64,000 bases of DNA from Candidatus Levybacteria bacterium CG2_30_37_29 (GCA_001873215.1 MNYS01000009.1:3654-67653); one strand, 5' to 3'. Shown: positions 1 to 64,000, numbered from the stretch's first letter. A program made the numbers and translations. The notes: a model not told the origin generated them from the letters alone.

Positions 1-243
1 TAGATCATATTCTTGACCCTCAAATGGATACTTCATGCGAACAGGCGCAAGTTTTATTGTAATTCCCCGCTCACGTTCAATCGGGTTGCTATCAAGATAT
101 TGACTCCTCATGTTTCGAGCTTCAATAGTATTGGTCACTTCAAGCAACCTATCGGCAAGAGTGGATTTCCCATGATCAACATGCGCAATAATTGCGAAAT
201 TTCTAATATTATTTTGATTCACCTGTAGTGAGTTTAAAACCAT
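1..243 (-). CDS. lepA: Elongation factor 4 (LepA), N-terminal part; the gene runs off the window start
   Basis: Reverse-strand translation from ATG at 243 gives [35 protein letters not shown]...ERERGITIK, the classic LepA/EF4 G-domain N-terminus (G1 motif AHxDHGKST). Confidence 0.85.
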
Positions 244-277
244 GGGAAGATTATACCAAAGAAACCTTTAAAACCCT

Positions 278-1930
278 TTATGGGTTGAGGCGGGAACCGT
301 CTATCATTTCTCCCAATTGCTTTAAAATCTTCGTGCGATCCCCAAATTTCTTGATAACCGCAATCACATAGTATGCTTCATGAATATCCAAAAGCCAAGT
401 AAAGAAAACATACGAAGCAAGTCCTGCAGCAGAAGCAATACCTGTTAGAATCAAAAGGTTTATTGTTCTTGTAGTATCAAAAACCAATTGATCCAAAAGT
501 TTTATCGGAACATATAATGCGACCCCCATAATAACCGTTGCGATAAGAATTTTTGTAAGAGTTAAAAGAATATCAAGACGAGGAAGATTGACTTTTCTAT
601 CAAGAAGCAAAAGCATAACAACAATACTAACTAAATTAGCAATAGAAAATGAAAACGCTAGTGAATATATCGGAAAATGATAACAAAGAATAAAAAGGTA
701 TGATGTAAAAATATTTATACTAACTGAAATAGACGTCACAATAAAAGGAGTTTTTGCGTCTTTTAGCGCGTAGAAAGCCCGCGACACCAAATACATAATA
801 GCAATGGCAGAAATTGAAATTGAAAAGTAAGCAAGTGTTAAACCGGTATCAACAGTTGCAGACCAGTCAAATCGGCTTGCTCCAAAAAAAAGCCTAACAA
901 CAGGAACACGAAGAACAATAAGAAGTGCTGAAATTGGCAATGTTAAATAAAGTATTTGATTAAATGAATAGGTAAAAATTGAAACAAACTCTTTTTTATC
1001 CCCTACTTTAAAAGAAAGCGCCGGAAAGCTTGCTTGTGCAATTGATTGACCGAAAAGAAGAACTGGTGCCATAACAAGAGTTTGCGCAAGGTCAAAAATA
1101 ACAAGACCGCGGGCTGAAACAAATGAAGCAAAAAAAACGTTTGCTGTTATCGCGATTTGTGAAAGAATAAGTGTCGCCGAACGCGGAACCATAAGGTGCA
1201 AAATTTTTTCAACGCCGTTTTTCATATTAAATGATGGCTTAAAGCTAAATCCGCTTGAAGCAAGAAGAGGAAGTTGAATAAGAAAAAAAAGAACCGAGCC
1301 TATTAATACCCCGACTGTCGCACCATAAATTCCAAGTCCAAAAAAGGAGGTAAAAATAATAAGTCCCAAAATTATACCGGCGTTATAAAACGCACTTGCA
1401 ATACCTGGAATTAGAAAATGCTGAAATGACTGAAGAATCGCCGTTGCAACAGTCCCCAAAATAAAAAAGAGCTGAGATAGCTGGATTATTATCATAAGAC
1501 GCGACATTAAAACTAACTCGTCTTTTGAAAAACCAGGAGCTACTAAAGACACAAGTTGATAAGAAAAAATTATCATAACAATAGTAACCACAACAAAAGA
1601 CACAAGACCAATAGTTATAAGGGATGAAGTTAGAGAAAATGCCTCTTTTTTTTTGTCACGGCTTAAATAATCTGAAAAAATAGGAATAAAAGAAGAAGAA
1701 AGCGCTCCAGCTATCACTATTTGAAAAATAAAATCAGGTATCCTAAAAGCTGCAAAAAATACACCGAGCGCACTTGATGCTCCAAAAAGGGAAACCAACA
1801 GACGGTATTTTAAAAGCCCTAAAACCTGGGATAAAATTGTTGTTAAAATTATAAAAGATGCAGCTGAAAAAATATTTGTTTGCTTGGACGTAAAAGCGTT
1901 GATACTTTTTTTAAAAAGGTCAGTTACCAT
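278..1930 (-). CDS. murJ: Lipid II flippase MurJ (MviN family)
   Basis: 550 aa, about 14 TM segments. N-terminus LLKYRLLVSLFGASSALGVFFAAFRIPDFIF matches the conserved MurJ/MviN start. Confidence 0.85.
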   Translation of the reverse strand: MVTDLFKKSINAFTSKQTNIFSAASFIILTTILSQVLGLLKYRLLVSLFGASSALGVFFAAFRIPDFIFQIVIAGALSSSFIPIFSDYLSRDKKKEAFSLTSSLITIGLVSFVVVTIVMIIFSYQLVSLVAPGFSKDELVLMSRLMIIIQLSQLFFILGTVATAILQSFQHFLIPGIASAFYNAGIILGLIIFTSFFGLGIYGATVGVLIGSVLFFLIQLPLLASSGFSFKPSFNMKNGVEKILHLMVPRSATLILSQIAITANVFFASFVSARGLVIFDLAQTLVMAPVLLFGQSIAQASFPALSFKVGDKKEFVSIFTYSFNQILYLTLPISALLIVLRVPVVRLFFGASRFDWSATVDTGLTLAYFSISISAIAIMYLVSRAFYALKDAKTPFIVTSISVSINIFTSYLFILCYHFPIYSLAFSFSIANLVSIVVMLLLLDRKVNLPRLDILLTLTKILIATVIMGVALYVPIKLLDQLVFDTTRTINLLILTGIASAAGLASYVFFTWLLDIHEAYYVIAVIKKFGDRTKILKQLGEMIDGSRLNP

Positions 1931-1984
1931 AAAGAAAATTTAAATCGAATTGTTTTTTTAAGTATAACATGATAAAATTCCTCT

Positions 1985-2293
1985 ATGCCAGTAATAAAAT
2001 CTGCAATAAAAAAACAAAGAAAAGACAAAAAAAGGACTGTACACAACAGCAAATTAAGAAAAACTCTTGAAGAGAAACTGAAAAAAGTAAAAAAAAGTTC
2101 AACTCCTACAAGTGTCGCGGCGACAATTTCGCTTATTGATAAAGCAGTAAAGAAAAATCTTATCCATAAGAATAAAGCTTCAAGGCTCAAAGCCAAACTT
2201 ACAAAAATGGCAAAACCTGTAAAAAAGCTTACTACAAAAAAGGCTGTAGCAGTCAAATCTTCAAAGTCCTCAACAAAAACAAAAAAAAAGTAA
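1985..2293 (+). CDS. rpsT: 30S ribosomal protein S20
   Basis: MPVIKSAIKKQRKDKKRTVHNSKLRK...NLIHKNKASRLKAKL aligns to S20 (E. coli ...GLIHKNKAARHKANL). Basic, about 100 aa. Confidence 0.9.
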   Translation: MPVIKSAIKKQRKDKKRTVHNSKLRKTLEEKLKKVKKSSTPTSVAATISLIDKAVKKNLIHKNKASRLKAKLTKMAKPVKKLTTKKAVAVKSSKSSTKTKKK

Positions 2294-2347
2294 CCTTCAT
2301 CGAATGAAATCCATTGTTTTAAGCAAGAAGAACAATAAACTTTTCTT

Positions 2348-2950
2348 TTGACAAAGAGAGTAAAACTATCTAAACTTAATAGTATTATGTCAGATTCCAA
2401 TCAGAACATAACTATTAATTTATCAGGAAAGCCAAAACAGACAATATCAGATGTATTTTTGAAGTGGGTAGTTAATGGCGGAAGGATTATTATTGTAGTA
2501 ACGGAACTACTGGCACTAGGTGCGCTTTTTTATAGATTTACAATTGACGGAAAAATAATTGATCTTCATGACCACATAAAACAGGCAGAATTTGCTGTTA
2601 AAAACCGGGCTGAAGAAGAAAAAAAATACAGAAGTATCCAAGACAGGCTTTCCAACATAAAATCAACTCAAGATGAAACAAAAACAAAAGTAGATATTCT
2701 AAATGATATTTTAAAATCTATTTCCGAAGGAACATTCTCGGCGACAAATCTTATTGTTAATAAAAATATAATTACCATTAACGCTAGTGCGTACTCTGTT
2801 TTTCCTGTAAATAATTTTATTGAAAATCTCAAACAAAACCCTAATGTCACAGCAATTAGTATTGATGAGATTAGTAGCGGAGATAAAGGTGTTCAGTTCA
2901 AAATAAATATTGAACTTAAAAAAACCGTAACTAAAACAACTAAAACATGA
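2348..2950 (+). CDS. PilN-like type IV pilus assembly protein (putative)
   Basis: N-terminal ITINLSG (INLLP-like) motif, single TM (IIIVVTELLALGALF), coiled-coil, about 200 aa. Followed by a PilO-like gene. Confidence 0.35.
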   Translation: MTKRVKLSKLNSIMSDSNQNITINLSGKPKQTISDVFLKWVVNGGRIIIVVTELLALGALFYRFTIDGKIIDLHDHIKQAEFAVKNRAEEEKKYRSIQDRLSNIKSTQDETKTKVDILNDILKSISEGTFSATNLIVNKNIITINASAYSVFPVNNFIENLKQNPNVTAISIDEISSGDKGVQFKINIELKKTVTKTTKT

Positions 2951-3573
2951 AAGCTCTATTTACAAAACTTTTTTTATTAACCAATCATTACAAAGAGTAT
3001 TTTAAAAAAAATACACCTTTTATTAAAAGTGATTCAAAAAAATTCACTGCTTATTTATATATCACACTAACTTTATTTTCTGTTTCATTTTTTGGGTTTT
3101 TTGCAATAAAGCCAACTTTGGATACAATTTCAAATCTTAATAAGCAATACGAAGATAATACATTTGTTTATAATGCGCTCAAAAAAAAACTTGTTGCATT
3201 AGACGCTCTTAACGTTCAGTATCAAACTTTGCAGCCTGATTTAAATTTGGTTTTTGACGCAATTCCTAAAACAAATAAGATTCCTTATCTTACACGACAA
3301 CTTGAAAAGTTGACGAGTGCACAAAATCTTAATCTTTCAAAGCTTGATTTTGGTGTAATAGAAATATATCCTGCCTTAAAACCTACACCGGGAATGTTCT
3401 CATATACCTTTAATATTACAGTTGAGGGCAGTGAAGATAAAGTAAATCGTTTTATTTCCGACATTATAAGCTTTGACAGAATTATAGGAATTGAGAGAAT
3501 AACAACCGGAAAAACAGATAACAATGTTTTTGGAACAACAATAACAGGACGCGCTTATTTTTTAAATCAATAA
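2947..3573 (+). CDS. PilO-like type IV pilus assembly protein (putative)
   Basis: N-terminal TM followed by coiled-coil (LNKQYEDNTFVYNALKKKLVALDALNVQYQTL) and a C-terminal alpha/beta domain. 4-bp overlap with the preceding PilN-like gene. Confidence 0.35.
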   Translation: MKALFTKLFLLTNHYKEYFKKNTPFIKSDSKKFTAYLYITLTLFSVSFFGFFAIKPTLDTISNLNKQYEDNTFVYNALKKKLVALDALNVQYQTLQPDLNLVFDAIPKTNKIPYLTRQLEKLTSAQNLNLSKLDFGVIEIYPALKPTPGMFSYTFNITVEGSEDKVNRFISDIISFDRIIGIERITTGKTDNNVFGTTITGRAYFLNQ

Positions 3574-3577
3574 AAAA

Positions 3578-3898
3578 ATGTTAAAAAACTTGTTTTATTT
3601 TGCGCTTCTTACAACCGTTTTTGTATTGTCTTGGATTGGCTTTGGAATTTACGATAATTTTACAAAATCTACTATTTCAAGCGATACTCAAATTAGAATA
3701 ATACCAATTTCTTCAACTTTTGATACTAAAACAATAGATTCTCTAAAAACAAAAAAAGTTATTACTGTCGACTTACAAGAAAAAATTGCTTTTCCTACAA
3801 GCTCTACCGCTGATAAAAACGCTTCTTCAAGCTCTGTACCCCAAAATACTTTTCAAGGCACGCAATCGGCTCAAACAACAAGTGGTTTTGGACTTTAA
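3578..3898 (+). CDS. Small membrane-anchored protein, unknown function (possible pilus accessory)
   Basis: N-terminal TM (FYFALLTTVFVLSWIGFGIY), Ser/Thr-rich tail, same operon orientation as the PilN/O-like genes. Confidence 0.3.
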   Translation: MLKNLFYFALLTTVFVLSWIGFGIYDNFTKSTISSDTQIRIIPISSTFDTKTIDSLKTKKVITVDLQEKIAFPTSSTADKNASSSSVPQNTFQGTQSAQTTSGFGL

Positions 3899-3902
3899 AA
3901 GT

Positions 3903-5312
3903 ATGAAGAAGAAAAAGGTATGGGAGAAACGAATCCCCACAATTTTAGCTTTTGTTATTTTACTTGGAAGTATTATTTTAACGCTTCAAATTATAAAAAA
4001 CCAGATACTTTTTATTGGAAGAGCAACTCCTGATACAACACCTCAAAATATAAAAATTACAAATATTACAGACACGTCTTTTACAGTAACTTTTACGACT
4101 TCGGCAAAAGCTATTGGCGGGGTAAGTATTGACGGAGGAGAAGGCGGAGCAATTCTTGCGCTGGATGACACAAATAAATCAGGAGGAGAACAAAAACAAC
4201 TTTTCTCCCACCACATAACGGTTGGCGATTTAAAACAAAAGACTCAACACAACTTTCAGATAATTTCCGATTCGGAAAGTTACAGCGATAGCGGTAAAAA
4301 ATATACTGTCACAACTGGTCCTGTAATTAATACGCCGCCTACAACTCAAAAACCTATTTTTGGTAAGGTTTTACTACCTAGCGGGGAAGTGGCATCCGAC
4401 ACATTAATTATTGCAACTGCTGATGATGTGCAAACTCTTTCCACTGTAACAAAAGACTCGGGTGAATTTACTATACCTGTTAATTCCGCAAGAAATTTGA
4501 CGCTTGAATCATACAAAAATTTTTCTGACCAAACACTAATTACTATTACGGCAAGGCGCGAAAACATGAAATCTATAGTAACTTTACTTTACAAAGACGC
4601 TCAAAATATTCCATCAATAACTTTATCGTCTGATTATGACTTTAAGACTCCCAACATTGAATCGGAAGAAGCCACTCCTACTTCTTCTTTAAAAATTCCA
4701 ACTTTGGCAGTAAAACAAGGAGAAGTAAGAATTATAACTCCTAAAAAAGATGAACGTTTTACCGATCAACAACCGCGCTTTCAAGGAGTTGCTTTACCAA
4801 GTCAGAAAGTAAAAATAACCATACACTCGGATGAAAATATAGTAACGGAAGTAAAAAGCGACAATAACGGAATTTGGACTTATAGACCTCCAAAAGATTT
4901 AAGCCCCGGGGAACACACCATAACAATTGAAACCGTTGACGGATTTGGAGTTATTAGGCGCATTACTCAAACTTTTACAGTATTTGCTTCAGGCTCCCAG
5001 CTTTCACTTGATGCAACCGGCACCCCAACTCAAACACCAACAAACACTCCTATACCCTCTCCAACACTAACAGGAACTCCAACTATTTCTCCGGCGGGCT
5101 CTCCGACACCAACCACTGCTTCTGTCTCCCCTTCTCCTACTAATATTGTTCCGTCACCAACAACTGTCACATCTACTGTTGCACCAACACAAACACCTCC
5201 AACTCCAAAACCAACCATTACATCTCCTGGAGGAACAAACCAAACAATAATATTATCGGTTATATCAGCATTATTTATTGTGACAGGAACAACTCTTTTA
5301 TTCCTGCTTTAA
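3903..5312 (+). CDS. Cell-surface protein with FN3/Ig-like domains, Pro/Thr-rich stalk and C-terminal TM anchor
   Basis: Start placed at internal MKKKKVW (3903), because the annotated ORF start overlaps the upstream gene. N-terminal signal-anchor, ITNITDTSFTVTFTT FN3-like strand, long PT-rich linker (TPTQTPTNTPIPSPT...), C-terminal hydrophobic anchor IILSVISALFIVTGTTLLFLL. Confidence 0.5.
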   Translation: MKKKKVWEKRIPTILAFVILLGSIILTLQIIKNQILFIGRATPDTTPQNIKITNITDTSFTVTFTTSAKAIGGVSIDGGEGGAILALDDTNKSGGEQKQLFSHHITVGDLKQKTQHNFQIISDSESYSDSGKKYTVTTGPVINTPPTTQKPIFGKVLLPSGEVASDTLIIATADDVQTLSTVTKDSGEFTIPVNSARNLTLESYKNFSDQTLITITARRENMKSIVTLLYKDAQNIPSITLSSDYDFKTPNIESEEATPTSSLKIPTLAVKQGEVRIITPKKDERFTDQQPRFQGVALPSQKVKITIHSDENIVTEVKSDNNGIWTYRPPKDLSPGEHTITIETVDGFGVIRRITQTFTVFASGSQLSLDATGTPTQTPTNTPIPSPTLTGTPTISPAGSPTPTTASVSPSPTNIVPSPTTVTSTVAPTQTPPTPKPTITSPGGTNQTIILSVISALFIVTGTTLLFLL

Positions 5313-5373
5313 AAAATATTTCAAATACACAACGCGTTGTTTGTGAAACTTCCGGTATCTTGCGAATAACTAT

Positions 5374-6681
5374 TTGTACGCATACAATAGTAAAATGAAA
5401 ATTGGGATAATTGGTGCCGGCTTTACCGGTCTATCTAGTGCTTATTATCTTTCAAAGAAAGGGCATACTGTTATTGTTTTTGAAAAAGACGACAAACCCG
5501 GAGGGCTGGCTGTCGGATACAAGGAAGAAAAGTGGGATTGGACGCTTGAGCCACACTACCACCATTGGTTTACAAACGATAAAAGCGTACTTTCATTAGC
5601 AAAAGAAATCAATCATAAAGTTATTATTAAAAGACCAAAAACATCATCTTTTGTAAACAATAAAATATACCAGCTGGACTCCCCCATTTCACTTTTAAGA
5701 TTTACCAAACTTTCACTTTTTAACCGAATCCGAATGGGCATTTCGCTTGCTGTTCTTAGATATAATCCAATTTGGAAACCTCTTGAAAAATTTCATGCCG
5801 AACCTTATCTTAAAAAAATGATGGGAAGGATAACCTATGAAAAATTGTGGAAACCTCTTATGGTAAATAAGCTGGGAAAATATGCCAAAAATGTATCCCT
5901 CTCATGGTTTTGGGCAAGAGTTTATAAGCGGACTTCAAGCCTTGCATATCCCCAAGGAGGATTTTTGGAGTTTTCAAAACATTTAGAAAAAGAGGTAAAA
6001 AAACGGGGAGGAAAATTTTATTACAATACCGAAGTAACCAAATTTTCATCAAACAACAAACCTCAAATTTCTTACAAAATACAAAATACCAAATACCAAA
6101 TACAACAATTTGATAGGGTCATCGTTACTGTCCCATCGCCTTTGTTTATAAAAATTGCCAAAGAATTACCTGCTTCTTATATAACTAGACTAAACAGACT
6201 CAAGGTTATAGGCGCAGTGAATCTTGTTCTTCGCCTATCAAAACCATTTTTTACCGACGGAACTTATTGGCTTAGTATGTGTGATCTAAAATCACCTATT
6301 CTTGCAATTGTTGAACACACAAACTTTATGGACAAAAAAAATTATAATAATGAATACCTCATCTATGTCGGAAATTATATGGAAGCTTCTGATCCGCGGT
6401 TTAAGATGTCAAAAGAAGAACTATTAAAACTCTATGACCCCTGGCTTAAAAAAATAAACCCTAATTATCAATTCTCAATTATTAACTCTCAACTTTTTCA
6501 TGCTCCTTTTGCCCAACCAATTATTCCTGTAAACTATTCTAAAATAATGCCGGGGTTTAACACTCCGCTTAAAAACGTATACCTTGCAAACATCCAGCAA
6601 GTGTATCCTTGGGACAGAGGCACTAACTATGCGGTCGAGCTTGGGAAAAATATTGCAAAATTAATTGATGAAAGTAATTAA
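5374..6681 (+). CDS. FAD/NAD(P)-binding oxidoreductase (amine-oxidase / protoporphyrinogen-oxidase-like fold)
   Basis: Rossmann dinucleotide motif MKIGIIGAGFTGLSSAYYLSKKGHTVIVFEKDDKPGG (GxGxxG ... E ... GG). About 430 aa; heads a cluster of membrane glycosyltransferases. Confidence 0.65.
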   Translation: MYAYNSKMKIGIIGAGFTGLSSAYYLSKKGHTVIVFEKDDKPGGLAVGYKEEKWDWTLEPHYHHWFTNDKSVLSLAKEINHKVIIKRPKTSSFVNNKIYQLDSPISLLRFTKLSLFNRIRMGISLAVLRYNPIWKPLEKFHAEPYLKKMMGRITYEKLWKPLMVNKLGKYAKNVSLSWFWARVYKRTSSLAYPQGGFLEFSKHLEKEVKKRGGKFYYNTEVTKFSSNNKPQISYKIQNTKYQIQQFDRVIVTVPSPLFIKIAKELPASYITRLNRLKVIGAVNLVLRLSKPFFTDGTYWLSMCDLKSPILAIVEHTNFMDKKNYNNEYLIYVGNYMEASDPRFKMSKEELLKLYDPWLKKINPNYQFSIINSQLFHAPFAQPIIPVNYSKIMPGFNTPLKNVYLANIQQVYPWDRGTNYAVELGKNIAKLIDESN

Positions 6682-8350
6682 ATTTTTTCATAAAAATGTT
6701 TTTTTGTCTATTTGTTTATTATTAATTGTTTTTGGGGTTTTTGTTCGTTTTTACAATCTTTCTTGGGGATCTCCATATTTTTTCCACCCGGATGAAAGAA
6801 ATATTGCTTCATCAGTCTCTCAAATTAGTTTTCCAAACAACATGAATCCACATTTTTTTGCATATGGCTCTTTTCCAATTTATACAATCTACTTCCTTGG
6901 GGTTTTGCAAAACCTAACAACTATTAATCTTTTTCATCTAAATATTCCTTTTTTAAGAGTTTCATTTGAGAATGCAATTATTATCGGCAGAGTTATTTCA
7001 TCCTTATTTTCAATTATTTTATTATTCCTCCTTTTTAAAACCGGCAAAATTGTAGGAAATACAAAAAGCGCACTTATTGGAACAGTTTTTGCCTCTCTAA
7101 GTGTTGGATTTATTCAATACGCTCATTTTGCAACATTTGAAATATGGCTTTCATTATTTACACTTTTACTTTTAAATCTACTTTTAAAATACGGAAAAAC
7201 GCCAACTCTTAAAATTCTTATTTATATAAGCGCGGTTACAGGTATTTTAGTATCTATAAAAATTTCTTCACTTATTCTTCTCCCTATATCTATATTCGTA
7301 ATTTGTGCCTCTGAAATTTTCAAATTAAAAGTAAAAAGAAAATATTCATTTCTGGCTTTTGAAAAAATAGTTTTAAGAGCGGTTGTGACAATTACAATTG
7401 CGCTAATTATTGTTTTTATAACTTCTCCGTATTTTTGGTTTGACACTAAAGAGTTTTTGGGAAGCATTAGATATGAAACGAACGTAGCCCTTGGAACACT
7501 TCCGGTTTTTTATACTCAGGGATTTATTGATTCAATGCCGGTTGTTTATCAACTTTTAAAAGTTTATCCTTTCATTCTAAATCCTTTTATACTTGTATTT
7601 TTTATAGCGATCCTTCCTTTTATTATTCTAAAAGCAATTAAAAATCGGAATTGGCAAATTCTTATTGTAGTATTGTTTTTCTTAACAACATTTTTTTCAC
7701 AAGCTTTTTTGTACGTTAAGTGGATTCGTTATTATATTCCTTCCCTAGCATTTGTATATATTATTATTGGATTTTATCTGGCAAATCCCCATTATTATTT
7801 TCGTAAAAATAAAAATATTCAAAACTATTTAATTTATTTACTTTTCGTAATATGTTTTGTTTTTGCTTTTTCATTTTATAAAACGGTTCTGTTACAAAAC
7901 TTTACTACGGTTGATGCAGCTATTTGGGCGCGGAAAAATATTTCCGGAAGCTCAAAAATACTGTCGGAAGTTTATGATATGGGAATTGTTCCCTTTAATT
8001 CAAACTTTTCCTCTATTACTCTTTTTAACTTTTATGATTTGGATGTTAACGACATAAAATCAACGGAGCTTAAAATTCTTACTGAAAATTCTAAATACAT
8101 TATTATTCCAAGCCAAAGAATTCTAAAAGACAGAATTGAAAAGCCCAAAATATTCCCTAAAGGCTATATATTTTATAGTAAACTGTTAAACGGAACGCTT
8201 GGATTTAAAAAAATATATGAAACCCCTTGCGACGTATTTTGCAAGATTTTATATTTAAACAGTCCGACATATTCATTTGAACAGACTGCTAATGTTTTTG
8301 ACAGACCGACTGTTCTAATTTTCGAACGAAGTGAGAAAAGAGCGGAGTGA
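6665..8350 (+). CDS. GT-C membrane glycosyltransferase, GT39/PMT/ArnT-like (paralog 1)
   Basis: Polytopic; conserved first-loop motif FHPDERN and NPHFFAYGSFPIY shared with the next paralog; C-terminal soluble domain. Confidence 0.65.
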   Translation: MMKVIKFFHKNVFLSICLLLIVFGVFVRFYNLSWGSPYFFHPDERNIASSVSQISFPNNMNPHFFAYGSFPIYTIYFLGVLQNLTTINLFHLNIPFLRVSFENAIIIGRVISSLFSIILLFLLFKTGKIVGNTKSALIGTVFASLSVGFIQYAHFATFEIWLSLFTLLLLNLLLKYGKTPTLKILIYISAVTGILVSIKISSLILLPISIFVICASEIFKLKVKRKYSFLAFEKIVLRAVVTITIALIIVFITSPYFWFDTKEFLGSIRYETNVALGTLPVFYTQGFIDSMPVVYQLLKVYPFILNPFILVFFIAILPFIILKAIKNRNWQILIVVLFFLTTFFSQAFLYVKWIRYYIPSLAFVYIIIGFYLANPHYYFRKNKNIQNYLIYLLFVICFVFAFSFYKTVLLQNFTTVDAAIWARKNISGSSKILSEVYDMGIVPFNSNFSSITLFNFYDLDVNDIKSTELKILTENSKYIIIPSQRILKDRIEKPKIFPKGYIFYSKLLNGTLGFKKIYETPCDVFCKILYLNSPTYSFEQTANVFDRPTVLIFERSEKRAE

Positions 8351-8403
8351 CCTTTTTAAGAAAATTAGGAATTGATCCCGATTGAATCGGGATTGAAAAT
8401 TAA

Positions 8404-10128
8404 ATGAAACAGGTAAAATTAAAAATTATTCTGCTTACAATTATATTGTTAGGATTTTTTCTGCGTTTTTATGGAATCAACTGGGACAAAAGCTGCTGTC
8501 TTCATCCGGACGAACGGGCGATTGTAATGTTTACAACTCCATTAAAGCTACCGGTAAATATTTCAGAATTTTTAAGCATCACAAGCCCGCTTAATCCGCA
8601 TTTTTTTGCATATGGTAGCTTTCCTCTTTACCTTTTAAAAAGTGTTATGACATTTACCGGATTTATAAATCCAGTATATGCTTCTTATCAAATAGGTGGG
8701 GTTGTTGGGAGAAACATTTCAATTGCTGCAGATCTTGCCACTTTATTTTTAGTTTTTCTTATTGGAAAAAAGTTATTCGATAAAAAGATAGGTTTATTTG
8801 CGGCTTTTTTCTATTCGCTTTCTGTTTTTCCAATTCAAGCATCACATTTTTATGCCGTTGATATTCTCCTCACGTTTTTTATTATTTTGACTCTTTATCA
8901 ACTTATAAGATTCTATGAAAATCCTTCAATTAAAAATTCTTTATTTGTTGGAATATTTTTTGGTTTCGCTCTTGCAACAAAAATCAGCGCAATACCTTTA
9001 ATCGCAGCAATCTCCTTCACGATTACAGCAGATTTTATTTTAGTATTTATAAAACAACCTCATAAAATAAAATCTTGGTTGCCTCACCTACCTAGAACAG
9101 TTATAAAACTTATTAAAGATGGGTTTGTAATTTCTTCCGCGACTTTTCTGACTTTTATAGTCCTTGAACCTTATGCGCTTATTGATTTTCAGGAATTTTT
9201 AAAACAAAGCCTTTTGCAGTCACAGATGACAAAAAATGCATTCATCTTTCCTTATACTCTCCAGTACGTAGGGAAGATTCCATATCTATATGAATTAAAA
9301 AATGTATTTTTATGGGGAATGGGACCAGTAATTGCAACTTTTGCTTTTTTAGGTTTTCTTAATTTTTTCTATTTGGTTTTTAAAAAAGAAACAAAAGCAA
9401 AAGACGCAAAGCAAATTATTATTTTCATATTCTTTATTGTGTATTTTTTAATAGTCGGAAAATTTGCCGTCGGATGGATGCGCTATATGCTTCCCCTTTA
9501 TCCATTATTGTCAATTTTCGCCGGCATGTTTATCGTTACTTTTCTTAAACCAAAGCTTGAAACAATAAAAAACAAAATCATACTTAATACCTTATACCTA
9601 ATACTTTATACATTAACCATTGTTTGGACGCTTTCTTTTATCCAAATTTATACCAAACCTAATACAAGAATTACAGCCTCTGAATGGATTTATAAAAATA
9701 TACCCCCCAATTCAATAATTGCCAAGGAACATTGGGACGATGGTCTGCCTATTGGCGGAACCGTACCCTATCAAATTTTAGAACTTCCAATTTATGAAAT
9801 AGAAAATCCTCTTCGTGAAGAACAGATTTACCAAACAATCCAAAAAACAAATTATATAATAATTGCAAGTAATCGCTTGTACGTTCCCCTTCAACGCCTT
9901 TCTAAAAATTGCCGAAAATGGAATCTCCCCCAAGAAAGATGTGCTAATAATGCCAACAAATACTATGAAAAACTTTTTAGTGGAGAACTGGGATATAAAA
10001 AAGTTGCCGAATTTACAAACTATCCAAAAGTACCCTTTACTAACATCGAGATAAATGACGAGTCAGCCGACGAATCATTTACGGTCTACGACCACCCAAA
10101 GGTTATGATATTTAAAAATTATAAGTGA
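8404..10128 (+). CDS. GT-C membrane glycosyltransferase, GT39/PMT/ArnT-like (paralog 2)
   Basis: LHPDERAIVM, NPHFFAYGSFPLY motifs identical in register to 6665..8350; polytopic N-domain plus C-terminal soluble domain. Confidence 0.65.
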   Translation: MKQVKLKIILLTIILLGFFLRFYGINWDKSCCLHPDERAIVMFTTPLKLPVNISEFLSITSPLNPHFFAYGSFPLYLLKSVMTFTGFINPVYASYQIGGVVGRNISIAADLATLFLVFLIGKKLFDKKIGLFAAFFYSLSVFPIQASHFYAVDILLTFFIILTLYQLIRFYENPSIKNSLFVGIFFGFALATKISAIPLIAAISFTITADFILVFIKQPHKIKSWLPHLPRTVIKLIKDGFVISSATFLTFIVLEPYALIDFQEFLKQSLLQSQMTKNAFIFPYTLQYVGKIPYLYELKNVFLWGMGPVIATFAFLGFLNFFYLVFKKETKAKDAKQIIIFIFFIVYFLIVGKFAVGWMRYMLPLYPLLSIFAGMFIVTFLKPKLETIKNKIILNTLYLILYTLTIVWTLSFIQIYTKPNTRITASEWIYKNIPPNSIIAKEHWDDGLPIGGTVPYQILELPIYEIENPLREEQIYQTIQKTNYIIIASNRLYVPLQRLSKNCRKWNLPQERCANNANKYYEKLFSGELGYKKVAEFTNYPKVPFTNIEINDESADESFTVYDHPKVMIFKNYK

Positions 10129-10157
10129 TAAGCTTGATATATTAATGCTACACAATT

Positions 10158-10745
10158 ATGAAAATGGAAAAATCTAAATTAATAAACTCAGCAAAAACCC
10201 TCTTTCTGCTAATAGCTATTCATGTATTTTTTTTAATAATAGGTAGCATTTTATTCATTCTTTTATTTCATACAAGACTTTTTATAAATATCGATGTTCT
10301 TTTTTATCGAGGCATTGCTCTTCTTTTTACCTCTTGCCTGGTACTGACAGCGATACTATTACTATTAAGACATAGAAAATATATTCGTATCTTTACATAT
10401 AAAGATATCGTGCTTACTATAATAATATTTTTTTCCCTAAATATAGTTTTTTTTACCCTCCTTCCGGTAACAGCAGACCGTTCAATTTCTGTTTTTATTC
10501 TAGGATACATGAACAAGAATTCAAACGAATCATTTACTGATGAAAAAATGACGCAGGTGTTTATTAAAAAGTACCTCAATGGATCTGAAGGAATTGACAA
10601 ACGATTTCATGAACAGATTGTATCTGGAAATATTATGAAAACGGGAAAAAATTACAAAATTACAAAACAGGGACAATTTATAATAAAACTCTATTTAATA
10701 ATTGGAGAAATGTTTGCAGTAACAAAAAAAAACCTATCTCCATAA
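10158..10745 (+). CDS. Small polytopic membrane protein, unknown function
   Basis: Four predicted TM helices followed by a short soluble tail; no recognisable motif. Confidence 0.35.
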   Translation: MKMEKSKLINSAKTLFLLIAIHVFFLIIGSILFILLFHTRLFINIDVLFYRGIALLFTSCLVLTAILLLLRHRKYIRIFTYKDIVLTIIIFFSLNIVFFTLLPVTADRSISVFILGYMNKNSNESFTDEKMTQVFIKKYLNGSEGIDKRFHEQIVSGNIMKTGKNYKITKQGQFIIKLYLIIGEMFAVTKKNLSP

Positions 10746-10869
10746 AAATACTCAAAAAAATAGTGGTTTGGAAAAACATCATTTAGCTTCTTATAGATAC
10801 TTCGCTACCAAGAGACAGGAGAATCATATCCTGCATATAATCATTAAAATATGCTACTATTTTTAAATA

Positions 10870-12540
10870 GTGAAAAATTACCTAAAGCTTATCCACGCGT
10901 CTACTCGGAGACTTACTCACCCTAGCTACAATACCTTAATTATACTTACCCTTATAACCGTATTAGTAATTGAAGCCCTTTCCCATATATATGTAGTTTT
11001 TGGAAAGATTGGAACAATATTCTGGGCATGTCTATTTGTCTTTATTCTTACAGAAACGTTCGTAGGATTAAAAACACTTATTAAATTAACCCTACACAAA
11101 AAATATTTATTGACTATATTTGCATATTTAATCATTTTAGGAATAAGTTTATTTGCTAGTTTTCTAGCGATTAACAGTCATTTTGAGGCTGCCCAGGAAA
11201 CAACGTGCAAACTATTTCAATACTCTCTTTCCGACTTTGGTTATAATTCAATTTGCCATCTTGGCTATCCTGCAAGAATATTCATTGTTACTTCTTTACC
11301 CTCTCTTCTTTTTGGAAGATCCCTTTTTGCTTTAAATTTTGGTGCATTAATTTATATATTCTGTGGTTTAACAATTTTCACAGCAGCAATTACTAAATAT
11401 TTTAAAAAGGAAGAATCGTCTGACATGATAACTTTTTTTTCTGTAGCAATGATACCCAATTTTTTTTACTTTAATTATTTCCTTTTTGCATATGAGCTAG
11501 GAATTTTCCCTGTTACATTTATGCTTATGCAAACAGGATTTTACCTATTTTATTTAAAAGAGAAAAAAATAAAATATATTCTTTTATCGCTTATTGTTAA
11601 CTATTACTTAATTTTTTCCTATACTACCGCGCTGGCAGTGGTGGTACTTTCGCTGATATTCATGCTACTTTTTATCTTTGAAAAACAACTACCAAAACTT
11701 CACAAACTTACTTTTGGGATGGGCATAATCGCAACTACTATAATGAGTATTTCCTCTTTATTTATAAGAAACGATATCCGTCTTTTTAGCAGCCCACATA
11801 ATACAATAAACATTTCTACAGAACTACTAAGCGCACTCAGATATTTTATAAACGGAAATAACGTTAGCCCTTTTACTACTTCCGCAATATCTTCAATAAT
11901 GCTCATAGTTATCCTTTCTCTTCTCTCATTTATGTTTGGAAAAAAATATTTTATCGTAGGAATATGGATAATTGCTGTAGTCATTGCCGCAGTAGTCACC
12001 CAAGGATATTCATTTAATTCATTGGAATTTAGGGTACATAGGGCAATTATTATTATGCCGACCATAATAATATTTACCTCAGTAGCTCTTAGTAAAATAC
12101 TCAGATATATTCCTCAGACAAAAAAGATTATAGTCATTTCCTCCATCTTTCTTTTATCCCTAGGTGTCTATTATCAATACAGCTATTTAAACACTAAGGT
12201 TGGAGATGAAAGACATAGGCACTATGAACTTATTAATTACTTGAAAACAAACATTAACAATGGCGATGAGATTTATCTTTATTTCGACACAAATACCGAC
12301 AGGAATTTTATATCAATAAATGACAATTTATATTACTATTATCCAAAATCTATGGCGGAAGTATCAAACGTTCTCTGTGCCTTCAACTATCCAGGCGTCA
12401 ACACATTATCGCAACAGACTTACTTTCTGACATATTCCAATATTCCATGCACACGAAAATCAACAAATTTTAGTCTTGTAGGGTCTTTTAAGTTTTTAAA
12501 CGATGAGACTCTTCTCATATATAAATTTTCCAACATTTAG
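10870..12540 (+). CDS. Polytopic membrane protein (possible GT-C-type glycosyltransferase)
   Basis: More than 10 TM helices followed by a C-terminal soluble domain; lies in the envelope-glycosylation cluster. The true start is probably downstream of the annotated ATG. Confidence 0.35.
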   Translation: MKNYLKLIHASTRRLTHPSYNTLIILTLITVLVIEALSHIYVVFGKIGTIFWACLFVFILTETFVGLKTLIKLTLHKKYLLTIFAYLIILGISLFASFLAINSHFEAAQETTCKLFQYSLSDFGYNSICHLGYPARIFIVTSLPSLLFGRSLFALNFGALIYIFCGLTIFTAAITKYFKKEESSDMITFFSVAMIPNFFYFNYFLFAYELGIFPVTFMLMQTGFYLFYLKEKKIKYILLSLIVNYYLIFSYTTALAVVVLSLIFMLLFIFEKQLPKLHKLTFGMGIIATTIMSISSLFIRNDIRLFSSPHNTINISTELLSALRYFINGNNVSPFTTSAISSIMLIVILSLLSFMFGKKYFIVGIWIIAVVIAAVVTQGYSFNSLEFRVHRAIIIMPTIIIFTSVALSKILRYIPQTKKIIVISSIFLLSLGVYYQYSYLNTKVGDERHRHYELINYLKTNINNGDEIYLYFDTNTDRNFISINDNLYYYYPKSMAEVSNVLCAFNYPGVNTLSQQTYFLTYSNIPCTRKSTNFSLVGSFKFLNDETLLIYKFSNI

Positions 12541-12590
12541 CTTCTTTCAATATTGCATCAACATAGTTACACAGTGTACAATAAACAACT

Positions 12591-13637
12591 ATGACGCCGA
12601 CTGTTCTTATCACAGGTGGAACCGGGTTTTTGGGCGTGCATCTTGCACGTTTTTTTCTTAAGAAAAAATATAAAGTAATTCTTCTTGATGCTGCTCCCCT
12701 AACAGCTGCAGATTTACAAAAAAAAGTTGAGGTTATAAATTGTGATATAACTGACCAAAAACAAGTAGTAAATGCTTTTGGAAATAAAAAAATAGACTAC
12801 GTTGTGCACGCGGCGGCGGCACTTCCAATTCAACACACGAAGAAAAAAATTTTTGATGTGAATGTAGGCGGCACAAAAAACGTTCTTGAAGCATCATTAG
12901 AAGCAAAAGTAAAACGGGTTGTTTTTATTTCAACGACCGCAATGTATGGCGTACCGCGCCATCTTCCCGAAAAAGAAACAGATCCAATTTACCCAATAGG
13001 ACATTATGGTGAATCAAAAGCGGAAGCTGAAAAATTATGTCGCAAATATGAAAAAAAGGGGTTACAAATAAATATTATCCGCCCAAAATCTTTTTTAGGA
13101 CCGGAGCGTCTCGGAGTCTTCACAATTTGGTTTGAAGCAATTTATAATAACAAACCCGTCTTAATACTTGGAAAGGGAAACAATCTCTACCAACTGCTTG
13201 AAGTTCAAGATGTTTGCCAAATTGTTGAAAAAGCATTATTATCTAAAAAAAGCGGGGGAACATTTAATGCCGGCGCAAAAGAGTTTGGAACTTGGCAATC
13301 TGATCTTGGCGCGCTTATAAAACACGCAAGGTCAAAATCAAAAATCCTTGGTCTTCCCGTTCTTCCTTCCCAACTTGCGCTTTCAATTCTTGAATTTTTT
13401 AATCTATCTCCAATTGTTGCGTGGCATTATAAAACTTTTCCTGTAAATTCATACGTTTCAATTGAAAAAGCACAAAAAGAATTAGGATTCCGACCTACTA
13501 AATCCAACAAAGAAATATTAATAGAAAGCTATGATTGGTATGCAAAACACCGAAAAGAATTTTTAGGGCATACCGGAAAAACACATAGAACGATATGGAA
13601 TTTTAAACTTCTGGATATTATAAATAAATTTTTATGA
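12591..13637 (+). CDS. NAD-dependent epimerase/dehydratase (extended SDR, UDP-sugar 4-epimerase-like)
   Basis: ITGGTGFLGVHLARF Rossmann motif and YGESK (YxxxK) catalytic motif. Confidence 0.85.
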   Translation: MTPTVLITGGTGFLGVHLARFFLKKKYKVILLDAAPLTAADLQKKVEVINCDITDQKQVVNAFGNKKIDYVVHAAAALPIQHTKKKIFDVNVGGTKNVLEASLEAKVKRVVFISTTAMYGVPRHLPEKETDPIYPIGHYGESKAEAEKLCRKYEKKGLQINIIRPKSFLGPERLGVFTIWFEAIYNNKPVLILGKGNNLYQLLEVQDVCQIVEKALLSKKSGGTFNAGAKEFGTWQSDLGALIKHARSKSKILGLPVLPSQLALSILEFFNLSPIVAWHYKTFPVNSYVSIEKAQKELGFRPTKSNKEILIESYDWYAKHRKEFLGHTGKTHRTIWNFKLLDIINKFL

Positions 13638-14200
13638 GAGGAAAAATAAAAAAACAAGTTATCGGATTTGATTTTGATAAAGTATTTGTTGATTATCCAC
13701 CTCTTGTTCCGGCAAAAATTATTGATTTTCTTTATAAAAAGAAAAACGGCAAGCTTTCATATCGTTTCCCAAATAGTTTTGAACAAAAAATTCGTATCCT
13801 TTCTCATTACCCCATATTTCGCCGTCCGATAAAAAATAACGTTAAAATACTTGGTCTTCTTTTTGACAACAAACATGAACTTCATCTTATATCAAGCCGT
13901 TTTTCTTTTCTTGAAAAAAGGACAAAAGCTTGGCTTGAAAAAAATAATTTCTCAAAATTTTTTAGAGATACTCACTTTAATTTTGAAGACCATCAACCCC
14001 ATTTATTTAAATCCGGGGTAATACATAAATTGAGAATTGAAAAATTTGTTGATGATGATTTAGATTTGTTAAATTTTCTTGCCAAAAAAAATCCATTAGT
14101 AAAACTTTTCTGGATTTCTCCACGTAAATCAAATACGGTTTTGCCTAAAAATATAACCCATATAAAAAATTTAGAAGAGTTTTTAGAAAAATATTTGTAA
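13634..14200 (+). CDS. HAD-superfamily hydrolase-like protein (putative nucleotidase/phosphatase)
   Basis: IGFDFDKVFVD resembles HAD motif I (DxDxV). A downstream Ser and a K...DDD segment are compatible with motifs II-IV. Translationally coupled to the epimerase. Confidence 0.4.
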   Translation: MRGKIKKQVIGFDFDKVFVDYPPLVPAKIIDFLYKKKNGKLSYRFPNSFEQKIRILSHYPIFRRPIKNNVKILGLLFDNKHELHLISSRFSFLEKRTKAWLEKNNFSKFFRDTHFNFEDHQPHLFKSGVIHKLRIEKFVDDDLDLLNFLAKKNPLVKLFWISPRKSNTVLPKNITHIKNLEEFLEKYL

Positions 14201-16306
14201 ATGATTGCTGATTTTTTTTCTTTATTGCAATGGTATTTTGTTTTTCTTATTATTGGAATTGTTTTTTTTCCAATAACAAACTCCATTTTCAGAAATTTTC
14301 CTGACAGAGGATATATATTCTCAAAAATACTTGGTATCGCTTTTATTTCCTATTCTGTATTTTTTCTAAGCATTACAAAACTTTTACCTTTCACAACCGT
14401 TTCAATCATTCTTGTGTTGTTCATTTTTCTTGTTATAAACATATTTGTCGGAAAGAAAACTACTCAAGAAATTTCAAAAAAAAATATTATTATTTTTGTT
14501 TTTGAAGAAATACTTTTCTTAATATGCCTTCTTTTCTGGGCCTTTGTAAGGGGGCATGAACCAAGCATCCACGGTCTTGAAAAGTTTATGGATTTTGGGT
14601 TTATTAATTCGATCATTCGGGCACGCTACCTTCCCCCGCCCGACATGTGGTTTACTCCATACCCAATTAACTATTATTATTTCGGCCATTTCACAACAGC
14701 TCTACTTACAAAATTATCTTTTCTCCCCTCTTACATTACGTATAATCTTATGCTGTCAACTATTTTTGCTTTTACTTTTACGGGGAGTTTTTCTCTGGGG
14801 GCTGCTTTTTTTGGAAAAATTTTTTTGAAGAAAAATTTTTTTGCCGGATTGTTTTCTGCAGTTTTTGTATCTTTGGCAGGAAATCTTCACACAATTTATA
14901 CTTTTTTTACGCCTTACAAAAATGAGTCCCCGGTATCTCCTATAAATCTTTCCTTTTCACCATCAACTTTTCCAAACATCTACTGGTATCCAAATGCGAC
15001 ACGGTTTATCCCCTTTACAATTCATGAATTCCCCCTCTATTCATTTGTTGTTTCAGATTTACACGGACATGTTATTGACATTCCGTTTGTACTTTTAGGA
15101 ATTGCAATTATTTATAAAATATTTACGGATAAAAAAGTAAGATTCTCCTCTTTAATCCTCTCCTCTTTAATACTTTCAATAATGTATATGACTAATGCAT
15201 GGGATGCAATAATTTACGGACTACTATTCTTTATTTGTATTTCTTTTATATACGCCCGCGAAAAAGAATACAAACTTGCAAAAATATTCAGTCTTCCAAA
15301 TCTTTTAAAAATTCTCAAATCTTTTGCAATGCTTTTTGCTGGAATAATTGCATTTACACTTCCGTTTAGCGTTCATTTCAAGCCTTTTGTTTCAGGTCTT
15401 GGAATAATTTGTCCACCAAATTTTTTGGTACAACTTGGACATATCGGACCGTTTTTATTTGAACCCAACCACTGTCAAAGATCTCCTCTTTGGCAATTAT
15501 TAATTCTTTATGGATTTTTCTACTTTTTCATATTTACTTTCGTCGTCTTTTTTCTAAAACGCGTCAATGCAAAAAAAACTCAGGAAACTGATTTTTTCAT
15601 GCTTATTTTAATTTTTGTTTCAATCATTCTTATTATTATTCCGGAATTTGTATATGCAAAAGATATTTATCCCGCACACTACAGGGCAAATACAATGTTT
15701 AAGCTTGTATATCAAGCATTTATTCTTCTCTCGCTTGTTTCAGGGTTTGCTATCGTAAGAATTCTTTCTGCAAAAAAAAATATTCTTTTCTTTTTTGCTA
15801 CTTTAATTTTGTCAACTTGCGTACTTTTATATCCATTTTTTGCAGTTTTTTCTTACTATTCAAATCTTAAAAATTACACAGGACAAGATGGGCTTTTATA
15901 TTTAAAAACCATTCGCCCGCAAGATTATGACGCTGTTCTTTGGATAAATAAAAATATTACCGGGCAGCCGGTTATAGTTGAAGCGCAAGGAGATTCATAC
16001 ACTGATTATGCTAGAATTTCATCCAATACCGGTCTTCCTACAATACTTGGATGGACGGTTCATGAGTGGCTATGGCGGGGAACATACGATATTCCTTCAC
16101 CCCGAATTGCCGAAGTACAAACAATTTATGAAGAAAAGGATATCCAAAAAACCAAATTGCTTTTGGATAAATACCATGTTTCCTACGTGTACGTTGGTGA
16201 CTTGGAGCGCGAAAAATATCCGCACCTTTTTGAAGAAAAATTTATAAAAATAGGAACCAAGATTTACGACAGACAGAAAACAAAAATATACAAAATTAAA
16301 TATTAA
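14201..16306 (+). CDS. YYY-domain (DUF2298 / chlor_Arch_YYY) large membrane protein
   Basis: PPPDMWFTPYPINYYYFGHF, the signature 'YYY' segment of the TIGR03662 family; about 14 TM helices plus a C-terminal soluble domain. Confidence 0.7.
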   Translation: MIADFFSLLQWYFVFLIIGIVFFPITNSIFRNFPDRGYIFSKILGIAFISYSVFFLSITKLLPFTTVSIILVLFIFLVINIFVGKKTTQEISKKNIIIFVFEEILFLICLLFWAFVRGHEPSIHGLEKFMDFGFINSIIRARYLPPPDMWFTPYPINYYYFGHFTTALLTKLSFLPSYITYNLMLSTIFAFTFTGSFSLGAAFFGKIFLKKNFFAGLFSAVFVSLAGNLHTIYTFFTPYKNESPVSPINLSFSPSTFPNIYWYPNATRFIPFTIHEFPLYSFVVSDLHGHVIDIPFVLLGIAIIYKIFTDKKVRFSSLILSSLILSIMYMTNAWDAIIYGLLFFICISFIYAREKEYKLAKIFSLPNLLKILKSFAMLFAGIIAFTLPFSVHFKPFVSGLGIICPPNFLVQLGHIGPFLFEPNHCQRSPLWQLLILYGFFYFFIFTFVVFFLKRVNAKKTQETDFFMLILIFVSIILIIIPEFVYAKDIYPAHYRANTMFKLVYQAFILLSLVSGFAIVRILSAKKNILFFFATLILSTCVLLYPFFAVFSYYSNLKNYTGQDGLLYLKTIRPQDYDAVLWINKNITGQPVIVEAQGDSYTDYARISSNTGLPTILGWTVHEWLWRGTYDIPSPRIAEVQTIYEEKDIQKTKLLLDKYHVSYVYVGDLEREKYPHLFEEKFIKIGTKIYDRQKTKIYKIKY

Positions 16307-17436
16307 TTTTTTACTTCAGAAACGCCGATCCCTTTGTCATTCACTGTACATACATTCCCCTTTATAATACAATCTATATACGCGTGTATCTCTGAAAAAT
16401 CACCATCTCCTGCTCGCGGAATTAAAACCCATTCGTAATCTTGTTTTGCCGAAATATCAGGATGAATCAGTATTCCGTTTCTTTTTTCCTGCTCGCTTCC
16501 GAAATCAAGAACTGTATTTTTTACTTTTGCTCCGCGTACCTTTTTAGCAAGTTTTATAAAATCATCAAATTCTGAAGGTTTTATATCCATGTCAATATTT
16601 TGGGAAATAATATTATATATTCCAAAAACTTTAACCGGGTTAAGGATTATTCCCAAAGAAAAAACTTTTTTTTCTATTGCAGTTATTGTCTCTTGCTGAC
16701 GCTGGCTTCTTGCGAAGTCGTTACCTTCTTCGCCAATAGCGTGGCGCGAGCGGACAAAATCAAGAGATTGATTTCCGTTCATGTGAGTTAAGCCTTTTTC
16801 AAAATGCACTTTTCTATATCTACAAGGAAAGGCTTCCAGCTGGGATGAAGCAGTTGAAAGTAGAAGAAGTTCTTCTTCTTTGTGTCCACACGTATCGTTT
16901 TCTTTACCTTCAATTGGATACTCCAGATCAGTCAAATCTCGTTTGACATCAACTTCAATTCCTCCAAGATAATCTACGAGTTTCACAAATCCCTGAAAAT
17001 CTAACACAAACACGTAGTCAACCGGTTCTCCTATCACTTTTTGTACGACTGCCCGCGAAAGAATTTTGCCTTTTTTATCTTTATCTTGGCCGATACTATA
17101 CGCCGTATTTATTCTTTGGGAAATATCGGGAATCCATAAATCGCGGGGTATAGACACAAGCTCAACTGACTTTGCCGTAGGATTAACGTGTGCAAAAATA
17201 AGCGTATCTGTTAGATCCGGTCCTTCATGAGTCCCTCCACCAATACCCAAAAGAAGAATATTAACACTACCATCGCTTTCTTTTTTTAGCTCAATGTTTT
17301 TATTAAAAATTAGGCTGTAAAGAAATGAGGTCGAAAGCGAAATTTGCCGAAAGAAAGCAATTCCAAGAACTATACAAATGATGCCAAACCCAAAAAGAAT
17401 TTTATTCCTGTTTTCGGAGACTTTCTTTTTCAACAT
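16303..17436 (-). CDS. LytR-CpsA-Psr (LCP) family cell-wall polymer phosphotransferase
   Basis: N-terminal TM, then NILLLGIGGGTHEGPDLTDTLIFAHVNP...LVSIPRDLWIPD, the LCP catalytic-domain core. Confidence 0.8.
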   Translation of the reverse strand: MLKKKVSENRNKILFGFGIICIVLGIAFFRQISLSTSFLYSLIFNKNIELKKESDGSVNILLLGIGGGTHEGPDLTDTLIFAHVNPTAKSVELVSIPRDLWIPDISQRINTAYSIGQDKDKKGKILSRAVVQKVIGEPVDYVFVLDFQGFVKLVDYLGGIEVDVKRDLTDLEYPIEGKENDTCGHKEEELLLLSTASSQLEAFPCRYRKVHFEKGLTHMNGNQSLDFVRSRHAIGEEGNDFARSQRQQETITAIEKKVFSLGIILNPVKVFGIYNIISQNIDMDIKPSEFDDFIKLAKKVRGAKVKNTVLDFGSEQEKRNGILIHPDISAKQDYEWVLIPRAGDGDFSEIHAYIDCIIKGNVCTVNDKGIGVSEVKN

Positions 17437-18245
17437 GCTTTGATAAGATTTGTAAATGTTTCGGGGTCAAGACTCGCGCCGCCAACTAAAAATCCTTGCA
17501 AAAACGGTATTCCCAAATATTCGTTTACGTTTTTATCCGAAACACTTCCTCCATAAAGAAGCTTTGCTGACGAGATGTTTTTTATTTTCTCAAAAACTTT
17601 TGCGACGTCTTCTCGGCTTTCAGGAATTCCTGTTCCAAAAGTTGAAATAGCACTTGGCGGCTCATACACAACGTAATTTGCGCCTTCCGGAATAAATGAA
17701 TTTTCGTCTTGTATGCAAATAAGAGGTGTCAAATTATTTTTTACTACTTGGCTGAATTTTTCTTTAAGACTTGTATCGTTTTCCATGAAATATTTTTTTC
17801 TTTCAGAATGGTTTAGTAAAACATAAGACGCAAACTCGCCTACTTGCCGCGCGGAAACTTCACCGGTATACGCACCGTCAGGAAACGAAGAAACAGTTTG
17901 GGCGCCGAAAGAAATAGGTAAGTTATTTTCTTTTGCAAATGCGGCGCAAGCCGGAAGCGCTATAAACTGAGGGAGTATAACAATTTCTTTATCCACCTTC
18001 GCAGAAAACCTAGAGCTTAAGTTAGAGGATGAATGCGAAGAAATTTCTGCTTCGGCGGATTCCGCTCCGTTGGGCAGAGTGGAGAAGATACCGCGGGCGT
18101 TAACCCGCGGAGCTTCATTGTTCAAAAGCAGGTCGGGAAAAACACTTTTGAGCTTTTGTAAAAACTCGATACTCTCAAAAACAGTCTTATGACTCTTCCA
18201 GTTAGCAACTATTATAAATTTATCCATAAGACTATTATATGTCAT
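17430..18245 (-). CDS. tpiA: Triosephosphate isomerase (with a Ser-rich insertion)
   Basis: IVANWKSHKT (GNWKxN), LLNHSERKKYF (GHSERR), YEPPSAISTFGTG (YEPxWAIGTG), LYGGSV. An extra low-complexity insert (approx. 20-30 aa) is present. The start may be the internal MDKF. Confidence 0.85.
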   Translation of the reverse strand: MTYNSLMDKFIIVANWKSHKTVFESIEFLQKLKSVFPDLLLNNEAPRVNARGIFSTLPNGAESAEAEISSHSSSNLSSRFSAKVDKEIVILPQFIALPACAAFAKENNLPISFGAQTVSSFPDGAYTGEVSARQVGEFASYVLLNHSERKKYFMENDTSLKEKFSQVVKNNLTPLICIQDENSFIPEGANYVVYEPPSAISTFGTGIPESREDVAKVFEKIKNISSAKLLYGGSVSDKNVNEYLGIPFLQGFLVGGASLDPETFTNLIKAC

Positions 18246-18311
18246 TTCTGTCTAATTCCCAACATTACATTTTGCTTATTACGCGCAGCCTTGTTATACT
18301 CTTATACAAGA

Positions 18312-19127
18312 ATGCCAAACCAATTTTCCCATCCATGGAGCAAAGAAGAGCTTAATTTTATTGAAAAAAGTATTGGCAAGTTAACCTATGGACAGATGGG
18401 CAGAATAATTAATCGTACTGCGTCATCCATACAATCTAAGGTTAGATATATGCCATTTCAGCAGAAAGTTAAAAAATATTCAGTTGATTCATCTTTTTTT
18501 AACACGTGGTCTGCAGAAATGGCATATGTTCTTGGTTTTATAGCAGCCGATGGAAATGTTTATAAAACTGAAAGAACACACATTTTACAAATTGCAAGTG
18601 ATGATATAGATATTATTGAAAAAATACAAATTGCCTTAAAACATAACGGACCAATTCATTTTAAGCAACGCGAAAATGGGAAAACATCATATAGCCTTCG
18701 TATTTGTGATCTTTTACTTTTTAATAGCCTATTAAATCTAGGTATTACTGAAAGAAAAAGTCTCACAATAACACCCCCCTTTATCCCCAAACCCTACATA
18801 CATCATTACATAAGAGGATACTTTGATGGTGACGGATCTGTTTCCTATAGAAAAGTGTCTTATAAAAGTAGACTGGTAGTTGATATATACACTGCAAGTT
18901 TTTATATGGCTAGTTTTCTGTATGAAAAAATAAAAGAACAGATGGGTGATCTATATAAAGGTAAATTATATGCTACATTAGCTCACCAAAAAACTAGGTA
19001 CTACTCTATAAGGCTAGGACATAAGGCATCGGAACAATTATTTAAGTATATATATAAAAATGCAAACAATTTGTATCTTGAGAGAAAATATAATAAGTTC
19101 ATTATGAGAACACGTTATGAAGTTTGA
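18312..19127 (+). CDS. Free-standing double-motif LAGLIDADG homing endonuclease
   Basis: Two LAGLIDADG motifs, LGFIAADGNV and IRGYFDGDGSV, spaced about 100 aa apart as in monomeric enzymes. The start is taken at MPNQFSHP because the longer ORF start overlaps tpiA on the opposite strand. Confidence 0.8.
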   Translation: MPNQFSHPWSKEELNFIEKSIGKLTYGQMGRIINRTASSIQSKVRYMPFQQKVKKYSVDSSFFNTWSAEMAYVLGFIAADGNVYKTERTHILQIASDDIDIIEKIQIALKHNGPIHFKQRENGKTSYSLRICDLLLFNSLLNLGITERKSLTITPPFIPKPYIHHYIRGYFDGDGSVSYRKVSYKSRLVVDIYTASFYMASFLYEKIKEQMGDLYKGKLYATLAHQKTRYYSIRLGHKASEQLFKYIYKNANNLYLERKYNKFIMRTRYEV

Positions 19128-20985
19128 CCTTTCAACCCTTAATAAGGAACAAAGAAAAGCAGTAATCTTTACCGAAGGACCAAGTATCGTACTGGCAGGA
19201 GCAGGTTCTGGCAAAACGAAGATTCTGGTTTATAAAACCATTTATCTTATCCAAAAGGGTGTAAGCCCAAACAACATTCTCCTTTCTACTTTTACAAATA
19301 AGGCTGCCGGAGAAATGAAAGAACGAATAAGAAAAATTTTTGCAAAAGAAAAAAACATTCCATGCAATACTTTTCCTACTATTGGCACATTTCATTCTCT
19401 TTGCGTACGTATTTTAAGGCGTCATGGAAAATCTGGAGGAATTTCTTCACATTTTCAAATTTATGACACATCTGATCAACTGGATACATTAAAGAGTGCA
19501 TTTGAAAAAATTGATATCTCACAAAAAAATATCAAGCCAAGAAGCGTTTTACAAACAATTTCTCAGGCAAAAAATCAAATGATTGACCCTCTAGTTTATG
19601 CTTCTTTTGCTCGTGGATATTTTCAGGAAGCGGTTGCAAAGCTTTACCCTGTTTATCAAGATCTGTTGCGTAACCAAGACGCTTTGGACTTTGACGATTT
19701 GCTTCTTGAGACAATAAAGCTTTTGCAAAAAAATCCTGAAATACTTACCTTTTATCAAAAACAATTCTTGTACACATTAGTTGATGAATACCAAGACACC
19801 AATCAAGCACAATATATTCTTACAAAACTTCTTGGAGGGGGAACAAGGAATATTTGTATAGTCGGAGATTTTTCCCAAAGCATCTATTCTTTCAGAGGGG
19901 CAGATTTTCGCAACCTTGAAAAATTTAAGAAAGATTTTCCCGACGCCGCAACATTTCCTCTCTCTCAAAATTACCGCTCTACACAAAAAATATTGGACGC
20001 TGCATATTCTGTAATCTCAAAAAATACGACTCACCCAATTCTTTCTCTTTGGACCGAAAACAGTCAAGGGAAAGACATAAGACTGTATGAGGCAACCAGC
20101 GAACACAATGAGGCAGAATTTATTATTCAAACAATTCTTGAGAAAATTGAAAACGACCCTAAATTTTGTTTTTCAGACGTTGCTGTTTTATACCGTATGA
20201 ACGCACAGTCACGTTCTCTGGAAGAAACTTTTTTACACAACAGCATTCCGTATTTGCTAATTGGAGGAACCAGATTTTATGAACGGAGAGAAGTAAGAGA
20301 CGTGCTTTCATATCTTTCGTATCTTGCAAATCAAAAAAATATGACTGCTTTAAAACGTATAACAAAACTTGGTAAAAAAAGACTTTTGCTTTTTGAAGAA
20401 TATCTTTCTGTCTTTAACGAAAAAAATTATATGGAGAAAAAAAATACTATCGAGTTGCTTGATGAGGTTGTAAAAAAAACTTCATATCTTAACATGTATG
20501 ACCAAGACGATGAAGAAGACAGAAACAGGCTTGAAAACATAAAAGAGTTGAGATCGGTTGCAATAGAATTTCCAAACCTCTTACAATTCTTGGAAAACGT
20601 TGCTCTTGTTGAACAAGAATATCTCCCGGACCTGCCTGCCGGCAGGCAGGTCAAACAGGAAAAACCGGATGCAGTTACCCTTATGACCATGCACGCGGCA
20701 AAAGGATTGGAATTTAGACTTGTTTTTATCGTCGGCATGGAAGAAGGACTTTTTCCGCATGCCCAGTCTCTTCTTAACTCAGGGGAAATTGAAGAAGAAA
20801 GACGGCTTTGCTATGTTGGAATAACACGAGCAAAAGAAGAACTTTTTCTAACTTTTGCAAAAAGGAGGCTTTATTTTGGACAAGTCACATCCAATACTGT
20901 CTCACGGTTTATAATGGAACTTCCTGATGAAGTACTTTCTAAAAATTATATAAATAGATATATTGATGAGCCAAGCTACTTATAA
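19117..20985 (+). CDS. UvrD/PcrA/Rep-family ATP-dependent DNA helicase
   Basis: LNKEQRKAVIF...VLAGAGSGKTKILVYK (Walker A), VDEYQDTN (motif II), TLMTMHAAKGLEF (motif V/VI), VGITRAKEEL. Confidence 0.85.
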   Translation: MKFDLSTLNKEQRKAVIFTEGPSIVLAGAGSGKTKILVYKTIYLIQKGVSPNNILLSTFTNKAAGEMKERIRKIFAKEKNIPCNTFPTIGTFHSLCVRILRRHGKSGGISSHFQIYDTSDQLDTLKSAFEKIDISQKNIKPRSVLQTISQAKNQMIDPLVYASFARGYFQEAVAKLYPVYQDLLRNQDALDFDDLLLETIKLLQKNPEILTFYQKQFLYTLVDEYQDTNQAQYILTKLLGGGTRNICIVGDFSQSIYSFRGADFRNLEKFKKDFPDAATFPLSQNYRSTQKILDAAYSVISKNTTHPILSLWTENSQGKDIRLYEATSEHNEAEFIIQTILEKIENDPKFCFSDVAVLYRMNAQSRSLEETFLHNSIPYLLIGGTRFYERREVRDVLSYLSYLANQKNMTALKRITKLGKKRLLLFEEYLSVFNEKNYMEKKNTIELLDEVVKKTSYLNMYDQDDEEDRNRLENIKELRSVAIEFPNLLQFLENVALVEQEYLPDLPAGRQVKQEKPDAVTLMTMHAAKGLEFRLVFIVGMEEGLFPHAQSLLNSGEIEEERRLCYVGITRAKEELFLTFAKRRLYFGQVTSNTVSRFIMELPDEVLSKNYINRYIDEPSYL

Positions 20986-21087
20986 TTTAAAATTAACAAT
21001 TATAAATTTGAAATGAAATATAAATTTTAAAAATTTAAACATTGAAAATTCAATAAAAATTGAAAATTTAAACATTGAAAATTAATC

Positions 21088-22110
21088 ATGGTTGACTTTA
21101 TTGATATAGACGAAAATAAAAAGGACGATTACAATAATATCGTAAACCACCCATTGCAAAGTTATGAATGGGGAGAATTTAGAAAAAAAACAGGAGCCGG
21201 TATTATCAGACAAGCAAAACTTTCAGGCAAAAAAATTGATGAGGCTTTTTGCCTAACTCTTCATAAAACGCCTTTCTTAAAATCATTTATAGGCTATCTT
21301 CCAAAAGGAAATTTACCGACAAACGAATTACTTACACACTTATTAGAAATCGGGCGAGAAAATAAATGTATTTTTATCCAGCTCGAACCAAACACCACAG
21401 AAATTGAAAATTTAAAATTGAAAATTGAAAATTTAGGCCTTGTGCCTTCGGCCCATCCTCTTTTTACAAAATTCACTTTTATTCTTGACATCACAAAAAA
21501 TGAAGACGAATTATTAAAAGATATGCATCCAAAGACGCGGTACAACATAAAAGTTGCCCAAAAATATGACATTGAAATCGTAGAGGACAATTCCGAAAAA
21601 GGATTTGATGCATACCAAAAATTATTGTGGCAAACAACCAACAGGCAGGGATTTTACGCACACACTCCCGCCTACCACAAAACGCTTTGGGAAACTCTTC
21701 CCAAAACACCGAAAAAAAACGAATTGTCTTATCACCTTTTTCATGCAAAGTATAAAAATGAAACCATAACCTCTTGGGTTCTTTTTGTTTTTGGTGATAC
21801 TCTTTATTATCCTTATGGCGCATCAAGCCGCATACACCGCGAAAAAATGGCGTCAAATCTTTTATGCTGGGAAGCCATTAAGTTTGGGAAGAAACTTGGA
21901 CTTACAAAATTCGATATGTGGGGAGCGCTTGGACCAAATCCGGACAAAAATGACCCGTGGTATGGATTTCATAGATTTAAAGAAGGGTACGGAGGAAAAC
22001 TGACGGAATTTGTAGGAAGTTATGACCTTGTTATAAATCCTGTTTTATACCAGACATATAAAGTCGCTGACAAGCTCCGTTGGGCCGCTCTTAAATTTAA
22101 AAAGCGTTAA
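21088..22110 (+). CDS. FemAB-family peptidoglycan aminoacyl-transferase (FemX-like, no coiled-coil insert)
   Basis: C-terminal half aligns with S. aureus FemA: YYPYGASS...ASNLLCWEAIKFGKKLGLTKFDMWGA...GFHRFKEGYGGKLTEFVGSYDLVINPVLY versus FemA YYAGGTSNA...AVQWEMINYALNHGIDRYNFYGV...KFKKGYNAEIIEYVGDFIKPINKPVY. Confidence 0.8.
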   Translation: MVDFIDIDENKKDDYNNIVNHPLQSYEWGEFRKKTGAGIIRQAKLSGKKIDEAFCLTLHKTPFLKSFIGYLPKGNLPTNELLTHLLEIGRENKCIFIQLEPNTTEIENLKLKIENLGLVPSAHPLFTKFTFILDITKNEDELLKDMHPKTRYNIKVAQKYDIEIVEDNSEKGFDAYQKLLWQTTNRQGFYAHTPAYHKTLWETLPKTPKKNELSYHLFHAKYKNETITSWVLFVFGDTLYYPYGASSRIHREKMASNLLCWEAIKFGKKLGLTKFDMWGALGPNPDKNDPWYGFHRFKEGYGGKLTEFVGSYDLVINPVLYQTYKVADKLRWAALKFKKR

Positions 22111-22112
22111 GC

Positions 22113-22640
22113 TCAAATTCTGTAGAGATAAATTTTGTTTTTTTTGTCTTCTGAAATCTGTTTTAATGGAACTTTATATTTTAAGCTTACAATTTTTGTC
22201 CCTGGTTTTAATTCCTTTTTTAATTTTGGCATAATTCTTGTAATAACCGCCGGAACTAAGTAAAAATATATAACTGTCGCATCAGACAAATTCACTTTCT
22301 TAAAATCTTGGCGAATAAATTTAGCGTTTGAAACATTACTCATTTGTTTTCTAAAGGTAGAAACAAAATATCGCGTGTAATCAATTTCAATTCCGGTTGC
22401 CTTTTTTGCCCTAAACTCATTTGCTGCAGTTAAAATAAATTCTCCGTCCCCGCTTCCCAATTCGTAGACAATATCGTGTCTTGAAATTTTCGCAAGTCGG
22501 CATGCGGCTCTTGCTATTTTTCTATTTGTCCTCCACCAAGGAGACCACGGACTGTCAGGAGGCCACACAAACGATAAAACTAAAAGAAGGAAAAAAATAA
22601 ATGCAAAAAGAATAACATCTATAAGGATAGACACATTCAT
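22113..22640 (-). CDS. Class I SAM-dependent methyltransferase with N-terminal TM anchor
   Basis: VYELGSGDGEF (motif I, GxGxG), about 175 aa; overlaps the upstream peptidase gene by 4 bp, suggesting an operon. Confidence 0.6.
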   Translation of the reverse strand: MNVSILIDVILFAFIFFLLLVLSFVWPPDSPWSPWWRTNRKIARAACRLAKISRHDIVYELGSGDGEFILTAANEFRAKKATGIEIDYTRYFVSTFRKQMSNVSNAKFIRQDFKKVNLSDATVIYFYLVPAVITRIMPKLKKELKPGTKIVSLKYKVPLKQISEDKKNKIYLYRI

Positions 22641-22936
22641 ATTTTGAAAATCACCTTCCCAAGTATATTTTTTGTCGACAGATATCCAAAGCTACGACTG
22701 TCAGTGCTTTCTTTTTTATTATCCCCAATAACAAAAATTTCATTCTGATCAATTCTTTGAATACGCTTAATAAGTTTATTTTTATGAAACTTGCATATAA
22801 CAACGTCGTTTATTCTCGGCTTAAACATTATATATGCCCAAACAAATACAAGTACTTTTTCTCCATTTAAAAATGCAGGCGCCATACTATTTCCTGAGAT
22901 TTGATAAACAAAAAAAGGGGATATTTTTTTAAACAC
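22637..22936 (-). CDS. S26-family signal-peptidase-like protease, SodX-type putative NiSOD maturation peptidase
   Basis: SGNSMAPAF (catalytic Ser box), KRIQRID (Lys box), VIGDNKKESTDSRSFG (box E GDNxxxSxDSR). Only 99 aa, and immediately downstream of sodN, as sodX is in Streptomyces. Confidence 0.65.
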   Translation of the reverse strand: MFKKISPFFVYQISGNSMAPAFLNGEKVLVFVWAYIMFKPRINDVVICKFHKNKLIKRIQRIDQNEIFVIGDNKKESTDSRSFGYLSTKNILGKVIFKI

Positions 22937-22944
22937 AACAGTTG

Positions 22945-23367
22945 TTAAATTTTTGAAGCGGAAAAAATATTTGCAATTTCATCAACTGCACGGATAAGTT
23001 CTTGTGCACTGATTTCATCAACCGTCTGTTTATTTTTTGAGCATAATTTTGCCGCATTCCAAAACCTTTCATGCATATCCGGAGCTCTTCCCAAGTGTTC
23101 GGGCTTGAAATAGTCCGTCCATAAAATTAGTAATTCTTCTTTGCATTTTTGGGCGTGAACATCTTTTGTCAAAACCATACGAACAAAAGAATTCCTGTCA
23201 TTAACCGATGGGTTTTCCGTTGGCAATTCTTTTATTTTCTGAACCATTTTAAGAACTGTTGCGGCTGCAATCTGCGCAGGTTTTGGATCATAGATTCCAC
23301 ACGGAACATCACAGTGTGCATAACAGATTTCATGGGGGAAAATTTTATATAAGAATTTAAAATTCAT
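22945..23367 (-). CDS. sodN: Nickel superoxide dismutase precursor
   Basis: Ni-hook HCDVPCGIYDP (His-Cys-x-x-Pro-Cys-Gly-x-Tyr) preceded by a 17-aa leader (MNFKFLYKIFPHEICYA) that must be removed to expose His1; about 120-aa four-helix body. Confidence 0.85.
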   Translation of the reverse strand: MNFKFLYKIFPHEICYAHCDVPCGIYDPKPAQIAAATVLKMVQKIKELPTENPSVNDRNSFVRMVLTKDVHAQKCKEELLILWTDYFKPEHLGRAPDMHERFWNAAKLCSKNKQTVDEISAQELIRAVDEIANIFSASKI

Positions 23368-23407
23368 ATTAATACACTAACATAACAGTTATTCAATTTC
23401 AATATTT

Positions 23408-24226
23408 TTACTTGCAGATTGTATGTGCTCCACTCAATGCTTCAGTTAATCTACCTGGATCAAGCTGATATTTGTCTATTAGGTCATTTTCGGAATGATC
23501 AAGTAAGTCGCAGGAAAGAATAATATTATTTTGTAATAAACGCTGTTTTTCACCAAGCGTCAAAGATGGAAGAATTGTCACAGGATACATTTTAGGACTT
23601 TCGACAAAAGCCTGTAGGCTTTTTTCTTCAGGATAATTCCACGCAAGAATTTTCATATTTTTACACCTTGCGTATGAAATTGCATCAGTTGTAAGCTTAG
23701 TATTTGTGATAACCCAAACATCGCTTATATCATTTTTTACCTTCACATCAAGATAACGAGCATACATATATAGCATTACTTGTACATCTGTTTTTCCAAT
23801 TTGTTGGTTATGAAATTTTGCCTCAACAATTTCTTTTTTGCCGTCTTTTTCCAAAACCAAATCAATTTCATGTGTCACACATTCTCCTCGCATCGGAACA
23901 TCAACAATTGTCTTATACCCTTCATGGGTAAAAATCCGCGCCAAAAATCTTTCAAAAGGAAAACCTGTTGGTCCAAGCTCAAAAACTGCCTGACGAAGAT
24001 TAAATTTAAGTGATGATTTTGTGTCTTTCTTTTCTAAAAATTCCAGAATGTGTGTAAAAACTTCATGAGTTGAAACTTCTCCATGAAGCTTCTCTTCTAT
24101 GTGCTGGAGTGCCTTCTCTTGCAATTCTTGAGGAACCCCAACTCTTTGCATGGAGTGAATAACTTTTTCTCGCGAATAAGGCTCGGCTTCTCCATTTTTT
24201 TTAATAACCACAATACCTTTATCCAT
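23408..24226 (-). CDS. ATP-cone domain fused to Mrr-like restriction-endonuclease catalytic domain
   Basis: N-terminus VIKKNGEAEPYSREKVIHSM resembles the NrdR/RNR ATP-cone; middle FERFLARIFTHEGYKTIVDVPMRGECVTHEIDLVL...VEAKFH fits the Mrr_cat (PD-(D/E)xK) pattern. Confidence 0.5.
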   Translation of the reverse strand: MDKGIVVIKKNGEAEPYSREKVIHSMQRVGVPQELQEKALQHIEEKLHGEVSTHEVFTHILEFLEKKDTKSSLKFNLRQAVFELGPTGFPFERFLARIFTHEGYKTIVDVPMRGECVTHEIDLVLEKDGKKEIVEAKFHNQQIGKTDVQVMLYMYARYLDVKVKNDISDVWVITNTKLTTDAISYARCKNMKILAWNYPEEKSLQAFVESPKMYPVTILPSLTLGEKQRLLQNNIILSCDLLDHSENDLIDKYQLDPGRLTEALSGAHTICK

Positions 24227-24271
24227 ATATATTTAGAATATCACATTCAATTCATGTGATACAATTGTCGC

Positions 24272-25111
24272 GTGAAGAAAATTGTTTCAATTATATACGT
24301 CTATTACAACACCCCAAATGAGCTAACTTCATCCTTGAACTCTATAAAAAAAGCTATCGGAAAATATTCTTATGAAATAATAATTGTAGATAATGATTCT
24401 CCTAAAAAATTGCCCACTAATCTTTTAAAAAATACAGAACTAAAAGTTATATATAGCGCAAAAAATATTGGGTTTGGGAAAGCTGCAAATTTAGCTGCAA
24501 AAAAAGCACAAGGACAATATCTTCTTGTAACAAACCCCGATGTCATTTTTGGGGAAAATTCAATTAAAAAACTTATTGAGGAAGCCGGGCTTGAAAAAAA
24601 ATTGGGAGCTCTTGCGCCGCAACAACTAGACACTCACGGAAATATTCTTCAAAGCATAGGCGGCGCACCCTTCTTGCCGGACGGACTTTTTGTATTTTCT
24701 TTTATTAACAAGCTGTTTCCACAAAACAAATATTCTAAAAGGTATTGGTTGCCTGACCTAGATAGAACCAAAAAACAAGAAGTTGAAACGCTGGGAGGTG
24801 CTTGTATTCTTTTCCCAAAAATGGTTTTTTTAAAATTAAAAGGATTTGATCCACGTTTTTTTATGTATTTTGAAGAAGCCGATATCTGCTATCGAATAAG
24901 AAAATTAAATCTTAAACTCATATACCTGCCAGACGCAAAAGTCACACACCTTGTTGGAAGAAGTACCCAAGACAAAAAATTCATACAAAAGACATTTGAA
25001 AAAAGCAGATATAAATTTTTTGAAAAATACCACGGAATACTTCCTGCTATTCTTGCGGAACTTTTTCTACGGCTGTCTTCGCGTATTGTACAAAAGAAGA
25101 TGCTACAATAA
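24272..25111 (+). CDS. Family 2 glycosyltransferase
   Basis: SIIYVYYN...EIIIVDNDSP (DxD-type GT-A N-terminal signature), about 280 aa. Confidence 0.75.
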   Translation: MKKIVSIIYVYYNTPNELTSSLNSIKKAIGKYSYEIIIVDNDSPKKLPTNLLKNTELKVIYSAKNIGFGKAANLAAKKAQGQYLLVTNPDVIFGENSIKKLIEEAGLEKKLGALAPQQLDTHGNILQSIGGAPFLPDGLFVFSFINKLFPQNKYSKRYWLPDLDRTKKQEVETLGGACILFPKMVFLKLKGFDPRFFMYFEEADICYRIRKLNLKLIYLPDAKVTHLVGRSTQDKKFIQKTFEKSRYKFFEKYHGILPAILAELFLRLSSRIVQKKMLQ

Positions 25112-25117
25112 TTTTAA

Positions 25118-26029
25118 ATGAAAAAGTTATACCTCTCTGTTTTGGCAGTAGTACTCGTTTTAGCCGTTTTTCAAAGAAACTTCATTCTTAAAAGCTTTGA
25201 TAGTTTTTATTATAGATCCACATGCGATACCCCTATTCACTATAAAACGGGCTTTATTGACAAGAGGTTTAATATTTCAGAAAATGAATTTCTAGCTGAC
25301 ATACAACAGGCAACAAACTTATGGGGAGTATTTGCGCAAAAAGATTTATTTGTCCCGGATCCAAAAGGAACTTTGGTAATAAATTTGGTTTTTGACAAGC
25401 GACAAGCACTGAATAATCAAATAAGCCAGCTTGAAAATACTCTTGAAAGTAAAAAAAGCCAGATTAATCCTGAAATCGCACAATATGAAAAAGATGTGGA
25501 AGACTTCAAGCGCCGGTCAAACAGTCTAAATGAAGAAATAATAAGCTGGAACAATAAAGGCGGCGCTCCGCCCGAAGTTTTTAACCGGCTTACCAAAGAT
25601 CAAAAGTCCTTGCAGGAAGATGCGGCAAGACTCAATGCAACGGCTGATAGACTTAACCAAACAACAAATCTTTTTAATGTAGACGTTGGGAAACTAAATG
25701 AAACAGTAAGTACTTTCAACCAAGCTCTTGCAAAAAGGCCGGAAGAAGGACTCTATGACGGGCGGCAAAACGAAATTTATATTTACTTTCTTACAGACAA
25801 AAACGAGCTTATCCACACACTTGCTCACGAGTTAGGACATGCATTAAGTCTTAATCACGCAATAAATACAGATTCAATTATGTATCCGTACACAACAAAA
25901 ACGATTATGCTATCAAGCGAGGACAGAAAAGCGCTTCAAAAGCTTTGCGCAAAACAAAGCCTTTTTGAGATATTTGTAAAACGGGTGGAAGTTGTGATAG
26001 AAAATTTAAGAAACGCAAAAACAAATTGA
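25118..26029 (+). CDS. Secreted zinc metalloprotease, matrixin/M10-like (HExxHxxxxxH)
   Basis: Signal peptide, central coiled-coil, then HTLAHELGHALSLNHAINTDSIMYP (HExxHxxxxxH plus Met-turn). Confidence 0.7.
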   Translation: MKKLYLSVLAVVLVLAVFQRNFILKSFDSFYYRSTCDTPIHYKTGFIDKRFNISENEFLADIQQATNLWGVFAQKDLFVPDPKGTLVINLVFDKRQALNNQISQLENTLESKKSQINPEIAQYEKDVEDFKRRSNSLNEEIISWNNKGGAPPEVFNRLTKDQKSLQEDAARLNATADRLNQTTNLFNVDVGKLNETVSTFNQALAKRPEEGLYDGRQNEIYIYFLTDKNELIHTLAHELGHALSLNHAINTDSIMYPYTTKTIMLSSEDRKALQKLCAKQSLFEIFVKRVEVVIENLRNAKTN

Positions 26030-26037
26030 CTTCACTT

Positions 26038-27276
26038 TCAGAGAAATATCAATACTCCCAAAAAATTGATAATTATTCCAAAAAACATGACTATTAACAG
26101 CACGGGCCTAGAAAGATACGGCATTGATAAAATTAAACATAACAAAAGCAGAGGAAACACGTCGAAAAAGTAACGGTTGCCAAATTGTATCCAGCCGGTT
26201 CCACAATAAAACATCAAGAACACAAACGTAATCAATGCTGTTACTCCCGCAATTACCAAAAACTGACGTTTTTTTGCATCAAGTTGTTTTCGTTTGAAAA
26301 AAAGAATTATCGGCAATAATATTGATGGATAAACCATCAAAACACTATTCCCTTCGGGGTCAATCTTAAATATATTCAGCAGATAATAATATATATTATG
26401 CCAAACGTACTTAACTGATAGAAAATTACCGCTTTTCACAATTGCATCAAAGCGCGGGCTCCCTTCCACAAAACGCGCACCAGTTTCAAAAACATTCTGA
26501 AATTTAAGGTAATTATAAAATCCAGCAAAACAAACAAAAAAGGTTACGATTACACAAGAAAAAACAATCATCCTTTGCGATATCTTTTTCTTTCTGATCT
26601 TGCTATCCAAAAAAATATAGATAAACAGTAAACCATGAAAGAGTAAGCTTGCGCGTGCTAGAGATGAAAGAGAAAAAAATACAACCGATAGAATAATATA
26701 GCTTTCTTTGTGTGAATTCAGATATTTCAAAAAAAAGAAATAAAATAATAATAGAAACGTTATCGCAAAAATTTGATTTGTAAACCAGATAGATCCAGTT
26801 AATGAAAGAAAAAAATTTGGAGAAGCAAAAGCGAAGCTTATGATAACAAATAGCTCTGCCATAAGCGCAAGAGATAAATGAAAATAATGCTTCATCTCTT
26901 TAATACATAGATAGACCAAAATGACATTCGTAAATCCGCCCAGCATGGTAAAAAGTACGTCGCTGGTTTTAAGTCCCCATATCAAATAGAATGGCCAAAT
27001 AAACAATAAAGGGGCCGGTCCCCAAGATAAATACCACTTATCATGGAATAATGAAAGATCATATGTGTTTGGCGTAATTACGTTTACGCGTCCATGCATG
27101 AATGCATCAAGCAAATATGTGTAGTAGTTTGTGGAGGAAGGCGCAAAAACATTGTTTACAAGAAGTGTTGAAAAAGAATAGTATATGATGCCAATTATCA
27201 GACAAACCAACCATGGTATTGCATTCCTATATCGCCGAAAGAGAGATGGAATTGAAGAATTATCTAAATTTTGCAT
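26038..27276 (-). CDS. Polytopic membrane protein (possible GT-C-like glycosyltransferase), unknown function
   Basis: About 11 TM helices, no soluble catalytic motif recognised. Confidence 0.35.
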   Translation of the reverse strand: MQNLDNSSIPSLFRRYRNAIPWLVCLIIGIIYYSFSTLLVNNVFAPSSTNYYTYLLDAFMHGRVNVITPNTYDLSLFHDKWYLSWGPAPLLFIWPFYLIWGLKTSDVLFTMLGGFTNVILVYLCIKEMKHYFHLSLALMAELFVIISFAFASPNFFLSLTGSIWFTNQIFAITFLLLFYFFFLKYLNSHKESYIILSVVFFSLSSLARASLLFHGLLFIYIFLDSKIRKKKISQRMIVFSCVIVTFFVCFAGFYNYLKFQNVFETGARFVEGSPRFDAIVKSGNFLSVKYVWHNIYYYLLNIFKIDPEGNSVLMVYPSILLPIILFFKRKQLDAKKRQFLVIAGVTALITFVFLMFYCGTGWIQFGNRYFFDVFPLLLLCLILSMPYLSRPVLLIVMFFGIIINFLGVLIFL

Positions 27277-27375
27277 CTTATTTATTTTATCCTAGTTTAT
27301 CAACAAATTAAGCTTTGTTATCACATACTAAGCTTTGAAAGCTAAAAAATCTCAACTTGTTGCTATACTTAATTT

Positions 27376-28065
27376 ATGGTTTTATGGATTTTTTTATTGC
27401 TCGAGCTTCTGATTCTTTTTTTAACATCAAAGTCCATAATCCAAGCGCTTTATACAATTTTTTTTATGTTTTTTAGAAAAAAAGAGCTTGCAATGATTCC
27501 CATCTACTTACTTTTCTTTCCAGGAGTGGTAATTCATGAACTCTCCCATTTTCTGGTTGCTGAGATACTTTTTGTCCATGTGTATGACATAAATTTGATT
27601 CCTCAAATCAAGGAAGGAAAAATAAGGCTTGGAAATGTTCAGATAAGAAAAACGGATATCCTTCGCCGTCTTATTATCGGAGCGGCACCTGTAATCGCGG
27701 GAATTTTTATTCTTTTTATTATTCTAACTTATTTTGTAGGCAATTTTGAAATAAGCTTATCACCTATAAATATTTCAAAAACTTTATTAATAGCTTGGTC
27801 TTTATTTGCTATAACAAACACAATGTTCTCAAGTAAAAAAGATATGGAAGGATTTATTGAGTTTTCAGCAATTGGGGGATTTTTTCTTCTTGTGATTATA
27901 TTGGCTTCTATTATCGGCGGAATTGATTTTATGTCCCCTGTTTTATCATTTTTAAATAATTCTGTAATTCAAGCAGAAGTTAAAAAAATATCAGCGCTTT
28001 TTCTTATACCTCTTTTTATTAATTCTTTCTTCTTCTTATGCTCAAAAGTCCTTATTAGGAGATAG
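27376..28065 (+). CDS. Putative intramembrane zinc metalloprotease (HExxH within a TM helix)
   Basis: VVIHELSHFLVAE embedded in a hydrophobic helix; 5-6 TM helices; M50/S2P-like arrangement. Confidence 0.35.
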   Translation: MVLWIFLLLELLILFLTSKSIIQALYTIFFMFFRKKELAMIPIYLLFFPGVVIHELSHFLVAEILFVHVYDINLIPQIKEGKIRLGNVQIRKTDILRRLIIGAAPVIAGIFILFIILTYFVGNFEISLSPINISKTLLIAWSLFAITNTMFSSKKDMEGFIEFSAIGGFFLLVIILASIIGGIDFMSPVLSFLNNSVIQAEVKKISALFLIPLFINSFFFLCSKVLIRR

Positions 28066-28138
28066 ATTGCGTTTGTTTGCTTGAACATTAATAAAACCTT
28101 GCTACTGAGTGTTGTAGGCGATGTTCGAACTTTTTACG

Positions 28139-28648
28139 TTAATCAAAATTAATAGCCAATCTTATCATGTCTCTGCATTCAATACCATTTTCCATTATTT
28201 TCTCTTTATAGTTTTTCACAAAAAAATCTTTGTCTATCCCTATAATTCTAAAGCCACATTTTTGATAAAGAGAGAGCTGAGATAAACTTGAATTTCCCGT
28301 TCCGACTTCAACACGCTTTGCATTCTGTTTTTTGAGCCGTTCTATTACATCCTCAACTAACTTTTTACCTATTCCCTTGTTTTGATATTGTTCGTCGACA
28401 GCTAAGTTTTTCAATTCAACAGTATCATTAGCTTCTTTTGTTAATACGTACTCGCCGACAAGAACAGTATCTTTATATGCAAGAAATATTTCTCCGTGAT
28501 CGATGTATTTTTGTACATTTTCACGGGAAGGATCTGCAAGAAGTAATAAATTCCATGGAATAATATCTGTTATCTCTTTTTTACGAATTATTAATTCATC
28601 CATTCTGACAAGCATTATAAATCTTTTAGGGAAAGTCCCAAAGAGCAA
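28139..28648 (-). CDS. GNAT-family N-acetyltransferase
   Basis: LKNLAVDEQYQNKGIGKKLVEDVIERL (motif A, Q/RxxGxG/A). Confidence 0.8.
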   Translation of the reverse strand: MLFGTFPKRFIMLVRMDELIIRKKEITDIIPWNLLLLADPSRENVQKYIDHGEIFLAYKDTVLVGEYVLTKEANDTVELKNLAVDEQYQNKGIGKKLVEDVIERLKKQNAKRVEVGTGNSSLSQLSLYQKCGFRIIGIDKDFFVKNYKEKIMENGIECRDMIRLAINFD

Positions 28649-28684
28649 TCTCCCCTTGAAAAAAACGAAACAATTTTAGATGTG

Positions 28685-28771
28685 CGGAGAGGGTGGGATT
28701 CGAACCCACGGTGAACTTGCGTCCACAGAGGTTTTCAAGACCTCCGCACTAGGCCACTATGCGACCTCTCC
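28685..28771 (-). tRNA. tRNA-Ser (anticodon TGA)
   Basis: Manual fold of the reverse complement GGAGAGGTCGCATAGTGGCCTAGTGCGGAGGTCTTGAAAACCTCTGTGGACGCAAGTTCACCGTGGGTTCGAATCCCACCCTCTCCG: 7-bp acceptor, anticodon loop CTTGAAA, long variable arm, T-loop TTCGAAT, discriminator G. Confidence 0.85.
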
Positions 28772-28862
28772 GAGTGCAACGAGGAGATGGTTGCTCAAGG
28801 TTCTGGGTTTAACCAGGTTCTTATGCGACCTCTCCAATATTTTAAACACTAAATAAACGGTT

Positions 28863-28952
28863 TGGCGGAGGAGACAGGATTCGAACCTGCGTGAGTCTTA
28901 CGACTCAGGGATTTAGCAAACCCCCGCAATGGACCAACTATGCGACTCCTCC
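28863..28952 (-). tRNA. tRNA-Ser (anticodon GCT)
   Basis: Reverse complement GGAGGAGTCGCATAGTTGGTCCATTGCGGGGGTTTGCTAAATCCCTGAGTCGTAAGACTCACGCAGGTTCGAATCCTGTCTCCTCCGCCA: anticodon stem GGGGT/ATCCC, loop TTGCTAA, long variable arm, encoded CCA. Confidence 0.85.
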
Positions 28953-29058
28953 ACGTGCTGTTAAGCCTTGGTATTATATCAGAAACTGTGGGTACTTTGT
29001 TACCTTTTTGTGGCTATTTTTGTTTGCTCTGGTGTTTAATTAGTGTTATGATGTACGT

Positions 29059-29379
29059 ATGCTGGAACTACAAAAACCGCTAGAGGCGACAGGTATAAAT
29101 ATTGGAATTCAGGCTCCGCCGGAAGTGGCAGCTGCGGGCATCAGAGCCGTGAACGAAAAAAAAGAACTTCAGAAAATACATGACAATCTTTTGGAAATTG
29201 GCGCAAGCCATGCAGGTCCGGAAACGCCTATCACAACAGACCCGGAACTTGCAACAGGAGAAGTAGTACCAAAAAATATCTCTAGTTTCAAACCTAAAAA
29301 AGACACGACTTCGTTCTGGAGAGGACTTTTTTTGAGAAAACACCAAGAGCAAGGAAAGGAATTAAAAAATGCCGCTTGA
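29059..29379 (+). CDS. Small hypothetical protein upstream of the coupling-protein-like ATPase
   Basis: 106-aa ORF, hydrophilic; its stop overlaps the start of the next gene; no motif recognised. Confidence 0.3.
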   Translation: MLELQKPLEATGINIGIQAPPEVAAAGIRAVNEKKELQKIHDNLLEIGASHAGPETPITTDPELATGEVVPKNISSFKPKKDTTSFWRGLFLRKHQEQGKELKNAA

Positions 29380-31789
29380 AGCATTAAACACACAAAATCT
29401 TCTAAATACTTTTATTGTATTTTTGATTGCGACAATACTTTCAGCTCTCCTTGTAGGTGGGGTTGTCGGAATTGCTCTTGCGCTTGGGTTTTGGAGAAAA
29501 TACAAAGAGAGACACCAGAAATCACTTGATACTGCCCTTCTTGAAATAACTCTTCCCCGGGAAAACGAGATAAAAATTGACGCCGCAGAACAACTATTTT
29601 CAGGTTTTACCTCCATAAAAGGCGCAAAGGGTTTTTTATCTTTTTTGAAAGTTCCCGAAAGTATCTCTTTTGAAATAGTTGCCAATTCTAATGATATTAG
29701 ATTTTATGTTGGGGTTCCGCGCAGACTAAAAGACATGGTTGAAAAGCAAATTCACGGCGCGTATCCTGACGCGCAAGTTATAGAAATTGAAGATTATAAT
29801 ATTTTTGACACCGATGGAAAAGTCGCATTCGCAACTCTTAAACTTAAGAAAGCCTCATATGAGCCGATTAAAATCTATAAAGACCTTGCAGTTGATCCGC
29901 TCTCAACCGTAACAAGTACTCTTGGAAAAATGCAGGAGGGCGAGGCTGGTGCTATCCAAATCTTAATAACTCCGGCAAGCGACAATTGGAAAAAAACGGG
30001 ACGCTCCTATATTTCAAATACAAAAAAAAGGGAAGCAAATCCTGAAACCGCAAAATATTCTGTTGACCAAAAAGAACTTGAGGCAGTCGAGCAAAAAATT
30101 GCAAAACCCGGATTTAATACTCAAATTAGACTATTGGTCGTTTCTTCAACAAAAGAAGCCGCAGACGCGCATATTTCAAATATGGAAGGCGCGTTTACCC
30201 AATTTGCGTCATTTAATTCTTTTGAAAAAGCGAAAGCAAGATTTTTTAAAGGGATGGCAATGGTTGATTTTGTCTACCGCCAACTTCCGCTTATCCCAAT
30301 ATCACAAAATGTTTTGACGATTGAAGAACTTGCAACAATTTTCCATTTTCCAAATAAAAGTGTTGAAAATCCGCGCATCCGTTGGCTTGCGGCTCGTGTG
30401 GCCCCGGCACCAGCCACGATTCCGACAACCGGACTTTACCTCGGAAAAAGTATTTACCGCGGACAAATCCGCCCGATATACATAGCGGATGACGACAGAA
30501 GGCGCCACATGTATATTATTGGAAAAACTGGAGTTGGAAAATCCGAATTTTTAAAAGACATGATTTTGCAGGACATAAGAGAAGGTAAAGGCGTATGCTT
30601 TATTGACCCCCACGACACAATTGATATGATACTTCCGCTTATCCCACCGGAACGTGCTGAAGACGTAATTCTTTTTGACCCGTCTGACACCGAACGCCCG
30701 ATGGGAATTAACATGCTTGACGCTCAAACCGATGAACAAAAAGATTTGATTGTAACTTCAATTATCGGACTCATGTATAAGCTTTATGATCCTAATAAAA
30801 CAGGAATTATCGGTCCTCGCTTTGAACACGCAATCCGCAATGCAATGCTAACTGTCATGAGTGAGCCGGGCAATACTTTTGTTGAAGTCGTAAGGGTTCT
30901 TACAGACTCATCATTTGTCCAAGAACTTTTGCCAAAAATTGACGACCCGATTGTCAGACGGTACTGGACTGATCAAATCGCCCAAACTTCAGACTTCCAT
31001 AAATCGGAAGTTCTGGATTATATCGTTTCAAAATTCGGTAGATTTGTTACCAACCGCATGATGCGGGATATTATCGGCCAAAGCGTAAGCGCTTTTAATT
31101 TCCGCGAAGTAATGGACCAAGGAAAAATTCTTCTTATTTCTCTTGCGAAGGGAAAAATCGGAGAGGACAACTCGAGCTTTTTGGGACTTATTCTTGTTCC
31201 AAAAATTTTAGCCGCTGCAATGTCCAGAACCGATGTGCCACAAGAACAACGCCGCGATTTTTATTTATATGTTGACGAATTCCAAAATTTTGCAACTCCT
31301 GACTTTGGACAAATTCTATCAGAAGCGCGGAAATACCGACTTAACCTAATTGTTGCCAACCAATTTATCGGACAAATTGAAGAAGAAGTAAAAAATGCAA
31401 TTTTCGGAAATGCCGGAACAATTATTTCATTCCGCGTCGGAGTATCAGACGCAAATTATCTTCAGCACGAATTTCAGCCTACTTTTTCTGAAGCAGACCT
31501 TATAAATGTCGAGCGCTATCACGCTTATGTTAAAACTCTTATAAATGGTGAGCCCACAACTCCTTTTTCAATGGATCTGACTCGGGATCTAACAGAGGAG
31601 AAAAAACAGGAAAATCCCCGAGTTGCAGAACTTGTCCGAGAATTATCGCGCCTTAAGTTTGGCCGACCGCGGGATTTGGTTGAGGCAGAAATTGCAAAAC
31701 GATCACGCCTTTTTGAAGTATTGGGCGATTTAGGAGACGGTCCCGAACAGCTAAAAGGCCCAGACGGCGGATCAGGCGGATTGCTTTAG
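29369..31789 (+). CDS. FtsK/HerA-superfamily ATPase, VirD4/TraD/TraG-like type IV coupling protein (putative)
   Basis: N-terminal TM (FIVFLIATILSALLVGGVVGIALALGFW), about 300-aa middle domain, Walker A YIIGKTGVGKSEF, FIDPHD (like T4CP DPKGD), Walker B LYVDEFQNF. 806 aa. Confidence 0.5.
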   Translation: MPLEALNTQNLLNTFIVFLIATILSALLVGGVVGIALALGFWRKYKERHQKSLDTALLEITLPRENEIKIDAAEQLFSGFTSIKGAKGFLSFLKVPESISFEIVANSNDIRFYVGVPRRLKDMVEKQIHGAYPDAQVIEIEDYNIFDTDGKVAFATLKLKKASYEPIKIYKDLAVDPLSTVTSTLGKMQEGEAGAIQILITPASDNWKKTGRSYISNTKKREANPETAKYSVDQKELEAVEQKIAKPGFNTQIRLLVVSSTKEAADAHISNMEGAFTQFASFNSFEKAKARFFKGMAMVDFVYRQLPLIPISQNVLTIEELATIFHFPNKSVENPRIRWLAARVAPAPATIPTTGLYLGKSIYRGQIRPIYIADDDRRRHMYIIGKTGVGKSEFLKDMILQDIREGKGVCFIDPHDTIDMILPLIPPERAEDVILFDPSDTERPMGINMLDAQTDEQKDLIVTSIIGLMYKLYDPNKTGIIGPRFEHAIRNAMLTVMSEPGNTFVEVVRVLTDSSFVQELLPKIDDPIVRRYWTDQIAQTSDFHKSEVLDYIVSKFGRFVTNRMMRDIIGQSVSAFNFREVMDQGKILLISLAKGKIGEDNSSFLGLILVPKILAAAMSRTDVPQEQRRDFYLYVDEFQNFATPDFGQILSEARKYRLNLIVANQFIGQIEEEVKNAIFGNAGTIISFRVGVSDANYLQHEFQPTFSEADLINVERYHAYVKTLINGEPTTPFSMDLTRDLTEEKKQENPRVAELVRELSRLKFGRPRDLVEAEIAKRSRLFEVLGDLGDGPEQLKGPDGGSGGLL

Positions 31790-31811
31790 TTTTTGGTATA
31801 ATCCCAAACAA

Positions 31812-31883
31812 GGGCCTGTAGCTCAGCGGTAGAGCGCTACTCTTATAAAGTAGATGTCCTTGGTTCGATCCCAAGCAGGCCCA
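31812..31883 (+). tRNA. tRNA-Ile with anticodon TAT (UAU)
   Basis: GGGCCTGTAGCTCAGCGGTAGAGCGCTACTCTTATAAAGTAGATGTCCTTGGTTCGATCCCAAGCAGGCCCA: perfect cloverleaf, anticodon stem CTACT/AGTAG, loop CTTATAA so positions 34-36 are TAT. Body resembles bacterial tRNA-Ile (GGGCCTGTAGCTCAG...TAGAGCGC), discriminator A. Confidence 0.75.
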
Positions 31884-31923
31884 CCGAATTGAATTTCCCA
31901 TCGCTTTATGCTTCACTAGATTA

Positions 31924-33435
31924 ATGGAACCAAACCAACAACCCATTGAACCTCAAAACATAAAACTGCCTGGACCGATAAATCTATTCAAAGATTCTTT
32001 TTTAATATACAAACTAAGATTTAAAACAATTATTGGACTCAGTCTTATATATTACATTCAGCTTTTACTCGTAATGACAGTAATAATTATTGTTAGTATT
32101 CTAGGAATTGCTCTTGTATACGCGTTGAAGTTCTCTATCCCAATTCTCATCCTTGTTGGCATTTTAGCATTAACGCTAATTTTAGGTTATATATTTATTC
32201 AAAACTTGACCATTCTATCTTTAATAACAAGTATTGTTAATTATCGAGAAGGAATAGGAATTATCGAATCTTTCAAAAGAAGCTTCAAAAAAACAATTCC
32301 GTATATCTGGACAAGTGCACTTGTTTTTCTTGTTACATTTGGATTAATTCTAATTGTATTGCTACCTACTATGTTGATATTTATCTTTCTTTCTAAATTA
32401 GCATTATTGTCCCCCGGAGACATCATTGGTAAAGCCTTAATCACATTTATCAGCACTGTTCTCTTTATAGCCCTCGTTGGTATTTTGACAGTGTGGTTTT
32501 TTAACGCAGCCTATGTTTTAGCCTCAGAAGGAATTGGAGGCCTGAATGCACTTCTTAAAAGTCGCGAGTACGTGAGAGGGAGATTCTTTTCTGTTTTGTT
32601 AAGAATTGTTTTATTGTTAATAGTAATTACTTTTTTCGAAACAGGAATATCTATTCTCCCAAAACTAATATCATTACTGCATGTTCCATATTTAGATATT
32701 ATAATTACTGCCGCAATATCAATAGCACTTGCACCTTTGGGATTTATTTATAGTTTTATTATTTATGATAATTTAAAAGCATTTAAAGGCGACTTCGTTT
32801 TTCAACCCTCAAAAAAGGGCAAAATCCTACTTTTGTCTATTATATTTACCCCATTGATTTTTGCGTTTATACTTCTTTACTACATATTCCCAAGCCTTAT
32901 TTCCTCCTATAAAATGCCTAGATCAATAGGAAATTATCCCAAAATATCAATTTCTCCCACTCAAAACAAACCAATTACGCCAACTTATCAATCCGGCACG
33001 TTTTTGATTGAAGGACAGTCTATGTATCCTAATTATCAAAATGGGCAGTCTTTCACCATTAATACAACTACATATAACACTACTAATCCCTCTCGTGGAG
33101 AATTAATCATATTTTTTAGTCCGATTACTCGAAAGCCTATTCTAAAGAGAGTTATTGGAATACCTGGAGATAAAATATCCTTAATAAATAACTCTATCTC
33201 TCTTAATGGACAACAACTTAATGAGAGTCTGTATCTCCCTCCGGAAACCAAAACATATGTGGGAACTTTTTTAGAAAATAGTAAGGAAATAACCGTACCT
33301 CCTGATGCTTATTTCGTTTTGGGCGACAACCGAAGCTTTAGTTCAGACTCTCGAGAATGGGGTTATATTTTAAAAAATGATATAGTTGGAAAACTCGGAA
33401 ATTGCTATTCTAACTGCGGTTTGAACAAAAGATAA
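31924..33435 (+). CDS. Signal peptidase I (S26) catalytic domain fused to a large N-terminal polytopic membrane domain
   Basis: C-terminal about 170 aa: LIEGQSMYPNY (Ser box), KRVIGIPGDKIS (Lys box), YFVLGDNRSFSSDSREWG (box E). N-terminal about 330 aa with 8 or more TM helices. Confidence 0.7.
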   Translation: MEPNQQPIEPQNIKLPGPINLFKDSFLIYKLRFKTIIGLSLIYYIQLLLVMTVIIIVSILGIALVYALKFSIPILILVGILALTLILGYIFIQNLTILSLITSIVNYREGIGIIESFKRSFKKTIPYIWTSALVFLVTFGLILIVLLPTMLIFIFLSKLALLSPGDIIGKALITFISTVLFIALVGILTVWFFNAAYVLASEGIGGLNALLKSREYVRGRFFSVLLRIVLLLIVITFFETGISILPKLISLLHVPYLDIIITAAISIALAPLGFIYSFIIYDNLKAFKGDFVFQPSKKGKILLLSIIFTPLIFAFILLYYIFPSLISSYKMPRSIGNYPKISISPTQNKPITPTYQSGTFLIEGQSMYPNYQNGQSFTINTTTYNTTNPSRGELIIFFSPITRKPILKRVIGIPGDKISLINNSISLNGQQLNESLYLPPETKTYVGTFLENSKEITVPPDAYFVLGDNRSFSSDSREWGYILKNDIVGKLGNCYSNCGLNKR

Positions 33436-33462
33436 GCTTCTATCTGGTACAATTAATAACCA

Positions 33463-35190
33463 ATGAAAAAAGTTTTTTTTCTCGCATGTATCACTGCATT
33501 ATTTTTTATTAGTTTAAAACTTATTTCTTTCCCTGTTTATTCAGACGAGCTTGACGATATTGGGAAAAAGCTTGGAGAGCTTCAAAGCGCCTTATCTTCC
33601 TCTCAAAAAGCAACCGCTCCTCTTCTTTCCCAACTTACAAACCTGAAAGCTCAATTGACCGGAATTGAAAATCGTGTCGTTTTCCTTGAAAACGATATTG
33701 CCGAGAAAAAAAAGATTATAGAAAAAGGGTATAAAGATTTGGAAAAACAAAAGGAAATTTTTAATAAAACCGTCAGAGACTACTATATTAAAAATTATGC
33801 TTTTTCTCCGCTTCTTATTTTTATTTCCGCGCAAGATGCATCAAGCGTAACTCGTCTTATTGCATACAAAAAAAAGGGTACCGATCAAGACAAAATCCTG
33901 ATAACAAATATTGCGTTAAAGCTTACGGACATTGAAGAGCGTAAAAAAAATCTGGAAAGCGAAGAAACCCGCCTATCAAGCGTGAAAGAAAAACTCGCTA
34001 GTGAAAAGCTTCAGGTTGAAAAAGTAGTTAAAGGAGCACAAGAATATCAAACAACACTGTCAAGTCAAATAGCACAATTATCAGCAAAACAGCAAGACCT
34101 AATTGCGCAAAAATTAGGAAGGCTTAATATCCCGCGCTCTGCTGGGTCAGGAGGAAGCTGCTCAAGCGATATAGAGCCTTTTAAAAGTCCCGGGTTTAGT
34201 CCTGCCTTTGGACTATTCACATATGGTGTTCCTAACAGGGTTGGTCTTAATCAATATGGCGCGTTTGGACGGTCAAAAGCTGGACAAGGCGTTGAGGATA
34301 TTTTACATGCATATTATGATAGTTATGAGTTAAAAAAAGATTATAGCCAAGAAATTACTATCAATGTTGAAGGAGGACCATCATTAAAGATTGATGATTA
34401 TCTAAAGCATTTAGGGGAAATGCCTGAATCATGGGGAAATGAAGGAGGATACGAAGCACTAAAAGCACAAGCTATCGCTGCCCGCTCTTATGCTCTTGCG
34501 TATACAAACAACGGCCAGGGCTCAATCTGCGGGACTGACCACTGCCAAGTTTTCCTGGCAAATGAAAAAGGGGGAAAATGGAATGAAGCAGTTGAAGCAA
34601 CAAAAGGATGGGTTATGGTTCAGGGAGGAAATCCTATTAAAGCATGGTTTTCTTCAACGCACGGAGGCTATGTTCATTCATCAGGAGATATCGGCTGGAG
34701 CGGAACTTCATGGACTAAGAACGGAACTGACTCCTCTTCTTCAATAGGCAGTTTTGACGATCTTAAAAACAATGCATACGACAAGGAATCTCCATGGTTT
34801 TATTGCGATTGGGGAGCGCGGGCAGAATACAATAAAACAGCTTGGCTAAAACCCGATGAAGTTGCAGACATTGCTAACGTAATTCTATTGGCGCGGAAAA
34901 ATTCTTCATCAAAATCTCATTTATACCAAACAGATGAAGCAAACCCTGAAGGAACAGATACTTGGGACGCTGGACGCGTAAAACAGGAGCTTGGAAGTGA
35001 TGCGTTTAATAACGTTTCTGATATTTCTGTTTCAACAGACTTTGGCTCCGGAAAAACTACTTCTGTCACAATAAACGGTGATGGTAAATCCCAAAATTTC
35101 CCTGCTTCAGAATTTAAAGACTGGTTTAATTTACGGGCACCAAAAAATATACAAATCGTCGGGCCTTTGTACAATGCTGAAAAACGCTAA
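33463..35190 (+). CDS. Secreted coiled-coil protein with SpoIID/LytB-family domain (peptidoglycan remodelling)
   Basis: Signal peptide, about 200-aa coiled-coil, then YEALKAQAIAARSYALAYTNNGQGSICGTDHCQVF...WFSSTHGG, matching the SpoIID/LytB signature (QAVAARTYAL...C.T..CQVY...). Confidence 0.65.
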   Translation: MKKVFFLACITALFFISLKLISFPVYSDELDDIGKKLGELQSALSSSQKATAPLLSQLTNLKAQLTGIENRVVFLENDIAEKKKIIEKGYKDLEKQKEIFNKTVRDYYIKNYAFSPLLIFISAQDASSVTRLIAYKKKGTDQDKILITNIALKLTDIEERKKNLESEETRLSSVKEKLASEKLQVEKVVKGAQEYQTTLSSQIAQLSAKQQDLIAQKLGRLNIPRSAGSGGSCSSDIEPFKSPGFSPAFGLFTYGVPNRVGLNQYGAFGRSKAGQGVEDILHAYYDSYELKKDYSQEITINVEGGPSLKIDDYLKHLGEMPESWGNEGGYEALKAQAIAARSYALAYTNNGQGSICGTDHCQVFLANEKGGKWNEAVEATKGWVMVQGGNPIKAWFSSTHGGYVHSSGDIGWSGTSWTKNGTDSSSSIGSFDDLKNNAYDKESPWFYCDWGARAEYNKTAWLKPDEVADIANVILLARKNSSSKSHLYQTDEANPEGTDTWDAGRVKQELGSDAFNNVSDISVSTDFGSGKTTSVTINGDGKSQNFPASEFKDWFNLRAPKNIQIVGPLYNAEKR

Positions 35191-35248
35191 ATTCTCACTT
35201 AAGATTAGCAAAAAAATATAATTTAGGCTATAATTTTGCACAGACGCT

Positions 35249-35929
35249 GTGGACAAATCAAGCCAACCATTACAAGGAGAGTTCGTTTTGGGAAAACAAA
35301 AGCCCGAGAAAACTCTTGACATAAAAAACTCAAAAAAGGGAATTGACAGTACTGATCCTCCTTTTTCCCATTCGGGGGACGCGCGTAAGAATCCTCATTT
35401 TTATTCCTCGCTTTCCTATTTTCCACAAGGGATAACATTTGAAGATCAGGAAGCAAACGAGGAAATTATTCTCTTAATAAGGAGGGATTTTATAACAAAT
35501 ATTCCTTGGGTAGCAATGTCGTTTTCTCTTATAATTGCTCCTATTCTCTTCTCGTTCTTTTCGGACACCCTCTTTCCTTTTATTCAAATTTCTCCTACGA
35601 CACACTTCTTGCTCTTATTGTTTTACTATCTTTTAGTCGCAGGGTTTATTTTAGTCGAGTTTACTCTCTGGTATTTTAACATCTTACTTGTTACCAATAT
35701 GCGTGTTATTGATGTTGATATTGATGGGATACTATACAAGAATGTCGCCCAAACAAAACTTGACTTAATTCAGGATGTTAGCTACACTCAAATTGGGGCA
35801 ATTCGGTCGCTATTTAACTATGGAGACATTTTAGTTCAAACAGCAGGATCTCTGGGAAATTTTGAGTGCACCAAAGCTCCTGAACCGGCACGCGTGATAA
35901 AAATTATAGGAGATTTAATAGGAAAATAA
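35249..35929 (+). CDS. Membrane protein with bacterial PH (bPH_2/YdbS-like) domain
   Basis: EIILLIRRDFITNIPWVAMSF, two TM helices, then NILLVTNMRVIDVD (bPH_2 pattern 'LTN.R.i'). The N-terminal 60 aa may not be translated. Confidence 0.45.
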   Translation: MDKSSQPLQGEFVLGKQKPEKTLDIKNSKKGIDSTDPPFSHSGDARKNPHFYSSLSYFPQGITFEDQEANEEIILLIRRDFITNIPWVAMSFSLIIAPILFSFFSDTLFPFIQISPTTHFLLLLFYYLLVAGFILVEFTLWYFNILLVTNMRVIDVDIDGILYKNVAQTKLDLIQDVSYTQIGAIRSLFNYGDILVQTAGSLGNFECTKAPEPARVIKIIGDLIGK

Positions 35930-35930
35930 T

Positions 35931-36173
35931 ATGCAATTTAATGATTTTTTCCAATCAATTATTACTTCCTCTCTTAACCAAGATTCTATTGTTAAAATCT
36001 TGCTTGTAATTTTTCTTTCTTTGTATATTCTTTTTGCAGTTATTCTTATGGTGCAAATTAGAAGGTTTAACGCAATAATTAACCAGGTAAGATTCTCTCC
36101 AATTTTTAAAGCGCTTGCAACAGGACATCTTATTGCAGCCGTTGTTCTTTTGATAGGCATTGCTATTAACTAA
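35931..36173 (+). CDS. Small two-TM membrane protein
   Basis: 80 aa with two hydrophobic helices, tightly packed after the bPH gene. Confidence 0.35.
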   Translation: MQFNDFFQSIITSSLNQDSIVKILLVIFLSLYILFAVILMVQIRRFNAIINQVRFSPIFKALATGHLIAAVVLLIGIAIN

Positions 36174-36175
36174 CT

Positions 36176-38023
36176 ATGAACAGTCAAAACATATTGATTG
36201 CAAAAATAATAACAAATGCAACTGACACTACATGGTCCCAAGCCTATAGCACAATAAATTTATACGTAACGCTTTCGCTTACGTCCTCTGAAAAACTTGA
36301 AGAGGCAATAGCATCATACGGTAAAGACATATTGGAAAGGCTCCAGAGGGAATTTTTTGCGCTTGACGATAAAAATCTTGAGACAGTAAAAAAAGCGGTT
36401 GAAACAGTCACCGAAGAAATTGGAAAAGAATACTCCTATTCTATAGTCCTTGCAACAACAAACGGTGAAACTCTTTATATTGTCGTCGGATCAGCAGGAA
36501 TGGTGGTTATAAAACGCGGGGAAAAACTCGGAACAATTGCAAAAGGAGAAGAAGGAACAGTAACTGCATTTTCCGGTCACCTACAAGACGGTGACATAAT
36601 TGTTCTTGAAACTTCTGATTTTGCAAAAAAAATTCCTTCGGACAAATTATCTCCTCATCTTGAAGGAGCAACCGTTTCTGAAATTTCAGAAAATATTGCG
36701 CCTCTTATCCATGAGGATCCTATTGGAAACGAGGCGGCGATAATTTTGCAATATAAAAAAGATGCTGAAGAAGTAGCTGACATACAGGAAGCACCTGGAG
36801 AAGAAAAAAAAGAAAAAGATCAAAAAGAAGACAAAAGCGATGAACCTTTCGAAGATGAAATCATCGCCCCCGAAGAAAAAGGTCCCGGAACTACAACTAG
36901 TCTTTTTTCTAAATTTAGATTACCTTCGGTAAATTTTGGAAAAAAACGTAAAATACTCATAATTATTGCAATTTTTGCTCTTGTTGCGGTTTTAGCAGTA
37001 AGTATTTTAATTGAAAAGGGAAGACAAGAGGAGAAAAAAAGAGAACAACAATTTACCCAACAAATAGTTCCTCTTGAAAAAAAACTGGAAGACGCAAACA
37101 CTCTTGCGGGACTTAATAAATCCCTTGCTCTTGATGCATATTCTGAAATTAAAAAAAACATCGAAGATATTCGCGACTCTTATCTAAAAGACACAACACA
37201 AAGAAAAAAAGTAGACGCTTTCTACTCTGAAGTATCAAAAAAAGTTGACGAGCTTTCTCAAGCCGCAAATTCCCAAAACGAAAAAGTATTTTTTGATCCG
37301 CAAAACGAAAGCGTTAAAAAGGTTGATATGGTAACCCGTAAAGGAGAGGCAATTGTTGCTGCAAACCGTGACGGCGGTATCGTTATTCTTTCAGGTGAGG
37401 GAAAAGTACAGAAAACAATAAAAAATGAGTTTAAAAACATCGGAAGTATTACAGCTGATAAAGAGACTGTTTATTTGCTCTCGGATTCAGGAGTTTTAAG
37501 CGCCAACAAGAAAAAAGCAACAACAGAAAAAATTATTCCGGATGTAAAAAATACTGCTGACGTAGCAGGAATTGATACTTTTCTTGGAAATGTCTATGTT
37601 TTAAATAAAAAAGACGCAACAATCGACAAATACACTTCAGGAAGCACAACTAAAAAAGCTTACTTTACAGATAAAATTACGCTGAATTCTCCTATAGGTA
37701 TTTCTATTGACAGTTCAATCTGGGTTGTTGAGGACGATGGAAAAATCCGAAAATTCACAAAAGGAAAAGAAGACGACTTTTCTCTTAAAGGTCTTATAAA
37801 ACCGCTTGGAACAGGAAACATTCTTTACACAGATATTGATTATGCAAATATTTACCTTCTTGACGGCAAAAACGGGCGTGTTGTTCAAATTGCAAAAAAT
37901 GGAGAAGTGAAAAATCAATTTGCTTCAAAAAATCTTATAAACGCTGTTTCTTTTGCGGTTGATGAGACAGGCAAAAAAATATATTTTGTAAAAGACTCAA
38001 AAATCTATTCCTTTGACCTCTAA
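36176..38023 (+). CDS. Hypothetical bitopic protein: N-terminal alpha/beta domain, TM, coiled-coil, C-terminal beta-rich repeat domain
   Basis: 615 aa; central TM ILIIIAIFALVAVLAVSIL; repeated motifs in the C-terminal half (GxVYVLN/IYLLD-type strands) suggest a beta-propeller. Confidence 0.4.
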   Translation: MNSQNILIAKIITNATDTTWSQAYSTINLYVTLSLTSSEKLEEAIASYGKDILERLQREFFALDDKNLETVKKAVETVTEEIGKEYSYSIVLATTNGETLYIVVGSAGMVVIKRGEKLGTIAKGEEGTVTAFSGHLQDGDIIVLETSDFAKKIPSDKLSPHLEGATVSEISENIAPLIHEDPIGNEAAIILQYKKDAEEVADIQEAPGEEKKEKDQKEDKSDEPFEDEIIAPEEKGPGTTTSLFSKFRLPSVNFGKKRKILIIIAIFALVAVLAVSILIEKGRQEEKKREQQFTQQIVPLEKKLEDANTLAGLNKSLALDAYSEIKKNIEDIRDSYLKDTTQRKKVDAFYSEVSKKVDELSQAANSQNEKVFFDPQNESVKKVDMVTRKGEAIVAANRDGGIVILSGEGKVQKTIKNEFKNIGSITADKETVYLLSDSGVLSANKKKATTEKIIPDVKNTADVAGIDTFLGNVYVLNKKDATIDKYTSGSTTKKAYFTDKITLNSPIGISIDSSIWVVEDDGKIRKFTKGKEDDFSLKGLIKPLGTGNILYTDIDYANIYLLDGKNGRVVQIAKNGEVKNQFASKNLINAVSFAVDETGKKIYFVKDSKIYSFDL

Positions 38024-38053
38024 CATCTTCCTCAATACTGATATAATAGAGGC

Positions 38054-38491
38054 ATGAAAATAGGAAATAAAAGAATCTCACAATTTAAGTTGGAAGAAAA
38101 ACTTGAAGCTGGCATTGTATTGCTTGGTTCAGAGGTAAAAGCTGCGCGTCTTGGACACGCAGACATAACAGGAAGTTATGTAAAAATTATAGGCAACGAG
38201 GCATATCTTGTTGGTGCCAAAATTTTTCCGTACAAATTTTCGCGAATTGAAGGATATGACGAAAAACGGACAAGAAAACTTCTTCTTCACAAAAAAGAGC
38301 TTCTTGTTCTTAAATCACGCCTTGATCAGGGAAATTTTACACTTGTACCGACTGCGCTTTATCTTAAAAACGGGAATTTTAAGCTTGAAATAGCACTTGG
38401 TAAAGGAACAAAAGAACACGAGCGTCGGAAAAACGCAAAGCAAAAAGTCCTCAACCGCGTCGCCCAACGCGAACTAAAAAACGGGGAGTAG
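38054..38491 (+). CDS. smpB: SsrA-binding protein SmpB
   Basis: GIVLLGSEVKAARLGHADITGSYV...RKLLLHKKELL matches the SmpB core (GIVLTGTEVKSLR...RKLLLHKKEI). Confidence 0.9.
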   Translation: MKIGNKRISQFKLEEKLEAGIVLLGSEVKAARLGHADITGSYVKIIGNEAYLVGAKIFPYKFSRIEGYDEKRTRKLLLHKKELLVLKSRLDQGNFTLVPTALYLKNGNFKLEIALGKGTKEHERRKNAKQKVLNRVAQRELKNGE

Positions 38492-38500
38492 AGAAACGCG

Positions 38501-38845
38501 CTATTCCTGTGGAGACTTTAGCAAATAGGTAATTGCGTGAACTTGATGACCGTTTTCACGAAAACCAGCACCGGGCGTTATTATTGTTCCAGCTATTTCA
38601 AAACCTGCTGCAACTGCTCGTAAACCAAACTCTTGAATATTGTGTTTCCTTTCTTGTTGATTGAGTGGGTCAAATATAACTTCATAGGCTTCTACGTCTA
38701 CTTCGGCATCTTCTATTGTCTGACCTTCTTGAGGAGCAGGAAAACCTCCCCTGAAACTACTTCTCCACATATGTCTAAAATCTGCTCGTAAATCTGCGGG
38801 CGTTTTTTCAGTAAAGTTTTTGTCTTCTAGTTGTGGTGTTTCCAT
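38501..38845 (-). CDS. Hypothetical protein (114 aa), unknown function
   Basis: ORF with somewhat higher GC than the surroundings, between smpB and the tmRNA; no motif recognised. Confidence 0.25.
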   Translation of the reverse strand: METPQLEDKNFTEKTPADLRADFRHMWRSSFRGGFPAPQEGQTIEDAEVDVEAYEVIFDPLNQQERKHNIQEFGLRAVAAGFEIAGTIITPGAGFRENGHQVHAITYLLKSPQE

Positions 38846-38897
38846 AATATCAATGAATAAACATGATTAGAGCAATAACAAACTAAAAAGTTTAATT

Positions 38898-39267
38898 GTG
38901 GAGATGGTGGGTATTGCTCCCACGTCCAGGACTGTTAATCAAAAACATCTACAAGCTTAGTTAATTTTTAATTGTCGTCTTGCTCTGATCCAATTAACAG
39001 GAAAGGCAATTCCAAGATTTTAATTTTCTAGCCTAGAATCAATCAGTCTCTAAACCCTATCTCAAACTGTGTTTATGCCCGTATCTAACCGTTTGAGAAA
39101 AGAATGATACGGACAGGTCTTAGTTGTAAGCGTACGCAGGTTGTGCGTAAGCAAAACTTTGACCGCTAAGAAAATTCTTAGCATTTGTTTTTGATACGCT
39201 TTTACGATTAGTATCATTATCGGCTTGCAGTTTTTAAAGAGCAATTCTGTCGATGCATTGCATCCCC
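38898..39267 (-). ncRNA. ssrA: tmRNA (SsrA)
   Basis: Minus-strand 5' end GGGGATGCAATGCATCGAC... (conserved UCGAC) pairs with 3' ...CCUGGACGUGGGAGCAAUACCCAC-CAUCUCC-A, giving a 7-bp acceptor with a G3.U wobble (alanine identity element). The conserved GGAC precedes the T-arm; length about 370 nt; adjacent to smpB. The tag ORF is not unambiguous: the only nearby in-frame stop gives ...AYAQPAYAYN-TAA. The T-loop AGCAAUA is non-canonical. Confidence 0.65.
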
Positions 39268-39337
39268 GTAACAAGTATTATAAATTAAGTAGCTTCAAAA
39301 GTCAACTATTTAATATCTTATAGTACTATTGTGTCTT

Positions 39338-40045
39338 TTAGGCTTCTTTTGCGACGGTTATTCCTACAACCGTTACGGCTCCACTTTTTTTAAGAACCTT
39401 TGCGCATTCTTGAAGCGTTGCAAAAGTCGTTGTAATATCATCAATTAAAATAATTGTTTTTCCGTTTAACTTGTTCTCAAATTTTTCTGCTACTTTAAGC
39501 GCGCCTAAAATATTTTTCTTTCTATCTTCTTTTGAAAGCTTATATTGAGGTTTTGTATCTTTTATTCTTTTAAGAATATCTTTTACATAAACAGCGTCAA
39601 GTTTTTTTGCTAAATTTTGTGCAATAATTCCTGCGTGATTATAGCCTCGGAATCGTTCCCGATTAGGATGTAAAGGGACGGGGGCAATAATAGGATTTTT
39701 TTGAAGCAATGGAAAGAGCGACTCATTTTGTATAATGCCCTCAAAAAGAATGTCTGAAAGAATAGGTCCAAGACTTGCAAGATACGGCGCGTATTTTAAT
39801 TGGTACAAAAGTTTTTTAACAACCCCCTTATATAAAAGCGTTGGGATTACACCGTCAAGAGAATATTTTTTCTTGCAAAACGGGTGAGTCATTCCGTTTA
39901 TTGCCGGCGCCAAGCATACAGGACAGGAAAAATTTGTAGTAAATGAAATTTTTGCAAAACAATCGGCGCACAAAAAACCTCCGAATTTTCGGCAATTTAC
40001 GCACCTTTTTGGAAATAAAATATCAAGAAGAATATTCTTCATCAA
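39338..40045 (-). CDS. ComF-family protein (ComFC-like phosphoribosyltransferase with N-terminal zinc ribbon)
   Basis: CVNCRKF...CADC and CPVC...C zinc-finger cysteines, C-terminal PRTase motif IILIDDITTTFATL. Confidence 0.7.
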   Translation of the reverse strand: MMKNILLDILFPKRCVNCRKFGGFLCADCFAKISFTTNFSCPVCLAPAINGMTHPFCKKKYSLDGVIPTLLYKGVVKKLLYQLKYAPYLASLGPILSDILFEGIIQNESLFPLLQKNPIIAPVPLHPNRERFRGYNHAGIIAQNLAKKLDAVYVKDILKRIKDTKPQYKLSKEDRKKNILGALKVAEKFENKLNGKTIILIDDITTTFATLQECAKVLKKSGAVTVVGITVAKEA

Positions 40046-40128
40046 TAATAATTGTATGAATTTTTATAGAAAGTTCAAACAGGAAATGAAGACCTGAAAT
40101 AGTTTTCACGCTACAAAGTTGTTTTTGA

Positions 40129-41265
40129 CTAACACGCGACCTCTGTGCTTCCGCAGTGCTGGCAACTTGGTAAAAGGCTGTTGAACGGCCGGATATTTGT
40201 CTGGCGGCAGGAAGGACATTTAAATTTCCTGTCGCCGTATCGATCAGGCCCTATTGCCTCGCCTCCCAACAAAACCGAGGAAAGAGATTGACCAAGAGAA
40301 AAAATGTTATTGCTCTGAAGCGTTCCCCCACAACTTCCAAATGCAGCCGGAGGAACATAATTATACTGAGGCAGAATATCAGAAAGACTGTTTTGCACAA
40401 CATAAGGTTTATCTTTTTTAAGAAATATATCCTCTCCTTTTTTAAGCATAAGCGTATAATTTTCAAGCGCGCGGAACGCAGCTATTTTTTCACGCCTATT
40501 GCCTTTTTGTATCACATCTACAACCTCCTCAATTAAAGGAGAGAGTCTTGCGATAATTCTATTGAATTTTGCTTGCGCTTCATCTGTTCCTAAAAAAGCA
40601 AATTGCTTTTTGCAAATATTATCAAATAGTTTTTCGTCTATTTGTTCTTCAACAAGAATAGGATTTTGTAAAAAATCCTCTGCTCTTTTGTTTTTAAATT
40701 CAATTCCAGAAGCTTGTGAAAGTACAAAATTAAACTGGTCAATATTAGGATTCTCTACCCTAATAGCAGTCATCGTTATTTTTTTTACCCCATTCTTTTC
40801 TTGCAAACTTCCTTTATAAATAAATCCGTAGTCACCATACCCTTCTTCTTTTGGACCTGGCGGACTCGCCCACAAAATAGTATCTTCTGTTTTTCCAAAC
40901 CGAAGTTGATCTTCAAGCCGTCTTATTCCGACAAGTTCTGCTTTTTCCCGAGACACATTTTCCCCCCGCAGACTTCTTTCTTGTATAGCGCGCGCTCCTT
41001 TTGCTACCATAGGCTCTCCTTTAAAAGAATCGCGAAGCGCAAAGAGACCTTCTTCTCCTTGCGAAAACTGTAGCTGATAGTGGAATTTAGGAACCTGCAA
41101 GCGGTATTCACCAAGATATGAAACAACATCTTCCCTAATAGCCTCACGTTCGTAAGAGCCTGGATAATATTCCAAATTAAACGCTTTTGACCCCACAATT
41201 TCTCGGGGCAAGTATTGCTCAGGCCTAATATCTTTATATGCAAGTGACTCTCTCATATTTTCCAA
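40129..41265 (-). CDS. Hypothetical protein with C-terminal Cys4 zinc-ribbon
   Basis: 378 aa, hydrophilic; C-terminus KCPSCRQ...SCQHCGS (CxxC-x17-CxxC); no other motif recognised. Confidence 0.4.
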   Translation of the reverse strand: MENMRESLAYKDIRPEQYLPREIVGSKAFNLEYYPGSYEREAIREDVVSYLGEYRLQVPKFHYQLQFSQGEEGLFALRDSFKGEPMVAKGARAIQERSLRGENVSREKAELVGIRRLEDQLRFGKTEDTILWASPPGPKEEGYGDYGFIYKGSLQEKNGVKKITMTAIRVENPNIDQFNFVLSQASGIEFKNKRAEDFLQNPILVEEQIDEKLFDNICKKQFAFLGTDEAQAKFNRIIARLSPLIEEVVDVIQKGNRREKIAAFRALENYTLMLKKGEDIFLKKDKPYVVQNSLSDILPQYNYVPPAAFGSCGGTLQSNNIFSLGQSLSSVLLGGEAIGPDRYGDRKFKCPSCRQTNIRPFNSLLPSCQHCGSTEVAC

Positions 41266-41816
41266 ATGGTTTCTTTTTTCTTGTCTTTAAAATTTGCATA
41301 ACGGCTCATGGTAAAAAGAAGATCCGAAAGCCTATTTAAATATTGGACAACATCAGGATTCACTTCCTCTTTTTCCAAAAGCTTTGTCATTTTACGCTCC
41401 GCTCTCCTTGCAAGCGTTCTTGCAAACTGAAAACGCGAGCCAGTTTTTCCTCCCCCGGGAAGAATAAAATTTGAAAGAGGAATTAAAACTTTGGTCATAT
41501 TGTCAATTTCTTTTTCAAAAAAAGTGGTATTTTTGCAAAGGTGTTTTATTATGTCTTCACGTTTAAGATTTGCAAGGTAAGAACCTATACAAAACAAGTC
41601 GTTTTGCAGAAGAGTAAGTATTGAGGTAAATTTTTTTTTATAGGATTTGCTTTTTGGAATCTCTGAGATAATTATTCCCACAAATGAATTAAGCTCGTCA
41701 ATTGTTCCATATGTATCAACCCGCATTGAATGTTTCCAAACCCTTTCTCCGCTTCCCAAAGAAGTTTGTCCCAAATCCCCTTTTTTTGTATATATCGGCA
41801 TAAGATTTTTACTCAC
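41253..41816 (-). CDS. ATP:cob(I)alamin adenosyltransferase (PduO/MMAB type)
   Basis: IYTKKGDLGQTSLGSGERVWKHSMRVDTYGTIDELNSFVG matches the PduO-type N-terminus (IYTKTGDKGETSL..G.RV.K....VEAYGTIDELNS). Confidence 0.8.
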   Translation of the reverse strand: MSKNLMPIYTKKGDLGQTSLGSGERVWKHSMRVDTYGTIDELNSFVGIIISEIPKSKSYKKKFTSILTLLQNDLFCIGSYLANLKREDIIKHLCKNTTFFEKEIDNMTKVLIPLSNFILPGGGKTGSRFQFARTLARRAERKMTKLLEKEEVNPDVVQYLNRLSDLLFTMSRYANFKDKKKETIWKI

Positions 41817-41902
41817 TATACTCGGATAAACTTATAAAATAAAATCTTTTGTCAGCTTCAATTCATCCCCGATTCAATCGGGGCATTCTTGAAACTTCCA
41901 AT

Positions 41903-41927
41903 AAAAAAACCTCCCGTTCCCGAGAGG
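41903..41927 (-). terminator. Rho-independent terminator (minus strand)
   Basis: Minus-strand RNA CCUCUCGGGAACGGGAGG (7-bp stem with one G.U, GGAA tetraloop) followed by UUUUUUU; lies about 225 nt downstream of the nrdJ stop codon. Confidence 0.6.
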
Positions 41928-42150
41928 TGCATGTTTACTGCCTGCTCGGGCTCCTCCGTTTGACGGATAATATATATTTGTTTTCTGGATATAACAGTAC
42001 CGGCAGTTCCGCCGACTTTCACGGCGCTTTCCAAATATATACTTTAAACTAAAACTCTTTAACTAAATTCGTTTTACTCATATTCTTGTGTCTAGCATTC
42101 TGCATAGCCACAAGAATATTCATCTTATTCATGCAGTTGCGGCGCCTTCG

Positions 42151-44655
42151 TTAACACTCGGCGTAACCACAACTGTAGCACTTGGCGCACCCTTCCTCGT
42201 GGGCAAACGCTGCCTCACCGCAAGAAGGACACAAATCAAAATGCGAATTTGTATTAGAATTAATTTCACCAATACTTAATTGTTCAACTGGGGCAATCGG
42301 CAGGGAAACGTCTTCTGAAGAATTAAGACTTACTGTTTCTTCAGTTATAACAGCGTGTCCGTTTGTTTTTCCATTACCATTATAAGAAGACGAGCCGTTT
42401 CCATTTCCGTTATAAATAGTTGATGAATTTCCGTTTGGCAAATTGTTTGTGGATGCATCAACATTATTTGTTTGTTTTTTTATATCAATGACTTTTCCAT
42501 TTACTTTAAATTCAAAATGTTCTGCCAAAACCTTTGCTACCGCATCGGGAAGAGACCTAACTCTATTTTGCCCAAACCCAACAGATCGCATTCCCCCAAT
42601 TCCGGTTAATTGCGCTACGATTTGGCGGATTCGCTCGCGTGACTCAACAGGGCTTTGCAGACGCAAAACAAGAGAGATAAGCCGTCCAAGAGCATCAGAC
42701 ATTGCGGCAACATCATTTCCGGGTTTTCCAATTGTAATAAATAACTCAAAAGGATTTTTCTCAACGTCTGAATTTATAGTAATAAATGCGTCTCCAAGAG
42801 GAGTCTGAGTTTCATATGTTACTCCTTGCAAAACAAGCGGTCGTTTTCGGATAGGGCGTGGATCAGGAAGAGGAAGTTGTTGAGGTTTTTCAAGAACTTC
42901 ACTTGTCTCCTTTCTATCATCGACTCTTTCCAACACTCCGACTCGCGACCCGTCACGCATATATGCAATTCCTTTTAATCCCATGTCGTATGCAGCCATA
43001 TAAAGAGTTTTTACGTCTTCAATTGTGTGCGCGGTTGGCGCATTTACTGTTTTTGAAATCGAGGAATCAATATATTCTTGTGCAATCGCCTGAACCTTAA
43101 CATGATCAAGCGGGTCCAAATCATTTGCCGAAACAAAATAGTCGGGGCGGGCATCATTCGGGTGGTCTTTTCTCCATTCATCATACAATGGGTGGTATAC
43201 CTTATGTTCTCCTAGCCTATCGCGCCTTATAAATTCAAATTCATATACAGGTTCTATTCCTGAAGTAACGCCGCTTATAAGACTCGTTGTTCCTGTTGGT
43301 GCAATTGTTAAAAGCACTGCGTTTCTTATCCCCTGCTTTGCGATTTTTTTCTGAAGACGATGAGGAAGGCCCTTGATGTGATAACCTTGCAAGTATTTCT
43401 CACGATCAAATTTCGGGAAAGCCCCTTTTTCTTTTGCGATATCAATTGACTCTTCATATGCATTATCTCGAAGAGTTTGGAAGATTTTTTTAATAATAGG
43501 AAGAGACTCGGGTGCGCCGTATCGAATTTTCATTTTTATTAACGCGTCCCCAATTCCCATAATTCCAAGACCGGTCCGGCGAATATTTTTTGCACAATCC
43601 TCATTTTCTTTTAAGAAATAATATGTCTCATCAATAACATTGTCCAAGAAGCGCATTGCAACCTTAACGTCATTCCCGAAACTTTCAAAATCAAATTTTC
43701 CGTTTTTGACATACATTACCAAATTCATCGCTCCTAAATTACAAACGGCCCAAGCACCAAGAGGTTGTTCACCGCATGGATTGGTTGCAAGCAGCTTTTC
43801 AAAATAATAGGTGTTGCTTCTTTTGTTGCTTCGCTCAAGAAAATGAAGGCCCGGCTCGGCGCTTCTCCATGCGGCAGTACAAATTTTGTCCCAAATTTCC
43901 CGCGCCTTTAGGGTTCTGTAAATTTTTACTTTTCCGCCAAGAGCCTTCCATTCATCAAGTTCCCCGTTCCATTTTTCGTCATACATTGGGTCGTCAAGAT
44001 CAGGATATTGCAAAACCCAATCTTCATCTTTTTTAACCGCTTCCATAAAAGAATCTGACACACAAACAGACAAATTTGCGCCGTTTATTTTTGAAAGATC
44101 CTCTTTGACTGTTATAAATTCCTCAATGTCAGGATGCCAATCATGAAGCATAAGCATCAGGGCGCCGCGGCGCGTTCCCGCCTGTTGCACAATATCTTTT
44201 GTCGCAACAGAGAAAAGCTCTGCCCAATTTACAGGACCGGAAGAAAATCCATTGACTTTTTTAACTCGCGCACCTCTGGGACGAAGGGAAGAAAGATTGA
44301 ATCCGACGCCGCCGCCGCGCGCCATAATTTCAACCATTTGTTTGAGAGTTTCCAAAATCTCCCCTCTTGAATCTTTAGGAGAAGGAATAACAAAACAATT
44401 AAAATACGTTACTTGAAAACCTGTTCCCGCGCCTGACAAAATCCGTCCGCCCGGAACAAACTTGAAGTCTTCCATAACGCGGTAAAATTGTTTTTCCCAA
44501 TATTTTCTTACTTCTTTTTTTTCTTGGCTGGAAATTCCTTTTGCAACCCTCTTCCACATTTCCTCTGGAGTTTTTTCAAGGGCTACGCCGTCCTCGTCTT
44601 TTAGAGCGTACCTGTCCATAAAAACTTTGTGTGATAATTCTGAAAGCTTTATCAT
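42151..44655 (-). CDS. nrdJ: Class II (adenosylcobalamin-dependent) ribonucleotide reductase
   Basis: 834 aa; active-site NPCGEQPL (class II NPCGE motif); VPGGRIL, GGGVGFNLSSLRP; C-terminal Cys4 zinc ribbon CPSCG...CAKCYSCG. Confidence 0.85.
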   Translation of the reverse strand: MIKLSELSHKVFMDRYALKDEDGVALEKTPEEMWKRVAKGISSQEKKEVRKYWEKQFYRVMEDFKFVPGGRILSGAGTGFQVTYFNCFVIPSPKDSRGEILETLKQMVEIMARGGGVGFNLSSLRPRGARVKKVNGFSSGPVNWAELFSVATKDIVQQAGTRRGALMLMLHDWHPDIEEFITVKEDLSKINGANLSVCVSDSFMEAVKKDEDWVLQYPDLDDPMYDEKWNGELDEWKALGGKVKIYRTLKAREIWDKICTAAWRSAEPGLHFLERSNKRSNTYYFEKLLATNPCGEQPLGAWAVCNLGAMNLVMYVKNGKFDFESFGNDVKVAMRFLDNVIDETYYFLKENEDCAKNIRRTGLGIMGIGDALIKMKIRYGAPESLPIIKKIFQTLRDNAYEESIDIAKEKGAFPKFDREKYLQGYHIKGLPHRLQKKIAKQGIRNAVLLTIAPTGTTSLISGVTSGIEPVYEFEFIRRDRLGEHKVYHPLYDEWRKDHPNDARPDYFVSANDLDPLDHVKVQAIAQEYIDSSISKTVNAPTAHTIEDVKTLYMAAYDMGLKGIAYMRDGSRVGVLERVDDRKETSEVLEKPQQLPLPDPRPIRKRPLVLQGVTYETQTPLGDAFITINSDVEKNPFELFITIGKPGNDVAAMSDALGRLISLVLRLQSPVESRERIRQIVAQLTGIGGMRSVGFGQNRVRSLPDAVAKVLAEHFEFKVNGKVIDIKKQTNNVDASTNNLPNGNSSTIYNGNGNGSSSYNGNGKTNGHAVITEETVSLNSSEDVSLPIAPVEQLSIGEINSNTNSHFDLCPSCGEAAFAHEEGCAKCYSCGYAEC

Positions 44656-44688
44656 AATATTTTATTAATTCACAAATTTTTAAACTAC

Positions 44689-45138
44689 CTATTTAATTAA
44701 CTTCTTCAATTCTTTTTCAAAATCTTCTAAGTCTACAAATCTTTTAAAAACGCTTGAAAATCTAATATATGCTATTTTGTCAATTTTTTTAAGTCTTACC
44801 GAAACCATTTGGCCTATTTTTTTTCCATCAATTTCAACAGTTTCAGATCCCTTTAATTCTCTTTCTACATCGTCAACAATTGTATTTATTTGATCAAGCG
44901 AAACGTCTGTTTTCTCACACGACTTAATAATTCCTGTTCTCAGTTTTTCGCGGTCAAACTGCTCCCGCCTTCCATCTTTTTTCTTTACAATAAGAGTAAT
45001 GTTTTCAATTCGCTCATAAGTTGTGAATCTTTTTGCGCAAGAAATGCACGTCCTTCTTCTGCGGATATTGCTTCCGTCTTCAGCGACTCTTGTTTCAACA
45101 ACCTCTGTTTGCGAACTTCTACAATACGGACACTCCAT
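44689..45138 (-). CDS. nrdR: Transcriptional repressor NrdR
   Basis: MECPYCRSSQTEVVETR...RRRTCISCAKRFTTYE zinc ribbon plus ATP-cone (LIVKKKDGRREQFDREKL). Confidence 0.9.
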   Translation of the reverse strand: MECPYCRSSQTEVVETRVAEDGSNIRRRRTCISCAKRFTTYERIENITLIVKKKDGRREQFDREKLRTGIIKSCEKTDVSLDQINTIVDDVERELKGSETVEIDGKKIGQMVSVRLKKIDKIAYIRFSSVFKRFVDLEDFEKELKKLIK

Positions 45139-45146
45139 ATTTTTAA

Positions 45147-45206
45147 GGTACTATATCTAGTGCCAAGATAGATGGTAAACCACTATATCGGGGGTGTCAA
45201 CTAGAA
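45147..45206 (-). promoter_or_regulatory. Tandem NrdR-box-like operators upstream of nrdR-nrdJ
   Basis: Two ACTATAT-containing near-palindromes (GGTACTATATCTAGTGCC at about 45148-45165, ACCACTATATCGGGGGTGT at about 45180-45198), their ACTATAT cores 32 bp apart, matching the known tandem NrdR-box architecture. They sit 10-70 bp upstream of the nrdR start. Confidence 0.55.
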
Positions 45207-45332
45207 ACAAATATATCAAAGTATACAAGTGCTTTTTCCAGCCTCATCTTAATAAACGGGCAAAAATAGGACAGTGGCGGGCAAGGCATAAAAGTTTTTT
45301 GCTAAAAAAACTTACTCAAAAAATTGTTATTA

Positions 45333-45887
45333 CTATTGATTTTGAGGAAAAAGCAATTGGATGTTTTTTTTAAATTCGATGATTCGAAAAATCTCCGTAC
45401 GCACGTTTTCCTTTTTTCCTTTTTTTACTTTTTGCTCAATTTGTTTTGCGACTTCTTCGTGTTTTTTCAAAGAAAGACGCAAATTTTCAATAAGTGAATT
45501 AATTGGTTTTCCTGCTTTTTTGGAAACCTGTGACATTCTAACTGCTTCTGAAAAATAGTTGTTGCTTTTTGAAAGAGTAGTTACTACCAAATCATCTTTT
45601 CCGCCGAGTGCTAAAAACCATGCTGCGTTTACTTTTTTATCAGACGTCAAAAGATTAAATTCCGCTTTTTTTTGTGAGTCATTTATAAGAACGCTTATTA
45701 GTCTGTCCCGAACCGCTTTTAAAAAATACAAAGGATTATCCGGCAAAAGTCCGGGATACGGCAATTCGTAATTAGTTGGAGTAGCACTTTGAGTACCTGT
45801 CAAATCTGCTTGCGCAAAAGTCTTTGGGGCAAAAATAGTAATAGAAAAAATTATAAGGCAGAGAAAAAGAAAAACATATTTTTTCAT
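45333..45887 (-). CDS. Secreted hypothetical protein (DUF5667-like N-terminal domain)
   Basis: Start chosen at MKKYVFLFLCLIIFSITIFA (signal peptide). YPGLLPDNPLYFLKAVRDRL resembles the DUF5667 motif common in CPR secreted proteins. Confidence 0.45.
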   Translation of the reverse strand: MKKYVFLFLCLIIFSITIFAPKTFAQADLTGTQSATPTNYELPYPGLLPDNPLYFLKAVRDRLISVLINDSQKKAEFNLLTSDKKVNAAWFLALGGKDDLVVTTLSKSNNYFSEAVRMSQVSKKAGKPINSLIENLRLSLKKHEEVAKQIEQKVKKGKKENVRTEIFRIIEFKKNIQLLFPQNQ

Positions 45888-46053
45888 ACAAAAAATGCTG
45901 TAAAGAATGCTTGGCAACATAATACCCTTTGCGCGTAAAATTGTCAAATACTGTCATGGACATATTTTTGGTGTAAGAAAACAACCATAGAATAATCCGT
46001 CTACAAAAGAAAAATCCACAACTACAACCAGAGGCCTTTGTTTGCATGTTTAA

Positions 46054-46100
46054 ATTGGCAACCTCTGGCAAACCTCTGGCAAGGCCCGACCTTGCCAATG
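46054..46100. repeat. REP-like hairpin repeat cluster (left flank of the transposase)
   Basis: TTGGCAACCTCTGGCAAACCTCTGGCAAGGCCCGACCTTGCCAATGG: tandem TGGCAA(A)CCTC units ending in the palindrome GGCAAGG-CCCGA-CCTTGCC. Confidence 0.7.
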
Positions 46101-46127
46101 GGTTAAGAAAGACCTGCCTCTGTTTTA

Positions 46128-46688
46128 TTAGTCTGTTTCTAAGATAAAATCTCCAAGAATTTCTTCGCTTGAAAATCCTTCCCTGTAATCTTCTATAAAT
46201 TCCTTATAGGAACTATAGTAGCCACCAATCTTCTTGTTGCTAAAATATTTAAGAATGAAATCTGGTTTTATCCAGCTTGCTTTTTTTAACCCTAAATAGT
46301 AAGGGTAGCTTGTGAATTCAAGGAAGTTGATTTTATCGTTTAGGATTTTGCTTGGATTAAGGTGAATATATCGAGATAAATGAAGAATATAATTGTCGTC
46401 CAAAACAAGTACCCCTTTATATTTGTCCTGAAACAAATGTCCTGTTCGACCATATTTTTTATTAAAATACATCGCATAAGACGTGCATAGCCGGGTCATA
46501 AATTTTGTAATTCCGTTGGCTTCGGTTTGTTTAACCAGAAGATGGAAATGATTAGGCATGAGCGCAAATCCAAGTAATTCTATTTCACCATACATATTTG
46601 TTTGCATGATTCGATCAAGTCGAACGCCGGGATCTTGAAATGAAGGTAAATCTTCTTTTGGCGAGAGGTATTGTTTTAAAAGTCGCAA
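46128..46688 (-). CDS. IS200/IS605-family (Y1/HUH) transposase, REP-associated tyrosine transposase (RAYT)-like
   Basis: HUH motif MPNHFHLLV and catalytic region GRTGHLFQDKYK (HUH plus Tyr), about 186 aa; flanked on both sides by REP-like hairpin repeats. Confidence 0.7.
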   Translation of the reverse strand: MRLLKQYLSPKEDLPSFQDPGVRLDRIMQTNMYGEIELLGFALMPNHFHLLVKQTEANGITKFMTRLCTSYAMYFNKKYGRTGHLFQDKYKGVLVLDDNYILHLSRYIHLNPSKILNDKINFLEFTSYPYYLGLKKASWIKPDFILKYFSNKKIGGYYSSYKEFIEDYREGFSSEEILGDFILETD

Positions 46689-46835
46689 GAATACAGTGCA
46701 GTCGCTTTGATCCTGAAATATAATTCTCTTATCTACTCCCCTATTGTATTAGGTGATAGTAACCGTTCTCCACGTATATCTTTACTCTATTTTTAGAAGG
46801 CATACATTAAAAATACCTGACTTTCATATCCATGT

Positions 46836-46902
46836 CAAGGCCCGACCTTGCCAACCCTTGCCAACCCGACCTTGCCAACCTGCCAATGCTTGCCAAGCTT
46901 GG
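46836..46902. repeat. REP-like hairpin repeat cluster (right flank of the transposase)
   Basis: CAAGGCCCGACCTTGCCAACCCTTGCCAACCCGACCTTGCCAACCTGCCAATGCTTGCCAAGCTTGG: same CAAGGCCCGACCTTGCCAA core as the left flank plus degenerate CCTTGCCAAC tandem units. Confidence 0.7.
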
Positions 46903-47015
46903 TAAGGCATTATCGATGAAGAAGTGGTAAAGAAGTTTTGTACCAAACCCACTCCTTTCGTTGCCTTGACATTTATTTTTACTTTCTTCATACTTAAAAT
47001 GGAAGTGCTGTCCCT

Positions 47016-48695
47016 ATGAAATTACTAAAATTTGGATTTATTATTCTTTGTCTTTTATTTTTTGGTTTTGGACTTATCAAGCCGGCAGAAGCTCAGTCAA
47101 CACTAAATTATCCTCCACAAACAAATCCCGATGTTCCAAAAAATCTTCACACATACACCCAGAGTACAATAATAGAACTTCTTGCCGCCGCTTCTTGCCA
47201 ACTTTTAGGAATAGATCCTTTGAATATCGGAGGGAAATGTCTTGGAATTGATTTAAAAACAAAAAAAATAGGGTATGTGGAAAATAATGGTGGCGTAATG
47301 GCATTTGCAGGGGATATGATTGGAAATACGTTTAAGATTCCGATTTCTTCCCATCAATACTTTGCTTCTCTTGCCTCTCAATTCGGTCTTGCTAAAAAAA
47401 CTTACGCAAAACAAATTGACGTTTTTGATGACGGGACAAATACTGGCGCCATTTCAAAACCAACAGGAGTCATGGAACAAGGTCTTGGATTTTTGGGCCT
47501 TCATCCATTAATAAAACTGTGGACAAGCTTCCGGAATATTGTCTATCTTGTTTTTGTATTTGTCTTTGTTCTAATAGGTCTTGGTATTATGTTCCGTTTA
47601 AAAATTGACCCGCGCACCGTTATGACTATACAAAACCAGCTTCCTAAAATTGTTGTTGCCTTGATTCTTGTCACGCTTTCTTACGCAATTGCAGGTTTTC
47701 TTGTTGACCTTATGTATGTTCTTTTATATCTTGTGTTCCATATTTTTTCGAAAGTTGACCCCCAAATTAGCACCATAAATCCTTCAACTTTTATTTATAC
47801 AAATCCTGTTGGCGCGGTAGGCGGAATTGGAGGACTTTCTGGAATCGCAAATAACGCGGGAGGAAGTGTCGGAAATATTGTTGCTTCGCTTTTTGACGGA
47901 ACTTGGGGAAGGGTTGTTGCCGGAATAATAAGCGCTGTCGTAGGAGGAATAATTGGTGGAGGAATTGGAGGAATTTTTGGGGCTGGCCCTATTGGTGGAA
48001 TAATTGGAGGTATCGTATCTGGAATAACAGGAGCATTTTTCTCTGATTCAATTATTAATGTTGTTGCGCACGTTATCGGCTTTCTTATCATAGGAATTGC
48101 CATGCTTCAGGCGCTTTTCAGACTATGGTTCCAGCTTATCAAAGCCTACATATATATATTAATAGGGGTTACTCTTGCGCCTTTTTATATTGTCATGGGG
48201 CTTTTCCCGGGATCAGGGGTAGGATTTGGAAGCTGGCTTAGAACGCTTATTTCAAATTTAGCCGCGTTCCCGACAGTACTTTTCATGTTTTTGCTGGGAG
48301 AATTTTTTATAAGAGGGCTTAGAAACAATGGAACAAACAGCTTTGTTCCTCCTTTTGTCGGGAATCCAAGCGATACATCAAATTTTGGTGCGCTTATTGG
48401 TCTTGGGATAATCCTTATGACCCCCGAAGTTGTGAATATTGTAAGAGATAAATTGAAAGCTCCGCAATTCAAATACACATCCTCTATTACTGGTGCTCTC
48501 AGGGGGTCAACTAAAACAATAAATGAGGGTAGGAGATGGGGATGGGATAGACTTGCGAGACCACGAAATCTTCAAACTGGGGATCCTGGGGGACCATTGA
48601 GACAATGGGTGACACAAGCGGCGACTCCTAGTAATACTAATCCAAATCCATCACGACTAGCAAGAACCATTAGGGCTGTTTTTGGTTGGCATTAG
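47016..48695 (+). CDS. VirB6/TrbL-like polytopic membrane protein with glycine-rich loop (putative T4SS channel component)
   Basis: Signal peptide, about 150-aa periplasmic domain, then 6 or more TM helices including a Gly/Ile-rich stretch (GGIIGGGIGGIFGAGPIGGIIGGIVSG); first gene of the T4SS-like island. Confidence 0.4.
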   Translation: MKLLKFGFIILCLLFFGFGLIKPAEAQSTLNYPPQTNPDVPKNLHTYTQSTIIELLAAASCQLLGIDPLNIGGKCLGIDLKTKKIGYVENNGGVMAFAGDMIGNTFKIPISSHQYFASLASQFGLAKKTYAKQIDVFDDGTNTGAISKPTGVMEQGLGFLGLHPLIKLWTSFRNIVYLVFVFVFVLIGLGIMFRLKIDPRTVMTIQNQLPKIVVALILVTLSYAIAGFLVDLMYVLLYLVFHIFSKVDPQISTINPSTFIYTNPVGAVGGIGGLSGIANNAGGSVGNIVASLFDGTWGRVVAGIISAVVGGIIGGGIGGIFGAGPIGGIIGGIVSGITGAFFSDSIINVVAHVIGFLIIGIAMLQALFRLWFQLIKAYIYILIGVTLAPFYIVMGLFPGSGVGFGSWLRTLISNLAAFPTVLFMFLLGEFFIRGLRNNGTNSFVPPFVGNPSDTSNFGALIGLGIILMTPEVVNIVRDKLKAPQFKYTSSITGALRGSTKTINEGRRWGWDRLARPRNLQTGDPGGPLRQWVTQAATPSNTNPNPSRLARTIRAVFGWH

Positions 48696-48706
48696 CGTCC
48701 CCAATT

Positions 48707-51700
48707 CTAACTAGAAGAAAAAATGTATTTAAAAAATGCCTTAGTTGTACCTACCGCAAAAGAAGCAACACCTACACCCCCACTATAACTAAGCTCTTCT
48801 GCAAGCAATCTTTTATAAGTCACTTTCCCAAGTGGGGCAATATGCTTTTCCCATTCTTCGTTTGTGAAAAATGGAGCTTTAATTTCAACATCCCTAAACC
48901 CGTTTTTCACAACTTCTTGTATCTCAAGACCCCATTCTCCAAAGAACTCTTTAATCATTCGTATTTCATAAGAACTCCAGCGTTCTTGGCCGACTCTCCA
49001 TTTTCTATGATAATACAATTCCTTTCCTATAAGGTAAGCGAAGATGTCGCGAGCAACATATGTGTTCTCTTCTTTCTGTTCCATTATGGCCTTCGTGTCT
49101 GCTCTTTCGTACATGCCCATTTCTCTAATTTCTTTGTTAAACATAAACTCTTTTGTTGTTTTGTCTCCAAAGCGTAGTCTCCTTACGCGCTTTCCATCCT
49201 TGTCTCTTCCCTCTTCTCTCCACCAGCCCCGTGTTTTATCATCCCATAAAAATGCCGGCATGTCATAGGCATATCGTAAATCGTGCCATACTCCTTTTTT
49301 TACTATTTCTTCTGCTTTGTCTTTATCTATGATAAGCCTTCCGCTGTAATCTTTTTTCAAAAACTGTGAAAAATTCATCCCGTGTTTATTTATTAAAAAG
49401 TCCAAAAGCTGAAAAGCATTTGAAACATGTTCTACGGTAAATTGCCTTTGAGCATTCCCTTGAAAATCAAAGTCCTCTAAGGAGGATAAATTAATTTCGT
49501 TTGGATCGCTACTCCCCTGCAAAAGCTTTATTAGTGGCGTATCAAAACCTCTACCGCCTTCCTTTTTTACCTTCAATGCCTGCCATAAATTTAAGCCTAG
49601 CCTTTCTATTCCGTAAACCGTATCATCCATACCGTAAACTCCTCTACCGCCCGACGCTTGTCTTATCCTATATTCTTTTGTGTTTAAAATATTAGACCAC
49701 TTGTCAAATCCTATGGCATCGGTGTCGTTATATGCAGATATTCCTGTCCAGTATGTAAATTTAAACGCCCATGTCTCACCATAATCCCTGTCTATCTCTT
49801 GCTTTTCACTAAGATGTTCTGCTGCGCTAATTCCGTCACGAATTGCTTTTCTCGTAAGATCGATTAATGTCTGTTCCTTTTTGTTCTGACTATAGATATT
49901 TAGTCTGGAAAATGGCATTTCTTTATTTTTTACATTATTGTCCCACTCCTTAAAATCTATAAACTCCTTTTTCGTATTAAAATATTTATGCGAAAGAGAT
50001 CTTAAAGCAAATTCTCTTCTGTTAGCAATTAAGTTATCAAGGTATTCTTCAGATATATTAAGAGGTCTTTTAAAATAAGATGGGTCGTTGGGGTCGCCTT
50101 GATTTACGTAATCCAGAAAATTTTTTTTATCAGCACCGAAGATATCTACTCTTATATCTTCTGCTGTTGGTTTCTTTCCTGGATTTTCAAGCATAAACTT
50201 TTCTTCTTTTATTTTCTCCAGGGCCTTTATCTCTCTACTAAAAGATTGTTTGATTACACTATCATAAAATGCTTTTATGCCCTCGTCGCCAAGCACCTTG
50301 TTAAACATTTCTTCGTCTGGAAGAAAACTATATGCAAGAAGAGCTCTCCTGACAATTTTTCCTACCATTCCCTGATTAATTTCTCCAAGATCAGGGGACT
50401 CCATAAGCTTTTTTACATCTTCGCCTTCAACGCCCGGAAGTTTTAATATCCAAAGCAGCCTTTTTCTGTTCATGGTAAATTCGTTTCCATAGTTAACTTT
50501 CGCAAGCGTTTCATTAACTGCTTTCGCCTGTCCCATTATCAGACGGTAATTTACGTCATTATTGTGATTTTTTCCAAAAAGCCAAACCTCATTTAAGCAC
50601 TCGTCTTTGAGGTGATTATATTCTTCGTCTTTCCCGTATTTATAGCTGTCTGCTCTCAACACCCTATCTTCCTTAACATATACTCCTTCTACTGTTTTTT
50701 CTCTTTTCATAAAATATCTTGAAGTTCCAACAATTTCGGAGAATGTGATAGACCGGTAAATTGTCGGGATGGAAATTTCGGAAAAAAGATTTATCTCAGC
50801 GTCTGGGCTAAAACTATCATAGAAAAGTATTCTGCTTCGTATCCAGGCTAAAAAGTGTGCAGGAATAAATTCTCCTTCTTTATTTATAAGCTCAAGGCTA
50901 CCATTGGTTCTCCACTTATCTTCTTCTGAGTCCATAATAAGCTCGGCAAGATGCTCAAGAGAACGCACTTTTTCCTCCCTAACATCACTTCCTTCGTAGG
51001 ACTTATAGTGCTTAACAATTTTTTCTGCGAAGCTTGTGGCTTTTTCTCTTTGTTTTATAATGTCTATTTCGCCTTTTATTTCTTCAAGCTCTTTTATGTA
51101 GCTTTCGTACGTCTTGTCATCTGCTATTTTTTTTGTAAGCCTTACATATCTTTGAAGCCTATCTAGTTCGCGCTCCATTTCATCATTGGTCTGAACATTT
51201 TTTATTTTTTCTACGATTTTGTCTATCTCAACCGTCGTAAGCTTTTTTATTTTTTTTCCGTCTGCGTACTGTTTCATAAAGGCCGCGCATTCTTCAGGGG
51301 TCATTCCTTGTGTGTATTCTTCTACAGAACCAAGGTCTTCTCCCGTCTCATCATCTTCTTCTCCTTCGCTATCTGCTCCAGCCGCCGTATCTTTTCCGCT
51401 CCCTCCTCCATTTCCCGCTCCCCCTTCTTCCGCACCGGCATCTTCACTATCGCCTAAAAACTCCACTTCGTCTGCCGGAATTAAAGCGTTATTTCCTTCA
51501 ATAGTAAGATACTCGCGTCCGTCCTCTGTCTCTCCAAAACTTCCTGTTACAACAATTGAAATCTCTGTTCCTCCTGTTTTCCACACCGCCCTTCTTCTAG
51601 CTCTTGGGGGGATTTTTTCCTTGGGTGTCGCGGTATCATCTTTTTGCGGAGACGTATCTTCAGCTTCATTCGAAGACCCTTCATCTTCGACAGGTTCTGG

Positions 51701-51943
51701 AATCCATGATTCATTAACTGGAATATCTTTCGAACTTGATCCGTCGAGAATGTCTTCTCCTCCTTCATTCATAGAAAAATCTGCAGGCTTTGCTGCATTC
51801 TTATCCAGTTTAGGTTCTCTTTCCCCGTTTGTCAATTCGCGTTCACGTTCTACCATAAGCGCAGTATACCCGCAGGTGACGGTCCAAACTTGACTTCTAC
51901 CTTGTATTCTCCTCACAAACATCCAACAACCAGGCGAATACAA
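48707..51943 (-). CDS. Large hypothetical protein (1078 aa) with acidic Gly/Glu-rich N-terminal region; no recognisable domains
   Basis: Long uninterrupted minus-strand ORF; N-terminal 250 aa very acidic and low-complexity (EGGAGNGGGSGKDTAAGADSEGEEDDETGED), locally higher GC. The remainder is a hydrophilic Lys/Glu/Trp-rich globular sequence with no TM helices. Confidence 0.55.
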   Translation of the reverse strand: MYSPGCWMFVRRIQGRSQVWTVTCGYTALMVERERELTNGEREPKLDKNAAKPADFSMNEGGEDILDGSSSKDIPVNESWIPEPVEDEGSSNEAEDTSPQKDDTATPKEKIPPRARRRAVWKTGGTEISIVVTGSFGETEDGREYLTIEGNNALIPADEVEFLGDSEDAGAEEGGAGNGGGSGKDTAAGADSEGEEDDETGEDLGSVEEYTQGMTPEECAAFMKQYADGKKIKKLTTVEIDKIVEKIKNVQTNDEMERELDRLQRYVRLTKKIADDKTYESYIKELEEIKGEIDIIKQREKATSFAEKIVKHYKSYEGSDVREEKVRSLEHLAELIMDSEEDKWRTNGSLELINKEGEFIPAHFLAWIRSRILFYDSFSPDAEINLFSEISIPTIYRSITFSEIVGTSRYFMKREKTVEGVYVKEDRVLRADSYKYGKDEEYNHLKDECLNEVWLFGKNHNNDVNYRLIMGQAKAVNETLAKVNYGNEFTMNRKRLLWILKLPGVEGEDVKKLMESPDLGEINQGMVGKIVRRALLAYSFLPDEEMFNKVLGDEGIKAFYDSVIKQSFSREIKALEKIKEEKFMLENPGKKPTAEDIRVDIFGADKKNFLDYVNQGDPNDPSYFKRPLNISEEYLDNLIANRREFALRSLSHKYFNTKKEFIDFKEWDNNVKNKEMPFSRLNIYSQNKKEQTLIDLTRKAIRDGISAAEHLSEKQEIDRDYGETWAFKFTYWTGISAYNDTDAIGFDKWSNILNTKEYRIRQASGGRGVYGMDDTVYGIERLGLNLWQALKVKKEGGRGFDTPLIKLLQGSSDPNEINLSSLEDFDFQGNAQRQFTVEHVSNAFQLLDFLINKHGMNFSQFLKKDYSGRLIIDKDKAEEIVKKGVWHDLRYAYDMPAFLWDDKTRGWWREEGRDKDGKRVRRLRFGDKTTKEFMFNKEIREMGMYERADTKAIMEQKEENTYVARDIFAYLIGKELYYHRKWRVGQERWSSYEIRMIKEFFGEWGLEIQEVVKNGFRDVEIKAPFFTNEEWEKHIAPLGKVTYKRLLAEELSYSGGVGVASFAVGTTKAFFKYIFSSS

Positions 51944-52203
51944 AGATATCGATGCATAATTCCCAACTTATAAACAAAATTTGCAGTTTTAAATTATAAA
52001 TTTTAAATGAATTATCAATGATTAAAAATTTAAAAAAATATTTTGTGAATATAATCTCTGTTTTGATTCATTTTTTCATTTATACTTCACTTTAAATTAA
52101 AAATTGAAAATTTAAAATTAACATGGAATTGTCATCTATTTAGGGTTTATGACCATAGTTTTTCATCTTTTACCTTCTGTGCTCTATCGTCTATAATGTA
52201 TTT

Positions 52204-53505
52204 ATGGAGCCGAAACACTTTGAAAGCCTTTACCCTGAAAATACGCGCGAAAAAGAGCTTGAAAAGCTTATTTCTATATTGCGCGCGGGAAAAGCGGCGC
52301 AAGTAGTGGGGATTCCGGGTGTTGGCAAAAGCAATGTTTTGCGCCTTCTTCCTTATAATAAAGCAGTCAGGACAAAGCACCTCGGAGTGGATGAAAAAAA
52401 CTTCCACTTTGTCTACATGGACTTTTCAGAAGTAAAAGACCGCGCTCTTTTTGAAGTCGTAAAATTCATACTTATTTCTCTTTCTATGTCGCTTGGCGAA
52501 CGCGGATTTGGAAAAGACCAAAACGTTTTAAACGATTTGCTAAAAGACGCCATAACTTTTCAAGACGACCTCATTCTTTTTCAGGCTTTAAAAAGAGGGA
52601 TAGATTACCTGACGGGTGAAAAGCGCTACTCTGTCGTATTTTTATTTGACAGATTTGATGAATATATTCCGGTACTTGACCCGCGTTTTTTTTCAAATTT
52701 AAAGATTTTGCGAAATCGCGCAAAATATAGTTTTTCCTGTGTTTTTGCAACCACACGGCCTCTGGAGGATATTTTGGAGCCTGTATTTTTTTCCGATTTT
52801 TACGAATTTCTTGTTGGAAATAGTGTTTATCTTCCAATTTTTGACGCGGTAGGCCTCCCCTTTAGGCTTTCGTATCTTGAAAAAATTACCGGTAAAAAAA
52901 CGCGTCCGGAAATAAAAAAAGACGTTATGTCTCTTTGTGGCGGTCACGGAAAATTGACGCGCGTTTCATATGAGCTACTTCTTTCTGAAAAAAAGGCAGA
53001 AGATCTCAAATCTTTTTTGATTTCAAAAAATCAGGTAAAAGGCGCGCTTTTTGAAATCTGGAGCGCCTTAACCGCCGAAGAACAAAAAATTCTAAGGGAG
53101 AAAAAAACAACCGAATACTTAGAAAACGTAGGCCTTGTTTTAAAAAACAATCTTACTATTCCTCTTTTGGAAGAGTTTTTATCAGATCTTCCCCAAACAC
53201 AAAAAGAAGAACTTGTTTTTGACGCCCAAAAAAATGAAATAAAAAAAGGACAGGAAATTCTGACAGAAAAGCTCTCTCCTTCAGAATTTCGCCTTTTGCG
53301 CTTCCTTATTATAAATAGGCCGCGGGTTTGCGAGAAAGAAGAAATTATTGAAAATGTTTGGACAGAGGCAAAAACGCGTGAGGGCGTGACAGACCAAGCT
53401 CTTGACCAGATAATTTACAGGCTTCGCAAAAAAATTGAAAACGACCCAAACAATCCCCAACACATTCAAACAATAAAAGGCCGCGGATATAAGGTTGAAC
53501 AATAA
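52204..53505 (+). CDS. P-loop (AAA/STAND-like) ATPase fused to C-terminal OmpR/PhoB-type winged-helix DNA-binding domain
   Basis: Walker A VVGIPGVGKSNVLRLL, Walker B-like VVFLFDRFDE. C-terminal LLRFLIINRPRVCEKEEIIENVWTE...TDQALDQIIYRLRKKIE...IQTIKGRGYKV is a trans_reg_C winged helix. Confidence 0.65.
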   Translation: MEPKHFESLYPENTREKELEKLISILRAGKAAQVVGIPGVGKSNVLRLLPYNKAVRTKHLGVDEKNFHFVYMDFSEVKDRALFEVVKFILISLSMSLGERGFGKDQNVLNDLLKDAITFQDDLILFQALKRGIDYLTGEKRYSVVFLFDRFDEYIPVLDPRFFSNLKILRNRAKYSFSCVFATTRPLEDILEPVFFSDFYEFLVGNSVYLPIFDAVGLPFRLSYLEKITGKKTRPEIKKDVMSLCGGHGKLTRVSYELLLSEKKAEDLKSFLISKNQVKGALFEIWSALTAEEQKILREKKTTEYLENVGLVLKNNLTIPLLEEFLSDLPQTQKEELVFDAQKNEIKKGQEILTEKLSPSEFRLLRFLIINRPRVCEKEEIIENVWTEAKTREGVTDQALDQIIYRLRKKIENDPNNPQHIQTIKGRGYKVEQ

Positions 53506-53543
53506 CCTTGACTTCCCTTTTACTTTTCCAATATGATTAAAGC

Positions 53544-54986
53544 ATGAAGAGGTTTTTTTGTTTTCTCGCCGTTTTTCTTTTTTTTCTTTTTTATACAGCA
53601 ACCAGTGTGTTTGTGCAAACTGCGTCCGCCGACGAAAACAAAGCAGAGCCTGTTTACATACTCCAAAATTCAGGAGGAAACAAGCCAACCACTACGTATT
53701 CTGCGGCCACAGCACAGTTACCCTTTGATTGGAACCGCGATGAAAAAGGCAACCCCACATCTCCCATCATAAACGGCCGCGTGCAATTTGTCCAAGTCAC
53801 TTTTCAAGGGATTGAAAAACCGGAAGAAGGAGAGCTATATTTTTGTCTTCGTACTAACGAAAAAGACTGCGCAGACGGGGACAATCGCGGCAAATTAAGC
53901 TTAATAAAAGACTCATTTAACGAAAGCGCGAAGACCGTTACGATGATTGTTTGCGGCCGCGGAGAAAAAAACTTAAAAACTTGGGTTCCGGGCAAAAAGC
54001 CCAATGACTGGTGGTGCAATGACAAAAATCACACAACAGATTATTTTCATGAGGGGAATTATTATACAGTCCGTCTTTACGGAAGCAAAACAGGGAATAG
54101 TCTTATAGACAGCATATCTTTTTTTGTCAAGCATTCATTTCCAACTTTTGACCCTAAAACAGGAGCTACGTCTGATAACCCCCCCTTTAAGACACCGTCC
54201 AGAATAAGGATCGGTTTTGACAATAAAAACGAATTAAGCATGCGTGCAGGCCCCTTTAAAAAAAACGCATATTTGTTTGCTCTGGTAAAGCTGGGGGGTG
54301 GATATCAAGATTTTGCTTGTGGCATTTTCGCCCCAACTCAAGAAAACCCCAACTATACATTTACAAACAATGCCTCCTATATGACGCTGGGGTCTTTGGG
54401 TGGTGCCGTTTTTGGTTCTATACAAAGAAAAGACAACGGCGGAGGAGGTCTTGGAATAGGACGTTACGTGCTCACAATATCCGACTGGCCGCTCTCCAAC
54501 GACAACAACATTCTTTCTTGTTTTAAAAAAGGAAACTTTATTTATTATGCCCAGCTAATAACAATTGGCAAGAACGGAGGAACAGCACAAGAACTGATAA
54601 AAGATCCTGCCGGCATGGAGACCGAGGAGGAACTTGAAAAGGCCCCGCCCGCCATACCTTGCAACCCCGGAAAGGCAAACAACGGTGTTGATGAAGGCGG
54701 CAATTGCAAAACCGTCTCAACGGCAATTGGACCAATTGACGTTGACCCACAAAAGTTTATTGCCTCGCTTTTTCAACGCGTTTTATCTATTGCCGGATTT
54801 GCCGCCATAATAATTATCCTTATTGCTTCTTACAACCTTATGTTCTCCGGAGGAAATAAGGAAAAAATTGCGGGCGCACGCGAAACAATTACCGCAGCTG
54901 TCCTTGGTCTTCTTTTTATAATTTTTTCAATTGTTCTTTTGAAAATTATTGGCGTTGATATTTTGCGCATTCCCGGATTTAAATAG
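53544..54986 (+). CDS. Secreted protein with C-terminal VirB2/TrbC-like pilin module (pilin-adhesin fusion)
   Basis: Signal peptide MKRFFCFLAVFLFFLFYTATSVFVQTASA, about 400-aa Cys-containing soluble domain, then C-terminal two-helix module FAAIIIILIASYNLMFSGGNKEKIAGARETITAAVLGLLFIIFSIVLL homologous to the three small pilin ORFs nearby. Confidence 0.5.
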   Translation: MKRFFCFLAVFLFFLFYTATSVFVQTASADENKAEPVYILQNSGGNKPTTTYSAATAQLPFDWNRDEKGNPTSPIINGRVQFVQVTFQGIEKPEEGELYFCLRTNEKDCADGDNRGKLSLIKDSFNESAKTVTMIVCGRGEKNLKTWVPGKKPNDWWCNDKNHTTDYFHEGNYYTVRLYGSKTGNSLIDSISFFVKHSFPTFDPKTGATSDNPPFKTPSRIRIGFDNKNELSMRAGPFKKNAYLFALVKLGGGYQDFACGIFAPTQENPNYTFTNNASYMTLGSLGGAVFGSIQRKDNGGGGLGIGRYVLTISDWPLSNDNNILSCFKKGNFIYYAQLITIGKNGGTAQELIKDPAGMETEEELEKAPPAIPCNPGKANNGVDEGGNCKTVSTAIGPIDVDPQKFIASLFQRVLSIAGFAAIIIILIASYNLMFSGGNKEKIAGARETITAAVLGLLFIIFSIVLLKIIGVDILRIPGFK

Positions 54987-54997
54987 TATAAAAAAGC

Positions 54998-55321
54998 ATG
55001 AAATTACTATCACTTTCGATACCTGAATACGGAAATATTATAGCTCCTACGGGCATACCTGACGGTAGCAATCTTTCTCTTCAAAAAATTGTGACTTTTT
55101 TTCTGACCCTTCTTGTTATCGCGGGAATCTTATTGGCTTTGGTTTTTATAACATTCGGCGCTTTTCAGTGGATTACATCAGGCGGAAGCAAGGAAAAAAT
55201 TGACAAGGCAAGAAAAACAATTTTGTTTTCAGTTATGGGGCTTGTAATTATTTCTCTTTCATTTGTTATCATAGGCCTTGTAGCGGGAGCTCTTGGACTA
55301 GACTCGCTTATCGGCAACTAA
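54998..55321 (+). CDS. VirB2/TrbC-like T4SS pilin (paralog A)
   Basis: 107 aa; leader then LVFITFGAFQWITSGGSKEKIDKARKTILFSVMGLVIISLSFVII; two hydrophobic helices around the conserved F-WITSGG-x-EK-I-x-AR motif. Confidence 0.55.
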   Translation: MKLLSLSIPEYGNIIAPTGIPDGSNLSLQKIVTFFLTLLVIAGILLALVFITFGAFQWITSGGSKEKIDKARKTILFSVMGLVIISLSFVIIGLVAGALGLDSLIGN

Positions 55322-56754
55322 AAATTTTTCAGAATCACCGAAACACTGTCTTTATATACTTCTTTCCATTTATCTTTTTTAAGGGATGAAAGAAATGAAT
55401 TTTTTTTATTTTTTTTCTCAATAGGCCAAAGCACAACCCCTATATTGTATTTCTTAAACAAAATGCGCCGCTTGGAAACACTGGCTATGGCGTTTTCGTA
55501 GTCTTCAAGCGCATTATTGCTTTCATTTTTTGGGGCATTCTTTTTCCAGCTTGGCATTCTACCGTCAATAAATACTTTTTTTTGGGGAAGTTTCCAGTCC
55601 AAATACCCTCCCCATTCATAACTAGAAAAAATTTGCTTATCCGGAATATTTTTTTGCAAGTACATAACTGCTTTTTGCGGATAAAAATCAGTTTCCAAAT
55701 ACGAAAAAGCTGCCCAAAAAAAAATCAAATAAACAAAGCACAAAATAAAAGAAGAAAGAGTAAAAATACGGGAAAAAAATATCAGACGTTGCATAAAAAT
55801 TTTATCTTTCCTAAAATCTTTCCAAAAATACCTTAATAAATCAGGAAGAATATACAAATTTACAATTACCCAAAAAGGAATATGACGCACGCTGGAAAGA
55901 CCTAAAAAAAGTAAAAAAAAGTATATTCCTATTTTTGTAATGGTAAGTTTTTTGCGATATTTAAAGACAAAAACAAAAGAAAGCGAAAAAAGAACAAGCG
56001 TTGCAAAATTAAAAACAAGAAGAGCCGGAAGCCATTCCATCACCGAAAACCGGAGTCTTGCATCAAACGCCTGCGAAAAAACCTCTGCCCAAATACGCCA
56101 TCCGTACGGATTAATAAATGTTGCAAATATAGACAATGCAACCACAAAAATATCTGTTAATTTGAGTTTTTTGTCCTGTATTGTTTTAAATAAAAGAAAA
56201 AGAACAAGAAGAAAAACCCCCAGTCCGATTGACCCGTGCATATTTACCCACAGAATAAAAACCGGAGGGATAAAATATTTGAATTTTTTCCATTTGTTGT
56301 CATCAAAAAATAAAAAAAGAAGAACAGAAACAAAAAGCCACGAGAGAACTTGAAGCCTTACGCCAAAAGCGGGCATAACAGCAGCTGCTGAAAAGAAATA
56401 AACCCCAAAAAGATACTTATTAAAAGTTCTTATGATTGCAAAAAGAAAAGAAAGTACGGCAATAAAAGAAAAAATAAAAGGGAGAAAAAAAGGAACATTC
56501 GAAAGTACATAAAGCACAATATTTGAAAGATATTCATGATCTATAAAAGGAAATGAAGACATCGTGTAGGAAAAAGGGTCGGTTTTTGGCAACCCACTAC
56601 TAAGAATGATCTCCCCTATCTGCACATGCCACCCAAAATCGGTATCTATTTGTCCTACGGTTTTTAAAAAAAACAAAACTGTCAAAACAAACAATAATCC
56701 AAAAAGGGGCAAGAATGGAGCGTTTCTTTTTTTCACAAGCTTAATAATACCCAT
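55318..56754 (-). CDS. Polytopic membrane protein with C-terminal extracytoplasmic domain (GT-C-like), unknown function
   Basis: Start moved to the internal MGIIKLVKKR (56754) to avoid overlap with the downstream pilin gene; about 12 TM helices, hydrophilic 130-aa C-terminus. Encoded antisense within the pilin gene cluster. Confidence 0.35.
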   Translation of the reverse strand: MGIIKLVKKRNAPFLPLFGLLFVLTVLFFLKTVGQIDTDFGWHVQIGEIILSSGLPKTDPFSYTMSSFPFIDHEYLSNIVLYVLSNVPFFLPFIFSFIAVLSFLFAIIRTFNKYLFGVYFFSAAAVMPAFGVRLQVLSWLFVSVLLFLFFDDNKWKKFKYFIPPVFILWVNMHGSIGLGVFLLVLFLLFKTIQDKKLKLTDIFVVALSIFATFINPYGWRIWAEVFSQAFDARLRFSVMEWLPALLVFNFATLVLFSLSFVFVFKYRKKLTITKIGIYFFLLFLGLSSVRHIPFWVIVNLYILPDLLRYFWKDFRKDKIFMQRLIFFSRIFTLSSFILCFVYLIFFWAAFSYLETDFYPQKAVMYLQKNIPDKQIFSSYEWGGYLDWKLPQKKVFIDGRMPSWKKNAPKNESNNALEDYENAIASVSKRRILFKKYNIGVVLWPIEKKNKKNSFLSSLKKDKWKEVYKDSVSVILKNF

Positions 56755-56825
56755 AAAAAAGACTTTCTGCAACCGATTCCTACATACCACTTGACAAGGG
56801 TAAAAAAAAATGCTGTAATAATTGT

Positions 56826-57230
56826 ATGAAGTCATTATCACGCATAACAGCTATCCCGTTTGCATTTCTTTTTGCCAATTTGCCCCAAGCATTCGCAGTA
56901 GGAAACAGCCTGGATGCAAGCGTTACCACACCAAATGGAGTTATACCGCCTGAAAAAAGAATAGGGGCAATCGTTACTTTTTTTGTTTCTTTTCTTGTTG
57001 TAATTGCAGTTCTTGCCGCTCTTCTATATATTATTCTCGGCGCTTTTCAGTGGATTACATCCGGAGGAGACAAAACAAAAGTTGAAAGCGCGCGAAATCA
57101 TATTATTGCAGCAGTTATTGGACTTATCATAATTGCTCTTACTTTTGTCATAATAAATGTCCTCATGCAAGTTTTGGGCATAGGAAGCCTCACAAATTTT
57201 CCAATTCCAACACTCGACAGCATCAACTAA
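56826..57230 (+). CDS. VirB2/TrbC-like T4SS pilin (paralog B)
   Basis: Signal peptide MKSLSRITAIPFAFLFANLPQAFA, then LYIILGAFQWITSGGDKTKVESARNHIIAAVIGLIIIALTFVII, the same motif as the other paralogs. Confidence 0.55.
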   Translation: MKSLSRITAIPFAFLFANLPQAFAVGNSLDASVTTPNGVIPPEKRIGAIVTFFVSFLVVIAVLAALLYIILGAFQWITSGGDKTKVESARNHIIAAVIGLIIIALTFVIINVLMQVLGIGSLTNFPIPTLDSIN

Positions 57231-57276
57231 CTTCTTCTTGCTTTCAACCAAGTCGTTACCTTACAATAAATAAACT

Positions 57277-57582
57277 ATGGCTGTAACACAAGACTGGACT
57301 TCCTGCCTTGAAAGCGGGGACGTAGCGACACTTAGGTGTATTCCTATTGTCTTGCAAAACATAATTAATTTTTTGGTTATATTTGCAGGAGTCATCGCTG
57401 TTTTTTTTATTGTATTTTCAGGAATCCGCTTTGTGACTTCAGGTGGAGATCCTGAAAAAATCGCGTCTGCAAGAAAAATTTTGACATACGCAATAATAGG
57501 ATTTATTATTGTCGTTTTTTCTTTTGTAATCTTGAATTTAATTGCGAAAACAACAGGCGTTACCCAGCTCGAACCAAGATAA
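57277..57582 (+). CDS. VirB2/TrbC-like T4SS pilin (paralog C)
   Basis: FFIVFSGIRFVTSGGDPEKIASARKILTYAIIGFIIVVFSFVIL: same motif with W replaced by F/V. Confidence 0.5.
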   Translation: MAVTQDWTSCLESGDVATLRCIPIVLQNIINFLVIFAGVIAVFFIVFSGIRFVTSGGDPEKIASARKILTYAIIGFIIVVFSFVILNLIAKTTGVTQLEPR

Positions 57583-57706
57583 AAGATTATCTTTTCACAT
57601 TTTGCCTCAAACGGTTGTTTTTTTGACCCATTTCGATACTCTTGAAATGATTATTTTCACGTTATACGCTGTTGTATACAGATAAATTCAAAAGGTAAAA
57701 GACAAA

Positions 57707-58081
57707 ATGCAAAATTACAACTCAAAATTTAAAAGCGATTTGATAAAACGATGCTATCAGTTTAGCTTGGCTATTATAGCCCTTGCCGACACATTACCAA
57801 ATAAAAGAAGCGCATGGGTAATAACCGATCAACTAATAAGATCGGCAACTTCTGTTGGGGCGAATCTGGTTGAAGCAAAATCGGCAAGCTCAAGAATTGA
57901 TTTTAAAAAGTTTCATGAAATTGCCCTTAAAAGCGCCAACGAAACGAAATATTGGCTTGAACTATTAACAGACTCTGGATTGACATCGGTTGAATCGGTA
58001 AACATATTGTTAAAAGAGGTTTACGAAATTGCAAACATGATCGCAGCAGGTGTTATTAAATTAAAAGCTAAAAATTTTTGA
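57707..58081 (+). CDS. Four-helix-bundle protein (23S rRNA intervening-sequence protein family, TIGR02436-like)
   Basis: LIRSATSVGANLVEAKSASSRIDFKKFHEIALKSANETKYWLEL matches the family signature (RSATSIGANIAEG...S..DFi.fl.iA.GS..E...L). Confidence 0.6.
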   Translation: MQNYNSKFKSDLIKRCYQFSLAIIALADTLPNKRSAWVITDQLIRSATSVGANLVEAKSASSRIDFKKFHEIALKSANETKYWLELLTDSGLTSVESVNILLKEVYEIANMIAAGVIKLKAKNF

Positions 58082-58131
58082 GTTCTTACTTGGATTTTTA
58101 ACTTTTGAATTTTTATTTTTGAATTTAATTT

Positions 58132-59157
58132 ATGGAAAATCATCCTATTCCACAAGACGTCACGGGATTTAAATTTAAGCTAATCGGCAGCGTCACAATA
58201 AAACAATTTTTATATCTACTGGGCGCCGGCATTCTTACAACGATCACTTTTGTACTGCCTATTCCTGTTTATGTAAAATTTCCTTTTATGGGTCTTTTTG
58301 CGTTCGTAGGCCTTGGCCTTGCTTTTGTCCCAATCGAGGGGCGGCCTATGGACACAATGATTGCAAATTTTGCCAAAACCATTCCTTCTGAAAACGAATA
58401 CATTTATAGAAAACGCGGCGTAAATCTGGCAACATATGATTTTTTCAAACCACTTGTGCAAGTTGCCACCCCTCAACAGCAAACTCAAAAAGCGACAAGC
58501 GAATCTGACACAAGACGCGCAATTCTTTTAAGCCAGCTACGGGCTCATTACATTACTCCTGACCAAGCAGAAACAAAATTTTTAAAAAATATTAAATCTG
58601 TTTTTGACGAAACGCCAAAACCCAAAATTCAACAAGAGGTAAAAATTTCTACAAAAACAGAAGAGGTGGCAGTAGCAGCTCCCGAGCCTTCAGTTCTTAC
58701 GGCCACAACGGACGCCGCGCCAACACCAACGGCGCCCTTGGAGGAAAGCGAAAGCATAAGGGTTGTTGGCCCGCTACAACAACTTAAGGCGGGTTTTCCG
58801 ACTATACCCGATACACCAAACATAGTATTGGGAATCGTAAAAGATCCACGGGGACGAGTACTACAGAACATTTTGGTTGAAGTGGTTGACACATCAAATG
58901 TTCCCGTACGCGCTTTTAAAACAAACGTCTTGGGGCAATTCGCATCAGCAACTCCTCTTCCGAACGGAACTTATCGTGTTATTTTTGAAGACCCACAAAA
59001 AATCCATGAATTTGAAATAACAGAAATAACCCTTACGGGGGAAATCTTTAACCCTCTTGAGGCGGTTTCTTTGGATCAAAGAGAAAGATTGCGACGAGAG
59101 CTTTTTGCAAATCTTTCAACCGGTACGCCCAGCGTCCAACAGGGCGCTGCCATATAA
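58132..59157 (+). CDS. VirB3/PrgI-like membrane protein with long C-terminal extension
   Basis: N-terminus FKFKLIGSVTIKQFLYLLGAGILTTITFVL plus a second TM (FMGLFAFVGLGLAFVPI) resembles the VirB3 'kGLT.rqf' hairpin; 341 aa with an Ala/Pro/Thr-rich linker. Confidence 0.4.
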   Translation: MENHPIPQDVTGFKFKLIGSVTIKQFLYLLGAGILTTITFVLPIPVYVKFPFMGLFAFVGLGLAFVPIEGRPMDTMIANFAKTIPSENEYIYRKRGVNLATYDFFKPLVQVATPQQQTQKATSESDTRRAILLSQLRAHYITPDQAETKFLKNIKSVFDETPKPKIQQEVKISTKTEEVAVAAPEPSVLTATTDAAPTPTAPLEESESIRVVGPLQQLKAGFPTIPDTPNIVLGIVKDPRGRVLQNILVEVVDTSNVPVRAFKTNVLGQFASATPLPNGTYRVIFEDPQKIHEFEITEITLTGEIFNPLEAVSLDQRERLRRELFANLSTGTPSVQQGAAI

Positions 59158-59162
59158 AAACT

Positions 59163-59792
59163 ATGTCAAAACAAAAAATACACTCAACAACTCAAGATTT
59201 TACCAACATAGTTGAGATTGCCCAAGACGTTGTCTTTTTTAAAGGCAAAAGCGCATGCATGATACTGGAAGTTTCTTCTGTTAACTTTTTTTTACTGTCG
59301 GGAGACGAGCAGAATGCCAGAATTTATGGATATATGTCGCTTCTTAATTCCCTCTCTTTTGCAATACAGATTTTTATTATTTCCCGAAGAATTGACCTTT
59401 CAGCATACATAAAGCTTCTGGAAGACAGAATTACAATAGTCACAAATCAACGCGTAATTGAGCATCTGCGACTTTACAAAGAATTCATACAAGAACTGGT
59501 AAAAGGCGAAGGTCTTTTGGATAAAAAAGCTTACGTTGTAATTCCCTTTTCAAGCCTTGAGATTGGGCCCTCAACTCCTGCACCAAATAAAAAGCCTCCT
59601 ACTTTTACAGAACAGGCAAGGGCTGTTTTGGAATCAAAAAGAGACAATATCTCAACACAAATTGAGCGCATGGGGCTTATCGTACGCCCTGTTCCGACAG
59701 AAGAATTGGTAAAGCTTTTTTACGAAATCTATAACCAAGACTTTGTCACACTGGACTTCAACTCAGAAGATGTTAAAAACATAATTATATAG
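59163..59792 (+). CDS. VirB4/TrsE N-terminal domain encoded as a separate ORF
   Basis: DFTNIVEIAQDVVFFKGKSACMILEVSSVNFFLLSGDEQNARIYGY matches the VirB4/CagE N-terminus (...kdgsy.ailev..infdl.seeeq...). Stop at 59792, 6 nt before the ATPase ORF. Confidence 0.55.
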   Translation: MSKQKIHSTTQDFTNIVEIAQDVVFFKGKSACMILEVSSVNFFLLSGDEQNARIYGYMSLLNSLSFAIQIFIISRRIDLSAYIKLLEDRITIVTNQRVIEHLRLYKEFIQELVKGEGLLDKKAYVVIPFSSLEIGPSTPAPNKKPPTFTEQARAVLESKRDNISTQIERMGLIVRPVPTEELVKLFYEIYNQDFVTLDFNSEDVKNIII

Positions 59793-59798
59793 CAATAT

Positions 59799-61979
59799 AT
59801 GTTTGGAATTGGAAAAAAACAACAAAAACAAACAGCTCCCGTTCGGGAGGGCGGATTTGTTGCACAAGGAGATAACACAAGCTCAATAAGCCATGCAGGA
59901 ACGACAACAGCACAGCATGCCCAACCGCCAGTTTCCCAAAAAAATACTGTCGTTAAAAAGGCAGGCGTCAAAACAACGCCAAGCCCCGCATACGGAGCGC
60001 TGAAAAGCGGGTCCGTATCTTTGGTTGATATTATTTCTCCGTCATCTGTTGAAGTCGACTTTAAGCATATTCGGGTAGGAGACAGATTTTATCGTACTTT
60101 TTTTGTTGTTGATTATCCCCGCCAAGTTTCCCCAAACTGGCTTTCTATTCTAATTGACTACAAAGAGACCATGAACACCTCTATGTTTATTTATCCCATT
60201 GAAAGCAAGGATGTCTTGACCAATTTGAAGCGAAAAATCGCAGAAATGGAAGCAACTCTTGAATCAGACGCAGAACAGGGACTCCAGCCGGACCCAAAAA
60301 TAAATGCGGCGCTTGAAGATGCGGTTGCTCTACGAGAAGAACTTGCCCGCGGACTTGAAAGATTTTTCCAATTCGGTCTCTACATTACTCTTTCTGCCGA
60401 AAATGTTTCAGAACTTGATATAAAAACAAAAGAACTCACGTCCCTTCTTTCCTCAAATCTCCTTGTAATAAAAGCGGCAACTCTTCAAATGGAAGACGGA
60501 TATAAGACCACTCTTCCAACGGGAAGCGACCGGCTTTTTATAACAAGAAACATGGACACAACCTCTCTTGCCTCAACCTTTCCTTTCACGTCTTATGAAA
60601 TTTCCCACCCTAACGGAATTTTATACGGAATAAATACTTTAAACAGTTCTCTTGCAATTGTTGATAGGTTTTCTTTTGAAAACGCCAACGAGGTTGTGTT
60701 TGGAAAGTCCGGTTCCGGAAAAAGCTTTTTGGTAAAACTTGAGGTTTTGCGGCAAATGATGTTTGACGTAGAGATTTTAATCATTGACCCGGAGGACGAA
60801 TACCGCGCTTTATGTCATTCGCTTGATGGCGAATACATATCCTTTTCTAAAAGTTCTGAGGTAAAAATTAATCCATTTGCTCTACTCTCTGATGACATGA
60901 CCGAAGCCCAACTTGGAATAAAAATTCTTTCACTCCATGGACTTTTAAAAACAATGCTTGGAGAAATGTCTCCAACGCAAGAAGCAATTTTGGATAGAGC
61001 AATTGTTCTCTCGTACAAGCAAAAAGGGATTACCCCGGATCCCGCAACATACAAAAACGAACCACCTATTCTTGAAGACTTGTACAAAACACTTCTTAAT
61101 ATGGAAGAGCCCGAAGCAAAAGATTTGGCTTTTCGACTTGAAAAATTTGTCAAAGGAGGATTTGCCGGTCTTTTTAATCAACAAACAAACTATGATGTAA
61201 AAAATCAGTTGACTGTTTTTTCAATAAAACAACTCGAGGATGTTTTACGCCCTATTGCCATGCATGTTATTTTGGATTTTATATGGAACAGGGTCAGAAC
61301 AAAGCTTAAAAAAAGGCTTTTGATTGTTGACGAGGCCTGGTATCTTATGAAAAATCCCGACTCAGCATCTTTTTTGCAGGGAATTGCAAAAAGAGCACGA
61401 AAATATTATTTGGGAGTAACAACTCTTACCCAAGACATTGAAGACTTTTTGGCAAACGATTATGGAAAAGCTATACTTTCAAGCTCATCTATTCAAATTC
61501 TCTTAAAACAAAACTCTTCTGAGGTAGAAACTCTTGGAAAAGCGCTGTTTTTGTCCGAAGGAGAAAAACAGTTTTTGTTAACGGCCCAAGTAGGAGAAGG
61601 CCTTTTGTTTGCCGGACAAAATCATATAACCGCTCAGTTTGCGGCTTCAAAATTTGAATATGACCTTATTACGTCTAAGCCCCAAGACATATTGCAAGGA
61701 GAAGAGGATGCGGCAACAGCCGCTGCTGCCTCTATCGCCCAAGAACCCCCCCCCCAAACAACACCAAGCCCAGCTATCACAGAGCCCACACAACCACCCA
61801 CTCCTCCTCCACAATCACAACCAGTAAGCGCCTCTTCGTCTCAGGTGATTGGCCCACAACAATCTCCGGAGCCAACCGTTGCGCCCCTACAAAATAACAC
61901 CGCTACTCCGCCTCCTCAACCAAAAACAACACCGAGCGATGCCGGCGGAACTTCATCAACAATAATCAATGGACAATGA
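59799..61979 (+). CDS. VirB4/TraE/TrsE-family T4SS ATPase (C-terminal two-thirds) with Pro/Thr-rich tail
   Basis: YRTFFVVDYPRQVSPNWL (VirB4 middle motif), Walker A VFGKSGSGKSFLVK, Walker B LLIVDEAWYLM, TLTQDIED; C-terminal PPPQTTPSP... low-complexity tail. Confidence 0.75.
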   Translation: MFGIGKKQQKQTAPVREGGFVAQGDNTSSISHAGTTTAQHAQPPVSQKNTVVKKAGVKTTPSPAYGALKSGSVSLVDIISPSSVEVDFKHIRVGDRFYRTFFVVDYPRQVSPNWLSILIDYKETMNTSMFIYPIESKDVLTNLKRKIAEMEATLESDAEQGLQPDPKINAALEDAVALREELARGLERFFQFGLYITLSAENVSELDIKTKELTSLLSSNLLVIKAATLQMEDGYKTTLPTGSDRLFITRNMDTTSLASTFPFTSYEISHPNGILYGINTLNSSLAIVDRFSFENANEVVFGKSGSGKSFLVKLEVLRQMMFDVEILIIDPEDEYRALCHSLDGEYISFSKSSEVKINPFALLSDDMTEAQLGIKILSLHGLLKTMLGEMSPTQEAILDRAIVLSYKQKGITPDPATYKNEPPILEDLYKTLLNMEEPEAKDLAFRLEKFVKGGFAGLFNQQTNYDVKNQLTVFSIKQLEDVLRPIAMHVILDFIWNRVRTKLKKRLLIVDEAWYLMKNPDSASFLQGIAKRARKYYLGVTTLTQDIEDFLANDYGKAILSSSSIQILLKQNSSEVETLGKALFLSEGEKQFLLTAQVGEGLLFAGQNHITAQFAASKFEYDLITSKPQDILQGEEDAATAAAASIAQEPPPQTTPSPAITEPTQPPTPPPQSQPVSASSSQVIGPQQSPEPTVAPLQNNTATPPPQPKTTPSDAGGTSSTIINGQ

Positions 61980-63150
61980 AGAAGAAAGAAAAAAACGGGG
62001 GCCTGTTGATGCCATAAATTCTGCAAGAAATTTTTCTCGCAATCTTCGTGGCTCTTTTAAGGCTGTGCGTTTTGTTGCAACCAACGTTGTCCGCGCCGCG
62101 GCCGGAGCAAGCGGCGGCTGGACAATATTTATTGTACTTTTTATTATTTTTATAATTATATGGCTTCTTTTTTTTAGTGAAGGGTCTGCTGTTGACATTT
62201 CCACCGAGGGCAACCAAAGCACGGGGAGTCAAGGAGGAACTGGAAGCACAGGAGGAAATACAAATCCATCTTCTTCAGATATAAACTGCTACACAAGCAT
62301 GTCGGGCGCTGACATGGATGCGTATTTCGCAAGCCAAGGATATATATATTTCAACAACACGGGCGGCGCTCTTGCCACGCTTGCTGAAAAACATAAAATT
62401 AATCCGGCTCTTATTATTGCCATTGGAAGAATGGAAAGCCAACTTGGAAATGCGTATCAATCAGACCCAGATAAACTTGCAAAGAAGAACGCTTTCGGGA
62501 TTGGAGGAGCTGACAACCTACAGCCTTTCTCTACGTGGGAAGAAGGAGCAGAGGTCTCATATAAAAGCGTTGCCAGCTATGGCTGCGCAACGCTTGAGTG
62601 TATTCAGCAGATTTATGCACCGGTAGGTTCATCGGATGACCCCGGCGATTTGAATTCAAATTGGCTTACCGGCGTAAAAGCAATTCTTTCCGAAATACCC
62701 CATGCGTCGTGTCAGCCTCCTGCCGGAACTATTTCCGATTGGCCTATTCAAAAGCCTATCGCCTCTTGCAGCGTAACCCAAAGACCAGGAGAAGGGTTTA
62801 GTCATCCGAATTTAAACGCAGTAGACCTAGGCCTGCTCCATGGCACCAAGGTTTACTCCACAAATAATGGAACCCTTACCGAACTGTATGTTTATGCCTA
62901 TAACTGCTATCCTACGTGTTCCAGTAGCGACGGGAAAGGAACCTATGTTAAGGTCTCAAATGGAAACTCTTGGGCAATTTATGCCCACCTTATTCCGGAA
63001 AGCGTTTCCCATCTAGCACTAAATCAAACAATTAATAAGGGTGATTATTTGGGACAGGTTGACAATACGGGATACAGCGACGGGGCGCACCTGCATTATG
63101 AATTGTCATCTGATCAAACTTTCCCGGATTTTGACACTGCGTGTAATTAA
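61969..63150 (+). CDS. T4SS-associated peptidoglycan hydrolase (VirB1-like): lysozyme-like/SLT domain plus M23 (LytM) peptidase
   Basis: N-terminal TM; transglycosylase-like ALIIAIGRMESQLGNAYQ; C-terminal M23 signature HPNLNAVDL...GTYVKVSNGNSWAIYAHL...GDYLGQVDNTGYSDGAHLHYEL (HxxxD ... HxH). Confidence 0.65.
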   Translation: MDNEEERKKRGPVDAINSARNFSRNLRGSFKAVRFVATNVVRAAAGASGGWTIFIVLFIIFIIIWLLFFSEGSAVDISTEGNQSTGSQGGTGSTGGNTNPSSSDINCYTSMSGADMDAYFASQGYIYFNNTGGALATLAEKHKINPALIIAIGRMESQLGNAYQSDPDKLAKKNAFGIGGADNLQPFSTWEEGAEVSYKSVASYGCATLECIQQIYAPVGSSDDPGDLNSNWLTGVKAILSEIPHASCQPPAGTISDWPIQKPIASCSVTQRPGEGFSHPNLNAVDLGLLHGTKVYSTNNGTLTELYVYAYNCYPTCSSSDGKGTYVKVSNGNSWAIYAHLIPESVSHLALNQTINKGDYLGQVDNTGYSDGAHLHYELSSDQTFPDFDTACN

Positions 63151-63159
63151 TGTAATATA

Positions 63160-63999
63160 ATGTTTGAAATGAACCAAATTATTGAAAGGGTAAAAAATTA
63201 CAAATATTTTTATCCAGTCCTTTTAATTGTCTCTTTGTTTGCTGGAACATTTTTAATACTTTTTGTCGCCGCAATGGTGTTTAAGCAGGAGAAAAAACAG
63301 GAACCAAAAAGAGATGGAGGAGTTATCGTTATAGGGAATCCAACAATAAAACCTGTTATTACAATTCCGGCAGCTCCTACATCTGGAGAAAAAATTAATC
63401 CTGTAATCCTGCAGGGAACCAGCATTTTCTATCCAGCCCTTTATCAGAACTATATTTATTATTTATCTGATGCCGGAACAAGATTTTACAAAATAAAAAC
63501 AGATGGAAAAGAAAAAGCTCCAATATCAGATGTTTTAGTGGCACAAATCAAAAATGTTACCTGGTCACAAGACGGCCTATCTGCGGTTATACAAGTAGAA
63601 AATAATAAATATTTCTTAGGAAAGAACAACAGCCCGTTTTTTTCCGAAAAAGATGAAAATTTAGCAACAACCAATTGGCTTTATGCTTTTCAAACAAAAA
63701 CATTAAAACAAATCGACACGTCTGCAATAGCTTTTTCCTTTTCTCCGTCTGGTAGGCTTTATTACATTTCCGTTGAGCGGCCGCAGAATGCGCCCCCTCA
63801 AACTTCACTTTATGCTTTGGACACAAATTCAACAAAAATCCTAACGTTCCCCGAAAGACAAAATTTAATTTATCATGTTTCAGAAAATACAATTATTACA
63901 TCAACGAGTCCGGGTCCTCTTCTTAAAAACATCTCTTATTATCAGGTTTCTACGACAACAAAAGAAGTCACTAAAATTCCTCCGCCACCAAACACTTTT
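63160..63999 (+). CDS. Membrane-anchored hypothetical protein (partial, continues beyond the window)
   Basis: ATG at 63160 or 63169; TM YFYPVLLIVSLFAGTFLILFVAAMVF followed by a beta-rich soluble domain; no stop before the window end. Confidence 0.4.
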   Translation, partial: MFEMNQIIERVKNYKYFYPVLLIVSLFAGTFLILFVAAMVFKQEKKQEPKRDGGVIVIGNPTIKPVITIPAAPTSGEKINPVILQGTSIFYPALYQNYIYYLSDAGTRFYKIKTDGKEKAPISDVLVAQIKNVTWSQDGLSAVIQVENNKYFLGKNNSPFFSEKDENLATTNWLYAFQTKTLKQIDTSAIAFSFSPSGRLYYISVERPQNAPPQTSLYALDTNSTKILTFPERQNLIYHVSENTIITSTSPGPLLKNISYYQVSTTTKEVTKIPPPPNTF

Positions 64000-64000
64000 G

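Follow-up and report, generated by a model that had tools for sequence, protein, structure and literature searches.

At one end of the 64,000-nucleotide stretch of DNA analysed here (the window), from Candidatus Levybacteria bacterium CG2_30_37_29, a set of VirB-type secretion genes begins beside a transposase—is this a mobile island of unusual composition or a resident part of the chromosome, and which of its genes belong to the machine? We consider it very probable that 47.0-64 kb is a vertically inherited, origin-proximal chromosomal T4SS locus of Candidatus Levybacteria (Microgenomatia, Patescibacteria), of the Patescibacteria-clade type and derived from monoderm MPF-FATA conjugation machinery. 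This type of locus is already known (Wang 2023, Southlakia epibionticum; Quinonero-Coronel 2025, PMC12102498), and the only new lead at it is a slot with interchangeable giant proteins.

Secretion genes

The genes assigned to the machine or flanking it, together with the coupling-protein-like ATPase encoded elsewhere in the window, are listed here.

47016-48695, plus strand: divergent VirB6/TrbL-like polytopic membrane protein (putative), 559 aa, with signal peptide and Gly-rich central region
53544-54986, plus strand: long pilin, 480 aa, with signal peptide, extracellular domain of ~380 aa and C-terminal VirB2-like pilin hairpin
54998-55321, plus strand: VirB2-like pilin, 107 aa (PF18895 25.2 bits, cutoff 26.6)
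56826-57230, plus strand: VirB2-like pilin, 134 aa (PF18895 28.9 bits)
57277-57582, plus strand: VirB2-like pilin, 101 aa (PF18895 47 bits)
58132-59157, plus strand: PrgI/VirB3-like membrane protein (PF12666 27.4 bits, cutoff 27) with C-terminal CarboxypepD_reg-like domain (PF13620 29 bits)
59163-59792, plus strand: TrsD/TraC-like protein, 209 aa, a separately encoded counterpart of the VirB4 N-terminal domain
59799-61979, plus strand: VirB4 ATPase, 726 aa, of MPF-FATA/CD1110 monoderm type, with disordered N-terminus and Pro/Thr/Gln-rich C-terminus
61969-63150, plus strand: membrane-anchored wall hydrolase, M23 peptidase with a weak second domain, overlapping the virB4 stop
63160-64000, plus strand: 5' part of a gene for a 396-aa single-pass membrane protein, followed beyond the window by dnaN and dnaA, both on the minus strand
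29369-31789, plus strand: VirD4-type coupling-protein-like ATPase, 806 aa, among housekeeping genes 17 kb from the locus

A first, sequence-only reading of the window had listed VirB6-like and VirB3-like proteins, four VirB2-like pilins, a VirB4 and an SLT+M23 hydrolase, and profile matches bear out nearly all of this content at these coordinates. For the VirB6-like protein the assignment is indirect. The window protein has no direct match in Pfam or NCBIfam, and a PDB profile search was also negative; it belongs to a family of at least 655 homologues, and PF04610 (TrbL/VirB6) matches 3 of 34 family members. Two proteins that are 45-46% identical to it (P0053 and P0073) reach 32 bits over profile positions 42-209, against a PF04610 gathering cutoff of 25.9, and through these two the 559-aa protein is putatively a divergent VirB6/TrbL-like component. 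The position of its gene is conserved among relatives' loci.

The pilin array holds four PF18895 (T4SS_pilin) domains, two over the cutoff and two just under it; the four pilins are 29-36% mutually identical and align on a common pattern, TM - SGGxxxK..AR - TM. The long pilin matches PF18895 at residues 404-468 (21.3 bits, under the cutoff) and the Mbov_0395 pilin-like model NF045849 at 3.5e-5, and is conserved in 32 loci.

The VirB4 ATPase scores 398 bits against NF045971 (cutoff 325), 2e-32 against P-loop_TraG and 21.5 bits against CagE_TrbE_VirB (cutoff 21). As the sequence-only reading had it, VirB4 is split: the CD1110 VirB4 model is divided between the 209-aa protein (positions 25-181) and the 726-aa protein (181-732), NF045975 shows the same pattern, and by profile coverage the two together make up one full VirB4 model. 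The first of them is TrsD-like (NF045975 6.4e-9, positions 101-278; NF041427 TrsD 5.7e-4, under the curated cutoff; PF26593 TraC-like as a precomputed assignment). Its gene adjoins virB4 in 73 of 80 loci, and prgI lies directly upstream of trsD-virB4 in 69 of the 80. The M23 domain of the wall hydrolase is solid (PF01551 6.6e-12); the SLT domain once proposed beside it is not demonstrable, and the weak second domain is glucosaminidase- or phage-lysin-like (Glucosaminidase 0.0089; PDB 8yxk 1.6e-3, residues 128-244). The counterpart of this gene varies in relatives—M23 in L010, SLT_3 in L008.

Among the 41 window proteins scanned there is no match to a relaxase or to VirB8-11, in agreement with the earlier reading, and no outer-membrane core components occur at the locus. 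The sole T4CP-like ATPase is the one 17 kb away, as that reading also held, with Pfam matches over the cutoff (TraG-D_C 26.5 bits, cutoff 22; TrwB_AAD_bind 24.6 bits, cutoff 20.5). Some 7 kb before the locus, at 39338-40045, is a ComF-like gene (DZR_2 plus Pribosyltran).

Putative regulator and candidate promoter block

52204-53505, plus strand: P-loop NTPase (Walker A GIPGVGKS) with C-terminal OmpR/PhoB-type winged helix, directly upstream of the pilin array
57592-57671, plus strand: conserved non-coding block, candidate prgI promoter/operator, with direct repeats TTTTGAC-N3-TTTYGAT and promoter-like hexamers

The sequence-only reading had set aside three genes as unassignable, one of which, an ATPase/winged-helix fusion, is putatively a conserved regulator of the locus, judging from its domains and position. 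The winged helix is well supported (Trans_reg_C 1.2e-21) and matches the DNA-binding domains of PhoB, RegX3 and CadC in PDB and NCBIfam, with a weak AAA_16 match in addition; the protein has an N-terminal P-loop NTPase (AAA_16-like) and no receiver domain, and is thus not an OmpR/PhoB response regulator. The place of its gene is shared by 24 of 80 loci and by the three Levybacteria discussed below (L085-L087).

The window has a single copy of the non-coding block (nhmmer 1.2e-16). With blastn it is recovered directly next to prgI from more than 25 loci, at 78-88% identity, and in relatives only a few bases separate its end from the prgI ATG. The regulator may act on the TTTTGAC-N3-TTTTGAT repeats of this prgI-trsD-virB4 promoter block. 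A promoter scan was overall not above chance (21 sites against 14.7 +/- 3.2).

Insertions and a probable insertion in and beside the locus

46078-46096, no strand: REP-like hairpin GGCAAGG CCCGA CCTTGCC, left of RAYT
46128-46803, minus strand: IS200/RAYT-type Y1 transposase gene, frameshifted in the window (Pfam Y1_Tnp 2e-10, over 46128-46688)
46834-46880, no strand: REP-like hairpin, right of RAYT, followed by tandem partial repeats CCCGACCTTGCCAACC
55318-56754, minus strand: GT-C fold membrane glycosyltransferase, 478 aa, with oligosaccharyltransferase-like fold, interrupting the pilin array
57685-58128, plus strand: sporadic cassette with imperfect terminal inverted repeats, carrying a PF05635/TIGR02436 four-helix-bundle gene at 57707-58081

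The transposase gene is bracketed by hairpins, as first described; the hairpin occurs in only two copies in the window (46078 and 46834), against 0.06 expected from shuffles. Both the HUH motif (HFH) and the Tyr motif (YIHLNP) are present, and the N-terminal MPSKNRVKIYVENGYYHL sits in another frame. Other assemblies have an intact allele of 224 aa (L091 and L092), while in six more the length is 186 aa; the gene is missing from the DUF5667-to-VirB6-like spacer in L085-L087, and a copy of 87% identity lies in a different context in L165. The motifs and the arrangement of a single gene between GC-rich palindromes are those of REP/RAYT elements, from which this one differs in having only two REPs in 64 kb and a frameshifted window copy; a metagenome 17-mer scan for further REP copies gave mostly chance matches, dominated by unrelated GC-rich contigs. 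The RAYT and its hairpins are a species- or lineage-specific, frameshift-polymorphic insertion outside the T4SS machine.

The four-helix-bundle gene, another of the three left unassigned, belongs to a known family (Pfam 7e-25, TIGR02436 95 bits) and is part of a cassette that separates the prgI promoter block from the prgI ATG. The whole cassette recurs at other sites in L038 and L016 with 68-69% identity, and it is a later insertion, not a T4SS component. Its strong family match and its inverted repeat, which is predicted to fold as a terminal stem and can form a long stem as in 23S rRNA intervening sequences, recall the proteins of those elements; unlike rRNA intervening sequences, the cassette lies in the leader of a protein-coding operon. 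The model NF033474 of the DGR four-helix bundle Avd reaches 19.6 bits (cutoff 80), and no reverse transcriptase was matched among the scanned window proteins.

The GT-C gene, a fifth non-T4SS gene, was absent from the list in the sequence-only reading. Its AF2 model (pLDDT 89.7) matches STT3, PglB, AglB, DPY19 and AftA in a Foldseek search of the PDB (E 1e-7 to 2e-4, TM 0.5-0.66, probability 1.00). D36 and D38, the acidic motif of the first external loop, are invariant in the family; the WWDYG sequon-binding motif of N-oligosaccharyltransferases is absent from the family consensus, which has YxWGGYLIWK instead. The gene also lies inside the pilin array in L004, L008, L009, L025 and L038, and its homologues in Woesebacteria-type genomes are located elsewhere; the glycosyltransferase is probably a later insertion outside the T4SS machine.

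The large-protein slot

48707-51943, minus strand: large protein (1078 aa) of unmatched fold, in the slot between the VirB6-like gene and the regulator

The third gene without an assignment stays so as to its fold—a confident structure model matched no known fold in the PDB—but the protein is no orphan, as had been thought, since its family has 206 representative clusters. Depending on the start codon chosen it has 1049, 1071 or 1078 aa, with an acidic, variable N-terminal third, a conserved C-terminal body of ~756 aa, and a terminal amphipathic or hydrophobic helix whose end is basic. Across the family, H, D, Y and R residues are nearly invariant.

A large minus-strand ORF fills the slot in 16 of the 16 loci with enough upstream DNA. 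Even window-type homologues that share no more than 23-26% identity have genes running convergently with the VirB6-like one. The slot is occupied by at least two families (the number is uncertain, several positional homologues being truncated by locus ends), between which no homology is detectable (hhalign probability 0.2%), and both types are found among near and far VirB4 relatives. The slot proteins are giant (~950-1600 aa) and have no signal peptide; both families lack internal TM segments and close with a hydrophobic or amphipathic helix followed by a basic tail. The large protein would be cytoplasmic, with its C-terminal hydrophobic helix keeping it at the membrane or directing it there, and the opposite-strand gene that encodes it would be a swappable accessory.

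Most plausibly the large protein would be no core part but a substrate, an effector or a specificity factor. More tentatively, we raise the possibility that Levybacteria and related Microgenomatia keep a dedicated slot whose giant proteins are what has long been sought as the cargo, effectors or host-specificity factors of the Patescibacteria T4SS. In that case they would be exchanged like effector cassettes.

Resident locus, mobile element or chance neighbourhood

The locus runs ~1.2 kb past the window end, up to dnaN and dnaA, and this flank is conserved, both genes lying downstream in this genome and also in relatives. The 10 kb after the window end, where the sequence-only reading had proposed to look for further T4SS or relaxase genes, holds the 396-aa TM protein, dnaN and dnaA, and no relaxase or VirB8-11. 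An identical locus is present in GCA_002793055.1, which the genome table of the 2025 survey gives as a Microgenomatia genome with VirB4 (PMC12102498). The window VirB4 is 70-82% identical to that of Levyibacteriota MAGs, and the order AAA-wHTH, pilin array, PrgI, TrsD, VirB4 is common to the loci compared (n=80). On the other flank, SmpB, Cob_adeno_trans, RNR, NrdR and DUF5667 are kept in three Levybacteria (L085-L087) whose VirB6-like protein is ~50% identical and whose full order is SmpB..RNR-NrdR-DUF5667 / VirB6-like / big ORF(-) / regulator / pilins / PrgI / TraC-like. The sequence-only reading had set a conserved chromosomal locus against its own proposal, and synteny on both flanks is what we find.

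That proposal, a mobile island or ICE remnant gained by horizontal transfer and with its left border at the RAYT/REP element, draws on the Y1 transposase and hairpins exactly at the left edge, on a GC content of 39.0% at 47-64 kb against 35.1% at 1-46 kb, and on the view that the whole Patescibacteria T4SS goes back to an ancient transfer out of monoderms; however, the three Levybacteria without RAYT keep the flanks around a spacer of 125-150 bp, dnaN and dnaA are conserved on the far side, and the RAYT itself is polymorphic in the population and has its close copy in another context. GC shows no step at 47 kb, being 38-39% already from 38 kb on, and the tetranucleotide distance of 47-64 kb (0.160) is within that of other 17-kb segments of the window (0.083-0.182). 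As to island borders, the window showed no integrase, relaxase, tRNA border or direct repeats; the marks of a genomic island (a site empty in relatives, deviant composition, borders) are thus not seen, the flanks being syntenic and the composition in range. Nor does the locus qualify as a conjugative element or ICE, for which a relaxase with oriT and a linked coupling protein are expected: neither the window nor the following 10 kb gave a match to a relaxase family, and the T4CP gene is 17 kb off among housekeeping genes. With regulator-to-VirB4 and flank synteny and composition in range, the mobile-island reading fails, and we regard it as extremely improbable.

A resident locus could still encode a working DNA-transfer system, for conjugation or for uptake and release, with the remote VirD4-like ATPase and an unrecognised relaxase or DNA-processing protein, possibly the 1078-aa one. 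The ATPase is present, the ComF-like gene is ~7 kb upstream (comF, recG and radA adjoin T4SS genes in class ABY1, according to the 2025 survey, PMC12102498), and the near-invariant H, D, Y and R of the large protein family could be catalytic; yet this protein showed neither an HUH motif nor a Rep_trans-like match, no relaxase family was matched in the DNA just described, and a slot filled by families without detectable homology is unlike a dedicated relaxase. The survey counts only 109 relaxases across the Patescibacteria genomes surveyed, and Tn-seq of Southlakia epibionticum, as cited in PMC12102498 and PMC12857230, found the T4SS essential, the T4CP not, and comEC loss without effect on viability. 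We judge DNA transfer very unlikely; the sequence-only reading had already doubted classical conjugation, and probably rightly; relaxase and outer-membrane components are lacking and the coupling-protein gene is elsewhere. Less remote but still unlikely, in our estimate, is that the large protein, regulator and GT-C enzyme are chance neighbours in a compact genome with no functional T4SS link. CPR genomes are gene-dense, the slot contents change, and GT-C homologues stand beside envelope genes, not pilins, in other Microgenomatia; against this, the order VirB6-like / large ORF(-) / regulator is kept from 79% down to ~23-37% identity, even on contigs whose other flank is different, the regulator gene without exception directly precedes the pilin array, and the slot is never empty in the 16 loci.

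Proposed function and related systems

The T4SS machine of this locus would serve an epibiotic way of life, carrying protein or some other macromolecule across the envelope toward a host bacterium rather than conjugating, and the divergent pilins would form an extracellular filament or contact structure. The function of the Levybacteria T4SS is here extrapolated from Saccharimonadia: the Patescibacteria-clade T4SS is required for epibiotic growth in the S. epibionticum Tn-seq cited in PMC12102498 and PMC12857230.

The suggestion that the composition is a distinct variant is not supported; it matches point for point the Patescibacteria T4SS published in PMC12102498 and reviewed in PMC12857230. 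The 2025 survey describes an MPF-FATA VirB4, TrsD, PrgI, a VirB2 array that a non-pilin gene sometimes interrupts, M23-bearing hydrolases, a T4CP encoded at a distance, a location close to dnaA and the absence of a relaxase (PMC12102498). The locus shares the MPF-FATA VirB4 with adjoining TrsD, PrgI/VirB3, a putative VirB6 and a divergent, interrupted pilin array, as well as the peptidase or lysozyme gene downstream of virB4, the T4CP elsewhere, the lack of a relaxase and the closeness to dnaA/dnaN. The survey has VirB6 as scarce in Microgenomatia (PMC12102498), whereas here a divergent VirB6-like gene, escaping direct HMM detection, lies 12 genes upstream of virB4. The P-loop/winged-helix regulator (Trans_reg_C/PF00486) and the PF05635 cassette go unmentioned in the accessible main text and supplements of PMC12102498, and in its accessible parts we came across neither the large-protein slot, with its variable content, nor the GT-C gene.

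Mycoplasma ICE show likenesses in the long pilin (NF045849, Mbov_0395) and in the TrsD-like protein plus VirB4 (NF045975, Mbov_0397); however, all scores are under the curated cutoffs and ICE features are absent here. With the Gram-positive conjugative T4SS of the pGO1/pCF10/CTn2 type (MPF-FATA) the locus shares a CD1110-family VirB4 (398 bits), TrsD, PrgI, a putative VirB6/PrgH analogue, a bifunctional wall hydrolase and the lack of an outer-membrane core. It differs from them in having no relaxase, adjoining T4CP, PrgB-type adhesin or detectable VirB8-like PrgL, in being chromosomal and vertically inherited, and in possessing VirB2-like pilins, which those systems lack according to PMC12102498.

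Gene content of the type IV secretion locus

A map of the 46-64 kb region was obtained by ORF calling and profile searches, and its features are listed below.

Features of the 46-64 kb region, with the VirD4-like ATPase found elsewhere in the window
46128-46688, minus: Y1_Tnp/RAYT gene (full frameshifted gene 46128-46803), between two hairpin copies
47016-48695, plus: 559-aa polytopic protein, VirB6-like
48707-51943, minus: 1078-aa protein
52204-53505, plus: P-loop NTPase fused to an OmpR/PhoB-type winged helix (Trans_reg_C, 1.2e-21)
53544-54986, plus: long pilin, a 480-aa secreted protein with a terminal pilin hairpin
54998-55321, 56826-57230 and 57277-57582, plus: three short PF18895 pilins
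55318-56754, minus: 478-aa polytopic protein (GT-C) within the pilin array
57707-58081, plus: PF05635/TIGR02436 four-helix-bundle gene
58132-59157, plus: PrgI/VirB3-like protein with a CarboxypepD_reg-like tail (27.4 bits, cutoff 27)
59163-59792, plus: 209-aa TrsD-like protein
59799-61979, plus: VirB4
61969-63150, plus: membrane-anchored M23 hydrolase, overlapping the virB4 stop
63160 onward, plus: ORF running past the window end
29369-31789: VirD4-like (T4CP-like) ATPase

The sequence-only reading of this region as a type IV secretion system (T4SS) was right, and the gene content that it listed is confirmed. The four pilin domains are 29-36% identical to one another and share a common pattern—a TM segment, SGG(D/N/S)xxK..AR, and a second TM segment. 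The proposed split of VirB4 is also borne out: on the NCBIfam CD1110-family VirB4 model the 209-aa protein occupies positions 25-181 and the 726-aa VirB4 positions 181-732 (398 bits against a cutoff of 325), and the Mycoplasma-ICE VirB4 model is divided likewise (101-278 and 293-893), making the two proteins complementary on both. The 209-aa protein is also matched by the TrsD model (5.7e-4) and carries the precomputed annotation PF26593 (TraC-like); judged by these matches, it is the TrsD homologue of the survey of Patescibacteria T4SS by Quinonero-Coronel et al. (2025; PMC12102498), in which that homologue is the most abundant T4SS-associated protein of the group. The gene 3' of virB4 varies among relatives (M23 in locus L010, SLT_3 in locus L008, no recognisable domain in others), in agreement with a remark in the same survey that different hydrolases may act as VirB1.

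Among the 41 window proteins scanned, none matched relaxase, integrase or VirB8-11 families. When the contig was followed past the window end, the remainder of a 396-aa membrane protein was found, followed by dnaN and dnaA, both on the minus strand; there are thus no more vir genes or relaxase there, and the locus adjoins the replication origin.

A known system with lineage-specific accessories

Candidatus Levybacteria/Levyibacteriota MAGs encode proteins that share 70-82% identity with the window's VirB4, and the identical locus is present in many groundwater assemblies and in GCA_002793055.1, which the genome table of the 2025 survey enters under Microgenomatia, with VirB4. That survey describes Patescibacteria VirB4 as a monophyletic clade, sister to the monoderm MPF-FATA class, in systems that include TrsD, PrgI/VirB3, VirB6 and a VirB2 array into which a non-pilin gene sometimes intrudes; VirB1-like hydrolases often bear M23, T4CP genes are usually distant from virB4, relaxases are almost absent, and in Microgenomatia and Paceibacteria the T4SS lies near dnaA and dnaN (PMC12102498). 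A review describes the Patescibacteria T4SS as the sole monoderm system type with pilins, and as essential for epibiotic growth of Southlakia epibionticum (PMC12857230). The window agrees with these accounts on every point that they describe, so the core finding is already known, and the suggestion that the locus could be a distinct variant is not supported—the system has been described and the genome already surveyed.

The Patescibacteria T4SS is among the few molecular handles on host exploitation by ultrasmall epibionts. The window adds nothing new on the core machine; what novelty is left concerns lineage-specific accessories, chiefly a variable giant-protein slot. Comparison with relatives yields testable items: a divergent VirB6 where VirB6 is reported to be scarce, the variable slot with its possible substrates, and a conserved OmpR-type regulator that lacks a receiver and has a candidate operator.

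RAYT insertion and the mobile-island hypothesis

The locus had been proposed to be a mobile unit starting at the RAYT gene, an IS200-like transposase. The hairpin GGCAAGG-CCCGA-CCTTGCC does occur twice in the window, both copies flanking RAYT, where 0.06 would be expected by chance. The same flanks exist without RAYT in three Levybacteria whose VirB6-like protein is about 50% identical to the window's (L085-L087): upstream lie SmpB, (ComF-like), Cob_adeno_trans, RNR, NrdR and DUF5667, and beyond a spacer of 125-150 bp, with a transposase in 0/3, the order continues with the VirB6-like gene, a large opposite-strand ORF, a Trans_reg_C regulator, pilins, PrgI and the TraC-like gene. The window spacer measures 1069 bp because RAYT and its hairpins were inserted there. 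Gene order (regulator, pilins, PrgI, TrsD, VirB4) is maintained across 80 VirB4 loci, and dnaN lies 2-4 kb downstream in most of the ten relatives inspected. Composition does not set the region apart either; at 0.160, its tetranucleotide distance from the remainder of the window falls within the 0.083-0.182 of other 17-kb segments, and GC is 38-39% already from 38 kb on, with no step at 47 kb.

RAYT itself is polymorphic. In the window a 1-nt insertion after codon ~18 splits the N-terminal MPSKNRVKIYVENGYYHL from the remaining protein, and of eight independent assemblies from the same population, two (L091, L092) have an intact 224-aa allele; the frameshift is a genuine polymorphism or else reflects recent decay. 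Another contig (L165) carries, in a different context, a RAYT that is 87% identical and has a hairpin next to it; this was the one informative hit in a metagenome scan with the 17-nt REP core that returned at least 120 stretches, nearly all of them chance matches on unrelated GC-rich contigs. The frameshift polymorphism, the copy elsewhere and the RAYT-free spacers of relatives show that RAYT is a small, recently active, lineage-specific insertion rather than an island border; together with conserved synteny and unexceptional composition, they lead us to reject the mobile island. The case shows that a transposase bordering a gene cluster does not count as evidence of an island.

A candidate for the missing VirB6

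The window's VirB6-like protein has no profile match in Pfam or NCBIfam, and a search of its family profile against the PDB found nothing meaningful. The family has at least 655 homologues, two of which (45-46% identical to the window protein) score 32 bits with the Pfam TrbL/VirB6 profile, above its gathering cutoff of 25.9, over positions 42-209. These two homologues support the VirB6-like call indirectly; the window protein itself lacks a match. For Microgenomatia, the survey calls VirB6 "scarce", "suggesting extreme sequence divergence" (PMC12102498); by homology, the window gene is a good candidate for the VirB6 missing in this class.

The variable giant-protein slot

The 1078-aa protein lies in the slot between the VirB6-like gene and the regulator. 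It has no match in Pfam, NCBIfam or PDB, and a Pfam scan of six long family members revealed no extra domains. It is not the orphan that it was taken for: an exhaustive search with residues 215-1078 recovered 206 representative clusters. A word-index search with the full protein gave two real relatives only, because the acidic, low-complexity N-terminus dominated. The conserved 756-residue C-terminal body has a confident AlphaFold model (pLDDT 90.1, pTM 0.90), and homologues down to 23-26% identity are still convergent with a VirB6-like gene, one of them also still divergent from the regulator.

In 16/16 loci whose upstream sequence extends far enough, the slot is occupied by a large minus-strand ORF; the window-type family accounts for some of these ORFs but not all. 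A second set (loci L086, L001, L029, L041, L063 and others) shows no similarity to it by BLAST or profile-profile comparison (hhalign probability 0.2%). Both types occur beside VirB4 proteins 74-78% identical to the window's and beside others 54-61% identical. Two families is a lower bound, as several positional homologues run off the 10-kb flanks. Since a family without detectable homology occupies the same slot, we reject the 1078-aa protein as a conserved core component of the T4SS.

Neither slot family has a signal peptide or internal TM segment, and both end in a hydrophobic/amphipathic Gly/Ala-rich helix followed by a short basic Lys-rich tail (48707-48790 in the window); in complete L086-type proteins the terminal helix is clearly TM-like (Kyte-Doolittle 1.9-2.3). 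This shared ending is tail-anchor-like or signal-like. We infer that the slot protein is a swappable accessory held at, or targeted through, the membrane—the most attractive reading, from sequence and position, is a candidate substrate, effector or specificity factor.

Putative regulator and candidate operator

The fusion of an ATPase with a winged helix, previously thought unassignable, is indeed present; it is a conserved putative regulator at the locus, directly upstream of the pilin array in L085-L087 and in 24/80 loci (a count limited by flank length). It combines a Walker A motif with a C-terminal PhoB, RegX3 or CadC-like DNA-binding domain, and profile searches found no receiver domain. 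More than 25 loci share, at 78-88% identity, a non-coding block of about 80 nt (57592-57671), which in relatives ends a few bases short of the prgI ATG; no second copy was found elsewhere in the window. It has 10-bp-phased direct repeats (TTTTGAC-N3-TTTTGAT; window copy TTTCGAT) adjoining promoter-like hexamers (TTGCAA-17 nt-TACGCT), and the ATG of relatives follows the putative -10 by about 7 nt. The hexamers, ATG spacing and repeats suggest that the prgI-trsD-virB4 transcript may be leaderless and that the block is a candidate operator for the locus-encoded OmpR-type regulator. A generic promoter scan was not above chance.

A sporadic PF05635 cassette

The four-helix-bundle gene, also described as unassignable, belongs to PF05635, "23S rRNA intervening sequence protein" (7e-25; TIGR02436, 95 bits). 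An Avd/DGR identity was rejected, with a score far below cutoff and no reverse transcriptase among the window proteins scanned. The gene and its non-coding ends form a cassette of about 445 bp (57685-58128), bounded by an imperfect inverted repeat of 52 nt whose arms pair in the predicted fold. Copies with 68-69% identity over the full cassette are found in two other loci: in L038 (2487-2931) the copy separates the long pilin from the pilin that follows, and in L016 (1-408) it is upstream of the regulator. Other genomes have more distant copies, located between prgI and trsD. Each of the three close copies stops 0-3 nt short of a start codon, the window's being inserted exactly between the conserved prgI block and the prgI ATG. 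The cassette is sporadic, not part of the T4SS, and probably mobile; it resembles a mobile rRNA-IVS-like element that resides in mRNA leaders and whose stem could conceivably be cut out by an RNase III-type activity.

The GT-C enzyme and the remaining window

The 478-aa protein in the pilin array has a confident predicted model (pLDDT 89.7) resembling the GT-C oligosaccharyltransferases STT3, PglB and AglB, the C-mannosyltransferase DPY19, and AftA (E 1e-7 to 2e-4, TM 0.5-0.66). Its family has two invariant Asp in the first loop and lacks the WWDYG motif. The gene lies inside the pilin array in five Levybacteria loci, and among cell-envelope genes in more distant Microgenomatia. These envelope neighbourhoods weaken the case for a T4SS-specific pilin glycosylase, so pilin glycosylation by an enzyme of this predicted fold is no more than a possibility.

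Outside these features the window holds ordinary CPR housekeeping functions (MurJ, PilN/PilO, GT-C enzymes, TIM, UvrD, tmRNA, a B12 riboswitch, class II RNR, NrdR). PilN-like and PilO-like type IV pilus (T4P) assembly genes adjoin MurJ (2348-3573), so the genome has both T4P and T4SS, a combination reported for Saccharibacteria. A ComF-like gene (double zinc ribbon and phosphoribosyltransferase; 39338-40045, minus) is located some 7 kb upstream of the T4SS and is kept in the same neighbourhood in L086 and L087; the survey places comF near T4SS genes in class ABY1 (PMC12102498). The triosephosphate isomerase gene (from 17430) matches Pfam in two stretches and overlaps the start of a LAGLIDADG_3 homing-endonuclease-like ORF (18189-19127), itself directly before uvrD. 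An AdoCbl-II riboswitch (41970-42049, minus) sits between the genes for B12-dependent ribonucleotide reductase and cobalamin adenosyltransferase, and tRNA-Ile (anticodon TAT; 31812-31885) immediately downstream of the T4CP-like gene. An unusual fusion joins an ATP-cone to an Mrr-type restriction endonuclease domain (23408-24226, minus).
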